Shown piece after piece: positions 1 through 64,000 of a DNA stretch of 64,000 nucleotides. Under the pieces are notes generated by a model. That model saw only the letters and a list, made by a program, of their open reading frames with translations, was not told the DNA's origin and ran no database searches. Every line of letters begins with the position of its first letter. The stretch's first letter is position 1. This DNA is from Candidatus Iainarchaeum sp. Lineage in GTDB: Archaea > Iainarchaeota > Iainarchaeia > Iainarchaeales > JAXPJC01. Where the stretch lies: contig JACPJC010000005.1 in the NCBI GenBank assembly GCA_016187745.1, positions 1 through 64,000 of the forward strand, given 5' to 3'. A program made the position numbers and the translations under genes.

Positions 1-316
1 AATGAACTATTCTTCTCAGCCCCTCGCGCTGCGTTTTGCTTTCATGCCTTATTTTTTCAATCTTTTTAGAATCCACATCTATATCATACACTTTTCTGCC
101 GATATCCGCAATCAAATCTCTAAAAAACCTGCCGGCAAGATCCTTGCTTATTATCCCTTGATTAACCTTACTGCTAAGCGTTTGTTCAAGAGAGCGCATC
201 AGGGGATAGCGCCTGATGTCATTCATCAAAGGCATTACAGTATGCCTTGTTTCCCTGGTGTTCATATGCCAGTTAAAAAGACTTGGCCTCAATACAATCG
301 ATTTTTTTCCGGGCAT
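1..316 (-). CDS. Hypothetical orphan protein, runs off the window edge (MPGKKSIVLRPSLFNWHMNTRE...)
   Basis: Manual translation of the minus strand: ATG at 316, open to base 1, co-directional with upstream genes. The + strand ORF 2..322 looks like a shadow. Confidence 0.6.
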   Translation of the reverse strand, partial: MPGKKSIVLRPSLFNWHMNTRETRHTVMPLMNDIRRYPLMRSLEQTLSSKVNQGIISKDLAGRFFRDLIADIGRKVYDIDVDSKKIEKIRHESKTQREGLRRIVH

Positions 317-352
317 ATTTAATTTCCCCGCTCCGCATTTATATTCCTATCC

Positions 353-1210
353 CTAGAATATGCCAAACCCTATGAACAAATCCGGCAGCGCAATTATTAC
401 AATTACCGCGGCAAAAACAAAAGGCGCGAATTTCGGCAAATTCCTGTAAACCGGCAGCTTTGCAATTTTCAGCTTTTTGAGCTTTTCAATCTCCTTTTTC
501 TCGAAAACCCGCTTTCCCCTGAGGTTAAGCGCCCTGCCGAGCCTTTCTTTTTGCTCATTTGACAAAAAATCCCAGGCGACTATCTCATCCTCCTCGAATT
601 TGCCTATTGGAATTTCCTTCAGGAAAAACTCCTTCCTTATGCCCTTCTCAAACGCGATGAAAAGCAGCGCGCAAATAACAACAACCCCAAGCACCGCAAC
701 GAACTGCATCTGCAAAAATTTCAACTGGAACAAAAGCGCGAAATAAAGCGCAAAGAACACTGCAAAAAGCGAGGCGTTGAATATTCCCTGTTTATTAAGC
801 GCAAAATCAATTCCCCTCGCGAAATATTTCGGAACGTAATAGATTGAGAGCGCCGCAATCGCGATTATTGCAGAAACAAAAACAATCAGAAGGATGAAGG
901 GGTAATTGTGATTGGGCAGATAGGGCAGCAATAGCGAAATTCCCACAAACAGCTTCACATCCCCCCCTCCAAGTTTGCCGGTATAGTAAAGAAGATAGCA
1001 CACAGCAAAAACAGCAAGCGCAACCGCGAAGTAATTCATCATACCCGCGATGCCTGCAACAAAGCCGGCATAAACATTAAAAATTATGCCAAGCGCAATC
1101 ATCGGATATGTAAGCTTGTCATAAATCAGCCCTGTGCGCAGATCAGTATAAGAAGCGATTGCTGTTGAGAATAAAACAGCAACTTCGCGCAATAAAAGAA
1201 GGTAAGGCAC
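353..1210 (-). CDS. A24-family prepilin/prearchaellin peptidase
   Basis: SYTD and GGGDVKL aspartate motifs, multiple TM helices, C-terminal PKFAPF motif. Confidence 0.9.
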   Translation of the reverse strand: MPYLLLLREVAVLFSTAIASYTDLRTGLIYDKLTYPMIALGIIFNVYAGFVAGIAGMMNYFAVALAVFAVCYLLYYTGKLGGGDVKLFVGISLLLPYLPNHNYPFILLIVFVSAIIAIAALSIYYVPKYFARGIDFALNKQGIFNASLFAVFFALYFALLFQLKFLQMQFVAVLGVVVICALLFIAFEKGIRKEFFLKEIPIGKFEEDEIVAWDFLSNEQKERLGRALNLRGKRVFEKKEIEKLKKLKIAKLPVYRNLPKFAPFVFAAVIVIIALPDLFIGFGIF

Positions 1211-1669
1211 CTAATGTCTCCTTACATTATTTTTATTTATCATTAGTATCTGTTTGCTTCCAGGGAGTAAGACTTCTTTTGCTTTTTTTGCTATAGCGAC
1301 TTCTGTAAGATACAACCTCCTCTTTTTAGCGAAATTTACAAAAAATTTTTTCTTTTTAGGCAGAGCAATTGCGCGTACTACTGTATATCCCGGATTATCT
1401 GCCAATATTCCATCAATCATCTGCTGGCAGTGTGGCTTCCTAAATTCTAAGTTGAATGGAGAAACGTCTATAGCCTTTTTTCCTTTTAAATCTACAAATT
1501 TATAACATACAATGGCAATTGGTTTATTGTCTTTCAGCCTAACAACAAAACGATCGAAATTTTTTGGGTAAACTCCAGTTTTTCCGCTTTCTTCAAAAAA
1601 CATCTGCGAAACCAACAACTTGTGCGCAGGATTTGACCACTGTATTTTAATATCCTCATATTTGACCAT
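1211..1669 (-). CDS. Basic orphan protein, possibly degenerate GNAT fold
   Basis: Fills the gap between srp54 and the peptidase. FVVRLKDNKPIAIVCY resembles GNAT strands; Lys/Arg-rich C-terminus. Confidence 0.6.
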   Translation of the reverse strand: MVKYEDIKIQWSNPAHKLLVSQMFFEESGKTGVYPKNFDRFVVRLKDNKPIAIVCYKFVDLKGKKAIDVSPFNLEFRKPHCQQMIDGILADNPGYTVVRAIALPKKKKFFVNFAKKRRLYLTEVAIAKKAKEVLLPGSKQILMINKNNVRRH

Positions 1670-1676
1670 TTTTGCA

Positions 1677-3038
1677 TCACCTTATCCTGAATTTCTTCTT
1701 TTTCATTGCAAGCTTTCCGAACAGCTTCTGCATTTTCCCTTTCTGAAGGTCTTCCATACTCTTTATTTCCCCCATGCCCCTGAACTGCTTGAACATCTCC
1801 CTCATGCGCCTGTAATTTTTGAGCAAGTCCCTCACATCCTCCTCCTTCTTTCCCGAGCCCCTTGCAATCCTCAGTATCCTGCTCCTGTCAACAATCTCAG
1901 GATTGCGCTTTTCCTGCCCCGTCATGGAATCCATAATTATTTTGAAATTCTCAAGCTTCTGCTCCGAAGTTTCCAGCATGTCCTTCGGAATCTGCATCCC
2001 CACCCCCAGCATGTCCATTACCTTCCCCAGGGGGCCCATCTTCTTCATCGCCTTCAGCTGCGCATAAAATGTCTCAAGATTGAATTCCTTCTGCATCAAT
2101 TCCTCAGGGCTTATTTCCTCTTCAGAGGAAATTTCCTCTGCTTTCTCAAGCAGCGCCTGCAGGTCCCCATAGCCCATTATCCTTGATAAGTAGCGCGTTG
2201 CATCAAACTCCTCAAAATCATCTGTTTTTTCCCCTGTGCCAATGAAATAAACATTTGAGTCTGTCGCCCTGCACGCAGCTAATGCCCCCCCGCCCTTTGC
2301 GCTCCCATCCATTCTCGTAATTATTATTCCATTAACCCCAACCGCATCATGGAATGCCTTAGCCTGCTTTCCCGCGATCTGCCCCGTATCTGCCCCCAAA
2401 ACAAGCCAGGTCTGGTCAGGCTTCAGAATTGCCGCAACCTCCTTTATTTCCTTTACCAATTCAGAATCCAGTGCGCTCCTTCCCGCGGAATCAACAATTA
2501 TTGCGTCGCATTTTTCCTTTTCCAATTCCTTAAGCCCCTGCCTCACAACCGCTGCAGCGTTTTTTTCCTTCGGATTCCCGTAAAAAGGAATTTTGACCTT
2601 TCCGCTCAGCTGCTGCAATTGCTCAAATGCGGCAGGCCTTGCAGTGTCCGCGCAGATTGCCCCGGTTTTCAGGCCGCGCTTTGAGTAGTATTTTGCAATC
2701 TTGGCCGTAGCAGTCGTTTTTCCATGGCCGAACGTTCCTACAAGGAGAATCCTTTTCGGCTTCTGCGGAATTTCCGCTTTCGCCCCCCCGAGGGCTTCGG
2801 CAAGCAGGTCATAGGTAATTTTTATTATGTGCTGCCTCCTGTCCAATCCTGAAGGCAGTTCCTTAAATGCCTCGGATTCAATTTTTTTGCTCAACTCAAG
2901 GACCAGCTGCACTTCCACATCCCCAGCAATAAGCGCGCGCTGCAAATCCTTTATAACCTCCCCAATCAGCTCCTTGTCTATGAAAGTGGATTTGCGCAGC
3001 CTCTCAAGCGCACCCCGGAGTTTTTCCCCTAAGCCCAT
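1677..3038 (-). CDS. srp54: Signal recognition particle protein SRP54
   Basis: GxxGxGKTT, DTARPAA, DSAGR, GSAKGG motifs and Met-rich M domain (SRILRIARGSG). Start trimmed to MGLGEKL. Confidence 0.97.
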   Translation of the reverse strand: MGLGEKLRGALERLRKSTFIDKELIGEVIKDLQRALIAGDVEVQLVLELSKKIESEAFKELPSGLDRRQHIIKITYDLLAEALGGAKAEIPQKPKRILLVGTFGHGKTTATAKIAKYYSKRGLKTGAICADTARPAAFEQLQQLSGKVKIPFYGNPKEKNAAAVVRQGLKELEKEKCDAIIVDSAGRSALDSELVKEIKEVAAILKPDQTWLVLGADTGQIAGKQAKAFHDAVGVNGIIITRMDGSAKGGGALAACRATDSNVYFIGTGEKTDDFEEFDATRYLSRIMGYGDLQALLEKAEEISSEEEISPEELMQKEFNLETFYAQLKAMKKMGPLGKVMDMLGVGMQIPKDMLETSEQKLENFKIIMDSMTGQEKRNPEIVDRSRILRIARGSGKKEEDVRDLLKNYRRMREMFKQFRGMGEIKSMEDLQKGKMQKLFGKLAMKKKKFRIR

Positions 3039-3163
3039 ATTCCCAAGAAGAATTAAGCACAAAAATAGTTATAAAACATGCCTTATTTTGGAAAAGTCAC
3101 AAATTAATCGTGCAACAATAATTGTACAGAAAGCCTTAAATACTTCCTTTGCAGAAGTAAATC

Positions 3164-3261
3164 AGAGGCGGGTTAATTAGCGTTAGACTGATAGGCTAAT
3201 ATACTCGGGAGCAAAGCACACTCTGCTAAGAGAGTTTTTATTTTGGCTCCCTTCCGCCTCT
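3164..3261 (+). ncRNA. Candidate ~98-nt structured non-coding RNA (three-way junction)
   Basis: Stems AGAGGCGG/CCGCCTCT, ATTAGC/GCTAAT, GGGAGC/GCTCCC and CTCT/AGAG. TTAAATA box at 3136-3142 upstream and T-rich tract downstream. Confidence 0.55.
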
Positions 3262-3313
3262 TTTCCTATTTTTTCTGATTGTTTTATTAACTTCTTCCGG
3301 CAAAAATATAGAT

Positions 3314-4150
3314 ATGCGATTAAGAAAGCCTCTTAAATTAAAAATTCCTAATGAGAGAGTGATATTATCAAGCCGCGGGGCCTGGCGTGTAAGTGATTAC
3401 CACTACAAATATCAAAATACAAACCCGAGAGACCCGAGTTTGCTTAGAAAGCTTGGAATTGCAAAAAGGGACAAAGTGCTTGTTTTTGCAGGATATTTCG
3501 GTCGATGGGCAAAGGCTCTTGCAAATTGCGGGGCGGTTGTGCATTATACAGATATTTCTCAAGGATTTGTAACATATGCTAAAAAAAAGTTTGGGCACAA
3601 TCAGCAATTTTTGAGAGATAAAAATATAGCAAGCTTCAGGGCGAGAAATGCCTTGCTCATTCCCCAGATTAAGAACAAGTATGATTGGAGTTTCTCATTT
3701 GAGCCAATACCTCTGCTCAACATCATATTGCCTTTCACATTGATGAGATCTTTGTTAAACAAAAAAGGGGCGATTGTTGTTTCTTATACCGCAACCAAAA
3801 TCTTTTCTGAAGAAATCAAAAAAATTGCCAAGATTTATAATGCAAAAAGCAGAACTAAGGAAATTTACATTAAATGTTTCAGGTGGCAGGATAAGTCAGT
3901 AAGAAACAGGCTGCATGAGATAAGTATCCTTATAACGAACCCTGCTGCCCAAAAAATGGTTGAAAATGATCTTGCTGTGCTTAGGGCGGCCAGAAGTAAA
4001 GAAAACGTTTCGCTTGAAGAGCTGGCAGAAGACGGGCGCATCAAACAAGCAAAGCTCGGCATTGAGCAAATAAAACAGAGTATAAAAAGACTGAGTGCCA
4101 TTTCACGAGATTTATCTGCAGCATACTCAATTAAGTCAAATATTGCATAA
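3314..4150 (+). CDS. Class I SAM-dependent methyltransferase-like orphan with basic N-terminus
   Basis: VLVFAGYFG (motif I-like), YTDIS, YDWSFS. Confidence 0.65.
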   Translation: MRLRKPLKLKIPNERVILSSRGAWRVSDYHYKYQNTNPRDPSLLRKLGIAKRDKVLVFAGYFGRWAKALANCGAVVHYTDISQGFVTYAKKKFGHNQQFLRDKNIASFRARNALLIPQIKNKYDWSFSFEPIPLLNIILPFTLMRSLLNKKGAIVVSYTATKIFSEEIKKIAKIYNAKSRTKEIYIKCFRWQDKSVRNRLHEISILITNPAAQKMVENDLAVLRAARSKENVSLEELAEDGRIKQAKLGIEQIKQSIKRLSAISRDLSAAYSIKSNIA

Positions 4151-4160
4151 TATTGAGAAT

Positions 4161-5495
4161 TTACACAACAATCCTGTCGATTATATAACTTGGCGCAAAT
4201 TCAATCAAATCCTCATATCCCTGCCCTGTTCCAATGTAGGCAATGGGCTTTTTCATTTTGTGCAGCAATGAGATTGAAGTTCCGCCCTTTGTGTCGGTAT
4301 CAATCTTCGCAAGAACGAATGCGTCAATCCCAACAGCCTTCTCAAATTCCTCAGCCTGCTGCAGCAGCGCCTTTCCCGCAAGCGCCTCCCCCACGAATAT
4401 TTTTAAATCTGGCTTCGCCACGCGCACAATTTTCTTCAGTTCTTCCATCAGATTGCGGTTTGTTTCCTGCCTTCCCGCAGAATCAATCATAACCACATCA
4501 ATCTTGTTTGCATTTGCAGCAGCAATCGCATCAAACGCAACTGCCGCGGGATCCGCGCCATACTTGTGCTTTATCACCCTCACATTCAATTTTTCAGCGT
4601 GCTTCTCAAGCTGCTCTATTGCCGCAGCGCGAAAAGTGTCTGAGGCGGCCCATATTGCTGTTTTTCCCTGCTTCTTCAGCAAATAGGTGAGCTTTGCAAT
4701 GCTTGTTGTTTTTCCCGCGCCATTCAGCCCCAAAAACAATATTACAAACGGCCTTTTGGCTTTTATCCGCTCCGCAAGATTTATTTCCCTCGTCTCCATG
4801 ATTTCCTGCAGTATCGCGCGGATTTCCTTTTTCAAGTAGGAAGTAATATCCTCTTTTTTCCCGAGTTTTCTTCCAACCAAATTCTCCCTTATGCGCCCGG
4901 CAATTGCAGTTGCGGTTTCCTGCTCCACATCGCTTTCTAAAAGAGCAAGCTCAAAATCAGAAAGGAAGGCGCTCACATCTCCTTCGGAAATCTCAATCTC
5001 CTTTGCGAAAATTGATTTCAATTTTGTCCTTAGGCTTATTTTCGCTTCTGGCTTCCTTTCCCCTGCCTTTATAATCTCAATTTTCTTTATTTCGGGAGCA
5101 GGAATTTCAATTTTCACTCCCGCTTCGGGAAATTCAACTTCTGCAATCCGCCTTTCCTCAATTTTCTTCTCTGCTTCCTCAACCTCTTTTTTCTCTTCAA
5201 TGATTTCAGGCTTTTCAATTTGTTCCTTAACTTCCTCAATCTCCCTTCCCTCTTCAATAGTTTCAGGCTCCTCAATTGCGGGCTTTTTTTCCTCCTCTTC
5301 GCGCGCCTCTGCAATGTTTTCCTCAACCCTTTCCCCAATCTCAGTTTCCTTCCTAATCTCCGGCGCCTCGGCTAGGGGTTTTTCCTCAGGCTGCGGCTTT
5401 GGTGCGGCAGCAATAGGCTCTTTAGCCTTTTTTTCTATTGCGCCCTTTATTTTTTCAGTAAAAGAAGAGATTTTTTTCCTGAGCAGGTCAAACAT
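4161..5495 (-). CDS. ftsY: SRP receptor FtsY
   Basis: Acidic N-terminal region, GLNGAGKTT, DTFRAAA, DSAGR, KIDTDTKGG. Confidence 0.97.
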   Translation of the reverse strand: MFDLLRKKISSFTEKIKGAIEKKAKEPIAAAPKPQPEEKPLAEAPEIRKETEIGERVEENIAEAREEEEKKPAIEEPETIEEGREIEEVKEQIEKPEIIEEKKEVEEAEKKIEERRIAEVEFPEAGVKIEIPAPEIKKIEIIKAGERKPEAKISLRTKLKSIFAKEIEISEGDVSAFLSDFELALLESDVEQETATAIAGRIRENLVGRKLGKKEDITSYLKKEIRAILQEIMETREINLAERIKAKRPFVILFLGLNGAGKTTSIAKLTYLLKKQGKTAIWAASDTFRAAAIEQLEKHAEKLNVRVIKHKYGADPAAVAFDAIAAANANKIDVVMIDSAGRQETNRNLMEELKKIVRVAKPDLKIFVGEALAGKALLQQAEEFEKAVGIDAFVLAKIDTDTKGGTSISLLHKMKKPIAYIGTGQGYEDLIEFAPSYIIDRIVV

Positions 5496-5509
5496 TTTTT
5501 GCCCCTAAA

Positions 5510-6004
5510 CTAAAAATCAGCCTTTGACTGCTGCTGCCTTTGCTGCTGTGCTGCCATTATTGCCCTCTCAAGGCTTGATATGTTGCTTGCAATTCCTGCA
5601 GCATCATTCCTCAATGCAATTAAATATTTCTCAGTGTCTTCCCTGCGCTTCCCCAAATCAGCAATTGCCTTTTCAGCGGAAACATCCAGGACAACATTTC
5701 CCGCAAGGCTCATTTTTATTTTCTGCTGCGGGGAAATCCTTGTGTTTATATGCACTCCGGAACCCAAAGGGACAAGAACCTCAGTTTCGCTTTTAAGCTC
5801 CCTGAATTCCTCCAGCGCGCTTATTGCCGCGTTTATTTCAAACAGCGCGTTCTGCACGCTTCTTATCCTTGCGTCAATGTTCTCGAACTTTACCCTTTCG
5901 CTCTGGTACAATGCGGCAATCTGCTCATGCGTAATCTGTATTTCCTGCGGGGCTTCCCGCTCCCCGGCCTTTGGTTCTTCCTTGCCCTTCTTTTCTTTTG
6001 CCAT
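5510..6004 (-). CDS. pfdA: Prefoldin alpha subunit
   Basis: EVLVPLGSGV hairpin between coiled coils; conserved position next to ftsY. Confidence 0.9.
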   Translation of the reverse strand: MAKEKKGKEEPKAGEREAPQEIQITHEQIAALYQSERVKFENIDARIRSVQNALFEINAAISALEEFRELKSETEVLVPLGSGVHINTRISPQQKIKMSLAGNVVLDVSAEKAIADLGKRREDTEKYLIALRNDAAGIASNISSLERAIMAAQQQRQQQSKADF

Positions 6005-6006
6005 TT

Positions 6007-6198
6007 TTATCCCTTCTTCTCCCTGCATTCCTCAATAGTTATGTTGTTCCTTCTGAGCTTGTGCTTTGAGCCCATAAGCGAGTAAAGGAGTTCTTTTGCG
6101 CGCGCCTCGTTCAGCGCGGAGATGCTTTTTGTGAATTTTTTCTCCGCCCCGCCTTCGGAGTATTTCCCGCTAAATTCATATTTTTTTTCTTCAGACAT
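6007..6198 (-). CDS. rplX: 50S ribosomal protein L18Ae/LX
   Basis: YSLMGSKHKLRRNNITI motif; synteny. Confidence 0.92.
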   Translation of the reverse strand: MSEEKKYEFSGKYSEGGAEKKFTKSISALNEARAKELLYSLMGSKHKLRRNNITIEECREKKG

Positions 6199-6215
6199 TT
6201 TTTAACCTTCCTTGC

Positions 6216-6881
6216 TCATCTTCCGCTTAATCCCTCGTCAATCCTCATGAGCTCGTGCCCGGAGGTGTAAGCGCCTACAACCGCAGCATTTGAATTTGCG
6301 AGAATGCTGTTCCTTATGAAAGGGTCTCCGAAATTTGCAGTGCTCGCCGCCCCGCTTTTAACCCCAAATTTCTCTATAAGCATCTTGAACTCCCTGCTTG
6401 CAATATTAGGATGAACAACAAAGCCTTTATTTGTTACTGCCAGGCAGCTTCCGGGGATGTCAGTTCCTGCAACCCTGCCTATGCTTTCCTCAACCTCCAG
6501 AAACTTCCCTATTTCCCTTGCTGTTGTTGAATCAACCATCGGCGAAACCAATGCAAATCTGTCATTTGCGGCAACAAGGTTCCCAAGCGCGGTATAGCCC
6601 CTGATCTTTTTCACCTTAATGCCAAGCCCTTCAAGATGCCTCATTTCAGAATCCTCCGCAATTTCCGGGAGAAGAAGCCCGTTGGAATTTCCCGCAACAA
6701 ACACCCCTATCAGTGAGCTGCTTGCGATTGTTGTTTCTGTTGCTTTTACTTCCAGCGTTTTTTCAATGATGTCAATTTCCTTTTTTGGCGTTCCCTTTGG
6801 TATGAGCGCAATTTCATCATTGGCAAAGCTGAAAACTCCAATATAGGGGCTGCCCTTTATTGTGCAGAATTCAATGTTCAT
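6216..6881 (-). CDS. eif6: Translation initiation factor aIF6
   Basis: IGVF, GNSNG, GNLVAAND and GFVVHP pentein repeats. Confidence 0.95.
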   Translation of the reverse strand: MNIEFCTIKGSPYIGVFSFANDEIALIPKGTPKKEIDIIEKTLEVKATETTIASSSLIGVFVAGNSNGLLLPEIAEDSEMRHLEGLGIKVKKIRGYTALGNLVAANDRFALVSPMVDSTTAREIGKFLEVEESIGRVAGTDIPGSCLAVTNKGFVVHPNIASREFKMLIEKFGVKSGAASTANFGDPFIRNSILANSNAAVVGAYTSGHELMRIDEGLSGR

Positions 6882-6896
6882 GGTAAGTCCTTTAGC

Positions 6897-7313
6897 TTAG
6901 CCCTTTTTGATTGCCGCCTTCTCTGCAGCGGATTCCATCAGCCTTTTTTCCTCTACTTTCTTCTTTGCCTCTTCCTCTGCCTTGATTTCTTCCGGAGTTT
7001 TGGGCTTTTCCCTGCGCTTTTTCTCCTCGGGCTTTTTCTCAGCCTTCTCCAGTTCCTTGCTGCCCTCCATGTGCACAAAGATTTTATTTTCCTTCCTGCG
7101 CAGAACCACGCTCAGCTTCCTGCTTGGGGAGTCCCCGCCCTTGTATACTGCCTCATTAACGCTGTTCCCGATTACAACATTATCTGCTTTAACACGGCAG
7201 TGCTTGTCAACAAATTCCTTAACTATCCTTATTGCCTTTTTCAGGCGCCTTGGCTTCGGCTGGTTGAAGCATTCGCGCAAATTAATCAGATATTCGGCTT
7301 CGTTCCCCTTCAT
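6897..7313 (-). CDS. rpl31e: 50S ribosomal protein L31e with charged C-terminal extension
   Basis: YLINLR...KKAIRIVKEFVDKH...VNEAVY; synteny. Confidence 0.9.
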   Translation of the reverse strand: MKGNEAEYLINLRECFNQPKPRRLKKAIRIVKEFVDKHCRVKADNVVIGNSVNEAVYKGGDSPSRKLSVVLRRKENKIFVHMEGSKELEKAEKKPEEKKRREKPKTPEEIKAEEEAKKKVEEKRLMESAAEKAAIKKG

Positions 7314-7322
7314 GATATCCCT

Positions 7323-7565
7323 CTATTTTATTCTCCTAATAACCCTTGGCATTCTCCTCGGGGCCTTTTGCTCTTTGTACATTTGTTCAAAAAAACCAAT
7401 GGCCGCCTTTGATTTGTTTGGAATTGGCTTATTGAGCTTCTTTGAAAGCAGTCCGATTCTTTTAATTATGCTCTTCTGCGTATTTAATGGCTCAACCATA
7501 AATCTTGCAGTATTTTTAATTTGCTCACAAAGTGCCCCAAATTCCCTGCTTGGATTGCCTTCCAT
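7323..7565 (-). CDS. Basic orphan inserted between rpl39e and rpl31e
   Basis: 80-aa ORF exactly filling the gap; C-terminus RRMPRVIRRIK. Confidence 0.6.
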   Translation of the reverse strand: MEGNPSREFGALCEQIKNTARFMVEPLNTQKSIIKRIGLLSKKLNKPIPNKSKAAIGFFEQMYKEQKAPRRMPRVIRRIK

Positions 7566-7569
7566 TCTC

Positions 7570-7785
7570 TTACCTCTTTCTCCTCGTTCCCGACTTGTGC
7601 TTCTGCCTTTTCCTGAATTTTGTGCCGAACTCAGTCCTTCTCCAGTGCCTTTTTGCGGACTTGTTCCATATTCTCCTTCCGGCCTTCTGCAGCACCCATA
7701 CGGGCGCAGAAGTTACGCCCGGGCTTACCCTCTTTCTTATAGAAACCAAAAAATCCTTAAGCTCCTTTTTCTTGTTTCTTCCCAT
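7570..7785 (-). CDS. rpl39e: 50S ribosomal protein L39e
   Basis: APVWV...KRHWRR signature. Confidence 0.92.
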   Translation of the reverse strand: MGRNKKKELKDFLVSIRKRVSPGVTSAPVWVLQKAGRRIWNKSAKRHWRRTEFGTKFRKRQKHKSGTRRKR

Positions 7786-7805
7786 TTTTTACCACTTTTG
7801 TTTTA

Positions 7806-7822
7806 AAGGGCATTATGCCCTT
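7806..7822. promoter_or_regulatory. 17-bp palindrome AAGGGCATTATGCCCTT
   Basis: Perfect inverted repeat; near-identical copy at 8821-8837. Confidence 0.5.
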
Positions 7823-7823
7823 A

Positions 7824-8177
7824 TTACCACTTTTTCCCTTTCTTCACAATCCTTATTTCCCTTTTTGCCCCTGAAAGCCTTTCAAGAACCCTTTTCATCT
7901 GGTAATCGTTAAGTTTTTCTTTTCCGCCGGAGCGCTGCGCAAGATACATTGCGGATTGCACGGCCCTGAAATACAATTCCTTGTTTACAAGCCTTACATT
8001 TGCGAGCCTTGTTTTTGCTTCCGGTTCCAGCAATTTGCGCATTATTGCATCAAGCTGCGCCTCCTGCTGCTGTTCGGCGAACTCAGCCTGCTGCTCATTC
8101 GCTTCCTGCTCCGCAAATTTCTGCTTCAATTCCTCCATTTTCCTTTTTTTGAGCTCTTCAATGTCAAGTTCTTCCAT
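7824..8177 (-). CDS. PDCD5/TFAR19-family DNA-binding protein
   Basis: LEPEAKTRLANVRLV motif; conserved neighbour of rps19e. Confidence 0.93.
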   Translation of the reverse strand: MEELDIEELKKRKMEELKQKFAEQEANEQQAEFAEQQQEAQLDAIMRKLLEPEAKTRLANVRLVNKELYFRAVQSAMYLAQRSGGKEKLNDYQMKRVLERLSGAKREIRIVKKGKKW

Positions 8178-8192
8178 ATGCTCTCACAAAAG

Positions 8193-8774
8193 CTATTTCT
8201 TCTGCTTCCCGCCCTTTACCCCTGAAATTATCTCATCAACGCTCAGTTCCTTTGCAGTGCGCTTCTTTTTCAGCTGTTTCTTCTCAGTTTTCGCTTCCGC
8301 GGCCTTCAGCTCTGGCAGCTTCACTTCCGCGCGCTTCTCAAGTATGTGCTGCTCCGCCATGTTCTTATTTACCTTCTCCGCGGCCTGGCCGAGGTATTTT
8401 GCGCCTGAAGGGCTAACGCTCCTTCCGAATTTCTCGCGCTTCAACAAGCCTTCCTTCTCAAGCGCCTGCAGGCAGGTCCTTATGACCTTCCCTGAGGCCT
8501 TCCTGAAATGATGCGGAGCAACCTTGAATGATTTCCTTCCCCCGTAATAGCTCCTCAATCTTTCAGTTCCACAAGATCCGTCAATATACATCCTGCGCAG
8601 TATGGAAGCGCATCTCACATACCACCAGTCCTTCCTCTGGGGCGCGCGCTCCCTGTGTGATCCTGACTTCGCATAAAGCACAAATCCCGGCTCCGCCAAT
8701 TTTTTTGCCTCGCGCAAGTCCTTCGCGATTTCCTCAATCAGCAAATCCGCCGGAACATCAAATACAGTCGCCAT
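8193..8774 (-). CDS. rps19e: 30S ribosomal protein S19e
   Basis: KSGSHRERAP, WWYVRCASILR, YGG, SGKVIR. Confidence 0.97.
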   Translation of the reverse strand: MATVFDVPADLLIEEIAKDLREAKKLAEPGFVLYAKSGSHRERAPQRKDWWYVRCASILRRMYIDGSCGTERLRSYYGGRKSFKVAPHHFRKASGKVIRTCLQALEKEGLLKREKFGRSVSPSGAKYLGQAAEKVNKNMAEQHILEKRAEVKLPELKAAEAKTEKKQLKKKRTAKELSVDEIISGVKGGKQKK

Positions 8775-8820
8775 ATTTTCACAATTTCAAACTTTAATTA
8801 CATTCCAACTTGGGGTTTAT

Positions 8821-8837
8821 AAGGGCATCATGCCCTT
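8821..8837. promoter_or_regulatory. 17-bp palindrome AAGGGCATCATGCCCTT abutting the rps19e TATA-like box
   Basis: Perfect inverted repeat overlapping minus-strand TTATAAA (8822-8816). Confidence 0.5.
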
Positions 8838-8840
8838 ATT

Positions 8841-8909
8841 GCTGGAACCACAAGCACTGAAATCATTTCCCCTTGCGGGGCCGCGCAGTGCGCACGCCTG
8901 TTCTTCAGC
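8841..8909 (-). ncRNA. Candidate hairpin sRNA with GNRA tetraloop
   Basis: GC-rich island in AT-rich intergenic DNA: GCTG/CAGC, GCACTG/CAGTGC and CCCC-GCAA-GGGG. TATA-like tract at 8941-8949 upstream. Confidence 0.4.
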
Positions 8910-8991
8910 TCTAATTTCAATAAAAATCAAAATTAGGCCTTATATAATAATAAAAGTGAAAAATAAGGTTTTTAAAGGGGGGTGTTAAGGT

Positions 8992-9225
8992 CTAATGCTT
9001 TGATTTCTTTTTCTTCCATCCATAAAGATACTCATCCACTCTTTGGCTTGCATCTTCATTTCCTTTGCCCCAATCAAAAGGCTTTAAATCGAAAAAGCTG
9101 CGTTTTTTATCTTGCTTATTTGAGCCATATGCAACTTTATCAATTTCTGCAGTAGCATTAGTTTTTCCAATTCCAAACAATCTTGGCTTCAAATCAAGGA
9201 AGCTTCTTTTCTTCTGTTTTTTCAT
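8992..9225 (-). CDS. Small protein of two tandem antitoxin-like C-terminal motifs
   Basis: KKRSFLDLKP...NATAEIDKVAYG and KKRSFFDLKP...DASQRVDEYLYG. Confidence 0.6.
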   Translation of the reverse strand: MKKQKKRSFLDLKPRLFGIGKTNATAEIDKVAYGSNKQDKKRSFFDLKPFDWGKGNEDASQRVDEYLYGWKKKKSKH

Positions 9226-9339
9226 TTTACTGCGCCCGCCTTCCTAACAATCCAACCAAGGGCCTTTTCTCATAGTGCGAAGGCACATACTTTACCAGCC
9301 TGAAACAAAACATTTGCACCACGCTCCGCAATAATTGCC

Positions 9340-9383
9340 TTTCAGGCCTTTTTAAATGCTTTCGGGACCATTCCGCCGGTGAA
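9340..9383 (-). repeat. Repeat family C (promoter-bearing): TTCACCGGCGGAATGGTCCCGAAAGCATTTAAAAAGGCCTGAAA
   Basis: Near-identical to 33478-33521 and related to 32693-32726. Confidence 0.8.
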
Positions 9384-9450
9384 GCGCAGCGGAGCAATGA
9401 AAAGCAAAAAACCGGAACAAAAATCAGATACGTGTTATGTAGCATCAAAC

Positions 9451-9747
9451 CTATTTTGCGCCCATCTTCCTCGTTTTATTGCATTCCAAGCAAGTTAAAA
9501 GCAGCATTTTCCCCTTAATGCGCAGCTTCGCGTTCTTTCCCAATTTCAAATAGGCTGAGCAGTATTTGCAGTAATTTGCTTTCAGTTCTTTGGGGATTTG
9601 CACATTATTGCGCTCCGCAATCTTCCTTGCAAGCTGCACATATCTCCTGCTCCGCTCGGGATGCTTTGAAAATTCATTCTCAGCCAGCTCAAAAAGCCGC
9701 CATATCCTCTCAACAGCAATCCTCTCAACAAAGCCCCTGTTCTGCAT
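9451..9747 (-). CDS. rnp4: RNase P protein component 4 (Rpp21)
   Basis: IAVERIWRLFELA, RRYVQLARKI, CxxC...CxxC zinc ribbon. Confidence 0.93.
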   Translation of the reverse strand: MQNRGFVERIAVERIWRLFELAENEFSKHPERSRRYVQLARKIAERNNVQIPKELKANYCKYCSAYLKLGKNAKLRIKGKMLLLTCLECNKTRKMGAK

Positions 9748-9748
9748 T

Positions 9749-10291
9749 TTATTTCCCCTTTTTATTTTTCATATACCAATCGAAAAAATCCAGAAACATT
9801 GAAGCAAAAGGCATTGATTCGCTTTTTACTGCTTTTCTAATTTCATCAATGCTGTAAAACCCGCCATCGGCAATTTCCATTCTGCTGAATTTCATTTTTC
9901 CATTATGCTTGCATTTAAACAATTGCACAAACTCGCTGTTGCAGTATTTGCCTTTCCCCCCATCAATTAATTTCTTTTTAACCAGTTTTTTAAGTTTTGG
10001 TTTTCTAATTTCCAATTCCTCCCGCAATCCGCGGATTGCAGCGCTTTCATAGTCCTCTCCTGCTTTAAGGTGCTCTCCCATAGCTCCGCCCCAGTGCAGA
10101 GGCGCAATGAACATGTTCTTGCTCCGCTTAACCATGAGCAGTTCCCCCTTTGGATTGAAAACCCACACATGAACAGCGCGGTGCAGCAATCCCTTTTCAT
10201 GCGCCTCCCGCAAAGTGGATTTCCCAATAATCTCATCCTTTGAATTCACAATATCAATAATTTCCCTTGATATGTCAGGCATTTTATTCAC
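9749..10291 (-). CDS. NUDIX hydrolase (IPP isomerase/YfcD-like)
   Basis: HRAVHVWVFN and GEDYESAAIRGLREELEI Nudix box. Confidence 0.88.
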   Translation of the reverse strand: MNKMPDISREIIDIVNSKDEIIGKSTLREAHEKGLLHRAVHVWVFNPKGELLMVKRSKNMFIAPLHWGGAMGEHLKAGEDYESAAIRGLREELEIRKPKLKKLVKKKLIDGGKGKYCNSEFVQLFKCKHNGKMKFSRMEIADGGFYSIDEIRKAVKSESMPFASMFLDFFDWYMKNKKGK

Positions 10292-10764
10292 AAGTCCTTC
10301 CGGTATATTTTTCCCGCAAGATAGTTCTCAATAACCTTCCTGCTAGGCTTGTACATGTTTTTCGGCAGTTCATCCAGCCCAAACCATTTCCATTCTGTAA
10401 TTTCATCCGGCTCCATTACCTGCGCCTCCCCCCCAAAATCCTCGCACAAAAAGCCAATGGTGATGAAATGCGCATCCTCAACCATTTCCTGCGTTATGCT
10501 TATCAATTTCAAATCCTTCACTTCAATCCCTGTTTCCTCCTTAACCTCATTCGCAGCGCGCTCCTCCAGAAACTCATGGAAGTGCAGCTTTCCCCCGGGC
10601 ATTGTCCATGTTCCTTCCCCGTGAAGCGCGGAATCCGCCTTCTGCGCATCAGAGTGCCTCAGCCCAAGCAGCACTTTCCCCGAGCGCAGCAGCATTACCC
10701 CTACCCCAACGCCGACTTTTGGCAATGGCTTTTCTTTATTCTCATGCGTTAGCTCTGGTGCCAT
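10288..10764 (-). CDS. NUDIX hydrolase (MutT/NUDT15-like)
   Basis: VGVGV, WTMPGG...EVKEETG, EPDEITEWKWF. Confidence 0.9.
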   Translation of the reverse strand: MAPELTHENKEKPLPKVGVGVGVMLLRSGKVLLGLRHSDAQKADSALHGEGTWTMPGGKLHFHEFLEERAANEVKEETGIEVKDLKLISITQEMVEDAHFITIGFLCEDFGGEAQVMEPDEITEWKWFGLDELPKNMYKPSRKVIENYLAGKIYRKDL

Positions 10765-11262
10765 CTAAATTCCTCTTTTAATCTTCAGAAATCTATTGGG
10801 TGCAGGCCTTTTTATAGGTTTTCTCCGCGCGGACTTTTGCAATCCGGAAAAAAGAGATTTGATGCCCGGACCAACATACACGCTATATGGGCGGTAATAT
10901 TTAAAGTTGTTTAGCGCAGCCATTACTTTTTCAAACGAATACTTTTTTACTGACATAAGATAGACCCCTGCAAATATATTGCTTGCATCCAAGCCTGCCA
11001 AACAAGTTATTGCAAACTTTCCCCTAATTCCTTTTGCAATTTTCAAAAAGTTATACGCTGTTTTGACGCCATATATGTCATTGTTTACAGCAGGTATCTG
11101 AATGAGTTTTATACCCGTGCCAGAAAACCTTTTTCTATCAGTTAAGTCAACTGGTGCTATGGTAAGCACAGTCTTTATATTCCGTTCTTTAAAAAACTCA
11201 GGGTTGTCTATATGCGCCCCGACAAAAACATTCGTGCCGGGGATTCTATCAACATCAAGCAT
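10765..11262 (-). CDS. Dual-specificity phosphatase-like orphan lacking the P-loop Arg
   Basis: IPGTNVFVG, IKTVLT, and ITCLAGLDAS versus consensus HCxAGxxRS. Confidence 0.7.
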   Translation of the reverse strand: MLDVDRIPGTNVFVGAHIDNPEFFKERNIKTVLTIAPVDLTDRKRFSGTGIKLIQIPAVNNDIYGVKTAYNFLKIAKGIRGKFAITCLAGLDASNIFAGVYLMSVKKYSFEKVMAALNNFKYYRPYSVYVGPGIKSLFSGLQKSARRKPIKRPAPNRFLKIKRGI

Positions 11263-11265
11263 AAA

Positions 11266-11453
11266 TGCGTCCGGTGGGATTCGAACCCACGTATGGAGCT
11301 AACCCCATAACTACAAACTTCCCTGAAAGAGCGGAAGTTATAAAAAATCGGCAATGAAATTATTTAACTTATATTCATTCCGCCGATTTTTTACAGAAAC
11401 TAAGGGTTTCTGATTATGGAGGGCTCCAGTCCTAACCACTAGACCACGGACGC
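11266..11453 (-). tRNA. tRNA-Gly(TCC) with 116-nt intron at 37/38 (intron 11301-11416)
   Basis: Acceptor GCGTCCG/CGGACGC-A, anticodon stem GGAGC/GCTCC, T arm GTGGG-TTCGAAT-CCCAC; relaxed BHB (CCTC pairs with GGGG, bulge TT|A). Confidence 0.92.
11341..11393. mobile_element. 53-bp MITE-like element with 12-bp terminal inverted repeats, nested in the tRNA-Gly intron
   Basis: TAAAAAATCGGC...GCCGATTTTTTA; absent from the homologous family A copy at 38263-38312. Confidence 0.55.
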
Positions 11454-11510
11454 CTCCTGAAATAATTATTTCAGAAAGCTTTTTATACTACTTTGCTTAT
11501 TGTTTAGGAC

Positions 11511-12458
11511 ATGGGCTGGGCGATTGAAAGCGCAATTGAAGTGTTCAAAAAGAGCCTTGACTACAAGAAGCTCTGGTTCTCCTATTTCCTTTTGCTTATA
11601 ATTTCACTCATTATCGGCGGAATAATACTGATAGCAGTAGTGGGCGTTCCAGCGGCAATGCTCTTCTCAAAATACCTTGTGCTGTATTCGCAGTATGCTT
11701 CTGCAACAGGCTCTTCGGAACTGGCTGCCATGGGAATAATCTTCGCATTGCTGCAGGCCCTGCCGCAGATTTTAACTGCGCTTGTTATAGTTGCAGTAGC
11801 ATATTTTGTAATTAATGCGCTCTGGGATGCATTCCTTTCAGGGCTGCAATTGAATATCGCGCTTGATTACCTCAAAAAGGCGAAATTCTCAATTGGAAGC
11901 GCCTCAGCAAAGACCAAGCCAAGATTCCTCACTTTGTTTGCCCTAAGCATAATATTTGGCATCCTGATTTTCCTTCTTGCATTGGTATTGTTCCTGCCAT
12001 TGCTGTTCTCGGCGCTGGGGATTATGAACCAGATTTCAACAGGGGCAGCTTCAGGGGCTTTGGCATCGCCGGGCGCTGACCTCTGGGTTAACATACTGCT
12101 TCAGACAGTATTTGCAATATTTGCATTTGTTGTTGTGATGCTCCTTGCAGCCCCTTTCCTTGCAATGATTGCGCCCGTTGCATTGTTTGAGAAGCGCGGC
12201 ATCGGCGCATCAATAGGGAGAATGATAGCGCTCGGCAAAAAGGACTATTTATCAACATTGGGCTATCTTATCCTTGTCGGGCTGCTCATGGCAGTTGTTT
12301 CCTGGGTAATCGGCTTCCTGCAGGCAGCGCTAGCGCTTATTCCTTTTGCAGGCATTGTGTTTTATATTGTTATAAGCGCAGTGCTCGGCACATGGTCCAT
12401 GGCATTCATAAGCCTAGCGCTCGCAAAGCTCTACCAGGTAAAAGCCCCAATGAAATAG
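11511..12458 (+). CDS. Polytopic membrane protein of unknown function
   Basis: About six hydrophobic helices; ALFEKRGIGASIGR pattern typical of GDPD-membrane-domain-like proteins. Confidence 0.75.
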   Translation: MGWAIESAIEVFKKSLDYKKLWFSYFLLLIISLIIGGIILIAVVGVPAAMLFSKYLVLYSQYASATGSSELAAMGIIFALLQALPQILTALVIVAVAYFVINALWDAFLSGLQLNIALDYLKKAKFSIGSASAKTKPRFLTLFALSIIFGILIFLLALVLFLPLLFSALGIMNQISTGAASGALASPGADLWVNILLQTVFAIFAFVVVMLLAAPFLAMIAPVALFEKRGIGASIGRMIALGKKDYLSTLGYLILVGLLMAVVSWVIGFLQAALALIPFAGIVFYIVISAVLGTWSMAFISLALAKLYQVKAPMK

Positions 12459-12490
12459 TTTTATTAACTTCGCATTTCTAATTCTCCCAT

Positions 12491-13147
12491 ATGCCAGGAA
12501 AAATAATTGCAATTGAGGGCGCTGACGCTTCAGGCAAATCAACGCAGTCAAAAATCCTTTCAGCGCGCCTGAAGAGGATTGGAAAAAATGCAGCAGTGAT
12601 TTCCTTCCCGCGCCACAATGAGTTTTTCGGCTCGCTTGTTGAAAGGCATCTGCGCGGGAAATTCGGCAATCCGCACGAACTTCCAGCGGAATTCTGCGCA
12701 CTGCTCTATTCCGTTGACCGCTACAATATGCTGAATGAAATAAAATCTGCGCTGAAGGAAGGCAAAATCCTCATAATGGACCGCTACATACAGTCAAACT
12801 TCGCCTTCCAGACAGCAAAATTCACAAATCCTGCGGAGCAGGACTCCTTCCTACAGTGGATGCAGATTGTGGAAAGCAGGATGCCGAAAGCCGATGCTGT
12901 AATATTCCTTGAAATGCCGGCTGAATTTTCCCAGAGGCTCCTGAAAAGGGAAAAAAAGAAAGCGGATTTGCATGAATCGAACCTAGCGTACCAGAAGCGC
13001 GTACTTGCAATTTATGAAAGGCTGGCGCGCTCCGGGAACTGGCTGCAGATAAAATGCGCGCTCAGGCAGCAGAATGGCAGATGGAAACTAAAATCAAGGA
13101 AGCAGGTTGCAGAGGAAATCTGGAACGGGATAAGGAAGAAAATTTGA
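12491..13147 (+). CDS. tmk: Thymidylate kinase
   Basis: IEGADASGKSTQ, LLYSVDR, MDRY, DLHE. Confidence 0.95.
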   Translation: MPGKIIAIEGADASGKSTQSKILSARLKRIGKNAAVISFPRHNEFFGSLVERHLRGKFGNPHELPAEFCALLYSVDRYNMLNEIKSALKEGKILIMDRYIQSNFAFQTAKFTNPAEQDSFLQWMQIVESRMPKADAVIFLEMPAEFSQRLLKREKKKADLHESNLAYQKRVLAIYERLARSGNWLQIKCALRQQNGRWKLKSRKQVAEEIWNGIRKKI

Positions 13148-13879
13148 CTATTTGACAGACGGCCTTCCGCTTGGCAATCTAAGTTTTCTATTTATTGCTT
13201 TTGAAACCCCATTTTGTGAAGATGTCTTAACTTGCTTGACTTCAACGCCTTCCTTTGCAAGCCTGTTAACAACTTCTGCCAGGATTCTTTTTGCTGTTGT
13301 TGTCTTATCTACCCTGAAAGTCCTTGCAATCCAACTTAAAGAATAAATCTGACGCGGGTATCTCCTTATGTGTGCCTCCAGAGCAGCACGAGCCCCTTCA
13401 AGCCTCAATTTTTCAAGCTTGCTTTTTGAGGGTCTTATTTTGTGTTTATCAATAACAATTCTTTCCACGGTTTGACGCGATACTCCAAATTTTTTTGCGA
13501 TTTCAGTTGGCGTTAGGCTAAGGTTGTTCCTGGCAAAAGACAAAATCCTTTTTTGTGCGTCCTCACTGATAGCTGCAAAGCGCCCATATGGCATTCTGGA
13601 TTTTTTTTTATCATTTGCAAGGGTTCTTTTGAATGAAAAGTCCCTCTGTTTTTCAAATTTTTCCAACAAACGCTCTGCAGAGTGCCATCCTATATTAAGG
13701 TCTTTCGCCATTTTGTTTGCAGAAACAGCAAGCCCCTTTTCAGCGGCATTCATTACATAATTAAGGGCTCTGGCGTGGGCATCCATCCAGCGGCTTGCTG
13801 CAATTTCCCTTCGTTTCTCTATCATTGGGCGCATACCTTTAGGATAGCTCCCAATTGGTTTCGGCTTTCTTGTGCGCAT
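13148..13879 (-). CDS. Basic multi-HTH orphan protein
   Basis: Three HTH-like segments (SANKMAKDLNIGWHSAERLL, TPTEIAKKFGVSRQTVERI, SLSWIARTFRVD). Confidence 0.7.
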   Translation of the reverse strand: MRTRKPKPIGSYPKGMRPMIEKRREIAASRWMDAHARALNYVMNAAEKGLAVSANKMAKDLNIGWHSAERLLEKFEKQRDFSFKRTLANDKKKSRMPYGRFAAISEDAQKRILSFARNNLSLTPTEIAKKFGVSRQTVERIVIDKHKIRPSKSKLEKLRLEGARAALEAHIRRYPRQIYSLSWIARTFRVDKTTTAKRILAEVVNRLAKEGVEVKQVKTSSQNGVSKAINRKLRLPSGRPSVK

Positions 13880-13882
13880 AAA

Positions 13883-14025
13883 TGCGACCGCCGGGATTCG
13901 GACCCGGGTCCTAACCTATTTGCTATGAAGATTATTTTATCTTTGGATAACCCTTAGACTTTCTCTTTTTCTAAAAGAGAAAGGCTTGGTGGCAAGGTCA
14001 GATCCTACCACTAGACTACAGTCGC
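13883..14025 (-). tRNA. tRNA-Gly(GCC) with 72-nt intron at 37/38 (intron 13918-13989)
   Basis: Acceptor GCGACTG/CGGTCGC-A, anticodon loop TT-GCC-A; BHB central helix TTGC/GCAA, bulge AT|A. T loop reads TCCGAAT. Confidence 0.92.
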
Positions 14026-14054
14026 TTATAGTAGAATTAAATATGGGAGCCTTT

Positions 14055-15767
14055 TTATCTTTTGCGCAAAAGCAGGATTGCAAGCGCAATGGCAATTATT
14101 GCAAGAACAGCGATTGCCGCAATAAGCACCAGATCGATATTCCCCGGAACTGCGGGAATGCCCCCCGCGCCTTCCCCCTGCCCCGCGCCTGCTGCATTTC
14201 CCTCTCCCCCTGTTCCTTCAGGCTTTTCTGTCCGCTTCTCCTCAAGGATTTCAATGTTCTGCAGATGCGCAATCCCCGGCCCGGAAATATCCACTTTCAT
14301 CGCCCCGTAATTCCAGTCCGCAAAAGAGTATGAAAGCGTTTTCTGCGTGTTTGAAGGAATCTGCTCAGCCGCGCTTCCTGAAATTCCAACACCGCTGATG
14401 TTTATGTCAGCGATTCCGTCCTGCATTCCGGAATTCTTCAGGATTACCTTTATTGTGAGCTTCCCATCCGAAATTTCAGGCACTATTGCGACCAGTTTTA
14501 TGTTTGCAGAATCTGAAACTTCCCCCCCGGCAGCATAAACTGAAACATTCCCCTCAATCTCCTGGTCAAAGCCCCTTATCGCATATCCGTAAATGTAATT
14601 CAATCCCGCAGTATCTGGCGCATCTGCATTCCAGGAAAGCGTTTTCCGCTCCGCTGGATTCAGCAGAACAAGCCTTTCCGCGCTTTCATAAACAAACTGC
14701 TCATGCAGCCTCATTTCAATCGGCGCAATGAATTTTCCATCAGTAAGGTTTGCAACTTCAAGATTGAAATCAAAGTTCTGCCGGCCCTTCAAATCCCCCG
14801 GGAACATCACATTCAGGCCCGTGTATTTCGAGAATTTGCTGAAATCATTCACAATCACATCCTCGCCCCTGTCAATTTTGACGCTTATGCCCTGCGTTGT
14901 CGTTATGGAATCAACGGCCTGGCTCTGGTCAAGCAGCTTTGCAAGCACCAAATGCGTCCCATCAACAAATCCCGCCTCAAGGTAAGTGGCGTCAAGCGCA
15001 ATCCACCCCGCTCCGGGAACAAAGAATTCCAGCCATGCGTGCGTATCCCATTTCTTTCCGCTGTAAACATATCCTACGATGTATCTTGTGGGAATCCCTC
15101 GCGCGCGGAGCAGCGCAGCTGTCAGGTTTGAGAACTCATCGCATGTTCCCTTCCTTACATCCAGGACTTCCTTTGCCGAGAGGACAGTCGTGAAATAATC
15201 CAAATCATAGGTTATGTATCCGTGCGCAAATTCCGCGGCCTTTATCGCATTTTCAAGAACTGAATTTGAGTTCAGGGTAGAAAACGCAAGGCTCCTTATC
15301 CCTGAATCATTTGACTGTATGTATGTGCTCTCCTGCAGGAATTGGGCTTCCTCATCTATCGGAGCGCCCAAATCATAGTCCTTCAGGTCAAAAACCTTGG
15401 AATTCGTCCTTATGCGCGCATTTATCGTGTATTTGAAATCCGCGCTTTCAATATTGCCTATTTTGAATATCGCATATTTATTCCCAAGCCCATCAGTTTC
15501 ATGCGTTGCATTTATCGCCCTGCTCCCAATCTGCAGCGCCTCACTAATCCCAAGCACCTCCTGGGCTTCATTGCTGGAAAACGTCTGCAGCTTTATCTCA
15601 ATCGTATCCCCCGCGCCTATGCTTCCGGAAATTGCCCCATCCCCAACAATAATTACATTAACATCCGCGCTCTGCACCCTTACAGGATTCCCCATCTCAA
15701 GCGCATATGCGTTTGAAAGAATAATTGCGGAAATAGCCAAAATAAAAAAATTTCTGATTGCGCTCAT
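14055..15767 (-). CDS. Secreted, membrane-anchored transglutaminase-like protein
   Basis: Signal peptide, GTCDEFS...HAW...LDAT Cys-His-Asp triad, Ig-like domains, C-terminal TM followed by RKR. Confidence 0.9.
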   Translation of the reverse strand: MSAIRNFFILAISAIILSNAYALEMGNPVRVQSADVNVIIVGDGAISGSIGAGDTIEIKLQTFSSNEAQEVLGISEALQIGSRAINATHETDGLGNKYAIFKIGNIESADFKYTINARIRTNSKVFDLKDYDLGAPIDEEAQFLQESTYIQSNDSGIRSLAFSTLNSNSVLENAIKAAEFAHGYITYDLDYFTTVLSAKEVLDVRKGTCDEFSNLTAALLRARGIPTRYIVGYVYSGKKWDTHAWLEFFVPGAGWIALDATYLEAGFVDGTHLVLAKLLDQSQAVDSITTTQGISVKIDRGEDVIVNDFSKFSKYTGLNVMFPGDLKGRQNFDFNLEVANLTDGKFIAPIEMRLHEQFVYESAERLVLLNPAERKTLSWNADAPDTAGLNYIYGYAIRGFDQEIEGNVSVYAAGGEVSDSANIKLVAIVPEISDGKLTIKVILKNSGMQDGIADINISGVGISGSAAEQIPSNTQKTLSYSFADWNYGAMKVDISGPGIAHLQNIEILEEKRTEKPEGTGGEGNAAGAGQGEGAGGIPAVPGNIDLVLIAAIAVLAIIAIALAILLLRKR

Positions 15768-16300
15768 TTTCCCGCCTTTTTCCTCTCAATTGCTATCCCA
15801 TTTTTTGCAATTTTTTCAGCATCCCTGACTTTAGAGTTCAGAATTTCCACTTCCTTATCACTCAACTCAATTTTATCCATGAATCTTAATAACCTTTCCC
15901 GCGAATGGGAGGCTTCCCTTTCGGCTATTTCAAGCTTCTTTGCAAAAAAGTCCATATTCTCAAAATCCCTGACCATGTTGATCGGGGAGTTATGTATTTC
16001 AAGCATACGAAATTTATTCTCAAGATAGATTTTGTTTGCCAGAAGGCGCTCCAATTCCCTCGTTTGTTTTGGATTGAGCAATTTGAAATTGCTTCTCCTG
16101 ACGGCCTCATTTGCAATGACCTTTGCAAAAACCCCATATCTAAATACATTGATGCCAAAATCAGCCTTTGTGGATTTTTCCCCCCTATAAATTGCGGGAA
16201 TTCTCCTTGCAGTTTCTCTCCATATCCTTATTGCAGCACCAGGAGTAAGTTTTCCGCGCCTCAAGCGGTAAAACGGGCGCTTTGAAGATTTTGGAGCCAT
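15764..16300 (-). CDS. Basic orphan protein downstream of tRNA-Val (MAPKSSKRPFYRLRR...)
   Basis: Start trimmed to ATG 16300 because the longer ORF overlaps the tRNA; stop overlaps the next start (ATGA). Confidence 0.65.
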   Translation of the reverse strand: MAPKSSKRPFYRLRRGKLTPGAAIRIWRETARRIPAIYRGEKSTKADFGINVFRYGVFAKVIANEAVRRSNFKLLNPKQTRELERLLANKIYLENKFRMLEIHNSPINMVRDFENMDFFAKKLEIAEREASHSRERLLRFMDKIELSDKEVEILNSKVRDAEKIAKNGIAIERKKAGK

Positions 16301-16316
16301 TGTTTCTTCCTGGAAT

Positions 16317-16467
16317 TGGGCCCGGGCGGGATCGAACCGCCGACCTTCGGCTTGTTTACAATTTCCCAAGGGATTAATTTTCTTTTGAACCCCAGGGCCT
16401 TTTCTTTTTTATAAAAAGAAAAGGGGCTGCTGTAAAGCCGACGTCATAGCCGCTAGACGACGAGCCC
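16317..16467 (-). tRNA. tRNA-Val(TAC) with 78-nt intron at 37/38 (intron 16353-16430)
   Basis: Acceptor GGGCTCG/CGGGCCC-A, anticodon stem TCGGC/GCCGA; BHB helix TTTA/TAAA, bulge CA|A. Confidence 0.93.
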
Positions 16468-16601
16468 TTTTTCCGTATTAATGAGCTGATGCAAAATATA
16501 TTTAAACAGAGCAAGCAAAGATTCCCGGAACCCATGCGAAACGCTTATAAATAACCTCAGCATAATTTAATCATTTGCAGGAAAATAAAAGAGGTGCCGA
16601 T

Positions 16602-17003
16602 ATGGACAACGCAACACACTTTAAAATCGGGGGCATGCGCCTTCCGAAGTTGTTGGGGGCATTCATTGCGCTTATTGCTGTGATAATGTTCTTCAGCTCA
16701 ATAGTTTCGCTTGAGGAAGCAAGCAGCGCAGTTTTAAAGGCAAAAACCTGCCTCTCAAGCATTGAATTCAACCAGGACGACTGCCGCGCCATGATTAAGG
16801 ACGTTACAGGCGTAACGGTTGCAAATGACCAGACAAAACTTACACTAAGGCAGATTTATTCCGCAATAGCTCCGCAGATTGCGTGGATTCTTGTATGGGC
16901 CGCGGCATTCCTTATCGGGATTGCGCTCTACAGGGGCAAAAAGCAGCTTGTGCCCATTGCAGCCGGCAAGGGCAGGGCTCGCGCGAAAAAGCGCAGGAAA
17001 TAA
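16602..17003 (+). CDS. Small two-TM membrane protein
   Basis: GAGGTG Shine-Dalgarno before ATG 16602; two hydrophobic helices. Confidence 0.7.
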   Translation: MDNATHFKIGGMRLPKLLGAFIALIAVIMFFSSIVSLEEASSAVLKAKTCLSSIEFNQDDCRAMIKDVTGVTVANDQTKLTLRQIYSAIAPQIAWILVWAAAFLIGIALYRGKKQLVPIAAGKGRARAKKRRK

Positions 17004-17009
17004 ATTTTA

Positions 17010-18356
17010 CTAGAACGTCAGGAGCTTTATTCCTGAAGTTCCGGCTATTTTTCCCTTTCTTATTCCCACAATGTATTTGCAGGAATGCTTTGCGCTCTCG
17101 TCTAAAAGCCTCTTTGTTATGATTCCATCGAACACTATCGCATGCACGTTCCCTGAGCTTGCAAGCCCCTCAACAAGCCCCTTCACATCCATTGAGGCGA
17201 TTTCCTTCATATCCTCATTGTAGAGCTTTGCCTGCAGGCTTCCTTTTAAGCTTTGCAGCAATGGCTCGAATTTTGCCTTTTCATCAATGCTTGCAATTGC
17301 AGGCCTTTCCTCGGCTGGAAATCCCATTCCTTCGCGCCTCGGATAACCAAAATCCCTTCCCCTCGGGGGAAAGCGCCTTTCACTAAAGTCCCGCCCTCCG
17401 CCTGATGAGAATCTGCCCGGGCCCCTTGAAAATCTCGGCCTGTCCCTTGAGAATTCCCTTCTTTCGCTGAACTCGCTTCTGGGCCTTTCTGAATGCCTGT
17501 AAGTTCCCTCAGGGCTCTGCGCAAATTGCTTCGGCTCGGAATAAACCTCATTCGCGGGCTTCTTGTTGCGGAGCGCTGCCAGAATTTCCTTTCTTGCGAG
17601 CTCCTCAACTTCCTTTCCGTCAGGCGCCTTTGCAATGTATTTTACGCTTGCTACCTGCACCAGCTTCCTTGCGTTCAGCTCCCCGCCCCTGTCCCCATCA
17701 ATGAAGAGGGTTATTTCCTTGCGCCTGCTCAGTTCGATTATTTCCTCAGCTATTTTAGCGCCGCCCATCCCTATTACATTCGCTATGTGGTTCCTCAGGA
17801 GGTTTATCACATCCGCGCGCCCCTCAACCACAATTATTTCCTTCTCGGATTCGATGTCAGGCCCCGCAGGAAGCTTCTCCCTCCCGTATTCCTGGATTTC
17901 AGCAATCCTCGCGTCTTCCTTTAGCTCCGTCGCAAGCTCTTTCGCTTCCGGCAGCTGCCCCGAAAGCTGCTTCAGTATTTCCTTTGCCCTTTCTGTAAGG
18001 ATTTTGCGCTTGTCCTCGCGCACATCCTCAATCCTTGTTGTTTTGAATTTCGCCTCGCACGGCCCTACCTTGTCAACTGTTTCTACCGCAGCAGCAAGCA
18101 GGCTTGTTGAGGCAGTGTCAGTGCTGCTTGGAATCAGAACTTCCCCCTTTGTCACTCCGAGCTTTGATTCCAGATTAACCTCAATCCTTCCGAGCTTCCC
18201 CGCATCCTGCAGCTCCTTAAGGTCCATTTCCTCCCCGAGAAGGCCCTCACACTGGCCGAAAATCGCGCCAATGATGTCGTGCTTTTCCACTACTCCCTTT
18301 ATCTCAAACTCCACATGTATAATGTATTTTGCAACATCAACATAAGTTTTAGCCAT
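17010..18356 (-). CDS. dnaG: Archaeal DnaG (exosome-associated TOPRIM protein)
   Basis: DIIGAIFGQCEGLLG, VVEGRADV, DGDRGG, FDGIITKRL. Confidence 0.96.
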   Translation of the reverse strand: MAKTYVDVAKYIIHVEFEIKGVVEKHDIIGAIFGQCEGLLGEEMDLKELQDAGKLGRIEVNLESKLGVTKGEVLIPSSTDTASTSLLAAAVETVDKVGPCEAKFKTTRIEDVREDKRKILTERAKEILKQLSGQLPEAKELATELKEDARIAEIQEYGREKLPAGPDIESEKEIIVVEGRADVINLLRNHIANVIGMGGAKIAEEIIELSRRKEITLFIDGDRGGELNARKLVQVASVKYIAKAPDGKEVEELARKEILAALRNKKPANEVYSEPKQFAQSPEGTYRHSERPRSEFSERREFSRDRPRFSRGPGRFSSGGGRDFSERRFPPRGRDFGYPRREGMGFPAEERPAIASIDEKAKFEPLLQSLKGSLQAKLYNEDMKEIASMDVKGLVEGLASSGNVHAIVFDGIITKRLLDESAKHSCKYIVGIRKGKIAGTSGIKLLTF

Positions 18357-18373
18357 AATATCTCATCTCCATT

Positions 18374-18401
18374 ATCAGAAACTGCGTTTCCGATACTTTC
18401 C
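18374..18401 (+). repeat. Repeat family A copy (ATCAGAAACTGCGTTTCCGATACTTTCC)
   Basis: Matches the start of the tRNA-Gly(TCC) intron and copies at 35586, 38312(-) and 60353. Confidence 0.7.
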
Positions 18402-18435
18402 TTTTTTACAATTAGGGTGCATTATTAATGCAAAT

Positions 18436-18705
18436 TCAGAATTTGGAGCTTAGAAGCTTCTGCAGGCTTTCCGCGCTGCCTTCAACAGCAACGGTTTTAT
18501 TCCTGCTCTTGAAACCCTTCAAAATCTTGACATCTGAATTAAAAATTCTTGACAAGTTTTTAAGCAACTCCAAATTCGCGGCGTTATTCTCCGGCTTTGA
18601 TTTCACTTTTATTTTAAGAGTGTTTGTCTCTTTTGCATAGGAGCAAATTTCGAATTTCCCCGAATTTGTTCTAACATGCAAATTCAGAATAATGCCGCCT
18701 TGCAT
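18436..18705 (-). CDS. DUF167/YggU family protein
   Basis: VKSKPENNAANLEL...GFKSRNK. Confidence 0.88.
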   Translation of the reverse strand: MQGGIILNLHVRTNSGKFEICSYAKETNTLKIKVKSKPENNAANLELLKNLSRIFNSDVKILKGFKSRNKTVAVEGSAESLQKLLSSKF

Positions 18706-18789
18706 TAAAAATCAAATTACATCCTAATTTACTAATTTCTGTTCCAAAGGGCTTTTAAAGGATTGTTTTATTAGTATTTTGGGGTTGCT

Positions 18790-19194
18790 GTGGCACACTA
18801 TGCAAAGGGCGCGAATGCGGAAAGGGAACTGATACACCTTCTTTACGACAGGGGCTTTGCGGTTGTGCGCGTCGCTGGAAGCGGAAAAACCTCGCTCCCC
18901 TGCCCGGACATTGTTGCGCTCGCTCCCAAAGTGAAGCTTGCATTCGAGTGCAAGGCCTGGGACAAGGAGCATTTGAATATCACAACGGCGCAGATGGACG
19001 AATTATACAAGTGGTGCGCACGCGCCGGGGCAGAATTCTACATCGCATGGAAAGTCCCCCACAAAGGCTGGCTCTTCCTTCCTGGAAAATTCTTCAAAAA
19101 AACCCCGAAAGGCTATTCCATCTCCCAGAGAAAGGCGCTCGTGAAGCACATTGATTTGGAAGTGATTGCAGGGCTGCAGAAGAGATTAAAGTAA
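18790..19194 (+). CDS. hjc: Holliday junction resolvase Hjc
   Basis: KGANAEREL, RVAGSG, PDIVA, FECK. Confidence 0.95.
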   Translation: MAHYAKGANAERELIHLLYDRGFAVVRVAGSGKTSLPCPDIVALAPKVKLAFECKAWDKEHLNITTAQMDELYKWCARAGAEFYIAWKVPHKGWLFLPGKFFKKTPKGYSISQRKALVKHIDLEVIAGLQKRLK

Positions 19195-19230
19195 ATATTA
19201 TATATACAGGAACACCTTATTTATTTTAAA

Positions 19231-22200
19231 ATGCAGGACAGAATGCAGCACCGGGAAGCGCATAATTTTCGCAGGGTTTCAGCAATTTTATTACTCATAA
19301 TTATTGCCCTTTCCTTCGTCTCTGCGCAGGCCTGCCCAAAAACCTGGACCTCGCAGCCTGACTGGGATTCAGGCGTGAAGGAGTATGTTGATACATCAAT
19401 CGTGCCGGGCTCTCTCATATTGACAAAGCTCAATTCCTATGTGCAGTGGAAGTTTGATGAGGGTTCAGGCAGCATAACGCGCAGCTCCGGGAACCTGGAT
19501 GGAAACGGCTATATTTACGGCGACACAAAATGGACAGGAGGCATAAGCAACACGGCGCTTGATTTTTCAGGAGCATACGGCACTACATTGTACAATTCAA
19601 CATATGTCCCGACATACACAGTCAGCGGCGGTGTAAGTACAAGTCCCTTCGTGCAGCGCACAACCCCCGGCTCAGATTTTTCCATCAGCCTTTCCTACAA
19701 TCCCAAAGCGCTCCTGAGCACCAATAATAGTGTATGGTACAAATATGGGGACAATATATTCAACTATGGCAGTGCGCATTTGGCGAGCAGCAATTGGTGC
19801 TATGGGCGTTGGTGCGATCCGAGCAACTGGTATAATGTTCCCCCGGGAAGCTGGAGAATTTCCCTTCAGAGCTCAGGGTGCGGGGAGGCGGATGGACCGT
19901 ATTGCTCCTACACAGGATACAGGTCAAACATAGTTTTTTTTGAAATGCGCGATAAAAGTTATAACAGGCGCTTTGTTGCAAGCCAGAGCAATGCATTCCC
20001 CCTGGCAAACACATGGTATGGCATAACCGCAGGCCTAAGCGGCAACTGCATTTACATCGGAGCAGGCGGGCAAACAAATACCGTGTGCGGGGTTGATTTG
20101 TCAGGCGTTCAACACAAAGGTGGCCTGGTTATAGGCGGCAAGAACTGGAGCAATTCTCATAGCTATATTGAACCATTCATTGGCATTATTGATGAAGTGC
20201 AGATCAGCTCAGGCGGCTATAATGCGCAGGGCAAGTGGAGGGCTGATTTTGATGCAGGGGCAGAGCACATTTTCCAAAGCCTCTTATGGCATGCCTCAGT
20301 TCCGCAAAATACTGGCCTGAGTTTCAAATTCAAAACTGCAAATACTCCTGCAGATTTGGAAACAGCGCCCTGGTATAATGGCCCATTTTCAGCAATGGCC
20401 CAAACAGGCAGATATGCAAGGGTTGAAGGAGTCTTAAGCGGAGATATGTATGCTACGCCTGTGCTCAATGACCTTACATTGGGCTGCACGGCAGTCGGCG
20501 GAGGAGGAGGCGGCGGCGGGGGCGGAAATTGCGGAAACGGAACAATAAACTCCGGGGAATCCTGCGACGGAGGCAACTTGGGGGGAAAGACCTGCTCGGA
20601 TTTTGACAGTTTCACCGGGGGAACATTAACCTGCCAAAATTGCGCGCTCAACACATCAAACTGCACAGGCCCGGCGCCCTACTGCGGAAACGGAACAATA
20701 GATTCCGGGGAATCCTGCGACGGAAGCAACCTGGGGGGCAGGGCATGCACGGATTTTGACTCTTTTACCGGAGGCTCATTGGGCTGCGCATCATGCAGTT
20801 TTGACACAGGCCAGTGCACAGGCGGCACTCCGGGGGGCTGCGGAAACGGGACAATCAATACCGGAGAAACCTGCGACGGGAGCAACCTTGGGGGAAAAAC
20901 CTGCTCCGATATTGATGATTTTGTTTTTGGCAGCCTATCCTGCAATTCAAACTGCTCGCTTAACACTTCAGGCTGCATAAAATCAGAAAACTGCGGCAAT
21001 GGCACCATTAATTCAGGGGAAACCTGCGACGGGAGCAACCTTGGGGGAAAGACCTGCTCGGATTTTGGCTTTGCAGGCGGAACACTGAGCTGCTCAGCAA
21101 GCTGCGCAATAGATACCAGCAACTGCACAAGCTGCGGCAATAATGCAATAGATGCAGGGGAGGAATGCGACGGGAGCAACCTTGGGGGAAAGCAATGCAC
21201 TGATTTTGACGATTATGCCTCAGGAATATTGGGATGCAGCTCATGCGCATTTGACACAGGCAACTGCACAACCTGCGGCAACAACAGGATCAATCCTGGG
21301 GAGCAATGCGACGGAACAGACCTGGGGGGAAAAACCTGCGCTGATTACGGCTTCACCGGCGGAACGCTGGGCTGCGCATCAGGCTGTTCAGCAGACACAA
21401 GCAACTGCACAACAAACCTGAGCCCTGTTGCAATAATTTCCCCAACAAACGCAGAGGGATTTGCGGGCAATGCAATATCGTTTGACGGCTCCGCAAGCTA
21501 TGACCCTGATGGCACAATAACAGGCTACGCATGGAATTTTGGCAACGGGCAGGCAGGAAGCGGCGCAGCTGCGCAGGGCACATATTCATCTGCAGGCGTT
21601 TATACTGTAAGCCTTACAGTAACTGACAATCTTTCAGCAACCGACGGCGCAAGCGCTACCGCAACTGTTATTGCCCCTTCAACAGGAACCTGCCCCCCGG
21701 GAAAAACCTGGACAACAAAAGAGGAATTTGATTCAGGCAGCATTAACCAGGTTGATACTGCAAGCTCGCCAGGGGCTGTAAAGATAGCAAGTTCGCAGAC
21801 CTCAGGGGCGCTCAACCTCTATTTTGATTCAGGGCAGCAGAGCAGCCATAATGCGCTTTCATTCAGTGCTGAAAAGCCTTCAGGCACAGGAGTGAAAGTA
21901 AGGCTAAGGGCGGCAAACACTCTTGCAGGGCTCGCAACAGCAACATGGACGCAATATTATACGGCAGGCACTGCAAGCCTTTCAAACCAGATTGGGAGAT
22001 ATGCTGAATTAGAGGCGCTGCTTGAAACATCGGATGCAAGCATTACGCCAAAACTTAATGATTTAACACTGGGCTGCTCAGGCCTGCCTTCAAGTTCCAT
22101 AGACCTGATTGTGGAATCGGCTGCATTATCCCCCGGAAGTTCGGTTGCGCAGGGAACGGCAGTAAATATAACCGCAACAGTAAAGAACAATTCTTCCACA

Positions 22201-24513
22201 GCAATCTCAAGCCAATTCTCTGTTGCTTTATATCAAGGGCTCGCAACAGGCACACCATTGCAGGCGCAAAACATAGCATCTCTCGGCGCCAATGCATCCT
22301 CAACAATCCAGTTCACAAACATTCCGACATCAAACCTTTCAGGCAGCATAATATTCACGGTGTTTGCAGATTCCGCAAACGCAATTCCGGAATCGGATGA
22401 AACAAACAACCAGCGACAGGCAGGGCTTGCTGTTACTTCTGCAACAGGCGCGGACATTGCAGTCATCTCGGCCTCCTTCGCTCCCGCAGCAGTGACCAGG
22501 AGCCAGGGCTCGCAGTTGAGCGTTGAAATAAAAAACAACGGGGCAAACGCAACAGGAAGCTTCTATGTTTCACTGTCAAAATCAGGGGCGCCGGTGCAGA
22601 TTATTGCAGTTCCCGACCTTGCCCCCGGGGCAAGCACAACGCTTGAATTCAGCGTCTCATCCGCGGATTCAGGCGCAATAACCTTCACGGTTCTTGCGGA
22701 TTCAACAAATATCCTGAATGAAAGCGATGAAACCAACAACTCAGCAAATGCAGTGCTTACGGTTTCAGCAAGCAGGCCGGATATCAGCCTGGCTTCATTC
22801 ATTGCGGACAGCCTGCAGCCGGTTCCGGGAACAATAGTAAGGCTCACAGCAACAATAAAGAACCTGGGCATTGCGGTTGTGCAGCAGGCATTCAACATCC
22901 TTCTTTCCTCCGCAGGCCTGGCAGTGGAAACAAAAGCAATATCCGCGGAAAAATCATGCACAAATGAATCCGGGCAGCAGCTGAGCGCAGCGCTGTGCAG
23001 CGCCGCAAATGCCGGGGACACGGAGGCAATTGAATTTTCAATAGACACTTCAGGGAAGAGCGGCAGCGTTGAGTATTCGGTTTATGCCGATTCAGGGAGT
23101 GCGGTTGATGAGGACAATGAGAACAACAACACAGCTACGCTGATGCTGAACATTACGGACAAGCCAGACCTGCACATAAGGTCAGTTTCATATCCAAGAT
23201 CGGTAATCAGGGGCCAGGGCGCGGCAATGGCGGTTGATGTTGAGAACATTGGCTCAAAAGCGGCAGGCACTTCCAACCTTTATGTTTACAGGAGGAGACT
23301 ATCAACTGAAACAACAATAACAAATGACGGCGTGCCAACGCTCGCAGCTGCTACAATGCACAATTCCCAGTTCAGCCTCCCAACATCGGGCCTGGAGGAC
23401 CTTGTTGAAGTATTTTCCATTGCGGATTCAGCGAACAGCGTTGACGAAAGCAATGAGAACAACAACTCGGCAGGCATAACAATGGTAATACTCTCCGGGG
23501 AGATATGCAACAACGCGGTTGATGATGACGGCGATGGACTGATAGATGCGGATGACCCGGAATGCGTGGAAATATGCGCTGACGGCTTGGATAACGACGC
23601 CGACGGGAAAATTGATGAAGGCTGCGGGGAGATATGCTGGGACGCTATTGACAATGACGCTGACGGAAAGATTGATGAGGACTGCGACAGTCCCCCAAAG
23701 GAGAAATGCAGCGATTCAATAGACAACGACCAGGACGGGCTGGTTGATGAAGGCTGCCCGTTCATATTCACTGAATGCATTGACACTGACGAGGATGCAA
23801 TATGCAACGAGGATGAAATAATGAAATTCAACACAGATCCTGAGAATGCCGATACTGACAATGACTGCGTTAACGACGGCCAGGAGATAAAGTATGACCT
23901 AACCGACCCGACTGACATGAACAGCAATGTGATTTCAATTGACATTACAAAAGAGGTTTCAATAGGCGAGAAAGTGGAAATAAGGGCAAAGCACCCGATG
24001 CTCGGAACAATAAAAAATACAAAGGCCGAAATCACGTGGCAGCACAAGAAGGTCATTGAAGATTCGGATGCCGAAGGGCTGATAACATACGAGCCGCTTG
24101 AAGAGGGAACATACAAGGTGAATGTGCAGGTGTGCGGAAACAGGATAAGGGGCTCGTTCAGCGTGATTGCGGCAGGCTTTACAATGCAGCAGTTCCTCAC
24201 AAACATTGCGAAATTATTGTTCGGGCAGGCAATCGTTGAGGCGCCATTGCTGCTGATACTGCTTGTTGTGCTTTGCGGAATTGCCGCGGTTCTTGCTTAC
24301 AAGCATTCCCATTACCTGTTTGAGGAGGGCGCAAAGAGTTCAGAGGAAATCAGGAGGGAAACGCTTGCGAGGGCGGCGCTGAGCGTGATTGCGTTTGCAT
24401 TGCCCCTCATAGCGAATCGCTTTTTAAGCCTTAATGCAGCAATTGTTTTAGCGATTGCTGAAATTTTGGTCATAATTGTGTTTGCCTATTTCAAGGGCCA
24501 GCAGGCCGATTGA
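19231..24513 (+). CDS. 1760-aa cell-surface protein: LamG-like domain, six Cys-rich repeats, PKD, CARDB repeats, Ca-binding DxDxDG repeats, C-terminal TM helices
   Basis: Signal peptide; WKFDEGSG...FIGIIDEV; CGNGxIxxGExCDG x6; FDGSASYDPDG...YAWNFGNG; ADS...ExxExNN repeats; EICxxxxDNDxDGxIDE repeats. Confidence 0.9.
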   Translation: MQDRMQHREAHNFRRVSAILLLIIIALSFVSAQACPKTWTSQPDWDSGVKEYVDTSIVPGSLILTKLNSYVQWKFDEGSGSITRSSGNLDGNGYIYGDTKWTGGISNTALDFSGAYGTTLYNSTYVPTYTVSGGVSTSPFVQRTTPGSDFSISLSYNPKALLSTNNSVWYKYGDNIFNYGSAHLASSNWCYGRWCDPSNWYNVPPGSWRISLQSSGCGEADGPYCSYTGYRSNIVFFEMRDKSYNRRFVASQSNAFPLANTWYGITAGLSGNCIYIGAGGQTNTVCGVDLSGVQHKGGLVIGGKNWSNSHSYIEPFIGIIDEVQISSGGYNAQGKWRADFDAGAEHIFQSLLWHASVPQNTGLSFKFKTANTPADLETAPWYNGPFSAMAQTGRYARVEGVLSGDMYATPVLNDLTLGCTAVGGGGGGGGGGNCGNGTINSGESCDGGNLGGKTCSDFDSFTGGTLTCQNCALNTSNCTGPAPYCGNGTIDSGESCDGSNLGGRACTDFDSFTGGSLGCASCSFDTGQCTGGTPGGCGNGTINTGETCDGSNLGGKTCSDIDDFVFGSLSCNSNCSLNTSGCIKSENCGNGTINSGETCDGSNLGGKTCSDFGFAGGTLSCSASCAIDTSNCTSCGNNAIDAGEECDGSNLGGKQCTDFDDYASGILGCSSCAFDTGNCTTCGNNRINPGEQCDGTDLGGKTCADYGFTGGTLGCASGCSADTSNCTTNLSPVAIISPTNAEGFAGNAISFDGSASYDPDGTITGYAWNFGNGQAGSGAAAQGTYSSAGVYTVSLTVTDNLSATDGASATATVIAPSTGTCPPGKTWTTKEEFDSGSINQVDTASSPGAVKIASSQTSGALNLYFDSGQQSSHNALSFSAEKPSGTGVKVRLRAANTLAGLATATWTQYYTAGTASLSNQIGRYAELEALLETSDASITPKLNDLTLGCSGLPSSSIDLIVESAALSPGSSVAQGTAVNITATVKNNSSTAISSQFSVALYQGLATGTPLQAQNIASLGANASSTIQFTNIPTSNLSGSIIFTVFADSANAIPESDETNNQRQAGLAVTSATGADIAVISASFAPAAVTRSQGSQLSVEIKNNGANATGSFYVSLSKSGAPVQIIAVPDLAPGASTTLEFSVSSADSGAITFTVLADSTNILNESDETNNSANAVLTVSASRPDISLASFIADSLQPVPGTIVRLTATIKNLGIAVVQQAFNILLSSAGLAVETKAISAEKSCTNESGQQLSAALCSAANAGDTEAIEFSIDTSGKSGSVEYSVYADSGSAVDEDNENNNTATLMLNITDKPDLHIRSVSYPRSVIRGQGAAMAVDVENIGSKAAGTSNLYVYRRRLSTETTITNDGVPTLAAATMHNSQFSLPTSGLEDLVEVFSIADSANSVDESNENNNSAGITMVILSGEICNNAVDDDGDGLIDADDPECVEICADGLDNDADGKIDEGCGEICWDAIDNDADGKIDEDCDSPPKEKCSDSIDNDQDGLVDEGCPFIFTECIDTDEDAICNEDEIMKFNTDPENADTDNDCVNDGQEIKYDLTDPTDMNSNVISIDITKEVSIGEKVEIRAKHPMLGTIKNTKAEITWQHKKVIEDSDAEGLITYEPLEEGTYKVNVQVCGNRIRGSFSVIAAGFTMQQFLTNIAKLLFGQAIVEAPLLLILLVVLCGIAAVLAYKHSHYLFEEGAKSSEEIRRETLARAALSVIAFALPLIANRFLSLNAAIVLAIAEILVIIVFAYFKGQQAD
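20529..21412 (+). repeat. Six coding repeats CGNxxIxxGExCDGxxLGGKxC (Myxococcus Cys-rich/DUF4215-like)
   Basis: Visible at both protein and DNA level (tgcgacgggagcaaccttggggg recurs). Confidence 0.85.
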
Positions 24514-24523
24514 GGCGGTAAAA

Positions 24524-24685
24524 ATGTATTTTCAGATGGAAGAGATGATAAAAAACCTCCAGGAGGCCTATGGAAAGGAAAAGGGCATAAGGCAGCGCAT
24601 TCTGCTGGAGGCGGCAATAGAGGCGCTTCTTGAGTATGAAAAAAGCAAGCCCGCGGAAAAATCAAAGGGAAAATTCAAGTTCTGA
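24524..24685 (+). CDS. Small hypothetical protein
   Basis: GAGGCG SD-like sequence before ATG 24524; host-like codon style. Confidence 0.55.
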   Translation: MYFQMEEMIKNLQEAYGKEKGIRQRILLEAAIEALLEYEKSKPAEKSKGKFKF

Positions 24686-24701
24686 TTGATTTGGGGCAAC
24701 T

Positions 24702-24929
24702 ATGCAATTGAAAAGAAAATTAAGCGTGTTTGATGGTTTTGTCAGGAGAAAAAACGGCGGAATCGGCCTGCCGCTGGGCATACTAAACTCAAAAGGCAAA
24801 ACAGCATCTTACCGCGGGCAGAGATTCATAAAGATAGGCAACACCTGGAATTTGGAGAAATGGCTTGCAGACCCAACGCATCCGAACCACCAGGAATATT
24901 TGAGATTAAAGCAATTAGGGGCAATCTAG
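24702..24929 (+). CDS. Small basic orphan protein
   Basis: 75-aa ORF filling the gap. Confidence 0.5.
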   Translation: MQLKRKLSVFDGFVRRKNGGIGLPLGILNSKGKTASYRGQRFIKIGNTWNLEKWLADPTHPNHQEYLRLKQLGAI

Positions 24930-24935
24930 TTCTTG

Positions 24936-25640
24936 TTAAACAAGCGTTGCAGTGAACATCATTGTAATTCCAGCAAACGCCATTATAACAAGCAGTATTA
25001 CCGCATCCACAGTAAGCGTGAACGCACCCATGAACCCGTTGTAGAACAGCGCAAGGTCTGTTACCAGAAACAGAATTCCAAGGACAAGAAGTATCATGCT
25101 TATTGCCCTGTTTTTCGCATGCGCGCCGCTCAGCTTTGCCTCCTGCAGGTCCAATTGCACAGTCCTGAGCTGCGAGCTCAGATCATTTAGTTTTGTTTTC
25201 ACCCTGTCGCTGAGCTCTGCCATGCCGCTGACATTCTCATTTATTGCCTTCTTGAATTCAGCTTCCTTCCCCGCAAGCTTGAGCTTGTATTCAACCAGGT
25301 CCTCTCTTACCTCTCCGGCAATCTTTTCCTTCAGCCCCTGCATTTCAGCCTCCGCCTCCTCCTTTATGAATTCCCTTATTTCCCCCTTCGCTCCGGAAAG
25401 GCCCGTTCCTGAAGAAAAAGCCCTTTTTTCACCGGCGCCTTCAGCCCCGGTTTTTGCAAATGCGCCTGCGCCGGCCTGCGCAATGAGCTTTTTTGCCCTC
25501 GCCTCATCAACCCCGGATTCCCTGAGGGTCTGGGCTATTTCAGCATCCGAGCTTCCCGCAGAGCGCATTTTGTTCACTACATTCACTATTTTTTCATCCT
25601 TTTCCGAAGAGCCCTCTTTCTTAATTCCGAAAATCTTCAT
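24936..25640 (-). CDS. Coiled-coil protein with two C-terminal TM helices
   Basis: Charged heptads followed by a hydrophobic hairpin. Confidence 0.75.
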   Translation of the reverse strand: MKIFGIKKEGSSEKDEKIVNVVNKMRSAGSSDAEIAQTLRESGVDEARAKKLIAQAGAGAFAKTGAEGAGEKRAFSSGTGLSGAKGEIREFIKEEAEAEMQGLKEKIAGEVREDLVEYKLKLAGKEAEFKKAINENVSGMAELSDRVKTKLNDLSSQLRTVQLDLQEAKLSGAHAKNRAISMILLVLGILFLVTDLALFYNGFMGAFTLTVDAVILLVIMAFAGITMMFTATLV

Positions 25641-25642
25641 AA

Positions 25643-26494
25643 TTACCTTACCACTTCAATTTCCTTTTCTATTCTGTCGCTATAATCATAAGCGCTTATA
25701 TTAAAATATATATTCCCTTTCCCAATTCCAAGCGCGTGTATCACATAGGGGAGCTCCCTGCACTCATTTTCAGAAAGCGGGATATTTGCGACCTTTGCGC
25801 TTTCCGAATCAAAAATCCCATCATGCCTAAAAATTATGCTCATATTGCCAAATGCCTGCCCCAGATTGCAAAGCTCAAGCGTTATCCAGAGATTCTGGTC
25901 AGCAAATATCTTCTCCCTGCTCAGCTTCAATGTGCTCCTTATCTTTATCTGCTGCGTTTTCCCCGGCTCAAGGATTCTTTTCACAGGCAGATGGAATGGG
26001 GCGCTCGCAGAGACAGTTATGTTTTTTCCCGCGGAGGCATCCAGTGGAAAACTGAGCATTGCCTCTTTTCCCGGCCTAAGTGCGCTCAGCACTTTCGAAT
26101 TCTCAACCTCATCCCCAACAAGCAGCTCTATCTTAATATCCTTTATCATGCGGCTTGACTCGTTTTTTACAGCAACATTTACCGCATCCCCGTTTTCTCC
26201 GATTGACGCGTCAATTGCTATTCCCCCGTTGAAATATAGCAGATAGAAAATAATTGCGGCATATGCCAGATATATGCCGGCAAACACAATGAAAAAATGC
26301 CCCCTGTTCTCAAGCACAAAGCGCCTTATGCTGTCAAATTTCTCAAAGAAACTTCCCTTCGGCGCCTCCTCTTCCCATTCCCTCATGTAAGTGGGTTCCG
26401 CGAATTTGAGCTCCTCTTCCCCGTTAACAGCGCCCACATAGGAAGGAGTTTCAAACAGCTCCTCAAAAGACCTTCTGCGGTTTTCTTCTGCCAT
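25643..26494 (-). CDS. Single-pass membrane protein with Ig-like extracellular domains
   Basis: TM at about aa 67-90; VAVKNES and LELCNLG beta-sandwich patterns. Confidence 0.7.
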   Translation of the reverse strand: MAEENRRRSFEELFETPSYVGAVNGEEELKFAEPTYMREWEEEAPKGSFFEKFDSIRRFVLENRGHFFIVFAGIYLAYAAIIFYLLYFNGGIAIDASIGENGDAVNVAVKNESSRMIKDIKIELLVGDEVENSKVLSALRPGKEAMLSFPLDASAGKNITVSASAPFHLPVKRILEPGKTQQIKIRSTLKLSREKIFADQNLWITLELCNLGQAFGNMSIIFRHDGIFDSESAKVANIPLSENECRELPYVIHALGIGKGNIYFNISAYDYSDRIEKEIEVVR

Positions 26495-26539
26495 TTTCCC
26501 AATAATGTAAAGCCCTTGCTGTTTATAATCTTTTATAAT

Positions 26540-26890
26540 TTATAGGAGCTTAAGCTTTCCAGTGTATTTGTCAATCTCCCTTTCCTCTGCCGGCCCTATT
26601 CCAATGCAGGTCATTTCCCCTTCCGCAATCTGCGTCAGCCCCGCATCCCTTATGAGCGCTGTTGGGAATATTTTTTTAACCTTCTCGAACAATTCAAGCA
26701 GTTCCATTTTTCCCGCAACTTTCAGAACGCTCTTCTGCTGCCCTGTTTCCTTCCACTCCCGCACATCCCCGGGATTTTCCATTTCCGCCTTCTCAAGCGC
26801 GGAAACGCTCGCATGCGCGCATTGCGCGGCGATTTTCCCCTTGCCCATCCCGAGATCAGCGCGCACAACAATAACCTGCTTGTATGCCAT
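26540..26890 (-). CDS. pth2: Peptidyl-tRNA hydrolase Pth2
   Basis: MGKGKIAAQCAHA, DAGLTQ, GIGP. Confidence 0.97.
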   Translation of the reverse strand: MAYKQVIVVRADLGMGKGKIAAQCAHASVSALEKAEMENPGDVREWKETGQQKSVLKVAGKMELLELFEKVKKIFPTALIRDAGLTQIAEGEMTCIGIGPAEEREIDKYTGKLKLL

Positions 26891-26892
26891 TT

Positions 26893-27117
26893 TCAATAAC
26901 CTTCCAATAATGCCTTTCTCCTTTCTTCAATCCTCTTTTCTATTAATGCTTCAGCCTCTTTTAATGTTTTCCCCTGCCTTCTGTATTTTTCAAGAAGCCC
27001 TGCCCTAATCTTTTCAATTACCCGCAAATAAGAAATAGCGCGCTTTGAAATCTTGCCGGTGTCCCTTCTTTTGTTTCTCCCAAGGCTTCTCAGGTGCGTA
27101 TCAAAAGTTTTTGCCAT
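26893..27117 (-). CDS. Small basic orphan protein
   Basis: 74-aa Arg/Lys-rich ORF tightly packed upstream of pth2. Confidence 0.55.
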   Translation of the reverse strand: MAKTFDTHLRSLGRNKRRDTGKISKRAISYLRVIEKIRAGLLEKYRRQGKTLKEAEALIEKRIEERRKALLEGY

Positions 27118-27123
27118 AAGCGC

Positions 27124-27456
27124 TCAATCAACAGTGTCAATCAGCTTCAGCTTTTTTGTAACGCCGTTTGCATTCCATAGGGCTGAAAAGGAGTATGAGT
27201 CCCCCTGCTTCTGCAGCTTTACAGTCCTGTCGTTAGGGTGCTCATGCCCCTTTATCGTGTAGAGGCGGTTGAACTGCACATGCGCATAATCGCTCCCAAG
27301 GCTTATGAGCCTGAAAACAAATCCCGAATCCCCGTCCGCCTCAAACTCCTCGTTTTCAGAAACCTCAATTTGCTTTATTTCCTCGCTTTTTTTAAATGGA
27401 GGCTGCCAGTCCTGCTTTATGTCCTTGATTTCAAAAACTGCTTTCATAAAATCCAC
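27124..27456 (-). CDS. Hypothetical protein
   Basis: Co-directional ORF with host-like codon style. Confidence 0.65.
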   Translation of the reverse strand: MDFMKAVFEIKDIKQDWQPPFKKSEEIKQIEVSENEEFEADGDSGFVFRLISLGSDYAHVQFNRLYTIKGHEHPNDRTVKLQKQGDSYSFSALWNANGVTKKLKLIDTVD

Positions 27457-27604
27457 CCCGAATTCCCCTTATTCTCTTTTTATCAAAAAAAGACATAAAA
27501 TTAACGCACTCAGCAAATAAAAACCTTTGCGTTTCATTTGAAATTCAGCGGAAATGTGCCCTCAAAATCATTATAAAGGGTTTTTCCCAAATCTTATGTA
27601 TAAA

Positions 27605-27654
27605 AGCCCCTTTTCTTTTTGAAAAAGAAAAGGCCCTTGGGTTCAAAAGAAAAA
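27605..27654 (+). repeat. Repeat family B copy (AGCCCCTTTTCTTTTTGAAAAAGAAAAGGCCCTTGGGTTCAAAAGAAAAA)
   Basis: Almost identical to the tRNA-Val intron core (16428-16377, minus strand). Confidence 0.85.
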
Positions 27655-27710
27655 CTGCCTTTTCCTATTGAAAATGGAAAGCCCGGGAAAAAGAAAAAAG
27701 GTTTCAGAAA

Positions 27711-28823
27711 ATGAGCAAAAATCTCAATGAGGTGATTGGCGAGGCTGTTGCAAGCATAAAGGGCACAGAGCAGAAGCGCAGGCTGTTTGCTGAAAAGCTT
27801 CTGGCCCTGAAAAATAAAAACCTTCACGAATTTGAAAGCAAGGAACTTATTGAGCGGAATCTTATTTTTCCATTGGAAATGCGCAAGCTAAACTGCACTG
27901 TTGCCGGAGTGGATTCCGGATTCCTCATGAAAAGCCTGCATGCCGCTGATATGCTCATACTGCGCACATGCGCCGCAATCTTCACATACGCCGGGAGCAA
28001 CCTCTCAAACGCGCAGTATTACCCCAACCTCTACTCCTTCCCGATTCCAGAATTGAACACAAAGGCCCTTGAGCGCGATGAGCTTTCCTGCAGCAAATCC
28101 CTGAAGCGCCTTTACGAGGAGGTAAAAATGGCAAAGGAGGTAATTGAAAGATTCTCCCCGCATTTCATGCTTATTGACGGCAGCATTATCCCCCAATACG
28201 CGGACAAGCCGCGCCCTGACTCCTGCGTGATTGACAATTACAAGGGGATAATAAACGAATTCCAGTCGCTTTACAAGGTTTCTGAAAAGCACAGCTGCGA
28301 GCTCATAGCGTGCGTAAAGGATTCCAGGGGCTCAAGGTTCAGGAGCATAATTCAGGAGGAAATACTCACAAATGAAAGGCTGATTGAGGCAGCAATGCTT
28401 GATGAGTGCTTTGACTCAAACCTCCTTGACTATCTCCTGAAAAAGGGCGAGCGCTCATTCGCATTTTCCTATACCAAAAGCATTTCCGAGCATCCTGTGC
28501 TGCATGATTTCTCCGAGGAATACGCGAAAAAAATATTCGCGTTTTACATGAAGCCGAGCGCGCTTGACCGCCCCCTAAGGGTAGAATTCCTGCACTCAAA
28601 TGGCGCGGATTTGACAAAGCACACGGACGAGATTGCGGGCGCGGTTTATGCGTTAAGTTCCCTGCACAGGGAGTTCGCCTATCCTTCGGTCCTTATAGAG
28701 GCGGACTTGCGCGCGCGCCTCAGGCCCGAGGAGGTTGAAACGGTTTACAACAAGATAATTGACAAGCTGGGAAGGAACTCCGCATTCATGGCGCTAAGGA
28801 GAAATTCAAGGCCATTTAAATAG
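27711..28823 (+). CDS. nurA: DNA double-strand break repair nuclease NurA
   Basis: VAGVDSG, LIDGSI, YPSVLIEAD; upstream of herA. Confidence 0.92.
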   Translation: MSKNLNEVIGEAVASIKGTEQKRRLFAEKLLALKNKNLHEFESKELIERNLIFPLEMRKLNCTVAGVDSGFLMKSLHAADMLILRTCAAIFTYAGSNLSNAQYYPNLYSFPIPELNTKALERDELSCSKSLKRLYEEVKMAKEVIERFSPHFMLIDGSIIPQYADKPRPDSCVIDNYKGIINEFQSLYKVSEKHSCELIACVKDSRGSRFRSIIQEEILTNERLIEAAMLDECFDSNLLDYLLKKGERSFAFSYTKSISEHPVLHDFSEEYAKKIFAFYMKPSALDRPLRVEFLHSNGADLTKHTDEIAGAVYALSSLHREFAYPSVLIEADLRARLRPEEVETVYNKIIDKLGRNSAFMALRRNSRPFK

Positions 28824-28861
28824 GGGCATGTTTTATAATTGATTGCAGGGGATGTTTTTAT

Positions 28862-29131
28862 ATGAAGGGACAGGTTTCAGACAGGATTTCAAAAATGCGC
28901 GAACTGCTTGAAAAGGCAAAAACAGCCACTTCAGCAAAAGATGCAAAAACACTTGCACGGGCCATCCGGGCGCACAAGGCCTATATGCAGGGGCTTTCGG
29001 CAAAATACGGGAACCTCCAACTGAATTACACACACCTTGACAATGCGCTGGCAAAATTGAATTTAATAATGCAACAAGCCAATAAAAACAAACCGCTGGT
29101 TTCCGCCCGCAGGAAACCAATAATAAAATAG
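28862..29131 (+). CDS. Basic orphan inserted in the nurA-herA operon
   Basis: 89 aa, ends SARRKPIIK. Confidence 0.6.
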   Translation: MKGQVSDRISKMRELLEKAKTATSAKDAKTLARAIRAHKAYMQGLSAKYGNLQLNYTHLDNALAKLNLIMQQANKNKPLVSARRKPIIK

Positions 29132-29173
29132 CAAGGCGCGGCAAAGCGGATTATAGGTTCAGGAGGCTGGAAA

Positions 29174-29440
29174 ATGGAAGTAATAAAAAAATCATGGCCT
29201 GAGTTTTTCTCCAGGCACAAATCAGGGAAGCGCTGTTCTGAAGTAAGGCTCGCAGACTTTGACCTGCGCTCCGGGGACACTATGCTGCTGAAGGAATTCA
29301 GCCCCAAAACTCGGAAATTCACAGGAAGGGAAGCGCGCAGGAAATGCAAAGCGGTTCAGAAATTCAGCCCGCTCAAGCACTACACAATGGCGCAGCTGAA
29401 AAAGCACGGCCTTTATGTCATTGAATTTGAAAAGGGATGA
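29174..29440 (+). CDS. DUF3850/ASCH-like protein
   Basis: KKSWPEFF, GKRCSEVRLADFD, GD.MLLKEF, FTGR. Confidence 0.8.
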   Translation: MEVIKKSWPEFFSRHKSGKRCSEVRLADFDLRSGDTMLLKEFSPKTRKFTGREARRKCKAVQKFSPLKHYTMAQLKKHGLYVIEFEKG

Positions 29441-30996
29441 AGTGGATTAAAATGCAGCAGGGCGATCTGGGAACGGTAATTTCAACGCTTGAGGGCCCTT
29501 CCCCCGGAAATGTTGATTTTGTAGTTAATATTCCTGAAATGGTCCTGCACAGGGGGCAGTTTGTTGAGATGTCCTATTCCGAGGGAACGCTCATCGCAAT
29601 GATTGTGGATTTGCTAAAAACAAACCGCTATTTCGAGCGCGCTGATTCTGTGAAGGAATTCGAGGCTTCCGGAAAAAAAATGCTCGATGTTTTCCCAACC
29701 GCAGAATGGGAATATCTCATTGCAAGGACAAAACCGCTCGGGGTTTTCAGCCCTGATGGGAAAGTAAAGCGCGCAACCTCCCCAATAAGCCCCGGCACGA
29801 AAGTAAGGCTTGCGGGGAATGAGAAGCTGCATAAATTTTTGGGATTTGATTCTGAGAGCGGCCTGCACATTGGAAATGTAGAATTCCATGACCTTCCGGT
29901 AAGCCTGAATCTCTCGAAATTGTTCCAGAAGCACCTTGCAATTCTGGCAATGAGCGGCGCGGGAAAGTCGTACCTGGTTTCAGTCCTCATAGAAGAACTG
30001 CTCAAAAGGAAAAAGGAATCCGGAAGGCCCGCGGCGCTTATTTTCGATGTCCATGGCGAATACACAAATTTCGGGGAGGCAATAACAGATTCAAAGCACG
30101 AGGATTATTCCAACAAGACAAAAGTTGTAAAGGCGCGCGACATAAGGATAGGGGTTCCGAAGCTCTCAGCTGCAATCCTCAATTCAATAATCCCTGATCT
30201 GAGCTCAGCGCAAGTGAGGGATGTCGCAAGAATCATAGAGCAGTTGCGCAGGAACATGCAGGCAACAGGCCCGTTTGATTTCAGGGACGTGAGGAATGCA
30301 ATTTCCGCTGATTCGGAAATAAAGGACAGCACAAAGGCTGCTCTAATAGGCTGGCTTTCAGGCCTGGAATACCTGAACCTGTTCGCAAGGACTGACGCGC
30401 CAAGCATAACTGATTTGATTGCGCCCGGGGAACTTACAGTAATTGATTTTTCGGATATTGTGAACCAGCGCAAGAAGCAGATAATTGTGAGCTATTTCCT
30501 GCGCAGGCTCTTTGATTCCAGGAGAAGCAAGCGCATCCCGCCATTTGTTGCTGTAATTGAGGAGGCGCACCAGTTCGCCCCCGCAATGGCAAAAGAGGAA
30601 AGCGCAGTCTCAAAGGGGATAATTGAAACAATTGCGCGCGAGGGAAGAAAGTTTGGGGCAAGCGTCTGCTTAATTTCCCAAAGGCCGAAAAGGCTCAGCA
30701 CAACAGCGCTTAGCCAGGCAAATACGCACATCATACTGCGCATCACAAATCCCTATGACCTGAAGCACATTGGTGAAAGTTCCGAGGGATTGGACCAGCG
30801 CAGCCAGGACATGATTTCCTCGCAGAGAGTAGGAGAAGCGCTAATTGTGGGAGAGGCAACAAATTACCCTGTTTTTGTGAAAATAAGGGAGCGCAAATCC
30901 CTCGAATCAAGCCATGAGGTTCCTCTCGAAAAGGCAGCGCTTGATTTTGAGGCGCGCAAGGAAAAAGCAGGCGAGGAAACCGAGGAGTTTTTATAA
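29437..30996 (+). CDS. herA: HerA helicase/ATPase
   Basis: HAS barrel, HLAILAMSGAGKS, IEEAHQF, REGRKFG, SQRP. Confidence 0.95.
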   Translation: MKWIKMQQGDLGTVISTLEGPSPGNVDFVVNIPEMVLHRGQFVEMSYSEGTLIAMIVDLLKTNRYFERADSVKEFEASGKKMLDVFPTAEWEYLIARTKPLGVFSPDGKVKRATSPISPGTKVRLAGNEKLHKFLGFDSESGLHIGNVEFHDLPVSLNLSKLFQKHLAILAMSGAGKSYLVSVLIEELLKRKKESGRPAALIFDVHGEYTNFGEAITDSKHEDYSNKTKVVKARDIRIGVPKLSAAILNSIIPDLSSAQVRDVARIIEQLRRNMQATGPFDFRDVRNAISADSEIKDSTKAALIGWLSGLEYLNLFARTDAPSITDLIAPGELTVIDFSDIVNQRKKQIIVSYFLRRLFDSRRSKRIPPFVAVIEEAHQFAPAMAKEESAVSKGIIETIAREGRKFGASVCLISQRPKRLSTTALSQANTHIILRITNPYDLKHIGESSEGLDQRSQDMISSQRVGEALIVGEATNYPVFVKIRERKSLESSHEVPLEKAALDFEARKEKAGEETEEFL

Positions 30997-31029
30997 GATT
31001 CAAAGAATTTTATTTAACCTAAAAGTGCT

Positions 31030-31574
31030 CTACTTATTTGTCTTGCCATAAGCAAGTTGAAGAATGAGTTTTAATTTAGCTAGAGACCCAGACATATTTG
31101 CAGCCACTGACCCAACAAATCGTTTATGGTCTTCAAGGTCTAGCGCTCCGGGGTACTTGTGTTGAGATAATTCCCAAAAGAAGTAGCAATAAAATCGAAA
31201 TCCACAGCAGATTCTCTAAGGAGTATTATGTCTTCTAACAAACTATTGGCATTTTTTGCAGTTATTCCTAAATTTTTCAAATATTCTGGCGCACCTTTTT
31301 TTAATATTAATTTACTTTTTCCCTTATCATAAGATAGTAACATTTTTCTATCCAATAATTGTTTTAGCCGTTTTAGCTGCTCCTTTTCTTTAGGTGGTAT
31401 ATCATATCTCATCTCATCCAGACGCCGCCGTAAAAGCCAGTTCTCAACAAAAGTTCTCTGTTTTTGGGTTCCAAACTCCATTCTTGCCTCATTGCCCCAC
31501 GTACCTTTAATTTTTCTATACAATGATTCATTCCCGCCGGGTCTTTTATTTCTTACCTGCACTTTTTCAAGCAT
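31030..31574 (-). pseudogene. Orphan ORF (31140-31574), probably frameshifted, with an alternative-frame continuation to 31030
   Basis: A shifted frame reads ...QHKYPGALDLEDHKRFVGSVAANMSGSLAKLKLILQLAYGKTNK* and fills the gap to herA. Confidence 0.45.
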
Positions 31575-31624
31575 ATTATTTTTAGGTTCCCATCATTTTA
31601 AATTTATTGCTAGTAGATTCTGAG

Positions 31625-32632
31625 CTACTCAGCAAGCCTTTTCTTCAGATATGCGATTTTTGGCACCGGCTCGGGGTCTTTTCCATTCAGCAGCGCCAGA
31701 TAGCAGGAAGCCAGCTCATCAATGAAAATCACATAATACATCCTTGCAAGAAGCGAATTTCCCTTTGCAAAAATCTCAATCTGTTTGCCGTAATCCTTCA
31801 GGACGTCTTTTGTTATTTCAAATCTCTTCGCAATTTTCGCATCTTCGTTCCCGGAGCGCAGGAAAACAAAAGCAGTATTTTCAGGAAAAATCTCAGAGTT
31901 GATTTCATTGTGGTTCATTTCAGGAATTTCCTGGAAATGCGCAAGCGTCTTGCTGTTCTCATTAAGCTCGCAAACCCACCTGTATGCTGCAGAATCCATT
32001 TCATCGCCTGCATAAATTATTGGGAATTTTCCCTTAAGTTCGGCTGCAGCATCCCTTGCAATTTCATCAATTTCATTTCTGCTTTCTTCCAGCAATGAAA
32101 GCATCTCATTGTAGCTGTTCTCCTGATTTTTAATCAAGCCAAGTTTTTCGAATATTGGGATCATTGGAAGCGTAAGGAAAGGAACTGCCATGCGGGGCTG
32201 CGGCGCATCCCTTGGAAGGGCAATTCTATATTTTCCCAAGTCTTTCAACTTTCCGCCAGAAGCAAGCCCAACAACTAGGCAGTTTCTCTTCAGCGCCTCT
32301 TCCATGCATGCGAGTGTTTCCTCAGTATTCCCGGAATAGCTTACAGCAAAAACAAGCGTGTTCTCATCTGCATATTTCGGCAGGGAATAGCTGTGATAAG
32401 CCTCTATTGGAATAGCGAGTTCAGTTTTCAACAAGTTTTTCAATATGTGCCCACCGATTCCGCTTCCGCCCATTCCGCTTACAATAATGTTGCTGATTTT
32501 CCTGCCATCATTAATTTCAAGCCTTCTGCCAAGCTCCAATGCATTTCTGCATTGCTCCGGAAATGTCTTAAGAAAGCCAAGCGCATTGCTCTTGTCAAGC
32601 TCTTCGGCAAGTTTTGAAAAATCAGGCCCCAT
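31625..32632 (-). CDS. Bifunctional phosphoglucose/phosphomannose isomerase
   Basis: GMGGSG, SYSGNTEET, QPR, ENSK, PEMNHNE. Confidence 0.95.
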   Translation of the reverse strand: MGPDFSKLAEELDKSNALGFLKTFPEQCRNALELGRRLEINDGRKISNIIVSGMGGSGIGGHILKNLLKTELAIPIEAYHSYSLPKYADENTLVFAVSYSGNTEETLACMEEALKRNCLVVGLASGGKLKDLGKYRIALPRDAPQPRMAVPFLTLPMIPIFEKLGLIKNQENSYNEMLSLLEESRNEIDEIARDAAAELKGKFPIIYAGDEMDSAAYRWVCELNENSKTLAHFQEIPEMNHNEINSEIFPENTAFVFLRSGNEDAKIAKRFEITKDVLKDYGKQIEIFAKGNSLLARMYYVIFIDELASCYLALLNGKDPEPVPKIAYLKKRLAE

Positions 32633-32692
32633 GGTAAAAACAACGCGCTCCCTTGGTTAAAAAGTATTTTGGTTCAAAATTGCCAAGCAACT

Positions 32693-32726
32693 TTCACCGG
32701 CGGAATGCCCCCGAAAGCGTTTATAA
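32693..32726 (+). promoter_or_regulatory. Repeat family C with BRE (CGAAA) and TATA (TTTATAA) upstream of the PIN gene
   Basis: TTCACCGGCGGAATGCCCCCGAAAGCGTTTATAA, ending 22 nt before ATG 32749. Confidence 0.75.
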
Positions 32727-32748
32727 TCCCGCCTGCGGAAGTTCCTTC

Positions 32749-33174
32749 ATGGAGCAATTGATTTACATTGACACAAACGTCTGGATTGATTTCTGGGAAG
32801 ACCGCAGGGACAATGTCAGGCCGCTCGGCGAGTTTGCGTTTCAGCTGCTGAAAAAGGCATATGAGTGCAAATACCGCATAATTGTTTCAGGGCTAGTTAT
32901 AGATGAATTGGATTTGTTCTACTCAAAAGAGACTATTATTGAAATTATGAAGAATTTGAGAGCTTCAGGAAAATATCAACCTCTCAAAGTTTTGGAGCAA
33001 GACAGATTGCAAGCGGAAGAGACTGCAAAGGAGACGGGAACAAGCTATAATGATGCGCTTCATGCAATATTGGCCAATAGAGCTAATGCTGACTATTTGG
33101 TTACAAGGAACTTGAAGGATTTTGAGAGGCTTTCTGATTTAAATAAAACCGTGCTCCCTGAGAATCTGCTCTGA
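32749..33174 (+). CDS. PIN-domain (VapC-like) toxin
   Basis: YIDTNVWID, E, DALHA, LVTRNLKDF. Start trimmed to MEQLI. Confidence 0.92.
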   Translation: MEQLIYIDTNVWIDFWEDRRDNVRPLGEFAFQLLKKAYECKYRIIVSGLVIDELDLFYSKETIIEIMKNLRASGKYQPLKVLEQDRLQAEETAKETGTSYNDALHAILANRANADYLVTRNLKDFERLSDLNKTVLPENLL

Positions 33175-33426
33175 CCTTTCCGGCGTGTGCGCCCTTGCAA
33201 TCTTTTCCCTGATTTCCGGGGTCAATCCCTTGCCCTTCCCCCTGAGCATTCCGCGCTGCTTAGGAAGGTTTTCAAGCGCCTTTCTCCTGTAATATTCTGT
33301 TATGATGCCCCTTATTCCTTCCCTCACAAGCTCCGCCTGGTTGCTGAACAGCCCCGAATGTATTAATTCATCCATGCTGCTTTTCAGTTCAGCGCCAATT
33401 CTTATGTGGATTAAACTATTTGCCAT
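33139..33426 (-). CDS. Ribbon-helix-helix (CopG-like) antitoxin
   Basis: IHIRI...MDELIHSGLFSNQAELVREGIR. Confidence 0.85.
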   Translation of the reverse strand: MANSLIHIRIGAELKSSMDELIHSGLFSNQAELVREGIRGIITEYYRRKALENLPKQRGMLRGKGKGLTPEIREKIARAHTPERSEQILREHGFI

Positions 33427-33443
33427 TTTCTCCCATAACTAGG

Positions 33444-33471
33444 TATATCATAACAGTATAAAAATGATATA
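33444..33471. promoter_or_regulatory. Inverted repeat TATATCAT-N12-ATGATATA flanking the TATA box of the RHH gene
   Basis: Perfect 8-bp arms around minus-strand TTTTATA; likely autoregulatory operator. Confidence 0.6.
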
Positions 33472-33477
33472 GCCAGT

Positions 33478-33521
33478 TTCACCGGCGGAATGGTCCCGAA
33501 AGTGTTTATAAAGGCCTGAAA
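33478..33521 (+). promoter_or_regulatory. Repeat family C with BRE/TATA upstream of the PolB-like gene
   Basis: TTCACCGGCGGAATGGTCCCGAAAGTGTTTATAAAGGCCTGAAA; ATG at 33534. Confidence 0.78.
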
Positions 33522-33533
33522 CAAGCTTCTTCC

Positions 33534-35117
33534 ATGGACTCCCTAACTCCCAATATAAGGGTGCCCGTGTCATTATCCGCCCCGGGCAAGAATGCAATTT
33601 CCAATGCTGTGCTGTATTTGTCCAATGCAGCCTATCTCCCGGAAAGGCAGGAGGTAGTTATTGAATTTTCCAACCGCGCGCAGAAAATTACAAGGCCGTT
33701 TTATTTCCTCCCATGCATGCACGTAAACCCGAACGGAAGCAGGGAGTTGCTCATCGAGCTTCTTTCAGCATATGAGAACAAGAAAATAAAATTCGGGGAA
33801 TGCGGAAATAAAATAATCAGGATTACGGCAGCAACTTTCGCTGACCTGCAGAAGGCAGCAGTTATGCTCCAATCAACCCTGCAGTTAAGCCCGGTAATAA
33901 TTTCCCCTGAAAGGCAGTTTTTGCTCCAGATGGGCTGGAGCTATTTTGATGCCTTTGTTTTTCCTTCCAATGAGCCTGAAAAAATTGAAGTGCCCTCAAT
34001 TCCCAATGTGAAATTTGAATTCCTGCATGATTCCACAAGGCGCATTTTCTCCTCAATGCTTAATGAGGAAAAGGCTGTTGCCTCAGGCCTTGCTGAAGCC
34101 CTGGTAAAGTCAAACATGCTCACGCTTCCAATAAACGCGCTTCCCGAAACAAAGCAGGAGATTGCCGAGGCCTGGCTTGAAAAAATATTCTTCAAACATG
34201 GCTTTGCGCTTTCCGAAGCGCACATCCCGAAAGCGCCATTCGCGGAAAGCCGGCAGAAGGGCTTCCATTCGAAGGACGCACTAATGGAAGTGAATTTCTC
34301 AGAGGTATGGCCCCTGCTTATTACAAAATCATTCTTCAACCTGGGCTTTGAAACGCTCAATTGCGCATGCTGCGCGCCGGAAAATCTCCAATCCGGAAAT
34401 TTATTTCCGAATTCGCCCGTGAATGTGAAATTCCTCGCGCACGCCAACTATTTTGAATCCATATCAGAGAGCTTCGCCCTTAACTATCATATTTCCAATC
34501 CGAACAGGGACTCAAGGATTGCAAGGATGCAGGAATTCTGCCTGCAGGCAATTCCTGTCGGGCCAACAACAAAGGACAGGGAAATGCTTATTCCCCTGCA
34601 TGACGCAAAGCAGCTGCAGGATGAAAAGTCCGCGCAGATAATGCCCTCAGGCCATAAACTTCTCTGGGGCTGCAGGAAAAAGGAGAGCTTCCTCTCTCTG
34701 GAAATTTCAGAATTGCACAAAAAGATTGCAGGGCTGGAAGCGCTTATTGCGGAAATTGAGAAAAGGCATTCGGAAAAATTCGGCCTGAACTGCTTTGCCG
34801 AACTGGAAAAAAACGAGAAATACAATTACGCCCTGCAGAAGCTTTCCTGCCTCAAGGCTCTTTTCACATATCTGCCCCGGCATCTCGGGTGCAGGAGCTC
34901 AAGGTTTTATTCGGAAACCATTGCGGATTCCCTGCAGGCAATAGAGAAAAGCGTGATGCTCGGCTTCAGGGAGTTTACCTCGGCGCAAGGCATAAGGTGC
35001 TTCGCATTCCGGAACAAGGCGTTCATTGAAGGCAAGGAGGCGCTTGCCATCGCAAAGGGATTTTCGGGCCTTGCAAGCCTTCCCGAGCCCTCAATCGGCA
35101 AGAGGCACGATTTTTAA
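33534..35117 (+). CDS. Inactivated family B DNA polymerase derivative
   Basis: VNFSEVWP...NLGFETLNCACC corresponds to motif A (DFxSLYP...NISPETLNCECC); LKALFTYLPRHLGCRSSRFY to motif B; FAFRNK replaces YxDTD. Confidence 0.75.
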   Translation: MDSLTPNIRVPVSLSAPGKNAISNAVLYLSNAAYLPERQEVVIEFSNRAQKITRPFYFLPCMHVNPNGSRELLIELLSAYENKKIKFGECGNKIIRITAATFADLQKAAVMLQSTLQLSPVIISPERQFLLQMGWSYFDAFVFPSNEPEKIEVPSIPNVKFEFLHDSTRRIFSSMLNEEKAVASGLAEALVKSNMLTLPINALPETKQEIAEAWLEKIFFKHGFALSEAHIPKAPFAESRQKGFHSKDALMEVNFSEVWPLLITKSFFNLGFETLNCACCAPENLQSGNLFPNSPVNVKFLAHANYFESISESFALNYHISNPNRDSRIARMQEFCLQAIPVGPTTKDREMLIPLHDAKQLQDEKSAQIMPSGHKLLWGCRKKESFLSLEISELHKKIAGLEALIAEIEKRHSEKFGLNCFAELEKNEKYNYALQKLSCLKALFTYLPRHLGCRSSRFYSETIADSLQAIEKSVMLGFREFTSAQGIRCFAFRNKAFIEGKEALAIAKGFSGLASLPEPSIGKRHDF

Positions 35118-35157
35118 AGGTTTTTATAGCTATTCTTAATATTCATTCTGGCTATTT

Positions 35158-35373
35158 GTGGTTGATATGGAAAAGCTTACTAGATTTGAGGTTACAAGGC
35201 TCATTTCAGCAAGGGCGCTGCAGCTCTCCCTCGGGGCAAGCCCATTAATTGAGCAGGAAAAGGGCGTATCGCTGTACGAGCTTGCGAAACTTGAGCTTGA
35301 GAAGAAAGTGCTTCCGCTTGCGGTAATGCGCGCCTATCCCAACGGGGAAATAAGGCGCATAGATGTGAGCTGA
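35158..35373 (+). CDS. rpoK: RNA polymerase subunit K (Rpo6)
   Basis: LTRFEVTRLISARALQLSLGA. Confidence 0.96.
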   Translation: MVDMEKLTRFEVTRLISARALQLSLGASPLIEQEKGVSLYELAKLELEKKVLPLAVMRAYPNGEIRRIDVS

Positions 35374-35390
35374 TTTTAGGGAGTGAAAAA

Positions 35391-35585
35391 ATGGGAAAGG
35401 CAGTTCCAAAAAACCTGAAATCGCGCGCGTCCATACTGATTAAGGAATTCCCCGACAAATTCACAATAGATTTTGACAAGAACAAGCAGTTCCTCAATTC
35501 ACTGCAGCTTCCATTCACAAACGAAGTAAGGAATCTCATTGCGGGTTACATAACAAGAAAGGTCAAGCAGAAGCACGCTTCATAA
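35391..35585 (+). CDS. rps17e: 30S ribosomal protein S17e
   Basis: FTIDFDKNK, RNLIAGYITR. Confidence 0.96.
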   Translation: MGKAVPKNLKSRASILIKEFPDKFTIDFDKNKQFLNSLQLPFTNEVRNLIAGYITRKVKQKHAS

Positions 35586-35627
35586 ATCAGAAACCTTAGG
35601 TTTCCTCAAACTTCCTCTCTTCCAAAA
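35586..35627 (+). repeat. Repeat family A copy between convergent rps17e and rad50
   Basis: ATCAGAAACCTTAGGTTTCCTCAAACTTCCTCTCTTCC. Confidence 0.7.
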
Positions 35628-35633
35628 CATCCT

Positions 35634-37706
35634 TTATGCCGAAACTGCTTGCATAATGGGCTTTGTTATTCCATCCTCTTTTTTATCGCGCTCCATTATG
35701 TAAATGCGCGAAGTTGCTGCTTTCTCCATTTCCTTGTCATGGGTTATGATGAAAACCTGCTCCACGAATTCAGGCAGGTGCGCCTTAAGCATTTTGCTGA
35801 ATTCTTCCACGGCAAGCACATCAAGGTTGTGCGTTGGCTCATCCAGAATTATCCAGCTCAGGTTCTGCGCGAGAACGAGGGAAAGCGCAATCCTTATTGT
35901 TATTGCCGCAGCAGAGCGTTCCCCCCCGCTAAGGATTCCCTCAACCCTTGTCCAATTATTGCGCGCATCCCTCACCTTAATCTCATAATTCCCGTTTTCA
36001 ATGTCAATTTTTGCTGAATTGTAGTCCGCGTAGGGATAGACCTTCCCCCAGACGTTGTGCATTGCCTGGTTTATCGCATCAATCATAAGATTGCGCAGCT
36101 CCCCCTGGCTTGCCTTCAGCGCATTTGTGAATATGCTTAGCTTTTCCACAACAGCCTTCATGTTCCCGATGTCAGATTCCATAACCTTCATTTCATTTTT
36201 CATCCCCTCAATCTTCCCGATATTCGCCTTTATGCCCCCGATAATCTCATTATTGCTTTCCAGCTCCTTATGCAGTGACTCAATCCCTGAAGTTTCCCTC
36301 ACATATTCATTTCTCGCATTCCTCAGCAAGGATTCATTGAAATTGAGCTCGCGCATCTTCTTCTCAATTGCTTTCTGCTTCTCCGCTGAATTCTGCATTT
36401 CCCTGATATAATTTTCCATCTTTCCTGCCTTCTCCGCAAGATTCCTGAACTGCATCTCCTTCTCCCTTAATTCCTTCAATGAATTTTCCGCAGAGCTTTT
36501 TTCCTGCCTTAGTTTGCTTCTCTGCGCGCCTATCCTCCCAATTTCAGCTTCGCTCGCCTTCAGCTGCTTCTGCAGCAATTCAATATCCCTCTCATCTTCC
36601 GCAACCAGTGCGCGCTTGGTCTTTTCATCCAGCGCGGACTTGCATATCGGGCAGGAGGCCTTTGCGCCCCTAAGCTGCAGCAGGTTTTCCTGAATTTCAG
36701 CAATCCTGCTTTCATGCACCTTTGCCTTCTGCATTTCACTGCTTGCAAGCAGGTTGTTCTTCTCAAGCAGCTCATCGAATTTTTTCATTTCATCCTCAAA
36801 TTCAGCAAGCTTTTTCCTGCAGCCTTCCGCTTCCTTCCCAATGTCGCTTAATTTCCTTTTTCCAAGCTCTCCCTCAATCCCGGAGATTATCCCGGAAATC
36901 TCCTCCGCGCGGGCCTTTGCCTTGAGCAATTCCTCATTAAGCATGTCGTGCTTCTTTTCCATATCCTCAAGTTTTTCAACTTCAAGGCGCAGTTTTTCAG
37001 CAACGCCCTTTGATTTTTCAATCCTTTTACCCAGTTCTTTTCCATGCAGGGTTTTTTCATCCAGCCTTTTGTTCAGCTCCGCAAGCTCGGAATCGCTTAT
37101 CCTGTTTTTTTGTTCTGCAAGAAGTTTCTCCCTGTCCAGCGCCATTGCCTTTATCCTGTTCGCAAGCGCCCCGGCCTGCTCCCTCGCGTTCTCATATCTG
37201 TCTATCGCAAGCAGCTCATCAATCTTACCCTTCCTTTCGGAGGGATTCAGGCGCAGGAAAAAATCAATCTGGTTCTGCTCCGCATAAACCGCGCGGGAGA
37301 ACAGGTCAAAATTAATTCCCAGGATTTCCTCCACTCTCTCATTGACGTCGCTTACCTTCGGCCCTGCAAGGAAGTTTGAGTTCCTGTATATTTTTGCCTC
37401 ATTGGTCTTTCTGCCAGAGCTTTTTTGCAATATCCTTTCAATCCTGTAATTTTCATTCCTGTAATCAAACTCTATTGCAACCTTCGCAAAATCAGCGGAA
37501 GTCGGCTTTGACATTATCACCTCGTCCTGCGAAAGCCGCCTTGCAAGCAGCGCAGGGAACGTGCCAAATAATGCATAGCTTATGGCGTCCATAACGCTTG
37601 TTTTCCCGCTGCCCATCTTCCCTATAATCACATTCGTGCCCTTCCCAAATTCAAGCACGCTGTGCTTATGGCTCTTCCAGTTCTCAAGCTCCACAAGGGA
37701 AATCAT
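35634..37706 (-). CDS. rad50: Rad50 SMC-family ATPase (short coiled coil)
   Basis: GKMGSGKTS, Q-loop, central CPIC zinc hook, LSGGE, LDEPT, ITH. Confidence 0.9.
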   Translation of the reverse strand: MISLVELENWKSHKHSVLEFGKGTNVIIGKMGSGKTSVMDAISYALFGTFPALLARRLSQDEVIMSKPTSADFAKVAIEFDYRNENYRIERILQKSSGRKTNEAKIYRNSNFLAGPKVSDVNERVEEILGINFDLFSRAVYAEQNQIDFFLRLNPSERKGKIDELLAIDRYENAREQAGALANRIKAMALDREKLLAEQKNRISDSELAELNKRLDEKTLHGKELGKRIEKSKGVAEKLRLEVEKLEDMEKKHDMLNEELLKAKARAEEISGIISGIEGELGKRKLSDIGKEAEGCRKKLAEFEDEMKKFDELLEKNNLLASSEMQKAKVHESRIAEIQENLLQLRGAKASCPICKSALDEKTKRALVAEDERDIELLQKQLKASEAEIGRIGAQRSKLRQEKSSAENSLKELREKEMQFRNLAEKAGKMENYIREMQNSAEKQKAIEKKMRELNFNESLLRNARNEYVRETSGIESLHKELESNNEIIGGIKANIGKIEGMKNEMKVMESDIGNMKAVVEKLSIFTNALKASQGELRNLMIDAINQAMHNVWGKVYPYADYNSAKIDIENGNYEIKVRDARNNWTRVEGILSGGERSAAAITIRIALSLVLAQNLSWIILDEPTHNLDVLAVEEFSKMLKAHLPEFVEQVFIITHDKEMEKAATSRIYIMERDKKEDGITKPIMQAVSA

Positions 37707-37741
37707 AAATAACCAGTGCGCGCAAACCAATAAAAGAATAT

Positions 37742-38002
37742 TCAAACAAGCGTCATTCCCGCAACTTCCACATTGCTCACTCCGCTTATCGCCTTTATTG
37801 CGCTTTCCAATGCCTCAAGCACCCCTTCAACCTTGTCCGGGAGAAGGTATGCCGCCTTAATCAGTTCCATTCCAAAAGCCACAGGCTCCTTCTTCACTTC
37901 CCTGAATTCCCCTTCCTTCAGCCCCCTGAGCGCCTTCTCTATGTGCGGAATGTCCCCCACATCCTCAGGATAAACTGCAAAAACCACGAACATCTTACCC
38001 AT
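37742..38002 (-). CDS. ef1b: Elongation factor 1-beta
   Basis: EPVAFGM motif; conserved position after the Zn-ribbon gene. Confidence 0.92.
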   Translation of the reverse strand: MGKMFVVFAVYPEDVGDIPHIEKALRGLKEGEFREVKKEPVAFGMELIKAAYLLPDKVEGVLEALESAIKAISGVSNVEVAGMTLV

Positions 38003-38023
38003 ATAAAAAACCGCCAAACAGGC

Positions 38024-38179
38024 TTAAGGGCCTGTAAATCCGCACTTCGGGCATGTGTATGTGTTTACAATCTCCCTGCAGTGCACGCATCTCACGATAT
38101 TGGACTTGCCGCACTTCGGGCAGCGGAACTCCGCATAGTCCCTTGTGACCTTCTTATTGCACGTTGTGCAGATTTTCAT
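38024..38179 (-). CDS. DUF1610/HVO_2753-family zinc-finger protein (51 aa, not in the ORF track)
   Basis: Manual translation MKICTTC...FRCPKCG...RCVHCR...YTCPKCGFTGP*. Confidence 0.92.
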   Translation of the reverse strand: MKICTTCNKKVTRDYAEFRCPKCGKSNIVRCVHCREIVNTYTCPKCGFTGP

Positions 38180-38262
38180 TGCATTCATACATTGCACCAA
38201 ATCCGTATTTTATAAAGGCTTAAATAATCAGATATAGTAATATTCCATATAAGCAAAGATTA

Positions 38263-38312
38263 AAAACCCTCCTGAAAAAGCGGAAGGTATCGGAAACGAA
38301 GGGTTTCTGATT
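38263..38312 (-). repeat. Repeat family A copy immediately upstream of tRNA-Arg
   Basis: AATCAGAAACCCTTCGTTTCCGATACCTTCCGCTTTTTCAGGAGGGTTTT matches both flanks of the nested hairpin in the tRNA-Gly(TCC) intron. Confidence 0.82.
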
Positions 38313-38315
38313 GCA

Positions 38316-38387
38316 GGACCCATCGGCTAATGGACAGGCCAGACGGCTTCGGACCGTCCAATGGGGGTTCGATTCCCTCTGGGTCCA
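38316..38387 (+). tRNA. tRNA-Arg(TCG), intron-less
   Basis: GGACCCA/TGGGTCC acceptor, GACGG-CT-TCG-GA-CCGTC anticodon arm, GGGGG-TTCGATT-CCCTC T arm. Confidence 0.95.
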
Positions 38388-38396
38388 ACCACCAAT

Positions 38397-38448
38397 CCCT
38401 TTTCTTTTAGGAAAAGAAAAGGTCTAGGTTTTACCCCAAAAGAAAAAT
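38397..38448 (+). repeat. Repeat family B copy immediately downstream of tRNA-Arg
   Basis: CCCTTTTCTTTTAGGAAAAGAAAAGGTCTAGGTTTTACCCCAAAAGAAAAAT. Confidence 0.8.
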
Positions 38449-38475
38449 AGGTTTCAAGTTGCCAAAAAGAAAATG

Positions 38476-39789
38476 CTATATGAATTTGTTTTTCCTTAAC
38501 AGGCCTTCCAGATTTGGCTTTCCTAATTCCTCCAATTCGTAGCTAACTTCGATTGCAGGCTTATTGAGTTTCAGTATTCTTGCAAGATTCACAGGCGTTG
38601 CATCCACAACATAATCGCACGGGGTCCTGTTTATTGTTGATTCCAGCTCAGCAACCTGCTTTTTTCCATAGCCGAGCGCAGGCAACACATTGCGCAGATG
38701 CTTCCATTTTTTCAATTCCTTCCTTAATGAGCCGACAGCATACTTATGCGGAGCAATGATTATTGCCTTGTGCTTTTTTGCAACAATAATGCCTGCGCCA
38801 TAAGCCATGTTCCCATGTGTAAGCGTAGGGCCATCCTCAACAACCAGGACCTTTTTATTATGCATTTTCCAGGCAAGCGGAGAAATCAATTCCGAATTTG
38901 CCTTTACAATCCTTGCATTTGGATTCACAAGCCTCGCATTTTCAATTATCTCTTTTATTGCCTTTTTCTTTGCGGTATTCATCTTGTTTATTACAATCAC
39001 ATCAGCCATCCTGAAGTTTGTTTCTCCGGGATGATAAAGCAGCTCGTGCCCCGCCCTGTGCGGATCGGTAACAACAATCAGCAAATCCGGTTTTATGAAT
39101 GGGAAATCATTATTGCCTCCATCCCAAATTATTACTTCAGCTTCCTTTTCAGCAGCACGCAGGATTTTTTCATAATCCACTCCTGCATAAACTATTGCGC
39201 CCCTTTCAATCAAGGGTTCATACTCCTCCATTTCCTCAATTGTGCACTTTTGCCTTTTCAAATCATCAATACGCTCAAACCTCTGGCATCCCTGCAGCAG
39301 CAAATTCCCATAAGGCATTGGATGCCTTATCACAACCGCTTTCTTTCTGTGTGTTTTCAGAATATCAAGGATTCTCCTTGTGGTCTGGCTCTTTCCCGAG
39401 CCTGTGCGGACTGCACATACAGCAATTACTTTCTTCGTTGATTCCAGCATTGTTTCCTTTGGCCCAAGAAGTGAAAAGCCCGCTCCGCAGGCAAGCACGA
39501 TGCTCGCCTTGTGCATGACCTCTTCATGGCTTACATCAGAATAAGCAAATACAACTTCATGCGCATTGAATTTCTTAATCAATTTTGGCAGTTCTGCTTC
39601 AGGATAGATAGGAAGCCCTTTTTTGTACAATCTGCCGGCAAGTTCTGCAGGATATTTGCGATTTGTAATTTCTGGAATCTGAGTTGCAGTAAAACAAACA
39701 ACATTATAATTCGGATTATTTCTAAATGCTATATTGAAATTGTGGAAATCCCTTCCAGCAGCGCCCATTATTATTACGTTTCTGCGCAT
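38476..39789 (-). CDS. cDPG-synthetase-like P-loop protein, ArcE (arginine synthetase)-type
   Basis: IMGAAGRDFHNFN, RTGSGKSQT, RHPMPYG, WDGGNND, EDGPTLTHG. Confidence 0.85.
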   Translation of the reverse strand: MRRNVIIMGAAGRDFHNFNIAFRNNPNYNVVCFTATQIPEITNRKYPAELAGRLYKKGLPIYPEAELPKLIKKFNAHEVVFAYSDVSHEEVMHKASIVLACGAGFSLLGPKETMLESTKKVIAVCAVRTGSGKSQTTRRILDILKTHRKKAVVIRHPMPYGNLLLQGCQRFERIDDLKRQKCTIEEMEEYEPLIERGAIVYAGVDYEKILRAAEKEAEVIIWDGGNNDFPFIKPDLLIVVTDPHRAGHELLYHPGETNFRMADVIVINKMNTAKKKAIKEIIENARLVNPNARIVKANSELISPLAWKMHNKKVLVVEDGPTLTHGNMAYGAGIIVAKKHKAIIIAPHKYAVGSLRKELKKWKHLRNVLPALGYGKKQVAELESTINRTPCDYVVDATPVNLARILKLNKPAIEVSYELEELGKPNLEGLLRKNKFI

Positions 39790-39799
39790 TCCTCACTCC

Positions 39800-41182
39800 C
39801 TATTCCATAAATTCTTCCTTTCCCTTGAGATAGCGCGTCAAAAAGCGCCGGAATTCCGCATTCTTCCCGTAAAGCGCCGATATTCCTTTCGCATCCAGAA
39901 CCCTGCAGCCGGATTTTATTGCGCGCTTTATGTCTTTTTTCTCCTTTTTTGCCAATTCCTTTGCATTAACGCAAAGCAGCTTTTTCACATCCGCAAATTC
40001 GCGCCTTGTTTCAATCACCCAGCGCCCTTTCTCAATCCTGGGACCTGAAATTATCCTCCCCTTGTGCGCCGCAATAAATCTTTTTTGGTTTTCCAAATCC
40101 TCCGCAAAAGGCCCGATGCGCCCCATTGTTTTCGGAAGCGCCAATTCCTTAAGCTCGTAAATCAGCGCAATTGTTTTTTTCTCATCGCTCCAGCTGTCTG
40201 AGCGCACAACATCAAATTCATACTGCTTCAGCTGCACAGAAATCTTCCTCTCAAGCCTTCTCAGTTCGCCCCACATTATGTCCGGCAGGACATTCTTCGG
40301 ATATGCCAGCTGCAGCGCAATTATTTCCTTTTTTGAAAGCATTTGCCTTATTTTCCCAATGCCCCAGCATTTCACAAGCTCTGGAAAGAAAAATTTCTCA
40401 GCCGGCTTTTCCAAAAACGCATTTGCAGCAAGCACCATCCTTTCAAACTGCTCGCGGGAAAGCGCTGCAGCAACATTCCTCCCCTTGTCTATCGGGTCAA
40501 TTATTATAAGCGCAGAAGCAGGGAACATTTTTCTCACATCTTTCTCATTCCAATAACCCTCCAAATCAATTACCTTCCCGAAATGCCACTCCGCAATTGC
40601 CTTCAGGCAGTCCTCAAATTCCCCATATTCCAGAATAAGCAGCTCAATTACATATCCCGGAACGCTTGCAAATTTCAGGTCAGCGCCATAACAGCCGATT
40701 CCCTTCATGAACTGGCGCAGCAATCTTACTTCGCTCCTGTGCCCTTCATTCAGGTTCTTCAGCAGGTATTTTGTATGAAAGGCAGTCCGGTCAACAGCAC
40801 TTTTCAGTTCCCCTGTGTGCTCAATCTTATAGCTCGGAACAATCTCAACATCATACCCTTCAACATTTGCGCGAAGGTAAGGATGTTCGGAATACGCCTC
40901 AAACCATTTGTATCCCTTAAGCACCTTCTTTCCGATGCGAAGCCCCTCCTTTACAAATTCCTCCCTTGAGAGATGCTTTGGAAACAAAACAAAAATATCA
41001 ATGTCCCTGTCGCCTTTAAGATGGGTGTTCCGCGCAAGAGAGCCGGCCAGCAGGCAATCGACATGCCTGCCCTCCATTGATTTTATCTTCCCAATAAGTT
41101 TGTCCGCAAGCGCAATTTCGCTTGCATACTCCAAGGCGCTTGGGGTTATTTTTGCAAGCACTTTTTGCAGCAGCTTGTCCAT
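39800..41182 (-). CDS. cca: Class I CCA-adding enzyme
   Basis: GSLARNTHL..DRDIDIF, EHPY, SAVDRT, IDP.D..RNVAAA. Confidence 0.96.
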   Translation of the reverse strand: MDKLLQKVLAKITPSALEYASEIALADKLIGKIKSMEGRHVDCLLAGSLARNTHLKGDRDIDIFVLFPKHLSREEFVKEGLRIGKKVLKGYKWFEAYSEHPYLRANVEGYDVEIVPSYKIEHTGELKSAVDRTAFHTKYLLKNLNEGHRSEVRLLRQFMKGIGCYGADLKFASVPGYVIELLILEYGEFEDCLKAIAEWHFGKVIDLEGYWNEKDVRKMFPASALIIIDPIDKGRNVAAALSREQFERMVLAANAFLEKPAEKFFFPELVKCWGIGKIRQMLSKKEIIALQLAYPKNVLPDIMWGELRRLERKISVQLKQYEFDVVRSDSWSDEKKTIALIYELKELALPKTMGRIGPFAEDLENQKRFIAAHKGRIISGPRIEKGRWVIETRREFADVKKLLCVNAKELAKKEKKDIKRAIKSGCRVLDAKGISALYGKNAEFRRFLTRYLKGKEEFME

Positions 41183-41235
41183 GTTAGCAATTATATAGAA
41201 AGAGGAATATATTGGTTTTGTTTAAACAAAACCAA

Positions 41236-41772
41236 CTACTTAAGCATTACTCTCCTTACCACACTATATTCAGGCCCACTCCGCATGAGCTTGCTTTCCA
41301 TTATGTCAATGCTTTCCACTTTAATGTTTGCGGAGTAATTTTCGGCCTTCAATCTTCCAAGCACCTCATCAACTTCCCTTCTTTTTAGCATTTTATTCCT
41401 TGCAAGAGTGATATGCGCATGGAACCTTTCATCATGGAGACTGAGCGCATCATCAATCATTGCGGAAATGCGCTGAAACTCCCCGCTTCCTTCAGCAATT
41501 CCAATCCATATTACGCGCGCATTGAAATCCCCAATCCCTGAAATGGTTGCATTGAAGCGGGTCTCATTTTCAATAATTTGCATTTTTTCCCCAATTTCCT
41601 CCAGCTTTTCATCGCTTACATAACCCAAAAATTTCATTGTTATGTGCAGGTTCTGCATTCCCACAACCTTGCACTTTTCTTGCGGAATTTTGCAACTCAG
41701 CCTTTCATAAATCTGCCGCTTGATTTCCTCAGGCAGATTGACTGCAATGAAAATCCTTCTAAATTCCGCCAT
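41236..41772 (-). CDS. thpR: RNA 2',3'-cyclic phosphodiesterase (2H family)
   Basis: Two HxT motifs (HITM, HITL), RIFIA, GPEY. Confidence 0.93.
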   Translation of the reverse strand: MAEFRRIFIAVNLPEEIKRQIYERLSCKIPQEKCKVVGMQNLHITMKFLGYVSDEKLEEIGEKMQIIENETRFNATISGIGDFNARVIWIGIAEGSGEFQRISAMIDDALSLHDERFHAHITLARNKMLKRREVDEVLGRLKAENYSANIKVESIDIMESKLMRSGPEYSVVRRVMLK

Positions 41773-41776
41773 ATTC

Positions 41777-42177
41777 TCACACAAGCCTTAAAATGAAAGT
41801 CTTTGTTCCAACATAATTCTTGGGATATATTCTCACAGGCTTCCATTCTTTTGCCTTTGCCATGACTCTCAGCATCCCGTGATTTTCAGAGCTTACATCA
41901 ATAAACAATTTCCTATTTTGTTTTTCTTTGCATAATCTGCAATGTCCTTAAGAAATTCTCCAGCCAGATCATGCCCCCTGCGCTTCGGATGCACATACAC
42001 CCTGGATATGTGCAAGCCGTATTTGCCTTCCTTGTGGAACAAAGCGAATGAGCCTCCTATCTTGCGTGGCACATTAATTAATGCTGGTTCCGGGAGAGCG
42101 TTTGCATGCACAGGCTTTCCTGAATGTGCAATAATCACATTTCCATATCTTGCATGATTTATTTTCACGCGCCTCAT
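41777..42177 (-). pseudogene. GNAT acetyltransferase-like orphan with a single frameshift near 41912
   Basis: ISRVYVHPKRRGHDLA motif A; a shifted frame continues KLFIDVSSENHGMLRV...FILRLV* up to the thpR start. Confidence 0.7.
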
Positions 42178-42782
42178 TCCAGTTTCTCCTTCGCGGCTTT
42201 CTCAAGCCTCTTCAAAAGTTCGTAATTCTTCCTCAGTTTGCTGTTTGCCTCATCCAGTATCTGCTTCATATATTCCCTCTCAATGAGTATTTTCGCGCCC
42301 TTTTTTACAGGCAGGCTTATGCTTTGAGTGCCAACAAACTCCGCAATGCATTTTCCCTTCTTTGCGACTATTATGCCCCCGCGCTTTACCCCCGCATTGC
42401 GCATCACATTTAGCAATGAATCCGCATCCCCGAGGCTTTTTGTTCCAATGTGAATTATGAACGGCTCCATCTTGAACCAGAGGGTTCCAGTGCTCTTCGC
42501 TTCCAATCCCCTCCATAATTCAGCAAATTTAACCGCGCGGTGCCATTTCCTGTGGAAGTAGCTTTCCTCCTTTGTTCCCTTACCATACAATCCCAGAAGC
42601 ATTATCCTTCCCGCGCACCCGGATGAAGTGAAAAAATTCTTTGTGGAATTTATGTAATTGCACAAAGAAAGCATTTTTTCATCAGCCTTTCCTTCCCTTA
42701 CCGCATTTTCCCAGTTTTCCCTGTTGTGCAGCTTGCTCATCCTCCAGCGCTCATTTTCCGAAAAATCCATAAGCCTCTTCAT
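42174..42782 (-). CDS. taw3: tRNA wyosine methyltransferase Taw3/TYW3
   Basis: FTSSGCAGRI, KWH, EPFIIH. Confidence 0.92.
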   Translation of the reverse strand: MKRLMDFSENERWRMSKLHNRENWENAVREGKADEKMLSLCNYINSTKNFFTSSGCAGRIMLLGLYGKGTKEESYFHRKWHRAVKFAELWRGLEAKSTGTLWFKMEPFIIHIGTKSLGDADSLLNVMRNAGVKRGGIIVAKKGKCIAEFVGTQSISLPVKKGAKILIEREYMKQILDEANSKLRKNYELLKRLEKAAKEKLE

Positions 42783-43438
42783 ATTTCAAATTGCACCTTC
42801 AGCAGTTTCATTTTTCCGTTAAGTTCGGCGAGCAGGGCATTCCCCTCTTTCAGCGGGCCGACATTTATGGATTTTGTTTTTCCAATTTCAATCTCCCCCT
42901 TCGCCTCGTGCACATGCGCGCATATGTGCAGCAGGGGCTGGAACTTCTCAATCGCCCTGCTTATTTCCCTGCAGCCGAGATGCACGCCAAATCCCGCAAG
43001 GTCAATTTTTACATTATACGGGGGGGAATGCGTAACAAGGATTGTTTTTTTCGGGTTCGTTCCGGGAAGCAGCCCATTCAAAACTTTTTTTGCCTCCAAA
43101 TCCCCGAGGCTGAACTTATAAAAAGTGTGGTAGGGGATTGCGCCGCCAAGCCCGATGAAAGCATAGCCCCCGAATTCAATTTTTCTCTTGTGCAGGAGAA
43201 TTCCCTTTTTCTCCAGCAGTTCCACAACTTGCTTGCCGTCCATGTTCCCCGGAACCGCAATTATTTTTTCCGCAAAATCCAGCTCATTTAGGACCCTTTC
43301 AGCGCTTTCAGCCATGCCGTCATCAGTTATGTCCCCGGCAATTGCAATCAAACCAATCCCGGCACCTGAAAATTTCTCCTTAAGCCTCCGCGCGGCAAGC
43401 GCATTGGAATGCGCATCAGCAATGAAAAGCACTTTCAT
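42779..43438 (-). CDS. Calcineurin-like metallophosphoesterase
   Basis: DAH, GDITD, GNMD, THSPP, HVHE. Confidence 0.92.
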   Translation of the reverse strand: MKVLFIADAHSNALAARRLKEKFSGAGIGLIAIAGDITDDGMAESAERVLNELDFAEKIIAVPGNMDGKQVVELLEKKGILLHKRKIEFGGYAFIGLGGAIPYHTFYKFSLGDLEAKKVLNGLLPGTNPKKTILVTHSPPYNVKIDLAGFGVHLGCREISRAIEKFQPLLHICAHVHEAKGEIEIGKTKSINVGPLKEGNALLAELNGKMKLLKVQFEI

Positions 43439-43489
43439 GAAAACCAACCTTTATAATTTTATATCCTTAATTATATATTGGGGTGCAGA

Positions 43490-44290
43490 ATGTTAAATAA
43501 GTTTGTTATTTTGCTTCTTTTGACCCTTATGCTGGGCTTTGCAAGCGCGGACATTCTGATAACTTCCCCAATGGAAAGCCGCCTTCTCCCGAATGAAAGG
43601 CTCGAGCTCGGCTCAATTTCTCCCGGAGAAACGCTCATAATAGGCATTAATTCAGACACGGGCTACACGACCCAGCAGAAATGGAGCAGGGCGGAATTCA
43701 TTGCGGAAACGCTCCCCGAGAACTGGGAATACACTAACTCAAAATACCTTGCGGATGTTTTTACACTGCAGCTGAAAGTTCCGGAAGATGCGGAAAAAGG
43801 CGCATACAATGCGAAAATAAAGCTTACAGACGTGAAGCACAACATTCCGGATGAATTTGTGCAGCTTCTTTTCTATGTTGAGGACAATTTGATAACCGCG
43901 GACATTTCGGATTTGAGGCAGGATGTGGTTGTTGGAACCGAAGCAAAATTCAAGCTCACAATAATAAACGACTCAATAGCTGAACATGAAATTTCTGTTT
44001 CCTCAACGCTCCCGAGCTACTGGTTTGCGGAGCAGAAAATAACAGCAAAGCCGAAATCAGTAATCACAAAAACCCTTAAGGTCGATCCGAGGGTATATGG
44101 CGCAAAGCAGTTTGATTTTTACATAGCTTCAGAACAAACAGGAAAGAAAATCGCAACATTCAATGCGCAGCTGAATGTTCTCCCTACCCCCCCAAGCAAG
44201 TTCGCGTCCGGCTTCAACGGCCTTGCGTTCTTCACCCCGAACATGCTTGTAAGCTATTTCATAAACTCATTCATAAGCCTGCTTGGTTAA
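43490..44290 (+). CDS. Secreted/membrane-anchored hypothetical protein with Ig-like domains
   Basis: Signal peptide, beta-rich body, amphipathic C-terminus. Confidence 0.75.
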   Translation: MLNKFVILLLLTLMLGFASADILITSPMESRLLPNERLELGSISPGETLIIGINSDTGYTTQQKWSRAEFIAETLPENWEYTNSKYLADVFTLQLKVPEDAEKGAYNAKIKLTDVKHNIPDEFVQLLFYVEDNLITADISDLRQDVVVGTEAKFKLTIINDSIAEHEISVSSTLPSYWFAEQKITAKPKSVITKTLKVDPRVYGAKQFDFYIASEQTGKKIATFNAQLNVLPTPPSKFASGFNGLAFFTPNMLVSYFINSFISLLG

Positions 44291-44294
44291 ATTT

Positions 44295-45881
44295 ATGGAC
44301 GAAGAAATTGCCCATTATTCAAGGCAGATAATTTCCGAAATTATCTCCGGGAAGATTGCTGATTTGAAGCGGCTGAATGAAAGGAAAATGCAATTAAGCA
44401 GGGAGCTGATGATTCCCCGGCTTCCGAAAAACCCGGACATACTCGCATACGCAAAGAAAAAAACCCCGAAATTGATTTCCTTCCTCGGGATAAAGCCCGT
44501 TCGCACGCTTTCAGGGATTGCTGTTGTAGCGGTAATGCCGGCTCCGCAGGAATGCCCGGGAAAATGCATTTACTGCCCCTCAGGAAGGGCCTTCAATAAA
44601 AACTCCCCGAAAAGCTACACAGGATTTGAGCCCGCAACAATGCGCGCTCTCCGCGCGGATTTTGACGCATTTGAGCAGACTTCCGGGCGCATAAAGCAAT
44701 TGCAGATCACAGGCCACAAAACTGACAAAATAGAATTGATTGTCATGGGCGGAACTTTTCCGGCTTGCAGATTTTCCTACCAAAAAAAATTCATAAAGGA
44801 ATGCACCGATGCAATAACGGGCAAAAAGTCCCGCGACTTGCAGCAGGCGCAGAAGAATGCGGAAACCTCAAAACAGCGCCTAATTGGAATTACATTTGAA
44901 ACAAGGCCTGATTACTGCAAGCAGAAGGAAATTAAAAACATGCTTGCATTGGGCGCAACGCGAGTTGAATTGGGCGTGCAGAACATCGATGATGAAATTT
45001 ACAGGAAAATAGGCAGAAACCACAGCGTTGAAGATGTAATAAATGCAACGCAGCTGCTGAAGGATTCCGCGCTGAAAGTCTGCTATCACATGATGCCAGG
45101 CCTGCCCGGCAGCACTTACAAAAAGGATTTGCATGCGTTCAGGGAAATTTTTACAAATCCGAATTTCAGTCCGGATATGCTCAAAATCTACCCCTGCATT
45201 GTGGTAAAGGGCACAAAACTATATGATTTGTGGAAGAAGGGAGCATACAACCCTTACACAACAGAACAGGCAGCAAAACTGATTTCAGAAATAAAGCCCC
45301 TTGTTCCCAGATGGATGAGGATTATGCGCATCCAGCGCGACATTCCACTGCATAAGATCTCCGCGGGCGTTGCCCAGAGCAATTTGAGGCAGATTGTGAA
45401 GCGCAAAATGCGCGCAAAAAGCGCAAAATGCAGATGCATACGCTGCAGGGAGGCTGGCCAGCGCAGCTATCTTGAGAACGAATTTGCCGATATGGAAAAA
45501 ATAAAAATCCTTTCCGAAACCTACAGCGCAAGCAATGGCGAGGAAATCTTCATTTCAGCCGAGGACACAAAAAGGGATTTGCTCCTTGGATTCTGCAGAT
45601 TGCGCATTCCAAATGCGCCATTCATCAAACCACTTACCGAACATACTGCGCTTGTAAGGGAGCTGCACGTTTATGGCGAGCTTCTCGGATTGGGGGAGAA
45701 AAAGCCAGGCGCCTATCAGCACAAGGGCTTTGGGAAGGCGCTCCTGCAGGAGGCCGAGCGAATTGCAAATGCGCAGTATGGCATGGAAAGAATTGCAGTA
45801 ATGTCCGGAATCGGCGCAAGGCAGTACTATAAAAAATTGGGTTATTCCCTTGAAGCGCCCTATGTGCTCAAATCCCCATAA
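44295..45881 (+). CDS. elp3: Elp3 radical SAM/KAT tRNA U34 modification enzyme
   Basis: RTLSG, CPGKCIYCP, ETRPD, VELGVQ, RELHVYG, QHKGFG. Confidence 0.97.
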   Translation: MDEEIAHYSRQIISEIISGKIADLKRLNERKMQLSRELMIPRLPKNPDILAYAKKKTPKLISFLGIKPVRTLSGIAVVAVMPAPQECPGKCIYCPSGRAFNKNSPKSYTGFEPATMRALRADFDAFEQTSGRIKQLQITGHKTDKIELIVMGGTFPACRFSYQKKFIKECTDAITGKKSRDLQQAQKNAETSKQRLIGITFETRPDYCKQKEIKNMLALGATRVELGVQNIDDEIYRKIGRNHSVEDVINATQLLKDSALKVCYHMMPGLPGSTYKKDLHAFREIFTNPNFSPDMLKIYPCIVVKGTKLYDLWKKGAYNPYTTEQAAKLISEIKPLVPRWMRIMRIQRDIPLHKISAGVAQSNLRQIVKRKMRAKSAKCRCIRCREAGQRSYLENEFADMEKIKILSETYSASNGEEIFISAEDTKRDLLLGFCRLRIPNAPFIKPLTEHTALVRELHVYGELLGLGEKKPGAYQHKGFGKALLQEAERIANAQYGMERIAVMSGIGARQYYKKLGYSLEAPYVLKSP

Positions 45882-45933
45882 TATCCTACTAATTTATATA
45901 TAATAATTATAGTATTATTATAGAGGCAATTTT

Positions 45934-46281
45934 ATGGGAAAGGCACTGGTAGCAACCCTTGGCGCTGGAAGGGGGACATGGGGCCATGTTGCAAGGCTCA
46001 TTGCTACAGAGGAATGGGATTCTATTCTGCTGGTTTCAAATGAATGGGCCAAGGAGAAGTTCGCCCCCGCAAAGGAAGTGGAATGGATTCTCCTGAACAA
46101 CCGCGCTGGCTTTGACATTATAAAAGACACAATAAAGGAAAAGCTTCCTAAAGGAGAAATTGCAATAAGCATGGCATCCGGCGCGGGAAAAGAGCACATG
46201 GCGCTTATTGCTGCGCTGAATGAAACAAACCGCACTTACACGATCGTTACGCTCACAAAGAATGGCTTAAAGTATTATTGA
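45934..46281 (+). CDS. Small Rossmann-like protein, stand-alone CARF-like domain
   Basis: LVATLG first strand and IAISMASGAGKEHMAL resemble CARF motifs. Confidence 0.55.
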   Translation: MGKALVATLGAGRGTWGHVARLIATEEWDSILLVSNEWAKEKFAPAKEVEWILLNNRAGFDIIKDTIKEKLPKGEIAISMASGAGKEHMALIAALNETNRTYTIVTLTKNGLKYY

Positions 46282-46310
46282 GTTTATTAAGCATTTAGGA
46301 AACTCCCGAT

Positions 46311-46670
46311 ATGTTTGAGTATGTTCTATTAGTTATTGTGGCAATTCTGGCAATCTTCCTTATTTTCCTATACAAGAAATCAAAGTCCCTTGAATTCCGG
46401 CTTTCAGAGCTCGGCTTCAGGAAGGCATCGCAATCAGTGAAATACGGCAAGCTTACGGAGCAGTGGATTCCGATGAGCAGGGATTTCCCCTACAACCCGA
46501 ATGATTTCAGGTTCATTGGCAGCCCCATTGACGGAATTGTTTTTGACGATTCGGAAATAGTTTTCTGCGAATTCAAGGCAGCAAATTCGCAGCTCAACGA
46601 AAACCAGAAGCGCATCAAGCAGCAAGTGGAAAACAAGAAAGTGAAATGGCTCGAATTTAGGGCTGAATAG
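46311..46670 (+). CDS. Membrane-anchored PD-(D/E)XK Holliday-junction-resolvase-like endonuclease (Endonuc_Holl type)
   Basis: N-terminal TM, GKLTEQW, RFIGSPIDGIVF, EFK. Confidence 0.88.
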   Translation: MFEYVLLVIVAILAIFLIFLYKKSKSLEFRLSELGFRKASQSVKYGKLTEQWIPMSRDFPYNPNDFRFIGSPIDGIVFDDSEIVFCEFKAANSQLNENQKRIKQQVENKKVKWLEFRAE

Positions 46671-46704
46671 GAAATGCCACAAGTATTTTTTTATTTTATG
46701 TCCA

Positions 46705-47265
46705 TCAGGCTAAATTTCTCCTGAGCAGTATCATTACAGGAAGGTCATTTTTATGTTGTTTTCTGAGCATTTGCCTTATTTCTGGCAGCGCTGGCAATTC
46801 ATCACGCAGCCCAATGCCAAGAATTCCTTTTAATTCTATTTCACAATGCTTGTCAACCTTCCATCCAAGCCCAAGAAGTGTATTAATAACAGATTTTTTT
46901 GTAGTATTTACAATAGCTTCTTCACCGCCCTTTTCCTTTATTATAAATTCCATTAATCTAAAGCACAACCTTCCGAGATTCAAACCTCGAGATACAGGCA
47001 TTATTTCCCTGTGGTTAATATTCCATTCTTTATTATCAAGAGTTATTGCATTAAATACTGCAATTTCTTTTTTTGTCTTATCACTCAATCTCAAGCCAAT
47101 GGCTCTATCAGACCCGCTACGAATATCATTTGCAAAAATTCTTTCATCCCCCATGATTATATATTCACCTCTCCGCATTTCTCTAAAACTCGGGCTTCCT
47201 TTAGCGCGCCTGACCTTCCATTCCTTTGGAATGTTTTTGTAAAATCTTTCATATGGCATATTCAC
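46705..47265 (-). CDS. GNAT-like basic orphan, translationally coupled to pelota
   Basis: INHREIMPVSRGLNLGR motif A, LGW; ATGA overlap. Confidence 0.65.
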   Translation of the reverse strand: MNMPYERFYKNIPKEWKVRRAKGSPSFREMRRGEYIIMGDERIFANDIRSGSDRAIGLRLSDKTKKEIAVFNAITLDNKEWNINHREIMPVSRGLNLGRLCFRLMEFIIKEKGGEEAIVNTTKKSVINTLLGLGWKVDKHCEIELKGILGIGLRDELPALPEIRQMLRKQHKNDLPVMILLRRNLA

Positions 47266-48305
47266 TCAACCCTGAACCTCAGGAGCGCTGCAATCCCTGT
47301 AAGCCCCTGCAGCTGCTTTCCCGCATCGCCCTCAGCGCTTATTATATGGACCTCGGCATTTGTTTTTTCCGCGCTTTCCATGAGCGCTTCCATTTTTTCC
47401 CGCTCCGCAAACAATTTCTCGTCAGTTATGAGAATTTTCTTGACAGCGCCGTAATTTATTGCATTCTGCACTTCCTTCTCCCCATAGGCAACAAGCCCCG
47501 AATTCTTTGCAAGCTCCTCGTATAATTTTGAAATGTTCCTGATTTCCTCCGCAACCGCAGTTTCCTTCAGCACGCTTTCAATAAGCCCAGACTTTACTGC
47601 CTCATTCAGCCCGGTTTCCCCCACAGAATTTGTTGCGCCCCAAACAATATCAAATTTCGCGCCTTTCTCCTCCAGATATTTCTCAAAATCCTCCTTCGCG
47701 AATCCCGGCCCCGCAACGATTATCTTATCCGCCTTTATTTCGGAAATTTTTTTGAGTAGTTCTGAAAAATACTTTTTCTGTGCATCTTCTGTTGCGTATC
47801 TTTTCCCTGATTTTCCCGCGTGCATTTTCAGCTTGTGCTCCAGCCCGAACTGCTTCACAAGCGCAAAGTCCGCCTGCTCATCATCCATTACCAGCAAAAG
47901 CAATTGAGGTATTTTTGTCGCCTGCTCCGCCTTCTTCAGGCGCGCAATCTGATACTGCTTCAGCTTCAGTTTTTTTATTTTTATCGGCTCGTTCAAAATT
48001 ATTTCAAGAGTATGGGAACTCCCAAGCGGGGCAACATCCTCGGGCTTTGCATATTTCACAGTCCCCGAGGCGCGCAATTGCTTTGAATACTTGTGGAACT
48101 CAACCTTCTGGACGGCAATTTCAAGGAAAAACTTCTCCCTCTTGCTTTCAGCGCCTTCATTTTCACTAACCCTGATTTTCCTAGTGCTTGCTCCGCTGAG
48201 CACATCATTCGGCTCAATTATCCTCTCAAGATGCCAGAGGTCATCAATTGTCTGCGGCACAACCTGCAGGAAATTCTCCCCTGCATCAATCTTCAGAATG
48301 CGCAT
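47262..48305 (-). CDS. pelA: Pelota (aPelota/Dom34)
   Basis: DDLWHL, AGPGF, AYG, GIAALLRF. Confidence 0.96.
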   Translation of the reverse strand: MRILKIDAGENFLQVVPQTIDDLWHLERIIEPNDVLSGASTRKIRVSENEGAESKREKFFLEIAVQKVEFHKYSKQLRASGTVKYAKPEDVAPLGSSHTLEIILNEPIKIKKLKLKQYQIARLKKAEQATKIPQLLLLVMDDEQADFALVKQFGLEHKLKMHAGKSGKRYATEDAQKKYFSELLKKISEIKADKIIVAGPGFAKEDFEKYLEEKGAKFDIVWGATNSVGETGLNEAVKSGLIESVLKETAVAEEIRNISKLYEELAKNSGLVAYGEKEVQNAINYGAVKKILITDEKLFAEREKMEALMESAEKTNAEVHIISAEGDAGKQLQGLTGIAALLRFRVE

Positions 48306-48357
48306 AGATATGTTATGCAGATACTGCTTTTTAACTATTTTTACCCCCCTTCAATAT

Positions 48358-50151
48358 ATGCCAAAGCAGAAAGAGCGCAGGATACGCATTGCGGTAATCG
48401 ACTATGACAAGTGCAAGCCCGAGCTGTGCAGCTACTTGTGCCAGAAATCCTGCCCCGGGGTTAGGATGGGCCAGGACACGGTTTTGATAAATGAGCTTAC
48501 AAAAAAGCCGGTAATTTCGGAGGAACTCTGCACTGGCTGCGAAATCTGCCTGCACCGCTGCCCCACAAAGGCAATAACAATAATCAACCTCGCAACAGAG
48601 CTTGCAAATCCCCTTCACCAATACGGGGAAAATTCCTTCAGGCTCTACCGCCTGCCGCTTCCGAAGGAAAATTCAATTGTCGGAATCATAGGGAAGAACG
48701 CAGTAGGAAAATCCACAGCGCTCAATATAATTTCTGGGCTGCTGGTTCCAAATTTGGGCAATTACAGGAGCGCTTCCCAAAATTATGACGCTGCAATTGC
48801 GCAGTTCAAGGGCAATGAGCTGCAGGGCTTTTTCCAGAAACTGAAATCAAGTGGCATAAAAATTTCCAACAAGCCGCAGAACATAACTGAAATCCAGAAG
48901 ATTGCAGAGGGGAAAGTCCAGGATTTGCTGAAAAAGGCGGACGGGAGAAATGCGCTTCACGAAATAATTGAGCAGATGAATCTGCATCCGCTATTGCAGC
49001 GCAATCTCTCAGAGCTTTCAGGGGGGGAGCTCCAAAAGGTCGCAATTGCGGCATGCGCACTGAAGCTTGCCGACATATACGCATTTGATGAGCCCACCTC
49101 CTATTTGGATGTTTCAGAGCGCCTCAAAATGGCAGTTTTATTGCGCTCACTGGCGGAGCAGGGAAAAAGCATTATTGTAATCGAACACGACCTTGCAGTT
49201 CTGGATTATCTGAGCGATTATGTGCACATCCTTTATGGAAGCCCCGGCGCATATGGAATTGCCTCAAACCCCAAATCCTCAAAGGAAGGGATAAATGAAT
49301 TCCTGCAGGGCTTTATTGCAGATGAGAACATCCGCTTCAGGGAAAAGGAACTGCACTTTGATGTGAAGCCCGCATCAAAGGGGCGCAAAAGCAAAATTAT
49401 TGCAGAATATCCCGCGCTTGACAAGAAATTCCAAAATTTCTCCCTTTCCGCAGAATCCGGCAATCTCTATGAGGGGGAAGTAATTGGGATTTTAGGCGCA
49501 AATGCAACAGGCAAAACAACCTTTGTGAAAATGCTCGCAGGCCTGCTCCAAGCGGACAACTGCCAAATAAATTTAAAATTGAAGGTTTCCTACAAGCCAC
49601 AGTATCTGCAGGCGGAGCAGGGAATTAGTGTGGGGGAGGCATTTGAAAAGGCGCAAATAGATGCGCGGATATTTGAAAGCGAGATTGACAAGAAACTTAA
49701 CATAAGTGCGCTTTATGACAAGAAGCTCCCGGAACTTTCAGGGGGAGAACTGCAAAAAGTTGCTGTTTCACTCTGCTTGTCTAGAAATGACGCTGATTTA
49801 TTCCTTCTTGATGAGCCAAGCGCATTCATTGATGTTGAGGACCGCCTGAAAATTGCGGATGTCATAAAAAGTGTTGTTGACAAGAACGACAAGATTGCAA
49901 TGGTTGTAGACCATGACATCATCTTCCAGGATTACATTTCAAACCGCCTTGTTGTATTTTCCGGAATTCCCGGAAACAACGGAAATGCCTCCCCCCCGAT
50001 GAGCATGCATGAGGGCATGAATGCATTCCTGAAAGGCCTTGGAATTACCTTCAGGCGCGACCCCGCAACAGGAAGGCCGCGCGCAAACAAGCCGGATTCA
50101 GTGAAGGACGCGGAGCAGAAAAAGAAAGGTGAATACTATTATACATTCTAA
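48358..50151 (+). CDS. Ribosome recycling ATPase ABCE1 (RLI)
   Basis: Fe-S domain (CTGCEICLHRCP), two ABC cassettes with LSGGELQ, TFRRD...GRPRANK. Start trimmed to MPKQKE. Confidence 0.97.
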   Translation: MPKQKERRIRIAVIDYDKCKPELCSYLCQKSCPGVRMGQDTVLINELTKKPVISEELCTGCEICLHRCPTKAITIINLATELANPLHQYGENSFRLYRLPLPKENSIVGIIGKNAVGKSTALNIISGLLVPNLGNYRSASQNYDAAIAQFKGNELQGFFQKLKSSGIKISNKPQNITEIQKIAEGKVQDLLKKADGRNALHEIIEQMNLHPLLQRNLSELSGGELQKVAIAACALKLADIYAFDEPTSYLDVSERLKMAVLLRSLAEQGKSIIVIEHDLAVLDYLSDYVHILYGSPGAYGIASNPKSSKEGINEFLQGFIADENIRFREKELHFDVKPASKGRKSKIIAEYPALDKKFQNFSLSAESGNLYEGEVIGILGANATGKTTFVKMLAGLLQADNCQINLKLKVSYKPQYLQAEQGISVGEAFEKAQIDARIFESEIDKKLNISALYDKKLPELSGGELQKVAVSLCLSRNDADLFLLDEPSAFIDVEDRLKIADVIKSVVDKNDKIAMVVDHDIIFQDYISNRLVVFSGIPGNNGNASPPMSMHEGMNAFLKGLGITFRRDPATGRPRANKPDSVKDAEQKKKGEYYYTF

Positions 50152-50160
50152 ATGAAAAAT

Positions 50161-50526
50161 TTAGCCGCGGTATTGTTGTGATATTTGTTTGGCGTCTAGG
50201 TAGATTTTATTTCTGAATCCTACTAATTCTCCCAGCCTTGTTAATTGTTCCTCATCCAGGGGTTTATGCTCCTTTAAAATTGCTTTAAGAAGAGGTATAC
50301 CGTGAGCCTTTCTTTCAGCCCCCGCATACATTTGGCTATTTTTCCCGACTAACTCCCCAAAACGTTGCAATTCCGGAGGTTCTAGGTATCCACGCCCATC
50401 TTGAACCGCAAATAAGGCATTAAGGTTTATTTGCTCTTCTCTAGTTCTTACAACGGCTTTTGGTACTTCATGGCTTCGCTTTTTCCACTTCAGCAGCCAC
50501 CCCCTAACGGCCCCTATATTTGCCAT
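50161..50526 (-). CDS. Orphan protein with an internal two-fold repeat
   Basis: LEPPELQRFGELVGKNSQMY and LDEEQLTRLGELVGFRNKIY. Confidence 0.6.
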   Translation of the reverse strand: MANIGAVRGWLLKWKKRSHEVPKAVVRTREEQINLNALFAVQDGRGYLEPPELQRFGELVGKNSQMYAGAERKAHGIPLLKAILKEHKPLDEEQLTRLGELVGFRNKIYLDAKQISQQYRG

Positions 50527-50564
50527 ATAATAACCTCATTTCCGAGCAAGTTTTAAACCAAACG

Positions 50565-50651
50565 AATTTCACTGGTTTTAACCGGTGGCGTGAGTGTAAT
50601 TCCCAACTATCAAAAACCATATGCCGCTGACTTCAGTCAGTGGTGATTGAC
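50565..50651. mobile_element. Non-autonomous IS200/IS605-type miniature element (two terminal hairpins)
   Basis: CACTGGTT-TT-AACCGGTG hairpin and GCCGCTGACT-TC-AGTCAGTGGT followed by GATTGAC, the hairpin-plus-TTGAC end typical of this family. Confidence 0.6.
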
Positions 50652-50864
50652 TCATACAGGCCTGGGCCCGGATTTGCGGATTGTTCTTTGCATTTTTTTA
50701 TATTTTAGTGCTTTTATTAAAACATTTCTGTAGGCCCTACTTCCCCTTCCAAGCAAAGACCTAAGGTCCCTCCATTGCTCTTTTTCCAAATAACCTTGAA
50801 TTCTGAATGCCCTCAACAGCATATTGCGCAATAATTGTTGTTCTTTAGTCAGAGCCATCATCAT
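50652..50864 (-). CDS. Basic orphan sharing a motif with 50161-50526
   Basis: GYLEKEQWRDLRSLLGRGSRAY; ATGA overlap with the apgM stop. Confidence 0.6.
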   Translation of the reverse strand: MMMALTKEQQLLRNMLLRAFRIQGYLEKEQWRDLRSLLGRGSRAYRNVLIKALKYKKMQRTIRKSGPRPV

Positions 50865-51952
50865 ACCCTTGAAAGTTTCGTAACCAGTCTCATCAAATCC
50901 TTCCCGTAAATGCGCCCAATGCTGCCCCCTGCGCATGCGCTTTCCGAAAATTCCCCAATCCCATCGCCTCTAATCCCTGCTCCGCTGATCAATACTGGAA
51001 CAGGGTCCGCGGAATGGCGCTTCAGCGCGCAGGGAGTTGAATGGTCCGCAGTAATGCAAATCAGCGCATTTTTCTCCTTCACAAGCGGAGCAAGCATTCT
51101 ATCAATTTTCTCAATCGCCTTTTTCTTTGCAAGCGCATCCCCATTATGCCCGAGCTTGGCAGGCCCCTTTATCTGCACATAAATATTTGTTCTGCAATTC
51201 ACTATCTGCCTGACTTCATCCCTGCCGCGCCTTATTACTTTCATCCCCAGAAACTTTCCCAGTCCGATTTCAACAGGCATATCCGCAATAATGCCCCAAT
51301 TATGCATTTTTTTCACATTCCCCGGCTTTTTCCCCGCATCCCTCAGGAGAATAGTCCCGTTATGCATAATCCTCTCTGCATTTGCAATGAATTTGTTTAT
51401 CCTTTTGCAGGTTTTTATCTCCCCCCTGCAAATCCTCTCTATCTTTGTCCGTGTAACCGCGCGCGAAATGCTCCCGTATTTCTCATATCCCGGATGCGTG
51501 TTTGAAACATCCTCAGAGGCGTTTTTCACAATCATAACCGCGCGGTAATCAATTGTCGGGATTATCCTTATTTCAGGGTCAATCATGTTCAGCCTTTCAA
51601 TAATTCCCCTTGGCGGGATTTTCATCCTCACATCAATAATTTTTTTTCCCCTGACCTTTGCAAAATTGCACCTTATTGCGATTTCCCCCCTCTTCAATTT
51701 ATATCCGATTCCAAGCGCTTCCAGGGGCCCGCGCCTCGGGCAGGAATTCAAATCATATCCTAGAATCGCATACTGCGCCGCCCCTGATTCAGGCGCAATC
51801 CCTTTTATCGGCTGCATTATTCCAAGTTTTGCGCGGGATGCAAGCGCATTCAGATTCGGCTTTCCCGCAGCCCCAAGCGGGGTTTTGTTCCCCAATTCCG
51901 CAATTGGCAGATCCCCTATCCCGTCAAGTATTATCAGGATAATTTTTTTCAT
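50861..51952 (-). CDS. apgM: 2,3-BPG-independent phosphoglycerate mutase (archaeal ApgM family)
   Basis: ILDGIGD, KTPL, RGPLEALG, TADHSTP, HSADPVP. Confidence 0.88.
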   Translation of the reverse strand: MKKIILIILDGIGDLPIAELGNKTPLGAAGKPNLNALASRAKLGIMQPIKGIAPESGAAQYAILGYDLNSCPRRGPLEALGIGYKLKRGEIAIRCNFAKVRGKKIIDVRMKIPPRGIIERLNMIDPEIRIIPTIDYRAVMIVKNASEDVSNTHPGYEKYGSISRAVTRTKIERICRGEIKTCKRINKFIANAERIMHNGTILLRDAGKKPGNVKKMHNWGIIADMPVEIGLGKFLGMKVIRRGRDEVRQIVNCRTNIYVQIKGPAKLGHNGDALAKKKAIEKIDRMLAPLVKEKNALICITADHSTPCALKRHSADPVPVLISGAGIRGDGIGEFSESACAGGSIGRIYGKDLMRLVTKLSRV

Positions 51953-52317
51953 TCCACCACTTCAACCTTTTCCCCTTTCCCTTTTACATTAAATGCCCTT
52001 GTGCTATTTAAATTATAGGGGTGCGCCATGATGATGTGCAATTCCCCGAACTGCGCAAAGCTTGAAATATCCGCGGAAGACGGAAAATTATAATTCCCGG
52101 GGTGGGAATGCGCGCTCCCCGCAATCCTTGAATCAAACGGGACCAGCCAGGTTTTTATGAGCGTTGAAGTTCTCCCATATTCCGCAGGCACAACAATAAT
52201 TTCATCAATGATTTTTTCCCTTTTATTTCCCCCGAGAAGCGCGAAGAACTCATCCGGATATGCATTCCTTGCGGCCTCAAGCAAATCCATCAGAACAGCC
52301 CTTTTTATGCGCCACAT
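51949..52317 (-). CDS. JAMM/MPN+ metalloprotease
   Basis: YPDEF and HSHP...PSSAD. Confidence 0.92.
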   Translation of the reverse strand: MWRIKRAVLMDLLEAARNAYPDEFFALLGGNKREKIIDEIIVVPAEYGRTSTLIKTWLVPFDSRIAGSAHSHPGNYNFPSSADISSFAQFGELHIIMAHPYNLNSTRAFNVKGKGEKVEVVE

Positions 52318-52332
52318 GCCAATAACTATAAT

Positions 52333-53520
52333 TCACAAACCCAGATAAAACAGCATTGTAGGCAGCATCAGAAATGCCATTGCGTTTGTGCGCTTTGTCC
52401 CTGTTGCAATCGGTATCAGCCCAATGCTAGTTGCAATTGCGCATATGAACAGCCCAAAAGGCCCGGAAAGCAGCAATACCAGAACGAGCAGTACAGCAAG
52501 GACAATCGCATTAAGCGCCTTGTAATTCAGGTTCTGCACTCCATTTACAAGCGCCTTCGCAAGAATGCCTGTTGCCAAAAAGGCAATTCCTGCAACAAAA
52601 ACGCACACAAGCGCAATAATTATTATTTGTTCAGCCTGCAGATTGATGATTTGCGCAATTGCCGCAGCGCTTCCGGTTCGGGTTTTTCCAAGCGCAAACA
52701 GCACAAAAAAGCCGAATATCATATTGCTTGTTGAAATTCCCCCGAGCATCACAAGATATTTGGAAGTGCTGATTTTCCCAAGCAGCTTGCGCAGAATGAA
52801 TGCGGCCTCATTCGGCCCTATGCTTGGCAGCAAAGCCACAAGGCCTCCCGCAACAGCGCTAAGGAAACTCCCGTGCAGGACCATTTTTTTGCTGTAGTTT
52901 GAGGATTCAATCACCTGTCTTGGAATAGTGGAATTGTTTTTCAGGCTGAAAAGAAGGTTGCTGATTCCGAAAAAGCCCGTAATCAGCGGAAAGAGCGCAT
53001 TGCCCATTGAAAAATTGCGCAAAATATACAGGCCCATGATTCCCGAAAGCGCAATTACAGCAAGCGCCCAGAGTTTTTTGCAAATGTTTTTTTCCGAATG
53101 CACCATCAGGATAAGCACAAGCCCCAGCAGATAGGGGATTGCAATTGTTATCAACGGAATGAATTTTGCAATGAAAACCAGGAACAGCGGGGCAAGCAAA
53201 AGCGCAAAAATTGCCCCGAAAAAGCATCCGAGCGAAGTCAGCTTTATCGCCTTGTATCCCAGGCCTTTAAGCAGCATCCTGTGCCCTGGAAGCACTGAAA
53301 GGAAGGAATTCTCATCAGGCGCCCCGAGAAGGATTCCTGTAACAAAATCCACAAAGCTGTGCATTACGCTCATCGCAACAATCAGCAGCACCAAATTGAA
53401 ATCCCCCAAGGCCGCAAAAAGCAAGAGAACCGCAGAAACAGTATTTATGTGAATTCCCGGCGCAATTCCCGTGAATATCCCTATAATGCATCCGGCAAGG
53501 ACATAAAGCAATTCAATCAT
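52333..53520 (-). CDS. TctA/DUF112-family membrane protein
   Basis: GIAPGIHINT, LGAPD, LPGH, RTG. Confidence 0.88.
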   Translation of the reverse strand: MIELLYVLAGCIIGIFTGIAPGIHINTVSAVLLLFAALGDFNLVLLIVAMSVMHSFVDFVTGILLGAPDENSFLSVLPGHRMLLKGLGYKAIKLTSLGCFFGAIFALLLAPLFLVFIAKFIPLITIAIPYLLGLVLILMVHSEKNICKKLWALAVIALSGIMGLYILRNFSMGNALFPLITGFFGISNLLFSLKNNSTIPRQVIESSNYSKKMVLHGSFLSAVAGGLVALLPSIGPNEAAFILRKLLGKISTSKYLVMLGGISTSNMIFGFFVLFALGKTRTGSAAAIAQIINLQAEQIIIIALVCVFVAGIAFLATGILAKALVNGVQNLNYKALNAIVLAVLLVLVLLLSGPFGLFICAIATSIGLIPIATGTKRTNAMAFLMLPTMLFYLGL

Positions 53521-53908
53521 TTTCCGCAGCTTCCAGCTTCTGCTCAATCAATGCAATCTTTTCAATGATTATTTCAGGATTTCCCTGATACTGCCTTACG
53601 CTTCCGACAACCCTCACAAAATTTCCCTTTTTTGCAATGCGCCTTTCCTCATCGCCTGGATTGAACTTTACTGCGCTGATTTTATTGCCATCATAGAGCT
53701 GGAGCATAAGCGCGTTTTTTGCTGTGTAAGCACTTAGAATTTTCGCATTAATGCCCGCCTTCTGCATTGCCCGCCCCTGCAGTATGCCCGAAATGCTGGT
53801 CTCTGTTGGCTTCTGCTGCTCAAGGGCAAAAACTACCAGCAGCAATCCCAATACGGATGCGATTAAGGCAATTTTTGCAATATTCCCGTCGCTGAGCTCA
53901 AAAGCCAT
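53513..53908 (-). CDS. Membrane-anchored OB-fold protein
   Basis: N-terminal TM; VRVVGSVRQYQGNPEII. Confidence 0.8.
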   Translation of the reverse strand: MAFELSDGNIAKIALIASVLGLLLVVFALEQQKPTETSISGILQGRAMQKAGINAKILSAYTAKNALMLQLYDGNKISAVKFNPGDEERRIAKKGNFVRVVGSVRQYQGNPEIIIEKIALIEQKLEAAEND

Positions 53909-54011
53909 ATGAAATTAGCGCATGGAAAGGGTTATAAGTATATTCGTCAATCGCCGATAAATATAAAAACCTTTTTAAATAGAATATACCTATAGATTAA
54001 GAGGTGAAAAG

Positions 54012-54380
54012 ATGCCAAAAAGAATACCGAATTACTTTGAGATTCTGATTACGCCAAACCCGCCATTTACAAAAAAGATTCAGGGAATAGGCTTCAGGCC
54101 ATTTATAGTTGAGAATTCCACTAAATTTGATTTGCATACCCTTCCAATAAACCAGCCGGATGGAAGCGTTTTCATCCAGGTATGGGGAACAGAAAGCAGC
54201 ACCGAGGGCTTTATGCAGTTTTTAAGAGACAACAAACCGCAGAAAAATGCGGATTACAGGGTTGATTTAATCTCAAAATCATACAGAACGCAGAATCAAT
54301 TCAAAGTCCTGTATTTCATAGACGCCCTGACTCTCGGGCAGATAAAAAGAGGGGTTGACTTTGCCATCAATATGAGATGA
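54012..54380 (+). CDS. Acylphosphatase-like protein
   Basis: IQGIGFRPF, NQPDGSV; GAGGTG SD. Confidence 0.75.
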   Translation: MPKRIPNYFEILITPNPPFTKKIQGIGFRPFIVENSTKFDLHTLPINQPDGSVFIQVWGTESSTEGFMQFLRDNKPQKNADYRVDLISKSYRTQNQFKVLYFIDALTLGQIKRGVDFAINMR

Positions 54381-54399
54381 TGGCATACCTGATGCAATT

Positions 54400-55527
54400 T
54401 CATAGCAGCACCAAATTCCAGAGAATATCCCCCACAATGCTCAAAACAATGAACGCAATCAATATTGCGGGCACAAATGGAACGCTCATCTTTATGCAGA
54501 TTTCATCCTTCAGTTTTTTTTGCCTTACCAGTTTTTTAAGTTCCGCAATCTCCTCTTCGGAAACTCCGCCCGCGCGCCTTGCGCTTGCAATTATTTTCCC
54601 CTTTATGCGCATCCTTTCCGAAAGCGCGCGCATGTTCATTCCTCTGAAATAATCCCACAGCTCCCCGAAGCCGAGCGGCTTCACCCTGATTATTTTCCCG
54701 TTTCTGCTTACAATATTTTCCGCAACAATCATCCCTTCCTCCAGCGCGGTTATTTTCATCCTTTTTCTCATTGCCTCATCCCTTCCGACAACATAGAGTT
54801 TCAGCAGCAGATAGATTGCCGCAACAACCGCAAACAACACCAAAAAATCAAATGCAAGCGCATAAGCATCAAAGAACAGCGCAATTGCAATCAAAACGGC
54901 ATCAAGAGCCATCCTGATTAATTTTGGCAGCAATGCCATAACAATCAATGCAATCAGCACCAAATACGCATTCCACTTCAGTTGGATGAATATTGCATTC
55001 AGCGCACCGACCGCAATTGCAAACTCCGCAATATGCAGAAGTCTCCCCTTAATTTCAGGCATAATTATTTTTCTCAATTCCGCATTTTTCCTAATTCCGT
55101 TAATGCTCAACGCCAATCCGTAAGGAAGCATCGCAAGAACGCTGAAAACAAAAAGCGTCAATGGGAAAAGTGGAAGAGCAATTGTTTCCAACAGCGGGGC
55201 GCTTATTCCGAGCGCGCTCCCCAAAAACGCGTAATTAATGGGATTAAGCGCTGCAATTGCAGTGAATAATTTCACATCCCCGCCCGCCCAGACCCCGAAA
55301 TGATAGAGCGCATATGCAAAAACAAAAGTCGCAATTACCGCAAAAACCGTCTCATAAAACACCAGCATCTGCGCATTTGCAAGCGCATCCGCAAAATGCA
55401 GCGCAATTCCTATTGCAATCAGCCCGAAAGTGAGCCTGTTTGCAACAATGCGCTCCCTGAAATCAGTGTAAGTCGCATAGCCCAATCCGAAAACACTCAG
55501 CAGGAAATATGCAATTGAAAAATACAT
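54400..55527 (-). CDS. Second A24-family prepilin peptidase
   Basis: TYTD, WAGGDVKL, LEEGMI, PFVPAI. Confidence 0.9.
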   Translation of the reverse strand: MYFSIAYFLLSVFGLGYATYTDFRERIVANRLTFGLIAIGIALHFADALANAQMLVFYETVFAVIATFVFAYALYHFGVWAGGDVKLFTAIAALNPINYAFLGSALGISAPLLETIALPLFPLTLFVFSVLAMLPYGLALSINGIRKNAELRKIIMPEIKGRLLHIAEFAIAVGALNAIFIQLKWNAYLVLIALIVMALLPKLIRMALDAVLIAIALFFDAYALAFDFLVLFAVVAAIYLLLKLYVVGRDEAMRKRMKITALEEGMIVAENIVSRNGKIIRVKPLGFGELWDYFRGMNMRALSERMRIKGKIIASARRAGGVSEEEIAELKKLVRQKKLKDEICIKMSVPFVPAILIAFIVLSIVGDILWNLVLL

Positions 55528-55534
55528 TTTTTCA

Positions 55535-55684
55535 CTAGGCCTTTAGGTTTCCCTTCCACTCTTTTGCCATTTCCCTGTGAATTGCCTTTTTGCCCTGCTC
55601 AACCAGCCTTTGCTGCTGCTCCCTCAATTTCACATTGCGCTTCGCTTCGGCAATGAATTCCCTTACCGCTTCCTTTGCATCCAT
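55535..55684 (-). CDS. Small hypothetical protein (49 aa, MDAKEAVREF...)
   Basis: Manual translation; exactly fills the gap between thrS and the peptidase. Confidence 0.55.
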   Translation of the reverse strand: MDAKEAVREFIAEAKRNVKLREQQQRLVEQGKKAIHREMAKEWKGNLKA

Positions 55685-55691
55685 GTTCTCA

Positions 55692-57596
55692 TTAATTGCT
55701 GCTTACAAATATCGGCCTCTTGCTCAAAAGCCTTGGCAGCGCAATCGGCCTGAAGGGCATTCCCTCAGTGCGCTTCTTGATTTCCTCAATCAGCTGCCCC
55801 TTTGACATCTGCTTCTGCTCATTTGTTTTTCTGATTCTTACATTCAGCGGAGCGCCATTAATTTCTTTATCCCCTATGACAATTATGTGCTGCGCCCAGT
55901 CCTTCTCAGCATCCCTTATTTTGCGCCCAATGCTTTCCACCCTGTCATCAATATCAACCCTTATATTCTGCTTTTCAATCTCATCAGCAAGCTTGTTTGC
56001 AAATTCCAGATGGCTATCAGAGACTGTTGCAATCCTCACCTGCGTAGGGCTCAGCCAGAGGGGAAGAACAGCCCTTGCGCCCTTCTGCTGCTCCATATAG
56101 GCCTTCTCGAGCAGCGCATAAATTACCCTCTCAATCGCCCCGCAGGGGGAGAAATGCAATATTAATGGGTTTTTTTGCTGGTTGTTCGCATCAGTAAATT
56201 TCAAATCAAAGTTTTTCCCATTCTCAATGTCTATCTGGTCAGTATTGAGCGCGGAGGCCTTCTCAAGCGCATCAACAAAATTCCACTCATATTTCATTGC
56301 AAAATAGAAGAACTGCCTGTCCCACATCTCAATAAGCGCGGGCTTCCCCCATTTCTTTACAAGCCCTACCACAAACTCCTTGTTCTGCTCCCAGAATTCC
56401 TTCACAACCCTTATTGCGAATTCCAGATCATTCGGAATCTCAAACCCTATCCTTTCCTGCATATTGCGCGAAACCTCAAAGCGCCTTGACATCTCATCCT
56501 TTGCCTGCTGCATGTCCGCGCACAGCGCATGGCAGTCCGGCATTGTAAAGGCACGCAATCTCCTAAGTCCTGTAAGCTCGCCGGATTGCTCCACCCTGAA
56601 GCTGTATTTTGTCATTTCAAAAATCTTAAGCGGCAGCTGCTTGTATGAAAAGTTCGCATCATGCAGCATCAGAAATTGCCCGAAACAGGCGCTGAATCTC
56701 AGGAAAACATCCTTGTTCGGGGTTTTGATCGTATACTGCCTTGCGGGAAATCTCTCCAGATATTTTTTAAGCGAGGGATGCGCATAATCATACATTATCG
56801 GGCTTTCAATTTCAACTGCGCCATATTTGTGCATCTCATCAGAAACGAACTCCTCAAGGAGCTTTTTTACCAGTTTCCCATTAGGTGGATAGCGCATGTT
56901 CCCCGGGTCCGAACCGCTTTCATAATCCGCAATCTCAAGCTGCTTCATCATTTTAACATGCGGCGGCTCCTCCTTCGCAACCCTTACCTTCGCCATCTCA
57001 TAGCTAGCAAGCTTCTCAAGGCCCTTATAATTCCCGAAATTGAATCCCGCGACTTTCCCATTCTCATTCCTTATTTCATTCAATTTCCCGTTAGGCTCGA
57101 GCACAAACCAGCCTGATTTAAGAGTTTTTTCAGCCTTTACTGCGGTTGATTCAGCCTCTTTTTTTGTTTCAGCAGTTATCTGCCTGCTCAATTCGCTTAA
57201 TGGATGCCCCTTGCATGCAATCTCAAATGCCTTGTAATAGCCGAAGGGGCTTTTTACAACCTTGTATTTCTCTTTTGCAAGCGCCTGCTCCGCAAGAGCC
57301 ATTATTTTTACAGCGGTTTCAGGCCTGCTGGGCTTTTTCCCGAAAAGCAGATGCACATAGGGATACAGGACAATATTTTTCTCCTTAAGGCTCTGCGCAA
57401 CGCCTGCAATTTCCTTCGCGAGGTTTTCCGCAGTTCCCTCGGGATTCGCATCGTCCTCCTCAGCAAAGCTCATAAAGCAGACAAGGCATTCCTTCAGCTT
57501 CGCGCTCTTCTCCTTGGGGGCCAGAGGCTCAGCAAACTTGGTTTTCTCCCCCGCCTTGTAATTCAGCTTGTCAGAGTGTATGAATAGCACGTTCAT
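55692..57596 (-). CDS. thrS: Threonine-tRNA ligase (archaeal type with N-terminal editing domain)
   Basis: YPYVHL, CKGHPLSELSR, RFSACFG, RLRAFTMPD, GAIER, PLWLSPTQV. Confidence 0.97.
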   Translation of the reverse strand: MNVLFIHSDKLNYKAGEKTKFAEPLAPKEKSAKLKECLVCFMSFAEEDDANPEGTAENLAKEIAGVAQSLKEKNIVLYPYVHLLFGKKPSRPETAVKIMALAEQALAKEKYKVVKSPFGYYKAFEIACKGHPLSELSRQITAETKKEAESTAVKAEKTLKSGWFVLEPNGKLNEIRNENGKVAGFNFGNYKGLEKLASYEMAKVRVAKEEPPHVKMMKQLEIADYESGSDPGNMRYPPNGKLVKKLLEEFVSDEMHKYGAVEIESPIMYDYAHPSLKKYLERFPARQYTIKTPNKDVFLRFSACFGQFLMLHDANFSYKQLPLKIFEMTKYSFRVEQSGELTGLRRLRAFTMPDCHALCADMQQAKDEMSRRFEVSRNMQERIGFEIPNDLEFAIRVVKEFWEQNKEFVVGLVKKWGKPALIEMWDRQFFYFAMKYEWNFVDALEKASALNTDQIDIENGKNFDLKFTDANNQQKNPLILHFSPCGAIERVIYALLEKAYMEQQKGARAVLPLWLSPTQVRIATVSDSHLEFANKLADEIEKQNIRVDIDDRVESIGRKIRDAEKDWAQHIIVIGDKEINGAPLNVRIRKTNEQKQMSKGQLIEEIKKRTEGMPFRPIALPRLLSKRPIFVSSN

Positions 57597-57643
57597 TCCG
57601 CAGCACCACAAATATGATAAAGCCAAATATTTAATATATTATC

Positions 57644-58885
57644 ATGAGTACTTCCCCAAGCGCCGAGCTTTGCGTCAGGTGCAAAGGGCGCCTTTACTGC
57701 GGCATGCACTATTGTCCAATCCTTGAGCGCTATAAGAGCGCCAGGAGGATTACTTCTGAAATAAAGGGCACTGAATTCTCAGGGAATTCCCCCCCGGGCG
57801 TTTTTGTTTCATGGAATGATTATCCTAACATTTCCTTCGCGCCCATGTCTCCCCCGAAGGTAATGGAAAACGCGGATTTGCTTGACAATCCCGAGAAATG
57901 GTATGGCATTGCGCAGGAGGAAATTATTGCCTTCAGGGAAATACTCATAAGGGGCACAAAGAAATTCAATGCGCTTTCAGCCTCAAATCCCTCCTATGAG
58001 CTTTCCGAAATGCAGGAGATGCTGATGGCCTCAAAGCCCACGGAAGTTGAAATAAAGCTGAAATATGCCCCGAAAATTGAACTGGAATTTGACGCAAGCG
58101 CCGCGCCCTCAGGCCCAGCTGCCCCGCTTGAAAAATTCACACTTGCAGAGAACCCGAAAATCCCCAAGGACATTGATTATGCTGTAAGCGATTTTGACCT
58201 GAAGGCAAACTCCGCGCTGCAGGAACTTTATAAAAAGGAAGTTCCCGTCCATGTGCTCTACAAGCTGCTGAGCGCAGGCCTGCTCGGGGTGCAAAAGAAC
58301 AGAAAATTAACTCCCACCAGGTGGTCCATTACTGCAACCGATTCAAATTTATCCAATGCGATGATTTCGCGCATAAAGGAATTTTCAAAAATTGACTCTT
58401 ACTTGCTTTTCAATTCAAATTATTTGGATAATAATTTCTATGTCCTGCTGTTGCCAAGCGAATGGCAGTTCGAGCAGCTTGAGGCATGGCAGCCCGGAAG
58501 CCCCTGGGCGGGAAATGCTGAAAACGCGTTCATTATTTCGGATTATGAATTTTACAAAGGCAGGACAACATACGCTGACAATGTAACAGGCGCTTATTAC
58601 TCCGCAAGGCTTGCAGTCTGCGAATATCTGACGCAGCAAAAGAAGCAGGCAGGCGCAATAATTTTCCGGGAGATAGGGCCAGATTACAGGGTTCCGCTAG
58701 GGGTATGGCAGATAAGGGAAAATGTAAGATATGCGCTGAAGCAGAAGCCGCTTAATTTCTACTCCCTTGATTTGGCGCTGCATTACATTGACTCAAAGTT
58801 CAGGATTCCGATGAAATTCTGGAAAAGCAAATCAGCGCTCCTTGACGCGCACCTCAGGCAGAGAAGGATGCATGAGTGGTTCTAA
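57644..58885 (+). CDS. nreA: Nre-family DNA repair protein
   Basis: N-terminal Cys cluster, PTRWSITATD, GAYYSARL, LGVWQIRE, C-terminal PIP box QRRMHEWF. Confidence 0.94.
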   Translation: MSTSPSAELCVRCKGRLYCGMHYCPILERYKSARRITSEIKGTEFSGNSPPGVFVSWNDYPNISFAPMSPPKVMENADLLDNPEKWYGIAQEEIIAFREILIRGTKKFNALSASNPSYELSEMQEMLMASKPTEVEIKLKYAPKIELEFDASAAPSGPAAPLEKFTLAENPKIPKDIDYAVSDFDLKANSALQELYKKEVPVHVLYKLLSAGLLGVQKNRKLTPTRWSITATDSNLSNAMISRIKEFSKIDSYLLFNSNYLDNNFYVLLLPSEWQFEQLEAWQPGSPWAGNAENAFIISDYEFYKGRTTYADNVTGAYYSARLAVCEYLTQQKKQAGAIIFREIGPDYRVPLGVWQIRENVRYALKQKPLNFYSLDLALHYIDSKFRIPMKFWKSKSALLDAHLRQRRMHEWF

Positions 58886-58899
58886 CATTTTCTCTTAAT

Positions 58900-59868
58900 T
58901 CATTTCCCCGCATACTTCATGAACTGCGCGAGCAGCGCTTCCAGCTGTATCCTTTCATTTGCGCCCTCAACAATCCTGAAATTGTACTCGCCAATAATGT
59001 CAATCAGCTCAATCTTCGTTTTGCTGTCAATCTCGGTTTCAGGCATGTCAATCAGCTCCCTGTACAACTGCACAATAATGTCCTCCCCGCTCATCCCGTG
59101 CTCATAAAGCAGCGCATCAAGCTTCTGCCGCGCCTCCAGAAATTCATGTTTTAGAATGAGCTTTATCATTTCCTGGATTTCAACAGGCTTTGCGCGCGAT
59201 GCGACATTGTATATTGTGTCCTCATCAATTTTTTTGCCCAGGGAAGCTCCGGCCTGCAGTATGTTAACAGCTTTCCTCAAATCCCCCTCGCTCACGTAAA
59301 TCATCGCCTTTACCGCCTTTTCATCCATCTGCAATGATTCCTTCCCCGCAATATCCTGCAGCTTCTCCTCTATGTGCCTTGAACTCAATGGCTTGAAGCG
59401 GAACAAAACGCATCTGCTCTGCAATGGCTCAATAATGCGCGAAGAGTAATTGCATGAAAGGACAAACCTGCAGGTCTTTGTATAGCGCTCCATTGTCCTT
59501 CTCAGGGCCTGCTGCGCATCCGCTGTTAATGCATCAGACTCATCCAGAAAAATTATCTTGAATTCTGTATTGAAAGCAAGGGTGCGCGCAAAATCCTTTA
59601 TTGTAGAGCGCACAACATCTATTCCCCTCTCATCCGATGCATTCAATTCCAGGAAATTCCTCCCGGTTTCATTCCCATACAATTCCCTTGAAAGGGCAAC
59701 CGCCGCGCTTGTCTTTCCGGTTCCCGCAGGCCCTGAAAACATCAGATTCGGCATGTTCCTGTTTCTCACATATGCCTCCAGGCGCTTAACTATCTCATCG
59801 TGCCCTATTATGTCATTGAGCCTCTGCGGCCTGTATTTTTCCACCCATGGAAGATTGTCAGCAATCAT
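58900..59868 (-). CDS. rfcS: Replication factor C small subunit
   Basis: WVEKYRP, GTGKT, ELNASDERG, LDESD, QSRC. Confidence 0.97.
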   Translation of the reverse strand: MIADNLPWVEKYRPQRLNDIIGHDEIVKRLEAYVRNRNMPNLMFSGPAGTGKTSAAVALSRELYGNETGRNFLELNASDERGIDVVRSTIKDFARTLAFNTEFKIIFLDESDALTADAQQALRRTMERYTKTCRFVLSCNYSSRIIEPLQSRCVLFRFKPLSSRHIEEKLQDIAGKESLQMDEKAVKAMIYVSEGDLRKAVNILQAGASLGKKIDEDTIYNVASRAKPVEIQEMIKLILKHEFLEARQKLDALLYEHGMSGEDIIVQLYRELIDMPETEIDSKTKIELIDIIGEYNFRIVEGANERIQLEALLAQFMKYAGK

Positions 59869-59929
59869 GAAGCATCAAAATAATTAGCGTAGGGAACACT
59901 TTTAAAGTGTTTGCAGAACTATTTGTAAT

Positions 59930-60349
59930 ATGAATTTCAACTATGCCGCAAAGTTGATAGTACTCTTCATTTTCTTCTATGCTGTCCTTTTTGCCGTTTC
60001 AAATCTCATCAATCTCGGGCTGACCGCCTGGTCAAACAACCCGATGTTCTGGCTCATGCCCTTTGTGGGCTTCTTTTTCGTGTTCATTGCGATTGACTAC
60101 ATTGACAGGTATCTTGGAATAAAATTCGCAAACACGGTTTTCTTCCCGCTTGCCTTCATAATTGCGTGCTTCATCTCCTACTGGGTAGCGCTTTACATAT
60201 ATTTCGGCAATACCGCCCAGCTTTCAGGGCAGACGGCAGTTGTGTTTGACTTCTGGGAGAAGCTCAGGGCGAGCGCCTTTTTGCTGTTTGTTTTCTCGGG
60301 GCTTTTCGGCTGGCTCTCAAAAATCGCAATGGACAGAATAGGCAAATAA
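59930..60349 (+). CDS. Four-TM membrane protein
   Basis: Hydrophobic helices throughout. Confidence 0.7.
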   Translation: MNFNYAAKLIVLFIFFYAVLFAVSNLINLGLTAWSNNPMFWLMPFVGFFFVFIAIDYIDRYLGIKFANTVFFPLAFIIACFISYWVALYIYFGNTAQLSGQTAVVFDFWEKLRASAFLLFVFSGLFGWLSKIAMDRIGK

Positions 60350-60352
60350 TGC

Positions 60353-60396
60353 ATCAGAAACTGCGTTTCCCCAGGCTTCCTCATTTTCAGGAGAAA
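60353..60396 (+). repeat. Repeat family A copy, filling the intergenic gap before the MiaB-family gene
   Basis: ATCAGAAACTGCGTTTCCCCAGGCTTCCTCATTTTCAGGAGAAA. Confidence 0.72.
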
Positions 60397-60398
60397 TT

Positions 60399-61652
60399 AT
60401 GCCAAATTCAAAAACATTTTACCTTGAAACTTACGGCTGCGCGTTCAACAAGTCAGATTCTGAAATATTGTCGGGGTTCCTGAAGCAGCACAAGTTTTCC
60501 CCCGCTCCGCCGGAAAAGGCGCGCTATATAATAATAAATTCCTGCGCGGTAAAGGAGCCCACGGAAAAGAGAATGCTCTGGCGCATCGGGGAGCTGCAAA
60601 AAACTGCGGAAAAAAGCGGGGCGGAGCTGATTGTTTACGGCTGCCTGCCGAAAATAAATTCAAAAGCAATATCTGAAATTTCCGGAGAAATAACCCAAAT
60701 CGGGCCGGATTTGGGGGAGCTTGCGGATTATTTGCACCTGCATCCCGCGCAGAATGAGCTGGAAATCCCGGAAGAGCGCGCAAACAGATTCATTTCCATA
60801 ATTCCAATATGCAAAGGTTGCTTACAAAACTGCGCATACTGCTGCACCAAATTCGCCCGCGGGAAACTCAAAAGCCAGGGCATTGAAGCGATAAACAAGC
60901 GATTCCAAAGGGCAATTAAAAAAACAAGCGAAATCTGGCTAACCGCGCAGGATTGCGCGGCATATGGCGCGGACATAAAAACAGGCCTTGCTGAATTATT
61001 GGGGGCTTTATTGCAGAACAGGGGCAATTACAGGATAAGGATTGGGATGATGAACCCCCAGCATCTCCTGAAAATATATGGTGAATTTGCGGAAGTGTTT
61101 GATTCCCCGCGCATATACAAATTTTTGCATGTTCCGCTGCAATCCGGCTCCGACCGCATACTGAAGCTGATGGGAAGGGGCTACCGCGCAGATGATTTTT
61201 TGGGCTTGGCAAAAAAACTGAAAAAGGAATTCCCGGAACTTTCGCTCAGCACAGACATTATTGTGGGTTTCCCCTCGGAAACTGAAAGCGATTTCAGAAA
61301 GACAATTGAAACAATTGAAAAAATAAGGCCTGACATTGTGAATATTTCAAAATTCGGCGCAAGGCCGGGAACAAGGGCAAAGGAAATGGAACTGCAAGTT
61401 GATGGCGCAATAATAAACAGGCGCTCCGCGCTGCTGAGCAGAATATGCAGGGAAATCGGGCTTGAAACTAACAGGGAAATGATTGGAAAAAAAGCCCGGG
61501 TACTGGTTTCAGGGAAGGGCTCAAAATCCGGCTTTATTGGAAGGGCTGAAAACTACAAGCCGGTACTGCTGCGCAAAAACCTTCTCGGGAAGTTTGCCAA
61601 TGTGAAAATAACCGGCGCAAGGCAGAATTACCTTGAATGCAAACTGATTTAA
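60399..61652 (+). CDS. MiaB/MtaB-family tRNA methylthiotransferase (radical SAM, TRAM domain)
   Basis: TYGCAFN, NSCAV, GC, CLQNCAYC, QSGS, DIIVGFP.ET. Confidence 0.93.
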   Translation: MPNSKTFYLETYGCAFNKSDSEILSGFLKQHKFSPAPPEKARYIIINSCAVKEPTEKRMLWRIGELQKTAEKSGAELIVYGCLPKINSKAISEISGEITQIGPDLGELADYLHLHPAQNELEIPEERANRFISIIPICKGCLQNCAYCCTKFARGKLKSQGIEAINKRFQRAIKKTSEIWLTAQDCAAYGADIKTGLAELLGALLQNRGNYRIRIGMMNPQHLLKIYGEFAEVFDSPRIYKFLHVPLQSGSDRILKLMGRGYRADDFLGLAKKLKKEFPELSLSTDIIVGFPSETESDFRKTIETIEKIRPDIVNISKFGARPGTRAKEMELQVDGAIINRRSALLSRICREIGLETNREMIGKKARVLVSGKGSKSGFIGRAENYKPVLLRKNLLGKFANVKITGARQNYLECKLI

Positions 61653-61690
61653 ATTCCTTTCTTTCCAAGATTATAGCAAGGGGTGCATTT

Positions 61691-62416
61691 ATGGATTTGC
61701 TTACCGTTGCAGAGGAATACATTTCAAACTACAGGATTGCGCTTGGCTTCGGCATACTTCTCGTTTTCGTAATCTTTTTCGCGCAGTTCTCCGGCCTGTA
61801 CATAAGCTCAGGCTCAATCTTCATGGAATACAACCTCATGCAGCAGAATGTTTTCACAATTCTCCCGCAGATTGGCGCAATTCTGGTATACCTTGCAATG
61901 TTCTCAACCTTTGTTACCCTCCTTGTTTTTGCAGTGAAGAACGACCTGAACGTTACGAAGCGCCTTTATTACTTCACTGAGAAAATGCAGAAGTTCGGCG
62001 CAAGGGTCTTTGTTTTCTACGCAATAATGATTGCGGCGCTTTCCATTCTGGGCGCGCTTCTGATAGCGGGCGGGGCAAGCACCATTGTTACTGCACTAAT
62101 ACTGCTTGTTATTTCACTCCCCTTCATTTTTGTCGTGCAGGCGCTCATAGTGGAGGAATGCTCGCTCCGCAATGCAATACTCTATAATTTTGAATTCATC
62201 TCCGAAAACATTGACACAACAATCTATGTTATTGTGATTTCCGCAGCGCTTCTCGCAGGCCTGCAAATTGCGGAATTCTATCTCGACTCCTTTGCCCTCT
62301 CCGGAAAATTCGTCTCGCTGCTCATAATGCTGGTCCTTATAGTGCCGCTGGTTGAAATCCTGAAAACAGCCGCATACATAGTGCAGAAATTCACGCTTGT
62401 AAGAAGAGTTGTATGA
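61691..62416 (+). CDS. Polytopic membrane protein
   Basis: About six TM helices; start trimmed to MDLL. Confidence 0.75.
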   Translation: MDLLTVAEEYISNYRIALGFGILLVFVIFFAQFSGLYISSGSIFMEYNLMQQNVFTILPQIGAILVYLAMFSTFVTLLVFAVKNDLNVTKRLYYFTEKMQKFGARVFVFYAIMIAALSILGALLIAGGASTIVTALILLVISLPFIFVVQALIVEECSLRNAILYNFEFISENIDTTIYVIVISAALLAGLQIAEFYLDSFALSGKFVSLLIMLVLIVPLVEILKTAAYIVQKFTLVRRVV

Positions 62417-62421
62417 CCCTA

Positions 62422-64000
62422 TCACATTGCAACGCACTCCGCATTGCCGGCAAGGAGCTTTTGCACATCACTAATGCTGCCTGCGGCGCAGGGCATTGAA
62501 TAATATTTCCTAACTATGAAATCGCTCTTCATGAACTGCCCCGTGGATTCCGTTTCGGAAGCCCTGTAGCTGAATTTCCTTGAATTTTCATATGCAAACC
62601 TTTCCCCTGCCTCATCATCCGAAGCAGGCGCAATAATCCATTCCGCCCCCAGCGATTTTCTTATTGCATCCATTGTGCGCTCAGCAAATTTCATTGTTTC
62701 CTTTGCATTTTCCCCGGAAAATGCCGCCGCAGCGCCAAACAGCGAATCAATGCAGAGCATCGGCGCAAATGAATCCAGCCCGATGCCCCTTTCTTTCAAG
62801 TATGCGCGCTGCCCCAATTGCAGAAGCTTTATTTCCGCAATCTTCTTCGCGGAATTAATGCATTTTTCCAGCTGCCCGAAGAAATCCGCGTCATTCCCCC
62901 TTGCGGACAGCGCAATGCCCGTAAGGTTCGCATTTACGCAGGAAAGGATTCCGTTCCTGAATTTCGAATAGAAGCCCTGCGCAAGCGGTCTGAGATTGTT
63001 GCTCTTGCAGTTTAGCACGTATGCGCCCCTGCGCAGCGCAGCGCCTTTAAGCAGCTTCAGCTCCGCCGGCGAATCAACCGCTATCTTGAATGTGAATTTT
63101 CCATCATATCCCGCGCTTCCCAGAAGAAGCGCGTTTGCAAATTCTATTGCCGCTGACTTCCCATCCTTCCTTACCTGCATGCCCTCGGGCGCAAAAAGAC
63201 TTATCCCTATCGTGCATTTTCCATTAAATGCGCCGAATGCCCTGAAAAAAAGACTGGAAGTTTCCGCAATCTTCCTATTTCCCGCATTCACAAGGTGCTT
63301 TGAAATTGCCATGTTAAGCGCCTCAACTGAAATCGGGAGGGAAAAAAATTCCCGGATTTCCGCAATCCTTTCCCCAAGCCCGAAAATGAAATCCTCCGCG
63401 CTTGCAGCCTCCTTAATCTCATTCGCAGGGATGCAGTACGCATAGGGCTTTGTTGGAAAATCCCCAAGCGCTGAAATGTGGATTTCGGCGGAAAAATGCC
63501 GCTCCCTTATCTCCTGCGGAATGAGCCTCTGCAGGGAATATCCCTTCAGCAGCTCGCAATTCCCGTAAAAGCCCTTTGAAATCTTTTCAGCGATGTCATA
63601 TGAGGGAAGGCCAATCCTTGCATACTGCCTGTAAATGTTCTCATAGCCGTATTCCAATAGCCTTGCATTCACAAGCTCGCGTATAAGCGCAGTATCCAAA
63701 TATGAAATTTTAAGGTCCTTGATTTTCCCCTCAACCTCATGGCCTATCCTCTCAGCTATTGCCCTCGGCAGGCTTGTTTCCTTCAGGAGCGACTTTATTA
63801 TGTTGCCCCTGTCAAAACCCTCAATCCTCTCCCCTGAAGTATGAACATGCATCCTGTGGAAGCTCGCATACACTTCCGCTGCCTCAGGGTTTATCCCGCG
63901 GAGCAGTGAAATTGCCTCTTTTCGCAGCTCTTCAATGTCAAGGGTTTCCCTCTCAGAAAGGGATTTTATTATTTTCACGACATCCCATTTTGAGGCGCCG
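62422..64000 (-). CDS. ATP-cone protein with a degenerate class III ribonucleotide reductase (NrdD)-like body; 5' end lies beyond the window
   Basis: FDRGNIIKSL...IRELVNARLLEYG cone, RIGLP, HFSAEIHI. No Gly-radical RxxGY loop or Zn site. The frame stays open to base 64000. Confidence 0.75.
   Translation of the reverse strand, partial: GASKWDVVKIIKSLSERETLDIEELRKEAISLLRGINPEAAEVYASFHRMHVHTSGERIEGFDRGNIIKSLLKETSLPRAIAERIGHEVEGKIKDLKISYLDTALIRELVNARLLEYGYENIYRQYARIGLPSYDIAEKISKGFYGNCELLKGYSLQRLIPQEIRERHFSAEIHISALGDFPTKPYAYCIPANEIKEAASAEDFIFGLGERIAEIREFFSLPISVEALNMAISKHLVNAGNRKIAETSSLFFRAFGAFNGKCTIGISLFAPEGMQVRKDGKSAAIEFANALLLGSAGYDGKFTFKIAVDSPAELKLLKGAALRRGAYVLNCKSNNLRPLAQGFYSKFRNGILSCVNANLTGIALSARGNDADFFGQLEKCINSAKKIAEIKLLQLGQRAYLKERGIGLDSFAPMLCIDSLFGAAAAFSGENAKETMKFAERTMDAIRKSLGAEWIIAPASDDEAGERFAYENSRKFSYRASETESTGQFMKSDFIVRKYYSMPCAAGSISDVQKLLAGNAECVAM

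Follow-up and report, generated by a model that had tools for sequence, protein, structure and literature searches.

The window analysed here is a 64,000-nucleotide stretch from the genome of a DPANN archaeon (~1 Mb, 91% complete), whose close relatives carry Diapherotrites or Iainarchaeum labels from their sources. Within it, short ORFs lie between conserved housekeeping genes, many of them for information processing. ORFs were called with a home-made caller, whose output includes some spurious short ORFs, and all ORFs listed in an earlier sequence-only reading were found in the sequence. These candidates, and one ORF absent from that list, are as follows:

2..316, minus strand: orphan ORF (>=105 aa) running off the end of the contig; no Pfam match
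1211..1669, minus strand: orphan gene of 152 aa between srp54 and peptidase A24
3314..4150, plus strand: predicted class I SAM methyltransferase-fold protein (AF2, Foldseek), 278 aa, with a disordered basic N-terminus
7323..7565, minus strand: basic orphan of 80 aa between L39e and L31e
8992..9225, minus strand: low-GC3 basic ORF of 77 aa, recognised by composition and absent from the earlier list
10765..11262, minus strand: protein of 165 aa with weak likeness to dual-specificity phosphatases (DSPc, below cut-off)
13148..13879, minus strand: very basic (+36) HTH protein of 243 aa, a strict orphan (MarR_2, E 2e-6)
15764..16369, minus strand: orphan of 178-201 aa, overlapping the start of a transglutaminase-like gene
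24702..24929, plus strand: basic ORF of 75 aa, weak coding score (0.038), two members in its 90% cluster
26893..27117, minus strand: basic orphan of 74 aa, overlapping the PTH2 start by 4 nt; no Pfam match
28862..29131, plus strand: basic orphan of 89 aa in the variable nurA-herA slot; no Pfam match
31140..31574, minus strand: ORF of 144 aa downstream of PGI, coding score -0.05, two members in its 90% cluster
41777..42177, minus strand: truncated GNAT-like ORF of 94 aa and an overlapping ORF of 43 aa, between taw3 and ligT
46705..47265, minus strand: predicted divergent GNAT-fold acetyltransferase of 184 aa, after pelota
50161..50864, minus strand: pair of neighbouring ORFs (121 aa and ~70 aa) with weak paralogy to each other, downstream of apgM

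Thirteen of the 15 candidate ORFs are annotated proteins by exact sequence match in a public protein collection. The matches comprise 10 of 10 ORFs in one look-up, which left out 2-316 as cut by the contig end, two of five candidate start variants, and 13148-13879. The start variants 46705-47265, 50652-50864 and 50652-50936 had no exact match in this collection; since both forms of the 50652 ORF are among these three, no annotated form of it was found. The candidate at 41777 is a 43-aa ORF (41777-41908) overlapping the 94-aa ORF (41893-42177). The additional ORF 8992 (GC3 0.308, net charge 0.143 per aa) has no homologue in two related genomes of the order (G015 and G016) and no Pfam match. Pfam also identifies the neighbours that the earlier reading had named, namely L39e/L31e, NurA/HerA, SRP54, pelota, TYW3 and apgM. 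Candidates and neighbours are separated by 0-4 bp or overlap, several by 4 nt, and this tight packing fits co-transcription. A Pfam scan of 72 window ORFs found no transposase or integrase family, as the earlier reading had noted, and direct repeats flanking the candidates are not above chance.

The candidates had been described as a family. However, blastp likeness is confined to 50161 and 50652 (pairwise E 3e-5), and no motif common to the set was found; the ORFs are heterogeneous and not one family. Pfam returned no match for 11 of the 15, and the remaining matches are weak: Methyltransf_25 at E 0.0056, DSPc at 24 bits (cut-off 33.5), GNAT families at ~1e-3 and one HTH match barely above its cut-off. 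In the phosphatase-like ORF 10765, the loop reads C-L-A-G-L-D-A and lacks the CX5R arginine, and with its DSPc score below cut-off the ORF was rejected as a dual-specificity phosphatase.

Structure prediction and Foldseek were applied to 46705 and 3314. The 46705 model (pLDDT 88.4) matches GNATs with a Foldseek probability of 1.00 (E 4e-6), and the top matches listed, 30 or more, are all GNATs or acetyltransferases or carry a domain of this kind. The RG.N.G motif (acetyl-CoA-binding motif A) is kept in six aligned sequences, and no Pfam match was found at E<=0.01. ORF 46705 is a predicted divergent GNAT-fold acetyltransferase with motif A. Its only paralogue elsewhere in the genome lies at C1:260169-260726, and in all hosts examined its homologues combine a basic composition with low GC3. 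For 3314, the AF2 model (pLDDT 77.6) matches methyltransferases with a Foldseek probability of 1.00 (E 1e-7), and the glycine-rich motif I (F-A-G..G) is invariant in seven sequences, with a Pfam score of 17.8 (cut-off 27). The model assigns it to the class I SAM methyltransferase fold, in a patchy accessory family. Its homologues are likewise basic; many genomes of the order retain the basic N-terminus, which resembles a tail for binding RNA or DNA. In five AT-rich genomes, the homologues have a GC content of 0.39-0.42, like their own flanks; that of the window copy is 0.386. Both proteins share predicted folds and conserved glycine-rich cofactor motifs with known GNATs and class I SAM methyltransferases. 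Unlike these, they score below the Pfam gathering threshold and belong to small, patchy, basic and AT-rich families. The GNAT match of 41893 is restricted to positions 48-93 out of 116 in the PF00583 model (17.8 bits), and this ORF is a truncated GNAT.

Base composition and charge were compared over ORFs of at least 60 aa (n=1042), classed as conserved or non-conserved by the presence of homologues in G015 and G016. By this definition, 365 ORFs (35%) are non-conserved. The candidates are AT-rich, as had been judged by eye: mean GC3 is 0.396, against 0.528 in conserved and 0.474 in other non-conserved genes, and lies near the intergenic GC of 0.374. Their coding score is 0.104 (conserved genes, 0.289), and their net charge per residue is 0.121 (conserved genes, 0.025; other non-conserved genes, 0.048). 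Arginine is doubled (9.6% vs 4.7%) in this set, which was chosen by eye partly as basic, and AT-richness does not account for the doubling. Low GC3 and high charge are general to lineage-specific genes, also in the two related genomes: non-conserved genes have ~0.05 lower GC3 and higher charge in each of G000, G015 and G016 (p<1e-5 each). The placement of ORFs "one at a time" is at chance level (127 singleton runs observed, 156 expected). Genome-wide, 44 ORFs combine low GC3 with a basic charge; 10 of these fall in the window, and the other 15 bins (<=64 kb) have 0-5 each (Poisson p 2e-4 to 9e-4). This threefold to fourfold excess stays outside a reading of the ORFs as accessory genes and counts against it.

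The charged termini had been taken as export signals of host-directed proteins. In absolute terms both ends are indeed basic, with a mean charge of +3.5 over the first 25 aa and +4.2 over the last 25 (about +1.6 and +1.7 in size-matched proteins), but the charge is distributed along the entire protein. Relative to each protein's own composition, the excess at the N-end is 0.51 in candidates and 0.54 in the genome (shuffle p 0.17), and at the C-end 1.18 and 0.74 (shuffle p 0.037). Compared with other non-conserved genes, neither end stands out (Mann-Whitney p 0.91 for N, 0.26 for C). Judged by the refuting conditions that the earlier reading set for itself, codon usage is atypical, whereas terminal charge fails as a distinguishing signal.

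It is extremely improbable that the ORFs encode host-directed effectors exported by a contact-dependent machine recognising K/R/P-rich termini. Effector sets turn over quickly, as this ORF set does, and according to PMC3297438, positively charged C-termini can be type IV secretion signals in Agrobacterium. The VirB/VirD4 effectors described there share the absolute positive charge of the C-terminus, but the present ORFs belong to an archaeon and carry a charge that is not concentrated at the ends. The window encodes a prepilin peptidase and the genome three pilus-type T2SSE ATPases. However, the 91%-complete genome contains no match to VirB4 (PF03135; control positive in Caulobacter) or to VirD4/TraG (PF02534; control positive in five genomes including Sulfolobus). 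None of the 15 candidates has a hydrophobic or signal-like segment, at the N-terminus or elsewhere. The terminal charge expected from overall composition, the same compositional trend in lineage-specific genes generally, the lack of a common motif, and a methyltransferase N-terminus that is widespread in the order and resembles a nucleic acid-binding tail all weigh further against export. Overall, the earlier observations largely hold, and of their interpretation the turnover part is supported and the effector part is not.

Turnover within the conserved housekeeping strings is evident from related genomes, where the candidates are not syntenically conserved and at least five junctions show empty sites. 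The spacing between srp54 and peptidase A24, which adjoin in 25 of 29 loci, is 34-124 bp in five relatives. It is 9-48 bp between ligT and taw3 (three of three relatives), 15-51 bp between the endonuclease gene and pelota at the 46705 site (three of three) and 45 bp from PTH2 to the next gene in G001; L39e and L31e are direct neighbours in four relatives. The nurA-herA slot is variable (317, 859 and 2252 bp). Contigs of close relatives add further cases. At ORF 7323, one contig links 7313 to 7592 with 28 nt between, an empty site, and others carry the ORF at ~85% identity. Relatives' contigs run from 10710 straight to 11260, and those from three of four runs jump from 13137 to 13881. ORF 15764 is covered by such contigs at ~91% nucleotide identity, and its sole homologues are 88% and 84% identical. 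In the relative L180, the slot of 2-316, bounded by prepilin peptidase and RtcA (the latter on contig C7), holds an unrelated 88-aa basic ORF between flanks ~90% identical, and AT-rich DNA runs on at the start of contig C7.

The taxonomic distribution is narrow or patchy, as it is for ORFans. With nine candidates as queries against 170 other genomes of the order, 3314 matches 26 and 46705 four, 13148 and 10765 match two each, weakly, and 1211, 15764, 31140, 41893 and 50161 match none. Among 5.8 bn proteins, ORF 13148 matches only itself, and ORF 1211 has two representatives among 1.84 bn.

These comparisons bear on a native origin, either de novo from non-coding spacer DNA or from old genes diverged past recognition. 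The near-intergenic GC3, the low coding scores and the lack of homologues of most ORFs anywhere would suit it, and PMC13012023 leaves such an origin possible for a minority of ORFans. However, only 9-124 bp are present at five junctions in relatives, and therefore the 250-560 bp of DNA is itself extra; by parsimony only, we infer gain rather than multiple loss at these junctions. Two members also have patchily distributed relatives in other families of the order, and ORF 1211 has diverged less than the flanks, unlike the expectation for descent in situ. A native origin is thus unlikely.

The comparison of ORF 1211 with L180 (~91% identical) rests on one gene, one relative and 14 synonymous differences. 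Within these bounds, a dN/dS of 0.098 shows that ORF 1211 is under purifying selection and is a real gene. Nucleotide identity is 95.6% in the ORF and 88-90% in the flanks, and a tract of high identity extends from ~1151 to 2050. Synonymous third-position divergence in the ORF is about half that of the flanks (14/141 vs 143/651, p 7e-4), and in the flanks it is the same for AT-ending and GC-ending codons. This pattern suggests that ORF 1211 was recently exchanged.

The purifying selection also argues against most ORFs being non-functional, whether as artefacts of annotation or as remnants decaying within AT-rich spacer DNA. Coding scores around zero or negative at 24702, 31140, 50161 and 50652, together with the truncated GNAT of 41893, followed by an overlapping ORF, indicate that some members may be decaying or non-functional; GC3 near the intergenic value agrees. 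For the set as a whole, this explanation is decidedly unlikely. ORFs of 144-278 aa far exceed the length expected by chance at the given composition, both modelled proteins (46705 and 3314) give confident known folds, and a relative retains ORF 15764 with 88% identity at the amino-acid level.

The set resembles bacterial ORFans. PMC12315717 (citing Daubin and Ochman) and PMC13012023 treat it as established that ORFans are short, AT-rich and suspected to be foreign, and favour horizontal import as their origin. Shared features are short length, higher AT content than the genome, atypical codon usage, restriction to a narrow clade and a general lack of assigned function. In contrast, the host here is a DPANN archaeon, the genes sit singly in tight housekeeping operons rather than in islands or prophages, and the ORFs stand out by their basicity and their local density, with 10 of the 44 within a single 64-kb stretch.

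Phage "morons" offer a second parallel. They were reportedly described by Hendrix and co-workers as single genes with their own promoter and terminator. Like them, the candidates are single genes of deviant base composition between genes that are adjacent in relatives. Unlike them, they lie in a cellular chromosome with housekeeping flanks, several overlap their neighbours, and PHROG matches do not go beyond a generic HTH.

Toxin and defence systems commonly include GNAT, methyltransferase and HTH proteins. This, the patchy distribution, the fast turnover and weak PADLOC matches of 3314 to a defence-system methyltransferase (E 3.8e-5) and of 13148 to Csa3 (E 5.8e-5) would accord with selfish or conflict genes, such as solitary toxins, defence or anti-defence genes, kept as addictive or antiviral. 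However, PHROGs and PADLOC yielded only generic HTH or methyltransferase-domain matches. Pfam detects no antitoxin family or partner gene beside the GNATs, which adjoin housekeeping genes, and the ORFs are scattered singly and form no islands. Such a role is quite improbable.

The ORFs are probably horizontally exchanged, lineage-restricted accessory genes, comprising ORFans and two patchy enzyme families. According to this model, they were gained as extra DNA at junctions of a conserved string of information-processing genes, having been acquired horizontally from a gene pool richer in AT, presumably of AT-rich donors; three pattern-based scans of viral contigs for a donor gave no match. The ORFs may then have spread, or been replaced, among related populations via recombination in the conserved flanks, a route that would explain the absence of integrase and target duplication. 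Expression would probably occur by read-through from the host operons. The products would be soluble, cytoplasmic-type basic proteins, including a GNAT, a SAM methyltransferase, an HTH protein and small K/R-rich proteins, whose most likely role is an intracellular one, in the binding or modification of nucleic acids or proteins.

The window covers the initial 64 kb of a contig of 298 kb, in a genome of 0.96 Mb, 45% GC and 10 contigs. This genome is the sole representative of its family among the species compared, and all 30 relatives fall into other families of the order, their SRP54 being 45-67% identical. About 15 small basic ORFs, named here by their start coordinates, had been picked out among housekeeping genes in a sequence-only reading. 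Their existence is borne out; 13 exact sequences are annotated proteins in a public collection, and their housekeeping neighbours are as described. A 77-aa ORF at 8992-9225, basic and with a GC3 of 0.31, has the same character and was absent from that list. Eleven of the 15 candidates have no Pfam match. ORF 13148 contains a helix-turn-helix (HTH), and sub-threshold matches alone were found for ORFs 3314 (methyltransferase), 10765 (dual-specificity phosphatase) and 41893 (GNAT). Since Rfam and ARAGORN gave only a tRNA-Arg (38316-38387), no known RNA gene is concealed in the ORFs.

The AT-richness and basicity of the candidates are real, although part of the contrast stems from the way in which they had been picked. 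Mean GC3 is 0.396 in the candidates, 0.528 in conserved genes (those with a homologue in two related complete genomes) and 0.474 in other non-conserved genes, and intergenic GC is 0.374. Net charge per residue in these three groups is 0.121, 0.025 and 0.048, respectively, and Arg and Lys contents are 9.6% against 4.7% and 11.3% against 8.2%. The ORFs compared come from 1134 called genome-wide by a simple codon-score caller of limited accuracy, some of whose short ORFs are spurious. The low-GC3, basic pattern is general, as non-conserved genes of 60-300 aa in this genome (G000) and in the complete genomes G015 and G016 have a GC3 lower by about 0.05 and a higher charge (each p<1e-5).

The sequence-only reading took these proteins for host-directed secreted effectors with charged termini as the export signal. 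Charged C-termini are a known signal of Agrobacterium type IV substrates (PMC3297438). However, in the present 91%-complete genome neither VirB4 (PF03135) nor VirD4 (PF02534) has a match, and the charge of the candidates is not concentrated at the ends. The extra charge over each protein's own composition is +0.51 in the first 25 residues (genome 0.54) and +1.18 in the last 25 (genome 0.74), and per-protein shuffling gave p = 0.17 and 0.037, respectively. This terminal excess does not differ from that of other non-conserved genes (p 0.91 and 0.26), so the termini largely reflect overall composition. A hydrophobic 19-residue stretch occurs in 0 of 15 candidates against 31% of all proteins. Three ATPases of T2SSE type are encoded in the genome, consistent with the prepilin peptidase and with type IV pili. 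Fast turnover of the ORFs would suit host-directed effectors, but nothing beyond turnover supports that reading. What stands is that the inserted genes are real, densely grouped in this stretch, AT-rich, basic and quick to turn over.

The distribution of the candidates was counted against 170 other genomes of the order.

Occurrence of candidate ORFs in other genomes of the order
ORF 3314: matched in 26 of 170 genomes and 15 of 69 other genera; present at two places in 5 genomes
ORF 46705: matched in 4 of 170 genomes
ORF 13148: matched in 2 of 170 genomes, weakly and partially
ORF 10765: matched in 2 of 170 genomes, weakly and partially
ORFs 1211, 15764, 31140, 41893 and 50161: matched in 0 of 170 genomes

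Six short ORFs, compared with G015, G016 and partial contigs only, gave nothing below E 0.02. In large protein collections, ORF 13148 matches only itself, ORF 15764 only proteins of 88% and 84% identity, and ORF 1211 two representatives (87% and 28% identity) among 1.84 billion proteins. Clusters at 90% identity contain 1-5 members for candidates and conserved neighbours alike and thus do not discriminate; members of two of them are labelled Candidatus Diapherotrites or Iainarchaeum by their sources. A viral origin was also considered, and scans of viral contigs with ORF 1211, ORF 46705 and an alignment of the 3314 family gave no relative. PHROGs and PADLOC returned only generic HTH or methyltransferase-domain matches. 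In a protein atlas, the clusters closest to ORF 1211 (0.93-0.96) are viral ones, hypothetical and GNAT, which is a lead only.

The candidates do not form one family. Within the whole proteome, blastp links only ORFs 50161 and 50652 to each other and ORF 46705 to a paralogue (C1:260169-260726, on the window's own contig; 41% identity), the only paralogue of any candidate. A motif spotted by eye in 50652 and 50161, [LIVMF]..[LIVMF][LIVMF]G.....Y, was counted 22 times across the proteome and 19.7 times in shuffled sequences, and it marks only this pair. Nor is placement one at a time special. Among ORFs of at least 60 aa, 365 of 1042 (35%) lack a homologue (E<1e-5) in G015 or G016; they form 127 singleton runs, whereas 156 are expected by random placement, and their run lengths are near random or, if anything, slightly more clustered. 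The window does hold a local excess of extreme ORFs, defined by a GC3 more than 1.5 SD below the conserved mean and a net charge above 0.09 per residue. It contains 10 of the genome's 44, while other bins contain 0-5 (Poisson p 2e-4 to 9e-4) and the syntenic stretches of G015 and G016 contain 2 and 3.

Comparison with the two complete genomes and parts of seven others of the order indicates that several ORFs are insertions. Collinear stretches lie at 570-615 kb of G015 C2, 1033-1091 kb of G016 and 1-60 kb of G001. The prepilin peptidase gene adjoins srp54 in 25 of 29 loci, and the gap between them is 34-124 bp in five relatives, 283-322 bp in two and about 1.8 kb in two more. In 3 of 3 relatives, ligT and taw3 are 9-48 bp apart, and the Holliday-junction-type endonuclease and pelota genes 15-51 bp apart. 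PTH2 lies 45 bp from its neighbour in G001, and no gene separates L39e from L31e in four relatives. Given these short gaps, the DNA that holds ORFs 1211, 41893, 46705, 26893 and 7323 is missing from relatives. Among the 72 ORFs scanned in the window, none belongs to a transposase or integrase family. Target-site duplications were sought, and the longest flanking direct repeats (0-9 nt) fall within the random distribution. The insertion pattern resembles that of phage morons.

In G019 (C1:20499-23657) and G008 (C6:120442-123597), the SRP54 match is split into two parts, separated by about 1.8 kb but lying in a single open frame of 1050-1107 aa, which points to an insert of intein type in the GTPase domain of these relatives. 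In this order, L31e (window 6897-7313) has a long C-terminal tail rich in Lys and Glu; the protein measures 138 aa in this genome and 147-188 aa in four relatives.

Sequencing runs of other studies contain closer relatives at about 85-91% nucleotide identity. Their contigs carry ORFs 1211 (752-1817 ungapped), 7323 and 15764. One contig presents an empty site, joining 7313 to 7592 with 28 nt between. Other contigs leave out ORF 10765 (10710 followed by 11260) and ORF 13148 (13137 followed by 13881). Around ORF 3314 (3314-4150) cover is very low (bin 3336-4002), and no contig joins across. Joints from 13918 to 16378 and from 13990 to 16431 are unreliable, as they lie inside palindromic repeats and their sides span just 21-30 nt.

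The metagenome contig L180 matches window 333-3183 with 90.6% identity and allows ORF 1211 to be compared with its flanks. With 14 synonymous and 6 non-synonymous differences, ORF 1211 has a dN/dS of 0.098. Its dS of 0.17 is well below the 0.45-0.47 of srp54 and the peptidase gene (Fisher p 2e-4), and synonymous third positions differ at 14 of 141 sites against 143 of 651 in the flanks (p 7e-4). AT-rich codons do not account for this low divergence, with flank values of 21.6% for AT-ending and 22.3% for GC-ending codons. Identity to L180 is 95.6% in the ORF and 88.0% and 89.9% in the flanks, and identity stays high over a tract of about 900 bp, between about 1151 and 2050. These values, from one gene, hint at recombination-borne exchange between lineages.

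Beyond the peptidase gene, L180 continues with an 88-aa basic, low-GC3 ORF that has no homologue in G000, G015 or G016, followed by RtcA. In G000, RtcA lies near the beginning of contig C7, and the contigs end inside an AT-rich variable slot between the peptidase gene and RtcA (window 1-333; C7:1-490). The same slot thus holds unrelated orphans in two close genomes and, as L180 spans it with another content, C1 and C7 probably adjoin each other in the genome.

Individual candidates differ in their predicted folds. ORF 46705 is confidently predicted to adopt a GNAT fold (pLDDT 88 from a 6-sequence alignment); all Foldseek matches listed are acetyltransferases or proteins with such a domain, and the homologues known from four further genomes are likewise basic (+13 to +18), with a low GC3. 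For ORF 3314, a class I SAM methyltransferase fold is predicted (pLDDT 78), in which the N-terminus is basic and disordered and a C-terminal extension is helical. Its homologues share the K/R-rich N-terminus (+12 to +33), and in five AT-rich genomes their GC (0.39-0.42) equals that of their surroundings and resembles that of the window copy (0.386), which fits import from an AT-richer relative. In ORF 10765 the arginine of the phosphatase CX5R loop is missing. ORF 41893 matches the GNAT model at positions 48-93 of 116 only and is followed by an overlapping 43-aa ORF in another frame; it looks truncated, and 41777-42177 is probably a frameshifted or decaying gene.

A TTTATAA-containing element of 34-44 nt occurs in three copies (9340-9383, 32686-32726 and 33478-33521; 88-93% identity, one inverted), one directly upstream of a 527-aa gene at 33534, and may be a shared promoter or operator. 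The palindrome CCCTTTTCTTTTTGAAAAAGAAAAGG lies in intergenic spacers (13958-13983, 16399-16424, 27608-27633, 27657-27682 and 38397-38422) and looks like a terminator; short-sided joints in relatives' contigs fall between its 13.9-kb and 16.4-kb copies. The palindromic repeats of the window showed no connection with the inserted ORFs. A 1760-aa protein (19231-24513) with CARDB and PKD domains and internal Cys-rich repeats of 141-153 nt is a likely surface protein, and the 5' end of its gene is almost without cover in relatives' contigs.

The candidates are best regarded as horizontally acquired genes of the ORFan and accessory kind. The short length and AT-richness of ORFans are established (PMC12315717; PMC13012023). 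A bolder reading, which appears unlikely, is that they belong to an integrase-free pool of single-gene cassettes circulating in related DPANN populations and tuning information processing in their own or a partner cell. Such cassettes would code for basic proteins that modify nucleic acids or proteins, spread through recombination across the conserved flanks of operons and settle preferentially in the translation and DNA-repair gene string. This circulating pool would fit ORF 1211, half as diverged as its flanks within a tract of about 900 bp, as well as the unrelated orphans that share one slot and the window's excess (10 of 44).

DPANN archaea have tiny genomes in which a large share of genes is of unknown function. 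The comparison gives a base-pair-resolution view of gene gain and swapping in such genomes, with single AT-rich genes slotted into otherwise frozen housekeeping operons. It also warns that overall basic charge should not be read as a secretion signal. Two small testable enzyme families, the GNAT and the basic-tailed methyltransferase, are gained for work on lineage-specific modification, and at least one inserted gene, ORF 1211, is under purifying selection and appears to have been recently exchanged between lineages.

Follow-up and report, generated by a model that had tools for sequence, protein, structure and literature searches.

The window analysed here, a 64,000-nucleotide stretch of Candidatus Iainarchaeum sp. 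(contig JACPJC010000005.1, positions 1 to 64,000), was scanned for tRNA genes with plain ARAGORN, with Rfam at the gathering score and with ARAGORN allowing introns, and exons were read by eye. Plain ARAGORN and Rfam found a single tRNA, tRNA-Arg at 38316-38387. With introns allowed, ARAGORN called three extra tRNAs, all on the minus strand: tRNA-Gly(UCC) at 11266-11453, tRNA-Gly(GCC) at 13883-14025 and tRNA-Val(UAC) at 16317-16467. These boundaries agree with the 3' ends proposed in a first-pass annotation of this DNA. The labels Arg (11266-11453) and Cys (16317-16467) given by ARAGORN were rejected as miscalls on reading by eye. tRNA-Gly(UCC) has an intron of ~115 nt in the anticodon loop and its discriminator A at 11266; position 33 is a C, which is unusual. 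tRNA-Gly(GCC), a clean tRNA, consists of a 5' exon (13990-14025), an intron of 72 nt at 37/38 (13918-13989) and a 3' exon (13883-13917), and tRNA-Val(UAC) has an intron of ~76 nt at 37/38. The latter two introns each carry a copy of a mini hairpin element (13959-13983 and 16399-16423). CCA is encoded in none of the three genes, which are the sole genes for these essential tRNAs.

An ORF follows each tRNA on the same strand, with spacers of 3, 3 and 16 nt, exactly as claimed earlier. At tRNA-Gly(UCC), the discriminator A (11266) is followed by TTT (11265-11263) and the ATG of P0001 at 11262. At tRNA-Gly(GCC), the discriminator A (13883) is followed by TTT (13882-13880) and the ATG of P0002 at 13879. 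The ORF list shows both ATGs to be the earliest possible starts past an in-frame stop. tRNA-Val ends in an A at 16317, 16 nt from the ATG of P0003 at 16300. The GCA common to both Gly junctions is the Gly acceptor end, and TTT directly follows 10 of the 46 ARAGORN tRNA calls in the genome, which makes it only slightly remarkable that both Gly genes have an identical 3-nt spacer. Same-strand ORFs are separated by a median of 16 nt, and by 5 nt or less in 39% of 635 pairs (our own ORF calls). Tight spacing is thus the genomic norm, and adjacency alone is what compaction would give. What exceeds chance is the conservation of the junction, described below, not the tightness of the spacing.

P0001 (165 aa, 10765-11262, minus strand) is a lineage-restricted protein that resembles dual-specificity phosphatases. 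It belongs to a small family and has a DSPc match below threshold, with the Cys of the CX5R motif present and the Arg absent. P0001 heads a conserved housekeeping operon (9451-11262, minus strand), in which it is followed by two NUDIX genes (10288-10764 and 9749-10291) and the gene for the RNase P subunit Rpp21/Rpr2 (9451-9747), with gaps of 0, -4 and 1 nt. P0002 (243 aa, 13148-13879, minus strand) is a helix-turn-helix DNA-binding protein by its domain matches, including weak ones to transposase and excisionase DNA-binding domains. It has zero relatives among 5.8 billion clusters and contains two more in-frame Met codons as alternatives (residues 16 and 19); its stop abuts that of a convergent thymidylate kinase gene (12491-13147). 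P0003 (178 aa, 15764-16300, minus strand) falls into no family and has two relatives (88% and 84% identity). It overlaps by 4 nt a gene for a transglutaminase-like protein of 570 aa (14055-15767, minus strand; ORF list and domain search), a translational link; this gene ends 29 nt ahead of tRNA-Gly(GCC), with no T5+ run between. The coding score of P0001 in frame is 0.19, that of P0002 is 0.09 (12th percentile of our ORF calls) and that of P0003 lies at the 20th percentile; each exceeds the scores of the five other frames. The earlier description of the three ORFs as orphans is partly right, with no relatives for P0002, two for P0003, and a small family and sub-threshold domain match for P0001. 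Their description as accessory genes was not supported, as P0001 is the first gene of a conserved operon including Rpp21, and hisS, argS and proB occur in a like arrangement elsewhere in the genome.

TATA-like hexamers are present at -33 to -39 of all three tRNAs and ahead of 31 of the 46 ARAGORN calls. The TATA box of tRNA-Gly(UCC) (11480-11487, minus strand; match at -33) has a ATAAAAAG motif, the end of which is separated by 25 nt from tRNA position 1. On the opposite strand, this A/T block lies ~28 nt ahead of an ATG at 11511. The TATA-like box of tRNA-Gly(GCC), GATAAAAAG (14051-14059, minus strand), overlaps the stop of the transglutaminase-like gene and has the same 25-nt distance to tRNA position 1. 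tRNA-Val is preceded by a TATA-like block at 16494-16507 (minus strand), with matches at -39 to -34. A TATA matrix was trained on 340 first genes and applied to the -46 to -18 window of the ORFs. The three ORFs scored -5.7, -6.8 and -6.9 (5th-8th percentile of first genes), values typical of inner operon genes, which bears out the claim that they lack promoters of their own. No terminator-like T run lies between either tRNA-Gly and its ORF, where only T3 is found. A T5+ run within 30 nt was found for 0 of 9 ORF-adjacent tRNAs versus 14 of the 37 other ARAGORN calls. The tRNA-Val intron carries a T5 run, through which the polymerase would need to read.

The Gly-UCC junction is conserved. In metagenome contig L002, the exons of tRNA-Gly(UCC) are 100% identical to those in the window, with unrelated introns, and the junction again reads A-TTT-ATG (spacer 11263-11265, minus strand, in the window). 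The L002 ORF has the same length as P0001 and is 54% identical to it; one NUDIX gene and then Rpp21 follow, in the order seen in the window. For two further P0001 homologs, P0007 (51% identical) and P0008 (37%), the public gene calls run through the tRNA junction. Both proteins begin ..LHTWVRIPPDAFM, which is the window tRNA 3' exon plus TTT and ATG translated in frame; the exon-derived peptide ends ..PPDAFM, with the TTT spacer read as Phe. The 3-nt spacing is kept down to 37% protein identity, which suggests that the exact distance from cut to AUG matters. Two further families of the order have a tRNA-Gly(UCC) gene without intron (loci L031 and L035), and ORFs of 276 aa (with a methyltransferase domain) and 177 aa begin 3 and 4 nt after these tRNAs; no internal TATA-like site was found in the two tRNA genes.

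Adjacency of tRNA and ORF is a general pattern that extends beyond the three loci. A survey of tRNA-to-ATG distances, proposed in the first-pass annotation for this genome and its relatives, gave an ORF within 27 nt for 9 of 45 tRNAs. These include tRNA-His ahead of hisS (24 nt), tRNA-Arg(UCU) ahead of argS (~20 nt) and tRNA-Pro ahead of proB (11 nt), all with spacers that bear a Shine-Dalgarno (SD) motif. At 24 of the 30 loci examined across the order, tRNA-His lies ahead of hisS on the same strand; nine of the spacers measure 24 nt or less, and many of the spacers carry GGTGAT or GGAGG, complementary to the 16S 3' end. Cognate tRNA-synthetase pairs occur for His, Arg and Ile, with order-wide conservation for His and Arg. 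In a complete genome from another family of the order, none of 39 tRNAs had an ORF within 10 nt; neighbours there have ~30-nt spacers and their own TATA-like boxes.

The genome encodes RNase Z (345.7 bits; cut-off 293), the archaeal CCA enzyme (390 bits), EndA (87 bits) and RNase P RNA (114 bits), and Rpp21 sits in the P0001 operon itself. Ahead of first genes, the starts of TATA-like matches peak at -30 to -26 of the ATG (93 matches versus ~15-35 per other bin). A peak ~30 nt before the ATG suggests leaderless transcripts, and this promoter geometry suggests that the first genes of this organism are usually translated leaderless. SD-like motifs precede 22% of first genes and 36% of inner genes (11% in background). 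No SD-like motif lies upstream of the AUG at the two Gly junctions, and AGGA is the only match to the 16S rRNA 3' end in the tRNA-Val/P0003 spacer.

The presence of the enzymes and the leaderless promoter signature of first genes strongly imply co-transcription of tRNA and ORF, which we consider highly probable. Each of the three tRNA genes would head a co-directional transcription unit and supply its promoter. RNA polymerase would start a few bases before the tRNA and continue through the T3 or the 16-nt spacer into the ORF. In the precursor, RNase P would free the 5' end of the tRNA and RNase Z would cleave directly past the discriminator; the tRNA would be spliced by EndA and receive its CCA. 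The same RNase Z cut would give the message downstream its 5' end. At the Gly genes, this message would start with UUU-AUG, carry a 5' monophosphate and be translated leaderless, whereas at tRNA-Val the 16-nt leader would stay on the message. That the RNase Z product is the mRNA which is translated seems rather likely.

Alternatively, tRNA and ORF may be co-transcribed while the translated message is an unprocessed or differently processed precursor, or has its 5' end set by another nuclease; RNase Z would then serve only tRNA maturation and might set off the decay of the trailer. Archaeal 5'-3' exonucleases prefer RNAs with a 5' monophosphate, which might make the RNase Z product short-lived, and the weak AGGA match in the tRNA-Val spacer also speaks for this reading. 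However, the AUG at both Gly junctions is 4 nt away from a stable acceptor stem and has no SD-like motif upstream, and internal initiation on the precursor would therefore lack an obvious signal. Together with the preserved 3-nt spacing, this makes such a message unlikely. Promoters inside the A/T-rich tRNA introns could also drive the ORFs, giving a leader composed of intron end and 3' exon. The introns do contain TATA-matrix matches at -88 of the P0001 ATG (score 5.2) and -64 of the P0002 ATG (5.1), but the information content of the matrix is small and the introns are rich in A/T. Moreover, the best score for P0003 is 2.3 and that of the unrelated L002 intron 1.7, the intron-less tRNAs of L031 and L035 have no match despite their 3-4-nt junctions, and the leader would be without SD. 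We consider intron promoters distinctly improbable.

The adjacency might instead be a functionless by-product of compaction, with transcription mostly ending after the tRNA and P0002 or P0003 silent or not a real gene. The 16-nt median gap fits this, as do the low coding scores of P0002 and P0003, which have no and two close relatives. The alternative Met codons of P0002 and the 0 of 39 count in the other family also speak against tRNA-led units. Nevertheless, T3 is not terminator-like, and T5+ runs are frequent after tRNAs without a downstream ORF. All three ORFs score best in their own frame, P0003 is translationally linked to the transglutaminase-like gene, and P0001 and its operon, including the RNase P subunit, are conserved along with the junction. 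Mere compaction is thus very improbable. tRNA genes are common integration sites, and P0002, an orphan helix-turn-helix protein with weak transposase and excisionase matches, could suggest that mobile elements which inserted at tRNA 3' ends brought in the ORFs as cargo. This is largely refuted and hardly credible: a search with the terminal 12 nt of each of the three tRNAs (exact) and with the terminal 16 nt (1 mismatch) gave no second copy in the assembly, confirming the reported absence of att repeats, and domain searches gave no integrase or transposase catalytic domain. Housekeeping genes (thymidylate kinase, NUDIX, Rpp21) lie directly next to the loci, and the Gly-UCC junction is old and syntenic.

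tRNA-led units have precedents. The tRNA-Pyl gene pylT of Methanosarcina lies directly ahead of its synthetase gene pylS, and in bacterial tRNA-tufB operons a tRNA gene leads genes for translation-related proteins. The present units share the leading tRNA gene and, as in pylT-pylS, cognate pairing (His, Arg, Ile). They differ in involving standard amino acids and several pairs in one genome, in the order-wide conservation of His and Arg, and in spacers down to 3 nt. The 5' end of Haloferax 5S rRNA is generated by tRNase Z cleavage of a tRNA-like t-element. According to the accessible portions of the reports, t-elements in plant mitochondrial mRNAs are also processed by tRNase Z (PMC1920247), and crRNA release via a tRNA-like element has been engineered in Haloferax (PMC4946936). 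As described there, the cut at a tRNA-shaped structure forms the 5' end of the next RNA, as proposed here; t-elements are only tRNA-like, whereas the structures here are the sole genes for essential tRNAs.

In Nanoarchaeum equitans, likewise a small-genome archaeon with a gene immediately after a tRNA, RNase Z is proposed to generate the 5' end of an sRNA by cutting a tRNA-Val/C-D sRNA precursor (PMC3491384, accessible portion). The RNA downstream is a small guide RNA in that account; here it would be a protein-coding message with its start codon 3 nt past the cut. In Thermococcus kodakarensis, the 5' UTR of TK0306 contains tRNA-Lys, with apparent co-transcription (PMC4247193), so that a tRNA and the protein gene behind it have one start site in common in an archaeon. 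As far as the accessible text of that account goes, the leader is 159 nt long with the tRNA embedded and a leaderless product is not implied; nor does this text report conservation or cognate pairing, both found here. A close likeness is also seen to mitochondrial tRNA punctuation, in which, in the accessible parts of the reports, polycistronic transcripts are cut by RNase P and RNase Z (PMC3790967, PMC8437803). There too tRNA genes leave at most a few bases to the adjoining mRNA genes, and excision sets the ends of leaderless mRNAs, as it would here. Unlike in mitochondria, the present units lie on a cellular archaeal chromosome, each tRNA apparently has its own TATA box, only part of the tRNAs (9 of 45) are involved, and the tRNAs contain long introns.

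In conclusion, we favour, with reasonable confidence, the full model of tRNA-led units in which RNase Z cleavage would yield a leaderless mRNA. In this archaeon, the promoter of a tRNA gene and the enzyme that trims the tRNA probably also make the downstream mRNA.

The 964-kb assembly of Candidatus Iainarchaeum sp. (G000; 10 contigs, 45% G+C) contributes the initial 64 kb of contig C1 as the window. Plain ARAGORN and Rfam detected one tRNA in this stretch, and three more, all on the minus strand, were found by ARAGORN once introns were allowed. Combined with reading by eye, these calls place tRNA-Gly(UCC) at 11266-11453 (long intron, C at position 33), tRNA-Gly(GCC) at 13883-14025 (72-nt intron at 37/38) and tRNA-Val(UAC) at 16317-16467 (~76-nt intron). 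None of the three encodes CCA. The nucleotides after the discriminators are TTT, TTT and ATT, and an ATG on the same strand follows after 3, 3 and 16 nt, opening ORFs of 165 (P0001), 243 (P0002) and 178 (P0003) codons, respectively. The first-pass annotation had read these junctions as TTT-ATG, TTT-ATG and 16 nt-ATG, and intron-aware ARAGORN together with the sequence confirmed all three, position for position. Note that ARAGORN miscalled several identities: Gly(UCC) as Arg(ccg), Val as Cys(aca), tRNA-Arg(UCU) as Ser(aga) and tRNA-Pro(GGG) as Val(aac).

The ORFs belong to compact gene arrays. tRNA-Gly(UCC) is followed by P0001, two NUDIX genes and the gene for the RNase P subunit Rpp21, with between-gene gaps of 0, -4 and 1 nt. 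Downstream of tRNA-Val, P0003 overlaps by 4 nt the gene for a 570-aa transglutaminase-like protein. tRNA-Gly(GCC) begins 29 nt past the latter gene and leads into P0002, the stop codon of which adjoins a convergent thymidylate kinase gene. Position 33 of tRNAs is near-universally U. The tRNA-Gly(UCC) gene, the only one for this tRNA, has C at this position (window 11415-11424), as has its counterpart on the metagenome contig L002 (2410-2420). In two other families the Gly(UCC) genes, which lack introns, have U33.

For each of P0001, P0002 and P0003, a codon model fitted to long ORFs gave an in-frame coding score above those of all five other frames, ranking at the 27th, 12th and 20th percentile, respectively. 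All three had been described as orphans at first pass. This holds for P0002, for which no relative was found, but P0003 has two close relatives of the same length or shorter, one of them (P0005) 88% identical, and P0001 belongs to a family. Searches of Pfam, NCBIfam and PHROGs for the function of P0002 and P0003 gave generic helix-turn-helix (HTH) matches or none. P0002 is an orphan HTH protein, for which the protein atlas gave HTH leads scoring below 0.9; P0003 had no usable match in the atlas. P0001 matched the dual-specificity phosphatase family PF00782 below threshold (24 bits, cut-off 33.5), and a PF00782 match is precomputed for its homolog P0004. The catalytic motif of Cys-based phosphatases is C-x5-R. 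In the P0001 family C87 is invariant, and the position of the catalytic Arg is occupied by Ala, Thr or Val in 5/5 aligned members. A role of the family at RNA 5' ends is our guess.

We next consider the signals for transcription. A TATA-like box lies ~33-39 nt upstream of the first base of each of the three tRNAs, and both Gly tRNA genes share a ATAAAAAG motif at identical 25-nt spacing. The A/T block at 11479-11487 seems to act as a TATA box both ways, on the minus strand for tRNA-Gly(UCC) and on the plus strand for a membrane-protein gene with its ATG at 11511; as this ATG is ~28 nt from the block, the membrane-protein gene would be leaderless. A TATA matrix was built from 340 first genes, defined as ORFs with an upstream spacer of at least 70 nt. 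In these genes the commonest place for TATA-like hexamers is -30..-26 from the ATG, a hallmark of leaderless transcription, which suggests that near-leaderless translation is routine in this organism. Shine-Dalgarno-like motifs precede 36% of tightly packed inner genes and 22% of first genes, compared to 11% inside coding sequence (16S rRNA 3' end: ..GGATCACCTCCT). Scored with the TATA matrix and set against the first genes, P0001, P0002 and P0003 rank at the 5th-8th percentile, and in this respect look like inner operon genes. The matrix found no TATA-like site at -46..-18 of any of them, and no run of at least five T separates tRNA and ORF at the three junctions. Across the genome, such T runs occur in the next 30 nt of 0/9 tRNAs that an ORF follows at 27 nt or less, versus 14/37 of the other ARAGORN calls.

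GGAG, GAGG and GGTG are absent upstream of the AUG at the two Gly junctions. The predicted RNase Z products of these junctions, beginning UUU-AUG, would have the few-base 5' UTR without Shine-Dalgarno sequence that defines a leaderless message; P0003, with its 16-nt spacer, falls outside this definition. Classical archaeal leaderless genes carry a TATA box ~27 nt ahead of the AUG, and it is initiation of transcription that sets their 5' end. Given the lack of a TATA-like site at -46..-18, the Gly-junction mRNAs, if leaderless, would become so by processing and not by initiation.

The Gly-UCC junction recurs in relatives. On L002, P0004 is 54% identical to P0001 and likewise 165 aa long. The tRNA-Gly(UCC) upstream of it has exons identical to those in the window and unrelated introns; A|TTT|ATG (discriminator, spacer, start codon) is kept, and NUDIX and Rpp21 genes follow P0004. 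In this part of L002 (1480-2400), the tRNA is interrupted by a second, D-loop intron, and its first 14 nt are overlapped by a same-strand ORF for a 296-aa LAGLIDADG-domain protein. Genes of the P0001 family were always observed together with NUDIX and Rpp21 genes. A profile search covering 1.84 billion representatives returned 18 proteins at E<=0.001; in a set of 41 genomes containing no family- or genus-level relative of G000, P0001 was found in G000 alone. The profile search also yielded two more members, P0007 (51% identical) and P0008 (37% identical), both of them public gene calls. Each call begins too far upstream and has ..LHTWVRIPPDAFM ahead of the family Met, which is the exact in-frame translation of the window tRNA 3' exon plus TTT and ATG. 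The 15-44 N-terminal residues that include this sequence are spurious, the gene calls having run through the tRNA-Gly 3' exon because intron-bearing tRNAs went undetected. In 4/4 members with inferable upstream sequence the start codon lies one codon (Phe) past the discriminator, a count that is no statistical test since it covers only four lineages, all of them kin. Conservation of the 3-nt spacer down to 37% protein identity argues for constraint and pins down the start codon.

A search of 196 genomes of the order, including G000, with the tRNA-Gly 3'-end pattern (up to 2 mismatches) gave 27 matches outside G000. Among these, two other families each contribute one tRNA-Gly(UCC) gene that lacks an intron. 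The ORF downstream of one of them, of 276 aa (methyltransferase domain), begins after 3 nt (TTC), and that downstream of the other, of 177 aa, after 4 nt. Two more are tRNA-Arg(UCU) genes, with arginyl-tRNA synthetase following at 14 and 19 nt. In a complete 840-kb genome from another family of the order, 0/39 tRNAs had an ORF within 10 nt, which marks the 3-nt junction as a lineage-specific trait rather than one of the whole order; tRNA neighbors in that genome are set off by ~30-nt spacers with TATA-like boxes.

The ORFs might be driven by promoters inside the tRNA introns. The only TATA-like matches available to them do fall in two of the introns, at -88 and -64. However, the intron-less tRNA-Gly(UCC) genes of the two other families have the 3-4 nt junction with no TATA-like site within the tRNA, and we regard intronic promoters as improbable. 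Integration of a mobile element at the tRNAs was also considered and rejected, as there is neither an att repeat nor a recombinase. The last 12 nt (exact) or 16 nt (1 mismatch) of the tRNA 3' ends have no second copy in the assembly, and their last 22-25 nt (3-4 mismatches) recur only in other tRNA genes. The absence of att sites noted at first pass is thus borne out for all three tRNAs across the assembly. Pfam, NCBIfam and PHROGs revealed no integrase or recombinase next to the tRNAs, the sole related matches being those of P0002 to HTH families.

The junctions have the features of a co-transcript: one strand, spacers of 3, 3 and 16 nt, and no promoter or terminator between tRNA and ORF. For P0001 and its operon, co-transcription from the tRNA promoter would be the only simple way of expression that the sequence offers. 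A look for RNA sequencing runs matching window positions 10700-16600 turned up none. The processing enzymes are encoded: RNase Z (C1:94771-95667; 345.7 bits, above cut-off), an archaeal RNase P RNA (114 bits), and, above their cut-offs, an archaeal CCA-adding enzyme and EndA; Rpp21 is encoded too. In established tRNA maturation, RNase Z cuts CCA-less precursors after the discriminator; with these enzymes encoded and the tRNAs lacking CCA, the junctions qualify as RNase Z substrates. We propose that tRNA and mRNA would be made as one RNA and then split by RNase P and RNase Z, the RNase Z cut after the discriminator yielding a UUU-AUG mRNA bearing a 5' phosphate. This product would probably be the translated species.

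Genes led by tRNAs are not confined to the window. In G000, an ORF of 165 codons or more begins on the same strand within 27 nt downstream of 9/46 ARAGORN calls (one of the 46 being dropped as false). The dropped call, 'tRNA-Ser(tga)' at C5:20623-20754 in the 5' part of the gene for RNA polymerase A', is probably false because it was absent on the excised stretch and the conserved N-terminus of the ORF continues upstream. Three of the nine ORFs have clear identities: histidyl-tRNA synthetase, 24 nt from tRNA-His (hisS; C3:4802-6174); arginyl-tRNA synthetase, ~20 nt from tRNA-Arg(UCU) (argS; C4:16311-18182); and glutamate 5-kinase, 11 nt past two tRNA-Pro genes (proB; C8:3860-5020). In addition, isoleucyl-tRNA synthetase (ileS; C8:37094-40138) lies 74 nt past tRNA-Ile, with a mini hairpin element between. 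By our own estimate, based on ~1,050 ORF calls, a cognate synthetase would be the next gene by chance far less than once per genome.

We surveyed hisS (best-scoring 30 of 42 matches, 41 genomes) and argS (best 30 of 65 matches, 61 genomes) at loci L093-L152. Among the best 30 of 42 hisS matches, tRNA-His(GUG) lies upstream on the same strand in 24/30, within 50 nt in 13 and within 24 nt in 9, and many of the spacers contain GGTGAT or GGAGG. tRNA-Arg(UCU) is found within 1.5 kb upstream of argS in 14 of the best 30 of 65 matches, the nearest tRNA never being another. The promoter-less tRNA-synthetase spacers offer independent comparative evidence that in this clade tRNA and downstream message may be one RNA.

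Two families of small hairpins accompany these genes. A mini element of ~60-75 nt, tightly folded into a pyrimidine-run hairpin with a purine-rich tail, is present in 26 oriented copies in the genome (in the window at 13959-13983, 16399-16423, 27610-27632 and 38399-38421). Copies lie within introns of tRNAs (among them Gly-GCC and Val), immediately past tRNA 3' ends, in the tRNA-Glu leader, in gaps separating a tRNA from an ORF start, and 3 nt past the 16S rRNA 3' end. Its constant position beside stable-RNA ends is a hint that the element either takes part in RNA processing or has a target preference related to it. The second family has the arms CAGAAAC / GTTTCTG and ends in ..CTGATT. Members immediately precede the 5' ends of several tRNAs, and an inverted one sits in the tRNA-Gly(UCC) intron (window 11395-11416); other copies are at C1:38285-38315, at C1:137290-137320 and upstream of the tRNA at L031, a locus with an intron-less tRNA-Gly(UCC).

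The G000 junctions follow the same logic as tRNA punctuation in mitochondria. Our literature search, with most subscription journals and supplements outside its range, found precedents for tRNA co-transcripts and no leaderless archaeal mRNAs made by processing or RNase Z; within the same limits, no cognate tRNA-synthetase gene pairs are reported in these lineages. A search for papers on tRNA introns and splicing endonucleases of DPANN archaea yielded nothing relevant to the junction. Archaeal precedents are the tRNA-C/D sRNA precursors of N. equitans (PMC3491384) and tRNA-Lys within the TK0306 leader of T. kodakarensis (PMC4247193).

In such genomes, standard finders overlook these intron-bearing tRNAs and public gene predictions read through them, so that both start codons and 'hypothetical' N-termini are being miscalled. 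Such run-through N-termini are also a handy route to tRNA-ORF junctions from protein databases alone.

If the proposed processing holds, an enzyme of tRNA maturation would also mature mRNA, and would do so in a free-standing cellular genome. Processing, and not initiation alone, could then give rise to leaderless messages, with consequences for archaeal translation start and for promoter economy in reduced genomes. The cognate tRNA-synthetase pairs conserved in the order suggest a simple promoter-level co-regulation of tRNA and charging enzyme in organisms that have no T-box-type control. With somewhat less than even confidence, we extend the proposal to this order of small-genome archaea as a whole: tRNA genes may serve as promoter-bearing operon heads for tRNA-related proteins (HisRS, ArgRS and IleRS as cognate synthetases, a subunit of RNase P and, behind tRNA-Pro, proline biosynthesis), with RNase Z generally making the 5' ends of mRNAs. 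This would be the counterpart, on an archaeal chromosome, of tRNA punctuation in mitochondria. If so, the dose of a tRNA would be tied to that of its enzyme, and the 3-4 nt junctions would give rise to leaderless messages with a 5' monophosphate.

Follow-up and report, generated by a model that had tools for sequence, protein, structure and literature searches.

The window (the whole 64-kb stretch of DNA analyzed here) carries three interrupted tRNA genes, all on its minus strand, together with a tRNA-Arg(TCG) gene that is intron-less, as described in the initial annotation, with an A copy directly upstream and a B copy directly downstream. The three introns are long, again as claimed, and each interrupts its gene after position 37 (Table 1). 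ARAGORN assigned wrong anticodon labels to the interrupted genes. In MFE folds of these tRNAs, the splicing motif is represented by its central helix and 3′-side bulge, and a clean 5′ bulge is absent.

In this archaeon the long tRNA introns are slots that hold discrete, self-folding cassettes of ~45–65 nt belonging to two genome-wide families, referred to as A and B. Family A consists of a purine head (GGRRGG-T) followed by a hairpin of 9 bp (ATCGGAAMC-loop-GKTTCTGAT) in which a G.U pair is conserved. In family B, CCAAKCC is followed by a pyrimidine arm, a loop, a purine arm, a linker, then a third tract, also of purines, that is the mirror of the second, and finally a tail. For example, the B1 cassette of the Gly(GCC) intron reads CCAAGCC-TTTCTCTTTT-ag-AAAAAGAGAAAG-linker-AAAGATAAAA from the 5′ splice site.

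Table 1. Features of the window. E values of A and B copies are from nhmmer; bit scores are from covariance model R1; rc(A) is the reverse complement of A.
Feature	Position	Strand	Remarks
tRNA-Gly(TCC) gene	11266–11453	−	Sequence reading and fold; ARAGORN call with wrong label
Exon 1, tRNA-Gly(TCC)	11417–11453	−	
Intron, tRNA-Gly(TCC)	11301–11416	−	116 nt
Exon 2, tRNA-Gly(TCC)	11266–11300	−	
A, two weak halves, Gly(TCC) intron	11396–11416, 11320–11341		E 0.019, 0.087
rc(A) hairpin, Gly(TCC) intron	11393–11414	−	ATCAGAAAC-CCTTA-GTTTCTG
Nested hairpin element D, within the Gly(TCC)-intron A copy	11342–11392	−	AAAAATCGGC...GCCGATTTTT
Distal part of interrupted rc(A), Gly(TCC) intron	11321–11341	−	ATAACTTCCGCTCTTTCAGGG on the tRNA strand
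tRNA-Gly(GCC) gene	13883–14025	−	Intron 13918–13989 (72 nt)
B1 cassette, sense, Gly(GCC) intron	13927–13989	−	E 4.7e-14; 78.5 bits
tRNA-Val(TAC) gene	16317–16467	−	Intron 16353–16430 (78 nt)
B2 cassette, sense, from 5′ splice site, Val intron	16369–16430	−	E 2.6e-12; 58.3 bits
Toprim (DnaG-like) gene	17010–18356		
A, sense	18373–18413	−	E 2.5e-12; 17 nt upstream of the Toprim gene start
B2, free copy	27601–27662	+	56 nt upstream of the NurA-domain gene
NurA-domain gene	27711–28823		
S17e gene	35391–35585		
A	35585–35623	−	E 0.0017
A, sense	38270–38314	+	E 1.8e-13; hairpin end 4 nt before tRNA-Arg(TCG)
tRNA-Arg(TCG), intron-less	38316–38387	+	
B1 cassette, sense	38390–38455	+	Few nt past tRNA-Arg(TCG) 3′ end; 84.6 bits
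A	60352–60391	−	E 7e-6

All copies of A that had been proposed, in the Gly(TCC) intron and at 18374, 35586, 38312, and 60353, are present, but the intron, 35586, and 60353 copies are opposite in gene-relative orientation to those at 18374 and upstream of tRNA-Arg. Read on the plus strand, rc(A) starts at 35586 directly after the S17e stop codon, and the 60352–60391 copy is an rc(A) that lies 3 nt past a stop codon and ~7 nt ahead of the next ATG. In the Gly(TCC) intron, the rc(A) hairpin begins 3 nt past the 5′ splice site. The A copy there is interrupted by a third element, D, and it appears as two weak halves because this 53-nt hairpin is nested inside it. Element D has two clear copies in the genome plus one dubious pattern match; the sole other copy, at position 220844 of contig C1, occupies the same place inside another A copy. 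Family B had likewise been assigned to the Val and Gly(GCC) introns, with recurrences at 27605 and 38397. The four window copies were recovered by nhmmer run on the window, at 13927–13989 and 16369–16429 on the minus strand and 27607–27655 and 38392–38455 on the plus strand (E 6e-11 to 3e-15), but the two introns hold separate subtypes, B2 and B1, respectively. The free B2 copy is trailed by a degenerate second unit.

Placement and folds of the two families across the genome

At E≤1e-3, the genome contains 20 matches to A and 27 to B, whereas the reversed genome and a genome shuffled in 60-nt blocks contain none to either, which upholds the claim that both are real dispersed repeats. A search with the A pattern gave 15 genome matches versus none for a backwards control pattern. 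Since B is built of T/C and A/G runs and its weak matches are abundant (48 at E≤0.1), chance resemblance of low-complexity sequence was considered as an explanation. It is ruled out by the reversed and locally shuffled controls, its probability being practically nil, and the conserved linker and ends of the B alignment and the crowding of B around RNA genes also speak against it.

As the initial annotation had stated, the families that build introns also sit freely in the chromosome, and the ordinary place of both is the gene boundary. RNA genes make up 9.6 kb of the 964 kb (1%), yet 20 of the 27 B copies are in or beside them, all in sense. These comprise six copies inside tRNA introns of this genome, ten within 5 nt of a tRNA 3′ end, two that are second copies in tandem, one after the 16S gene, and one 16 nt before tRNA-Glu. 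The remaining seven lie away from RNA genes; B is also found in sense directly past ORF ends. Most tRNAs of this genome without B have a plain T-run at the same spot past the gene, which fits a role for the first arm of B as a terminator.

Family A is found in sense ahead of tRNA-Arg, tRNA-Cys, 16S, and ~9 ORFs of this genome, including those for DnaG-like, Rrp4, Csl4, L3, S17, Spt4, and PolB proteins. Its polarity is strict: in sense copies the hairpin end adjoins a gene start, and in antisense copies it adjoins a gene 3′ end or a 5′ exon. In relatives, 16 of 36 A sites abut an RNA boundary: six tRNA 5′ ends in sense, three tRNA 3′ ends and one 16S 3′ end in antisense, and six 5′ exons, at intronic sites, in antisense.

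Each family has a defined fold. In a model-fitted alignment of B, 99.6% of hairpin cells are paired, 9 of 11 pairs vary on both sides, and none of 500 shuffles matches this. Among 47 distinct asymmetric cases, 32 have a third tract that obeys a mirror rule, 13 are ties, and two are contrary, a score reached by none of 2000 permutations. The third tract co-varies with the hairpin arm as its mirror, as the rule for triple helices requires. Known triple-helix elements include the mirror repeats of H-DNA and the U-rich/A-rich triple helices at the ends of the MALAT1 and PAN RNAs. The mirrored third tract makes B a candidate triplex, with purine.purine-pyrimidine triples if formed on the sense strand and pyrimidine.purine-pyrimidine triples if formed on the antisense strand. 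Unlike MALAT1, a sense RNA of B would have one U-rich and two A-rich strands, the reverse of that type, and only 3 of the 27 copies have downstream of them a convergent gene able to make use of the antisense form. Archaeal intrinsic terminators are oligo-T tracts, and the first arm of B resembles them in placing a T4–T6 run where other tRNAs here have the plain T-run. B differs from such terminators in its two further co-varying segments and in its occurrence inside introns, which need to be transcribed through. The common form of A is antisense to the 3′ end of 16S rRNA, with a predicted energy of −39 kcal/mol versus −16.8 ± 3.4 for shuffles, none of 300 of which reaches it.

Cassette differences between close relatives

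The three introns were compared with those of three syntenic metagenome relatives (L227, L228, and L229) that share 81–86% amino-acid identity in a neighboring 570-aa gene. Exons are identical and cassettes differ in all three introns; orthologous loci that are fixed and never polymorphic, which had been set beforehand as the outcome counting against the initial annotation, are thus not what is found. The Gly(TCC) intron is a 116-nt rc(A) plus D in the window and a 45-nt compact B in L228, and model R2 detected no A in the 17.3 kb covering the three relatives' loci. The Gly(GCC) intron holds B1 in the window versus B2 in all three relatives, and the Val intron holds B2 in the window versus B1 in L229 (R1 85 bits). 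Over 65 nt, the window's Gly(GCC) intron shares 92% identity with a relative's Val intron, and over 51 nt its Val intron shares 94% identity with the Gly(GCC) intron of the relatives, a comparison that involves three relatives and is unrooted as to direction and reciprocity. The 5′ splice site marks the exact start of the swapped block, and ~14 nt of tail are retained. The presence of different cassettes in orthologous introns with identical exons indicates that intron content is exchanged as discrete cassettes.

Across families, too, the content of orthologous slots varies: in tRNA-Gln(TTG), this genome and L101 have a B type, and L114 and L118 have rc(A). Intron copies nest within flank subfamilies, with the Ser(GGA) intron agreeing with 3′-flank copies of tRNA-Leu and tRNA-Ala at 55/57 positions and the Val intron with the flank copy of tRNA-Pro at 50/55. 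In family A, ~15 copies form a subfamily private to this genome, with derived compensating substitutions (GGAAAC/GTTTCT) that weaken the 16S complementarity, and four common-form copies exist alongside. Such lineage-specific subfamilies, the tandem copies, and the nested insertion point to copy-and-paste spread.

To this extent the proposed repeat-mobilizing system finds support, but a search for the suggested HUH/RAYT transposase or reverse transcriptase found no Y1 (HUH) transposase and no reverse transcriptase in the 91%-complete assembly. Three TnpB-like genes are present and have no A or B at their flanks. Across the order, Y1 genes occur in 12 of 41 genomes and overlap weakly with A (5/9 A-positive versus 7/32 A-negative genomes). 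Within the order, 23 of 41 genomes have B, and 27 of 151 have A, whose distribution is patchy. Exact copies of the A motif turn up in 107 stretches from records whose titles name many DPANN lineages, and the tRNA-Ser and tRNA-Gln genes of different families carry B-type introns. Conservation this deep could reflect selection that maintains the similarity, and not copying. The earlier idea that tiny elements use introns and tRNA flanks as safe havens is by itself too weak for the polarity to gene boundaries, the structural covariation, and the deep conservation of A and B; these argue that A and B are functional punctuation modules as well as proliferating repeats.

Proposed cassette exchange and alternative explanations

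REP/REPIN elements with their RAYT transposases, and MITEs, are short, structured, non-coding intergenic repeats with genome-specific subfamilies and tandem or nested copies. A and B share these traits, but this genome has no detected RAYT/Y1 gene, neither terminal inverted repeats nor target duplications were seen at the ends of B, orientation to gene boundaries is strict, and tRNA introns are occupied. Another parallel is found in the tRNA genes of crenarchaeotes. In work from 2010, as cited in the review PMC4090602, very similar introns are reported in different tRNAs, at sites able to form a bulge-helix-bulge splicing motif, implying intron movement at the DNA level by a mechanism given there as unknown. 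Compared with that account, the intron sequences here are cassettes that also border tRNA, rRNA, and protein genes, the replacement is directly visible from one close relative to another, the folds are defined (the hairpin and mirror tract of B, the A hairpin antisense to the 16S 3′ end), and the host is a ~1-Mb archaeon of another lineage.

The explanation considered probable, albeit by no means assured, is that intron slots are filled by exchangeable gene-boundary cassettes with a punctuation role, exchanged without a resident transposase. An intron consists of one "3′-boundary" cassette starting at the 5′ splice site plus a short tail, specific to the gene, which pairs with the anticodon loop. 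The primary role of the cassettes would be gene punctuation, with B serving as an oligo-T terminator or insulator whose fold combines a hairpin with triplex competence, and A as a leader/trailer hairpin. Streamlining may have stripped every spare base from the genome, so that cassettes come to abut genes, and the intron slot would tolerate whatever compact, self-folding cassette it receives, given its removal by the splicing endonuclease. Cassettes are copied from locus to locus as DNA and supplant one another on a short evolutionary scale; the replacement would proceed through non-homologous exchange. Counting against this is that, if B is a terminator, T4–T6 runs inside at least six tRNA introns must be read through.

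Alternatively, A and B may be immobile host cis-elements (leader, terminator/insulator, or processing signal), each held in place by selection and alike only because a single protein or RNA recognizes all copies. The strict polarity and abutment to gene boundaries, the covariation that maintains the B hairpin and mirror tract, the occurrence of both families across the order and of the exact A motif in DPANN-titled records, and the strong 16S complementarity of common-form A are all in keeping with this. Nevertheless, immobility is rather unlikely in view of the replacement of cassettes by another subtype or family in orthologous introns with identical exons, the ~15-copy A subfamily with its weakened 16S complementarity, and the patchy distribution. 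Derivation from REP/RAYT-like or IS200/IS605 elements, with a Y1 (HUH) transposase acting on single-stranded DNA hairpins, would suit A, which like REPs is imperfectly palindromic and has a conserved 5′ head, as well as insertion points at single-stranded spots of the cloverleaf (the anticodon loop, the T-loop, and both ends) and the Y1 genes of the order. It is distinctly improbable given that this genome, the richest in A copies, has no Y1 match, that G004, with 14–18 A copies, has none at E≤0.001, that two Y1 genes examined have no A hairpin within 1.5 kb, and that no conserved target tetranucleotide adjoins the element.

It is also improbable that A and rc(A) exist to pair, zipping leader to trailer or joining tRNA pieces for the splicing endonuclease, with introns as a by-product. 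The A:rc(A) duplex is predicted at −62 kcal/mol versus −10 and −6.6 for the single hairpins, and the G.U pair of A and the A.C mismatch of rc(A) turn into perfect pairs within it. Among other DPANN-titled records, rc(A) makes T-loop introns in L137, L164, and L183, and in L130, L163, and L178 a tRNA is followed by one to three A units together with a copy of the tRNA 3′ end. A precedent is found in the split tRNAs of Nanoarchaeum equitans, where, according to the review PMC4090602, a trailer past the 5′ piece and a complementary leader before the 3′ piece can pair and present a splice motif; A and rc(A) likewise occur directly after a 5′ tRNA piece or directly before a 3′ piece and could pair. 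In that account, however, each pair has its own complement, whereas one shared motif recurs here, the window tRNAs are contiguous genes, and most A copies in this genome precede protein genes. Moreover, no gene here has A at one end and rc(A) at the opposite end, rc(A) introns occur without a sense A partner, and B is left unexplained. Under the preferred reading of exchangeable boundary cassettes, close relatives that carry different cassettes in the same introns offer a direct view of tRNA intron renewal.

Interrupted tRNA genes and two repeat families

The Iainarchaeum assembly (964 kb in 10 contigs, 91% complete) carries rRNAs of archaeal type along with RNase P RNA and a splicing endonuclease for tRNAs, the last recognized as one PF01974 match (E 6e-25) within an open frame of 174 aa on contig C8. 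Across the whole genome, ARAGORN in intron mode listed 46 tRNA candidates and called an intron in 26 of them, with anticodon labels that are unreliable for interrupted genes; the Rfam tRNA model gave 37 matches, 33 over the cut-off. Protein-spliced introns of archaea reside in tRNA genes, usually between positions 37 and 38, and are cut at a bulge-helix-bulge, a 4-bp helix between two 3-nt bulges at the splice sites. The three interrupted tRNAs of the window, Gly(TCC), Gly(GCC) and Val(TAC), have their introns at this place: position 37 directly precedes the intron in each, and the exon halves, once joined, yield complete cloverleaves. MFE folds of the three introns predict the anticodon stem, a helix between the intron tail and the anticodon loop, and a 3′ splice site within a 3-nt bulge; the predicted 5′ splice site has no clean bulge.

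Two side observations concern these genes. Position 33 of the tRNA-Gly(TCC) anticodon loop is C rather than the near-universal U, and the same exon occurs in a syntenic metagenome locus (L228). In addition, the ATG of a same-strand protein gene follows each interrupted tRNA by 3–20 nt, which suggests tRNA-mRNA co-transcription in this genome.

The initial annotation had proposed that the introns are built from two dispersed repeat families, A and B. A profile search of the genome (E<=1e-3) recovered 20 copies of A and 27 of B, including every position previously named, and no match to either profile in the reversed genome or in the genome shuffled in 60-nt blocks, so the similarity exceeds that of shuffled controls. 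The introns do consist of A or B units (hereafter cassettes), and the same cassettes also lie at gene ends. With Rfam 15, only the tRNA model matched the 64-kb window at gathering score, A and B being absent, and a search of positions 38230–38480 at E<=10 gave no meaningful match to either family. The features discussed here are located in the table.

Locations of interrupted tRNA genes, repeat copies and associated features (C, contigs of the assembly, the window being the initial 64 kb of C1; L, loci from relatives or other records; rc(A), A in antisense)
Feature	Record	Position	Strand	Remarks
tRNA-Gly(TCC)	window	11266-11453	minus	116-nt intron; exons read from sequence
tRNA-Gly(GCC)	window	13883-14025	minus	72-nt intron; exons read from sequence
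tRNA-Val(TAC)	window	16317-16467	minus	78-nt intron; exons read from sequence
Gly(TCC) exon with C33	window	11417-11453		
Protein genes after the three tRNAs	window	10765-11262; 13148-13879; ~15764-16297	minus	
Hairpin D	window	11342-11392		inside A
Hairpin D	C1	220844-220889		inside A
rc(A) past S17e stop	window	35586		
rc(A) past another stop	window	60353		
A head with B tail	window	38270-38285 with 38448-38462		
A head with B tail	C4	32050-32067 with 30455-30467		
RNase P RNA	C4	25797-26042		
Third repeat family	C4	29995-30070		upstream of 23S
Third repeat family	C5	59050-59128		upstream of a tRNA
Third repeat family	C5	160650-160680; 170523-170560		beside A copies
Third repeat family	C1	163354-163430		
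Third repeat family	C5	53050-53123		
Third repeat family	C6	15017-15090		
Promoter-like block	C5	175883-175920		
Promoter-like block	C8	54870-54910		
Promoter-like block	C1	163320-163354		
tRNA followed by A units	L130	6700-6960		DPANN-titled
tRNA followed by A units	L163	7480-7680		DPANN-titled
tRNA followed by A units	L178	440-560	minus	DPANN-titled
T-loop intron of rc(A)	L137; L164; L183	~3480; ~3250; ~5360		titled Woesearchaeota/Nanoarchaeota

Placement and structure of the cassettes

Both families are conserved, structured and polar. The consensus of B reads CCAATCC - CTTTTCTTTT - loop - AAAAGAAAAGG - TCTAGGTTTTACCCC - AAAAGAAAAA - TAGGTTTCA. Subtype B1 has a long linker, B2 starts with GCAGCCCC and has the linker CCCTGGGGTT, and a third subtype carries the linker TGTTAGGT. 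Among the 27 copies, 6 lie within a tRNA intron, 10 at no more than 5 nt from a tRNA 3′ end, 2 form the second unit of a tandem pair behind a tRNA, 1 lies past the 16S 3′ end and 1 lies 16 nt upstream of tRNA-Glu. All 20 RNA-gene-associated copies are in sense orientation, with RNA genes accounting for 1% of the genome. The remaining 7 lie away from RNA genes, and 3 of these begin on or just past a stop codon. Weaker B-like introns were found with the covariance model in tRNA-Ala(TGC) and tRNA-Pro, and compact versions were seen by eye in tRNA-Gln(TTG) and tRNA-Cys. The rRNA operon is ordered A, 16S, B, tRNA-Ala with its B-like intron, B, a third leader element, and 23S, the last with a classical processing stem. 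Most tRNAs that have no B carry a plain T-run at the corresponding spot. Among 41 genomes sampled from the order, 23 contain B, which likewise follows tRNAs (e.g., tRNA-Ile(TAT), as in this genome) or lies inside tRNA-Ser and tRNA-Gln introns.

The fold of B has three parts. In 51 distinct copies from relatives, aligned by fitting to the covariance model, 99.6% of the cells of the hairpin are paired and 9 of 11 pairs show double-sided changes, a covariation reached by 0 of 500 shuffles (slid controls were 69–81% paired). The third tract is a mirror of the purine arm, that is, a parallel complement of the pyrimidine arm, and not a direct repeat; for example, T3CT6 occurs with A3GA6, T5CT3CT3 with A5GA3GA3, and T4CT5CT3 with A4GA5GA3. 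In 47 distinct asymmetric cases from the genome and its relatives, the mirror fitted better than the direct repeat in 32, tied in 13 and was worse in 2, both of which look like the parser picking the wrong tract. When third tracts were re-dealt among copies, none of 2000 permutations reached the observed score. By its sequence, B thus has a triplex layout, i.e., a homopurine/homopyrimidine hairpin plus a mirror-symmetric third strand. Since templated copying yields inverted or direct repeats rather than mirrors, selection for a triple helix would be the simplest reading of the third tract. The triplex would be of the purine.purine-pyrimidine type in the sense strand and pyrimidine.purine-pyrimidine in the antisense strand.

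Family A in sense reads (CCTGAAAaAGC) GGAAGG T ATCGGAAAC-loop-GTTTCTGAT. Its hairpin end lies 4 nt upstream of tRNA-Arg and tRNA-Cys, 1–2 nt upstream of 16S, and 6–49 nt before the starts of DnaG-like, Rrp4, Csl4, PolB, L3, S17, Spt4 and other genes. In antisense, rc(A) begins directly past the S17e stop codon, 3 nt past another stop, and 3 nt past the 5′ splice site of Gly(TCC), where the copy is split by a nested hairpin, D (AAAAATCGGC...GCCGATTTTT). Only two copies of D exist and both occupy the same position within A, which indicates that A and D were copied as a unit. Separately, the CCTGAAA head of A could pair with the TTTCARG tail of B in this genome, and around 16S ~10 bp are possible with one mismatch; at only 7 nt, this complementarity may be due to chance. 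No cis pair of A with rc(A) was found to flank 16S in this genome. Two further kinds of repeat were seen. A third family of ~7 copies (AGGAAGGGGTCAGGA..CCTCAAACTGGGGAAACC-loop-GGTTTCCCGCGGTTYGGTG, two hairpins) precedes 23S rRNA, one tRNA and some ORFs as a leader, and a GGTTTGGTCCCGAAAGC-TTTAAAAGC block, found repeatedly, resembles a shared BRE/TATA promoter.

In relatives, the common form of A is (A)GGGAGG T ATCGGAACC-loop-GGTTCTGAT. Nine of 41 genomes in the order have an exact copy of the hairpin, and the covariance model matches 27 of 151. Among 36 sites examined in relatives, 16 are at an RNA boundary, and the hairpin end faces the gene in every one: 6 in sense at tRNA 5′ ends, 3 in antisense at tRNA 3′ ends, 1 in antisense at the 16S 3′ end, and 6 in antisense at 5′ exons inside introns (Gly CCC, Gly GCC, Leu CAA, Glu/Gln). 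The other 20 lie elsewhere. A same-genus comparison confirmed these contexts and contained no clean filled-versus-empty pair of A sites. In genomes G004 and G001 (seen at L035, L039–L042, L045 and L054), a small hairpin with GA...GA internal loops, e.g., GTTCGATCGAAC TTTG TGAAGATCGAAC, stands just upstream of many A copies and is reminiscent of a protein-binding site of the kink-turn or K-loop type.

Beyond the order, the exact motif of A was found in 107 stretches of a species-level genome collection, in records titled Iainarchaeum, Woesearchaeota, Nanoarchaeota, Aenigmatarchaeota, Altiarchaeota, Micrarchaeota, Parvarchaeota and Undinarchaeota, with single records titled Bathyarchaeia, Methanosarcinales and a bacterium. 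For the 84 A matches among 80 listed loci, ARAGORN placed 7 in sense at tRNA 5′ ends, 6 in antisense at 3′ ends, 8 in antisense and 1 in sense inside introns, and 62 elsewhere; several of these 62 adjoin tRNA fragments and some are T-loop introns of rc(A). Carriage of A by viruses was considered and set aside, as the exact pattern had 0 matches in a viral contig collection. In L137, L164 and L183, a long-arm tRNA contains a T-loop intron of ~38 nt that comprises rc(A) and a short tail. At L130, L163 and L178, a complete tRNA is followed by 1–3 units, each with a spacer, A, GTGG and a copy of the last 17 nt of the tRNA from the T-loop on; the last unit of L163 holds the 3′ end of a different tRNA. 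Judged from sequence, these units look like target duplications or spare 3′ pieces.

The best alignment of the reverse complement of common A in the 5.1-kb rRNA operon is to the last 28 nt of 16S (GAACCTGCGG-ACGGATCACCTCCTTTA against GAACCTGCGGTTCCGAT-ACCTCCCTTA), with a score that 2 of 500 shuffles reached anywhere in the operon. The predicted duplex of common A with the 16S tail has -39.0 kcal/mol versus -16.8 +/- 3.4 for shuffled A, and 0 of 300 shuffles reached it. In the A subfamily of this genome the complementarity is mostly lost (predicted -22.2 kcal/mol, reached by 58 of 300 shuffles). Relative G001 carries three tandem degenerate rc(A) units behind the 16S 3′ end, each ending like the 16S end. 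This antisense match of A to the end of 16S should be taken as a strong lead and not as a function.

Several conventional roles were weighed for the cassettes. A as a classical promoter is contradicted by its variable distance to upstream AT-rich boxes, a loop of 3–6 nt and the antisense copies behind genes, and A as the Shine-Dalgarno sequence of the next gene by a distance of 6–49 nt from starts that have purine boxes of their own and by its occurrence before tRNAs and 16S. A leader compensating for loss of RNase P is likewise rejected, for RNase P RNA is encoded here and in 31 of 41 genomes of the order. For B, a terminator would meet its main difficulty in the introns, at least six of which contain T4–T6 runs that require read-through. 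In the extended version of this idea, B would be a terminator plus promoter making the tRNA halves separate transcription units; the gap between the third tract and exon 2 is just 13 nt in Gly(GCC) and 20 nt in Val, and a TATA box there is too close to yield a transcript that keeps the anticodon-pairing tail, so this version was rejected for both genes. A same-strand gene starts 0–60 nt downstream of 12 of the 27 B copies and a convergent gene ends there in 3 of 27, so that a MALAT1-like use of antisense B by convergent genes is not general. The primary role of the cassettes would be gene punctuation, with genome streamlining bringing them against genes.

Replacement of cassettes between close relatives

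When the 570-aa gene that lies between the tRNAs was used in a protein search, three syntenic metagenome loci (L227, L228 and L229) were identified, which share 81–86% amino-acid identity in this gene and 81–88% nucleotide identity in shared genes with the window. In the alignments, all three tRNAs have identical exons, and their introns are non-homologous; the orthologous intron loci are thus not fixed, a point on which the initial annotation's proposal had depended, and whole cassettes are replaced between close relatives. For instance, the Gly(TCC) intron is 116 nt of rc(A) plus D in the window and a 45-nt compact B in L228 (B covariance model, E 0.004). The Gly(GCC) intron is B1 in the window and B2 in all three relatives, and the Val(TAC) intron is B2 in the window and B1 in L229 (85 bits with the same model). 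The A model had no match in the 17.3 kb of the three loci.

Compared crosswise, the window Gly(GCC) intron and the Val intron of a relative share 92.3% identity over 65 nt, and the window Val intron and the Gly(GCC) intron of the relatives share 94.1% over 51 nt. This looks like a swap between genes 2.4 kb apart, with unrooted polarity. The swapped block starts exactly at the 5′ splice site and, in Val, stops ~14 nt short of the 3′ splice site, so that a gene-specific tail remains. The nearest kin of the intron cassettes within the genome are flank copies (Ser(GGA), 55/57; Val, 50/55). Across families, the intron slot of tRNA-Gln is occupied by B in two genomes and by rc(A) in another two. The slot would tolerate any compact, self-folding cassette, since the endonuclease presumably removes it, and the exchange is probably non-homologous, as there is no shared sequence left of the cassette.

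Candidate agents and biological meaning

The initial annotation had suggested looking for a co-occurring HUH/RAYT transposase or reverse transcriptase; neither appeared in the 91%-complete assembly, which has no PF01797 match at E<=1 and no PF00078 match at E<=0.01. REP/RAYT and IS200/IS605-derived elements have a Y1 (HUH) transposase that is flanked by, or co-occurs with, the repeats. Such Y1 genes are found in 12 of 41 genomes of the order, with a weak overlap with A (5/9 A-positive versus 7/32 A-negative genomes), and no A lies near them at the two Y1 loci examined. Spread by a retroelement likewise finds no PF00078 match in this incomplete assembly. The hallmarks of MITEs are terminal inverted repeats and target-site duplications, and by eye neither was seen at the ends or flanks of 26 aligned B copies. 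A and B are not the ends of TnpB-like elements, as the flanks of the three TnpB-like genes are unrelated to either. Finally, a split tRNA pair comprises separate 5′ and 3′ pieces, each with a complementary flank; the window tRNAs are contiguous and their introns consist of rc(A) or B only, with no sense A partner. In this respect, the A arrays of other lineages are suggestive.

A joint reading, improbable in our estimation, would unite these observations in a cassette-exchange system that makes and renews tRNA introns. Its self-folding modules, B forming a triplex and A antisense to the 16S rRNA 3′ end, would be written by an undescribed mechanism next to RNA processing sites, namely at the anticodon loop, the T-loop and either end (5′ or 3′) of a tRNA. 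That role could fall to the splicing endonuclease plus ligase acting on RNA, followed by RNA-templated repair, or else to a structure-specific recombinase. Shared A/rc(A) arms would act as a universal zipper by which DPANN archaea assemble interrupted or split tRNAs, and archaeal genes would have, in B, the first natural three-stranded punctuation element.

A review covers intron transposition in Thermoproteales, the mechanism of which it calls unknown, and also split tRNAs with complementary flanks (PMC4090602); a 2026 preprint on Asgard tRNAs leaves the route of intron arrival open (bioRxiv 10.64898/2026.10.13.758758). Literature searches on tRNA introns, DPANN, repeats and split tRNAs turned up no description of the A and B elements, and searches of literature text with the motif letters returned unrelated primer matches only.

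The question of intron arrival gains a concrete, testable route, in that the intron bodies are gene-end cassettes, caught mid-replacement in close relatives with boundaries that are sharp at the 5′ splice site. Two structured elements outside Rfam are added, namely a three-segment motif that obeys the triple-helix rule and is distributed across the order, and a hairpin module that, by record titles, occurs in many DPANN lineages and is antisense, in its common form, to the 16S rRNA 3′ end. Each may be relevant to how streamlined archaea punctuate transcription and process RNA, and to how their split genes arose.
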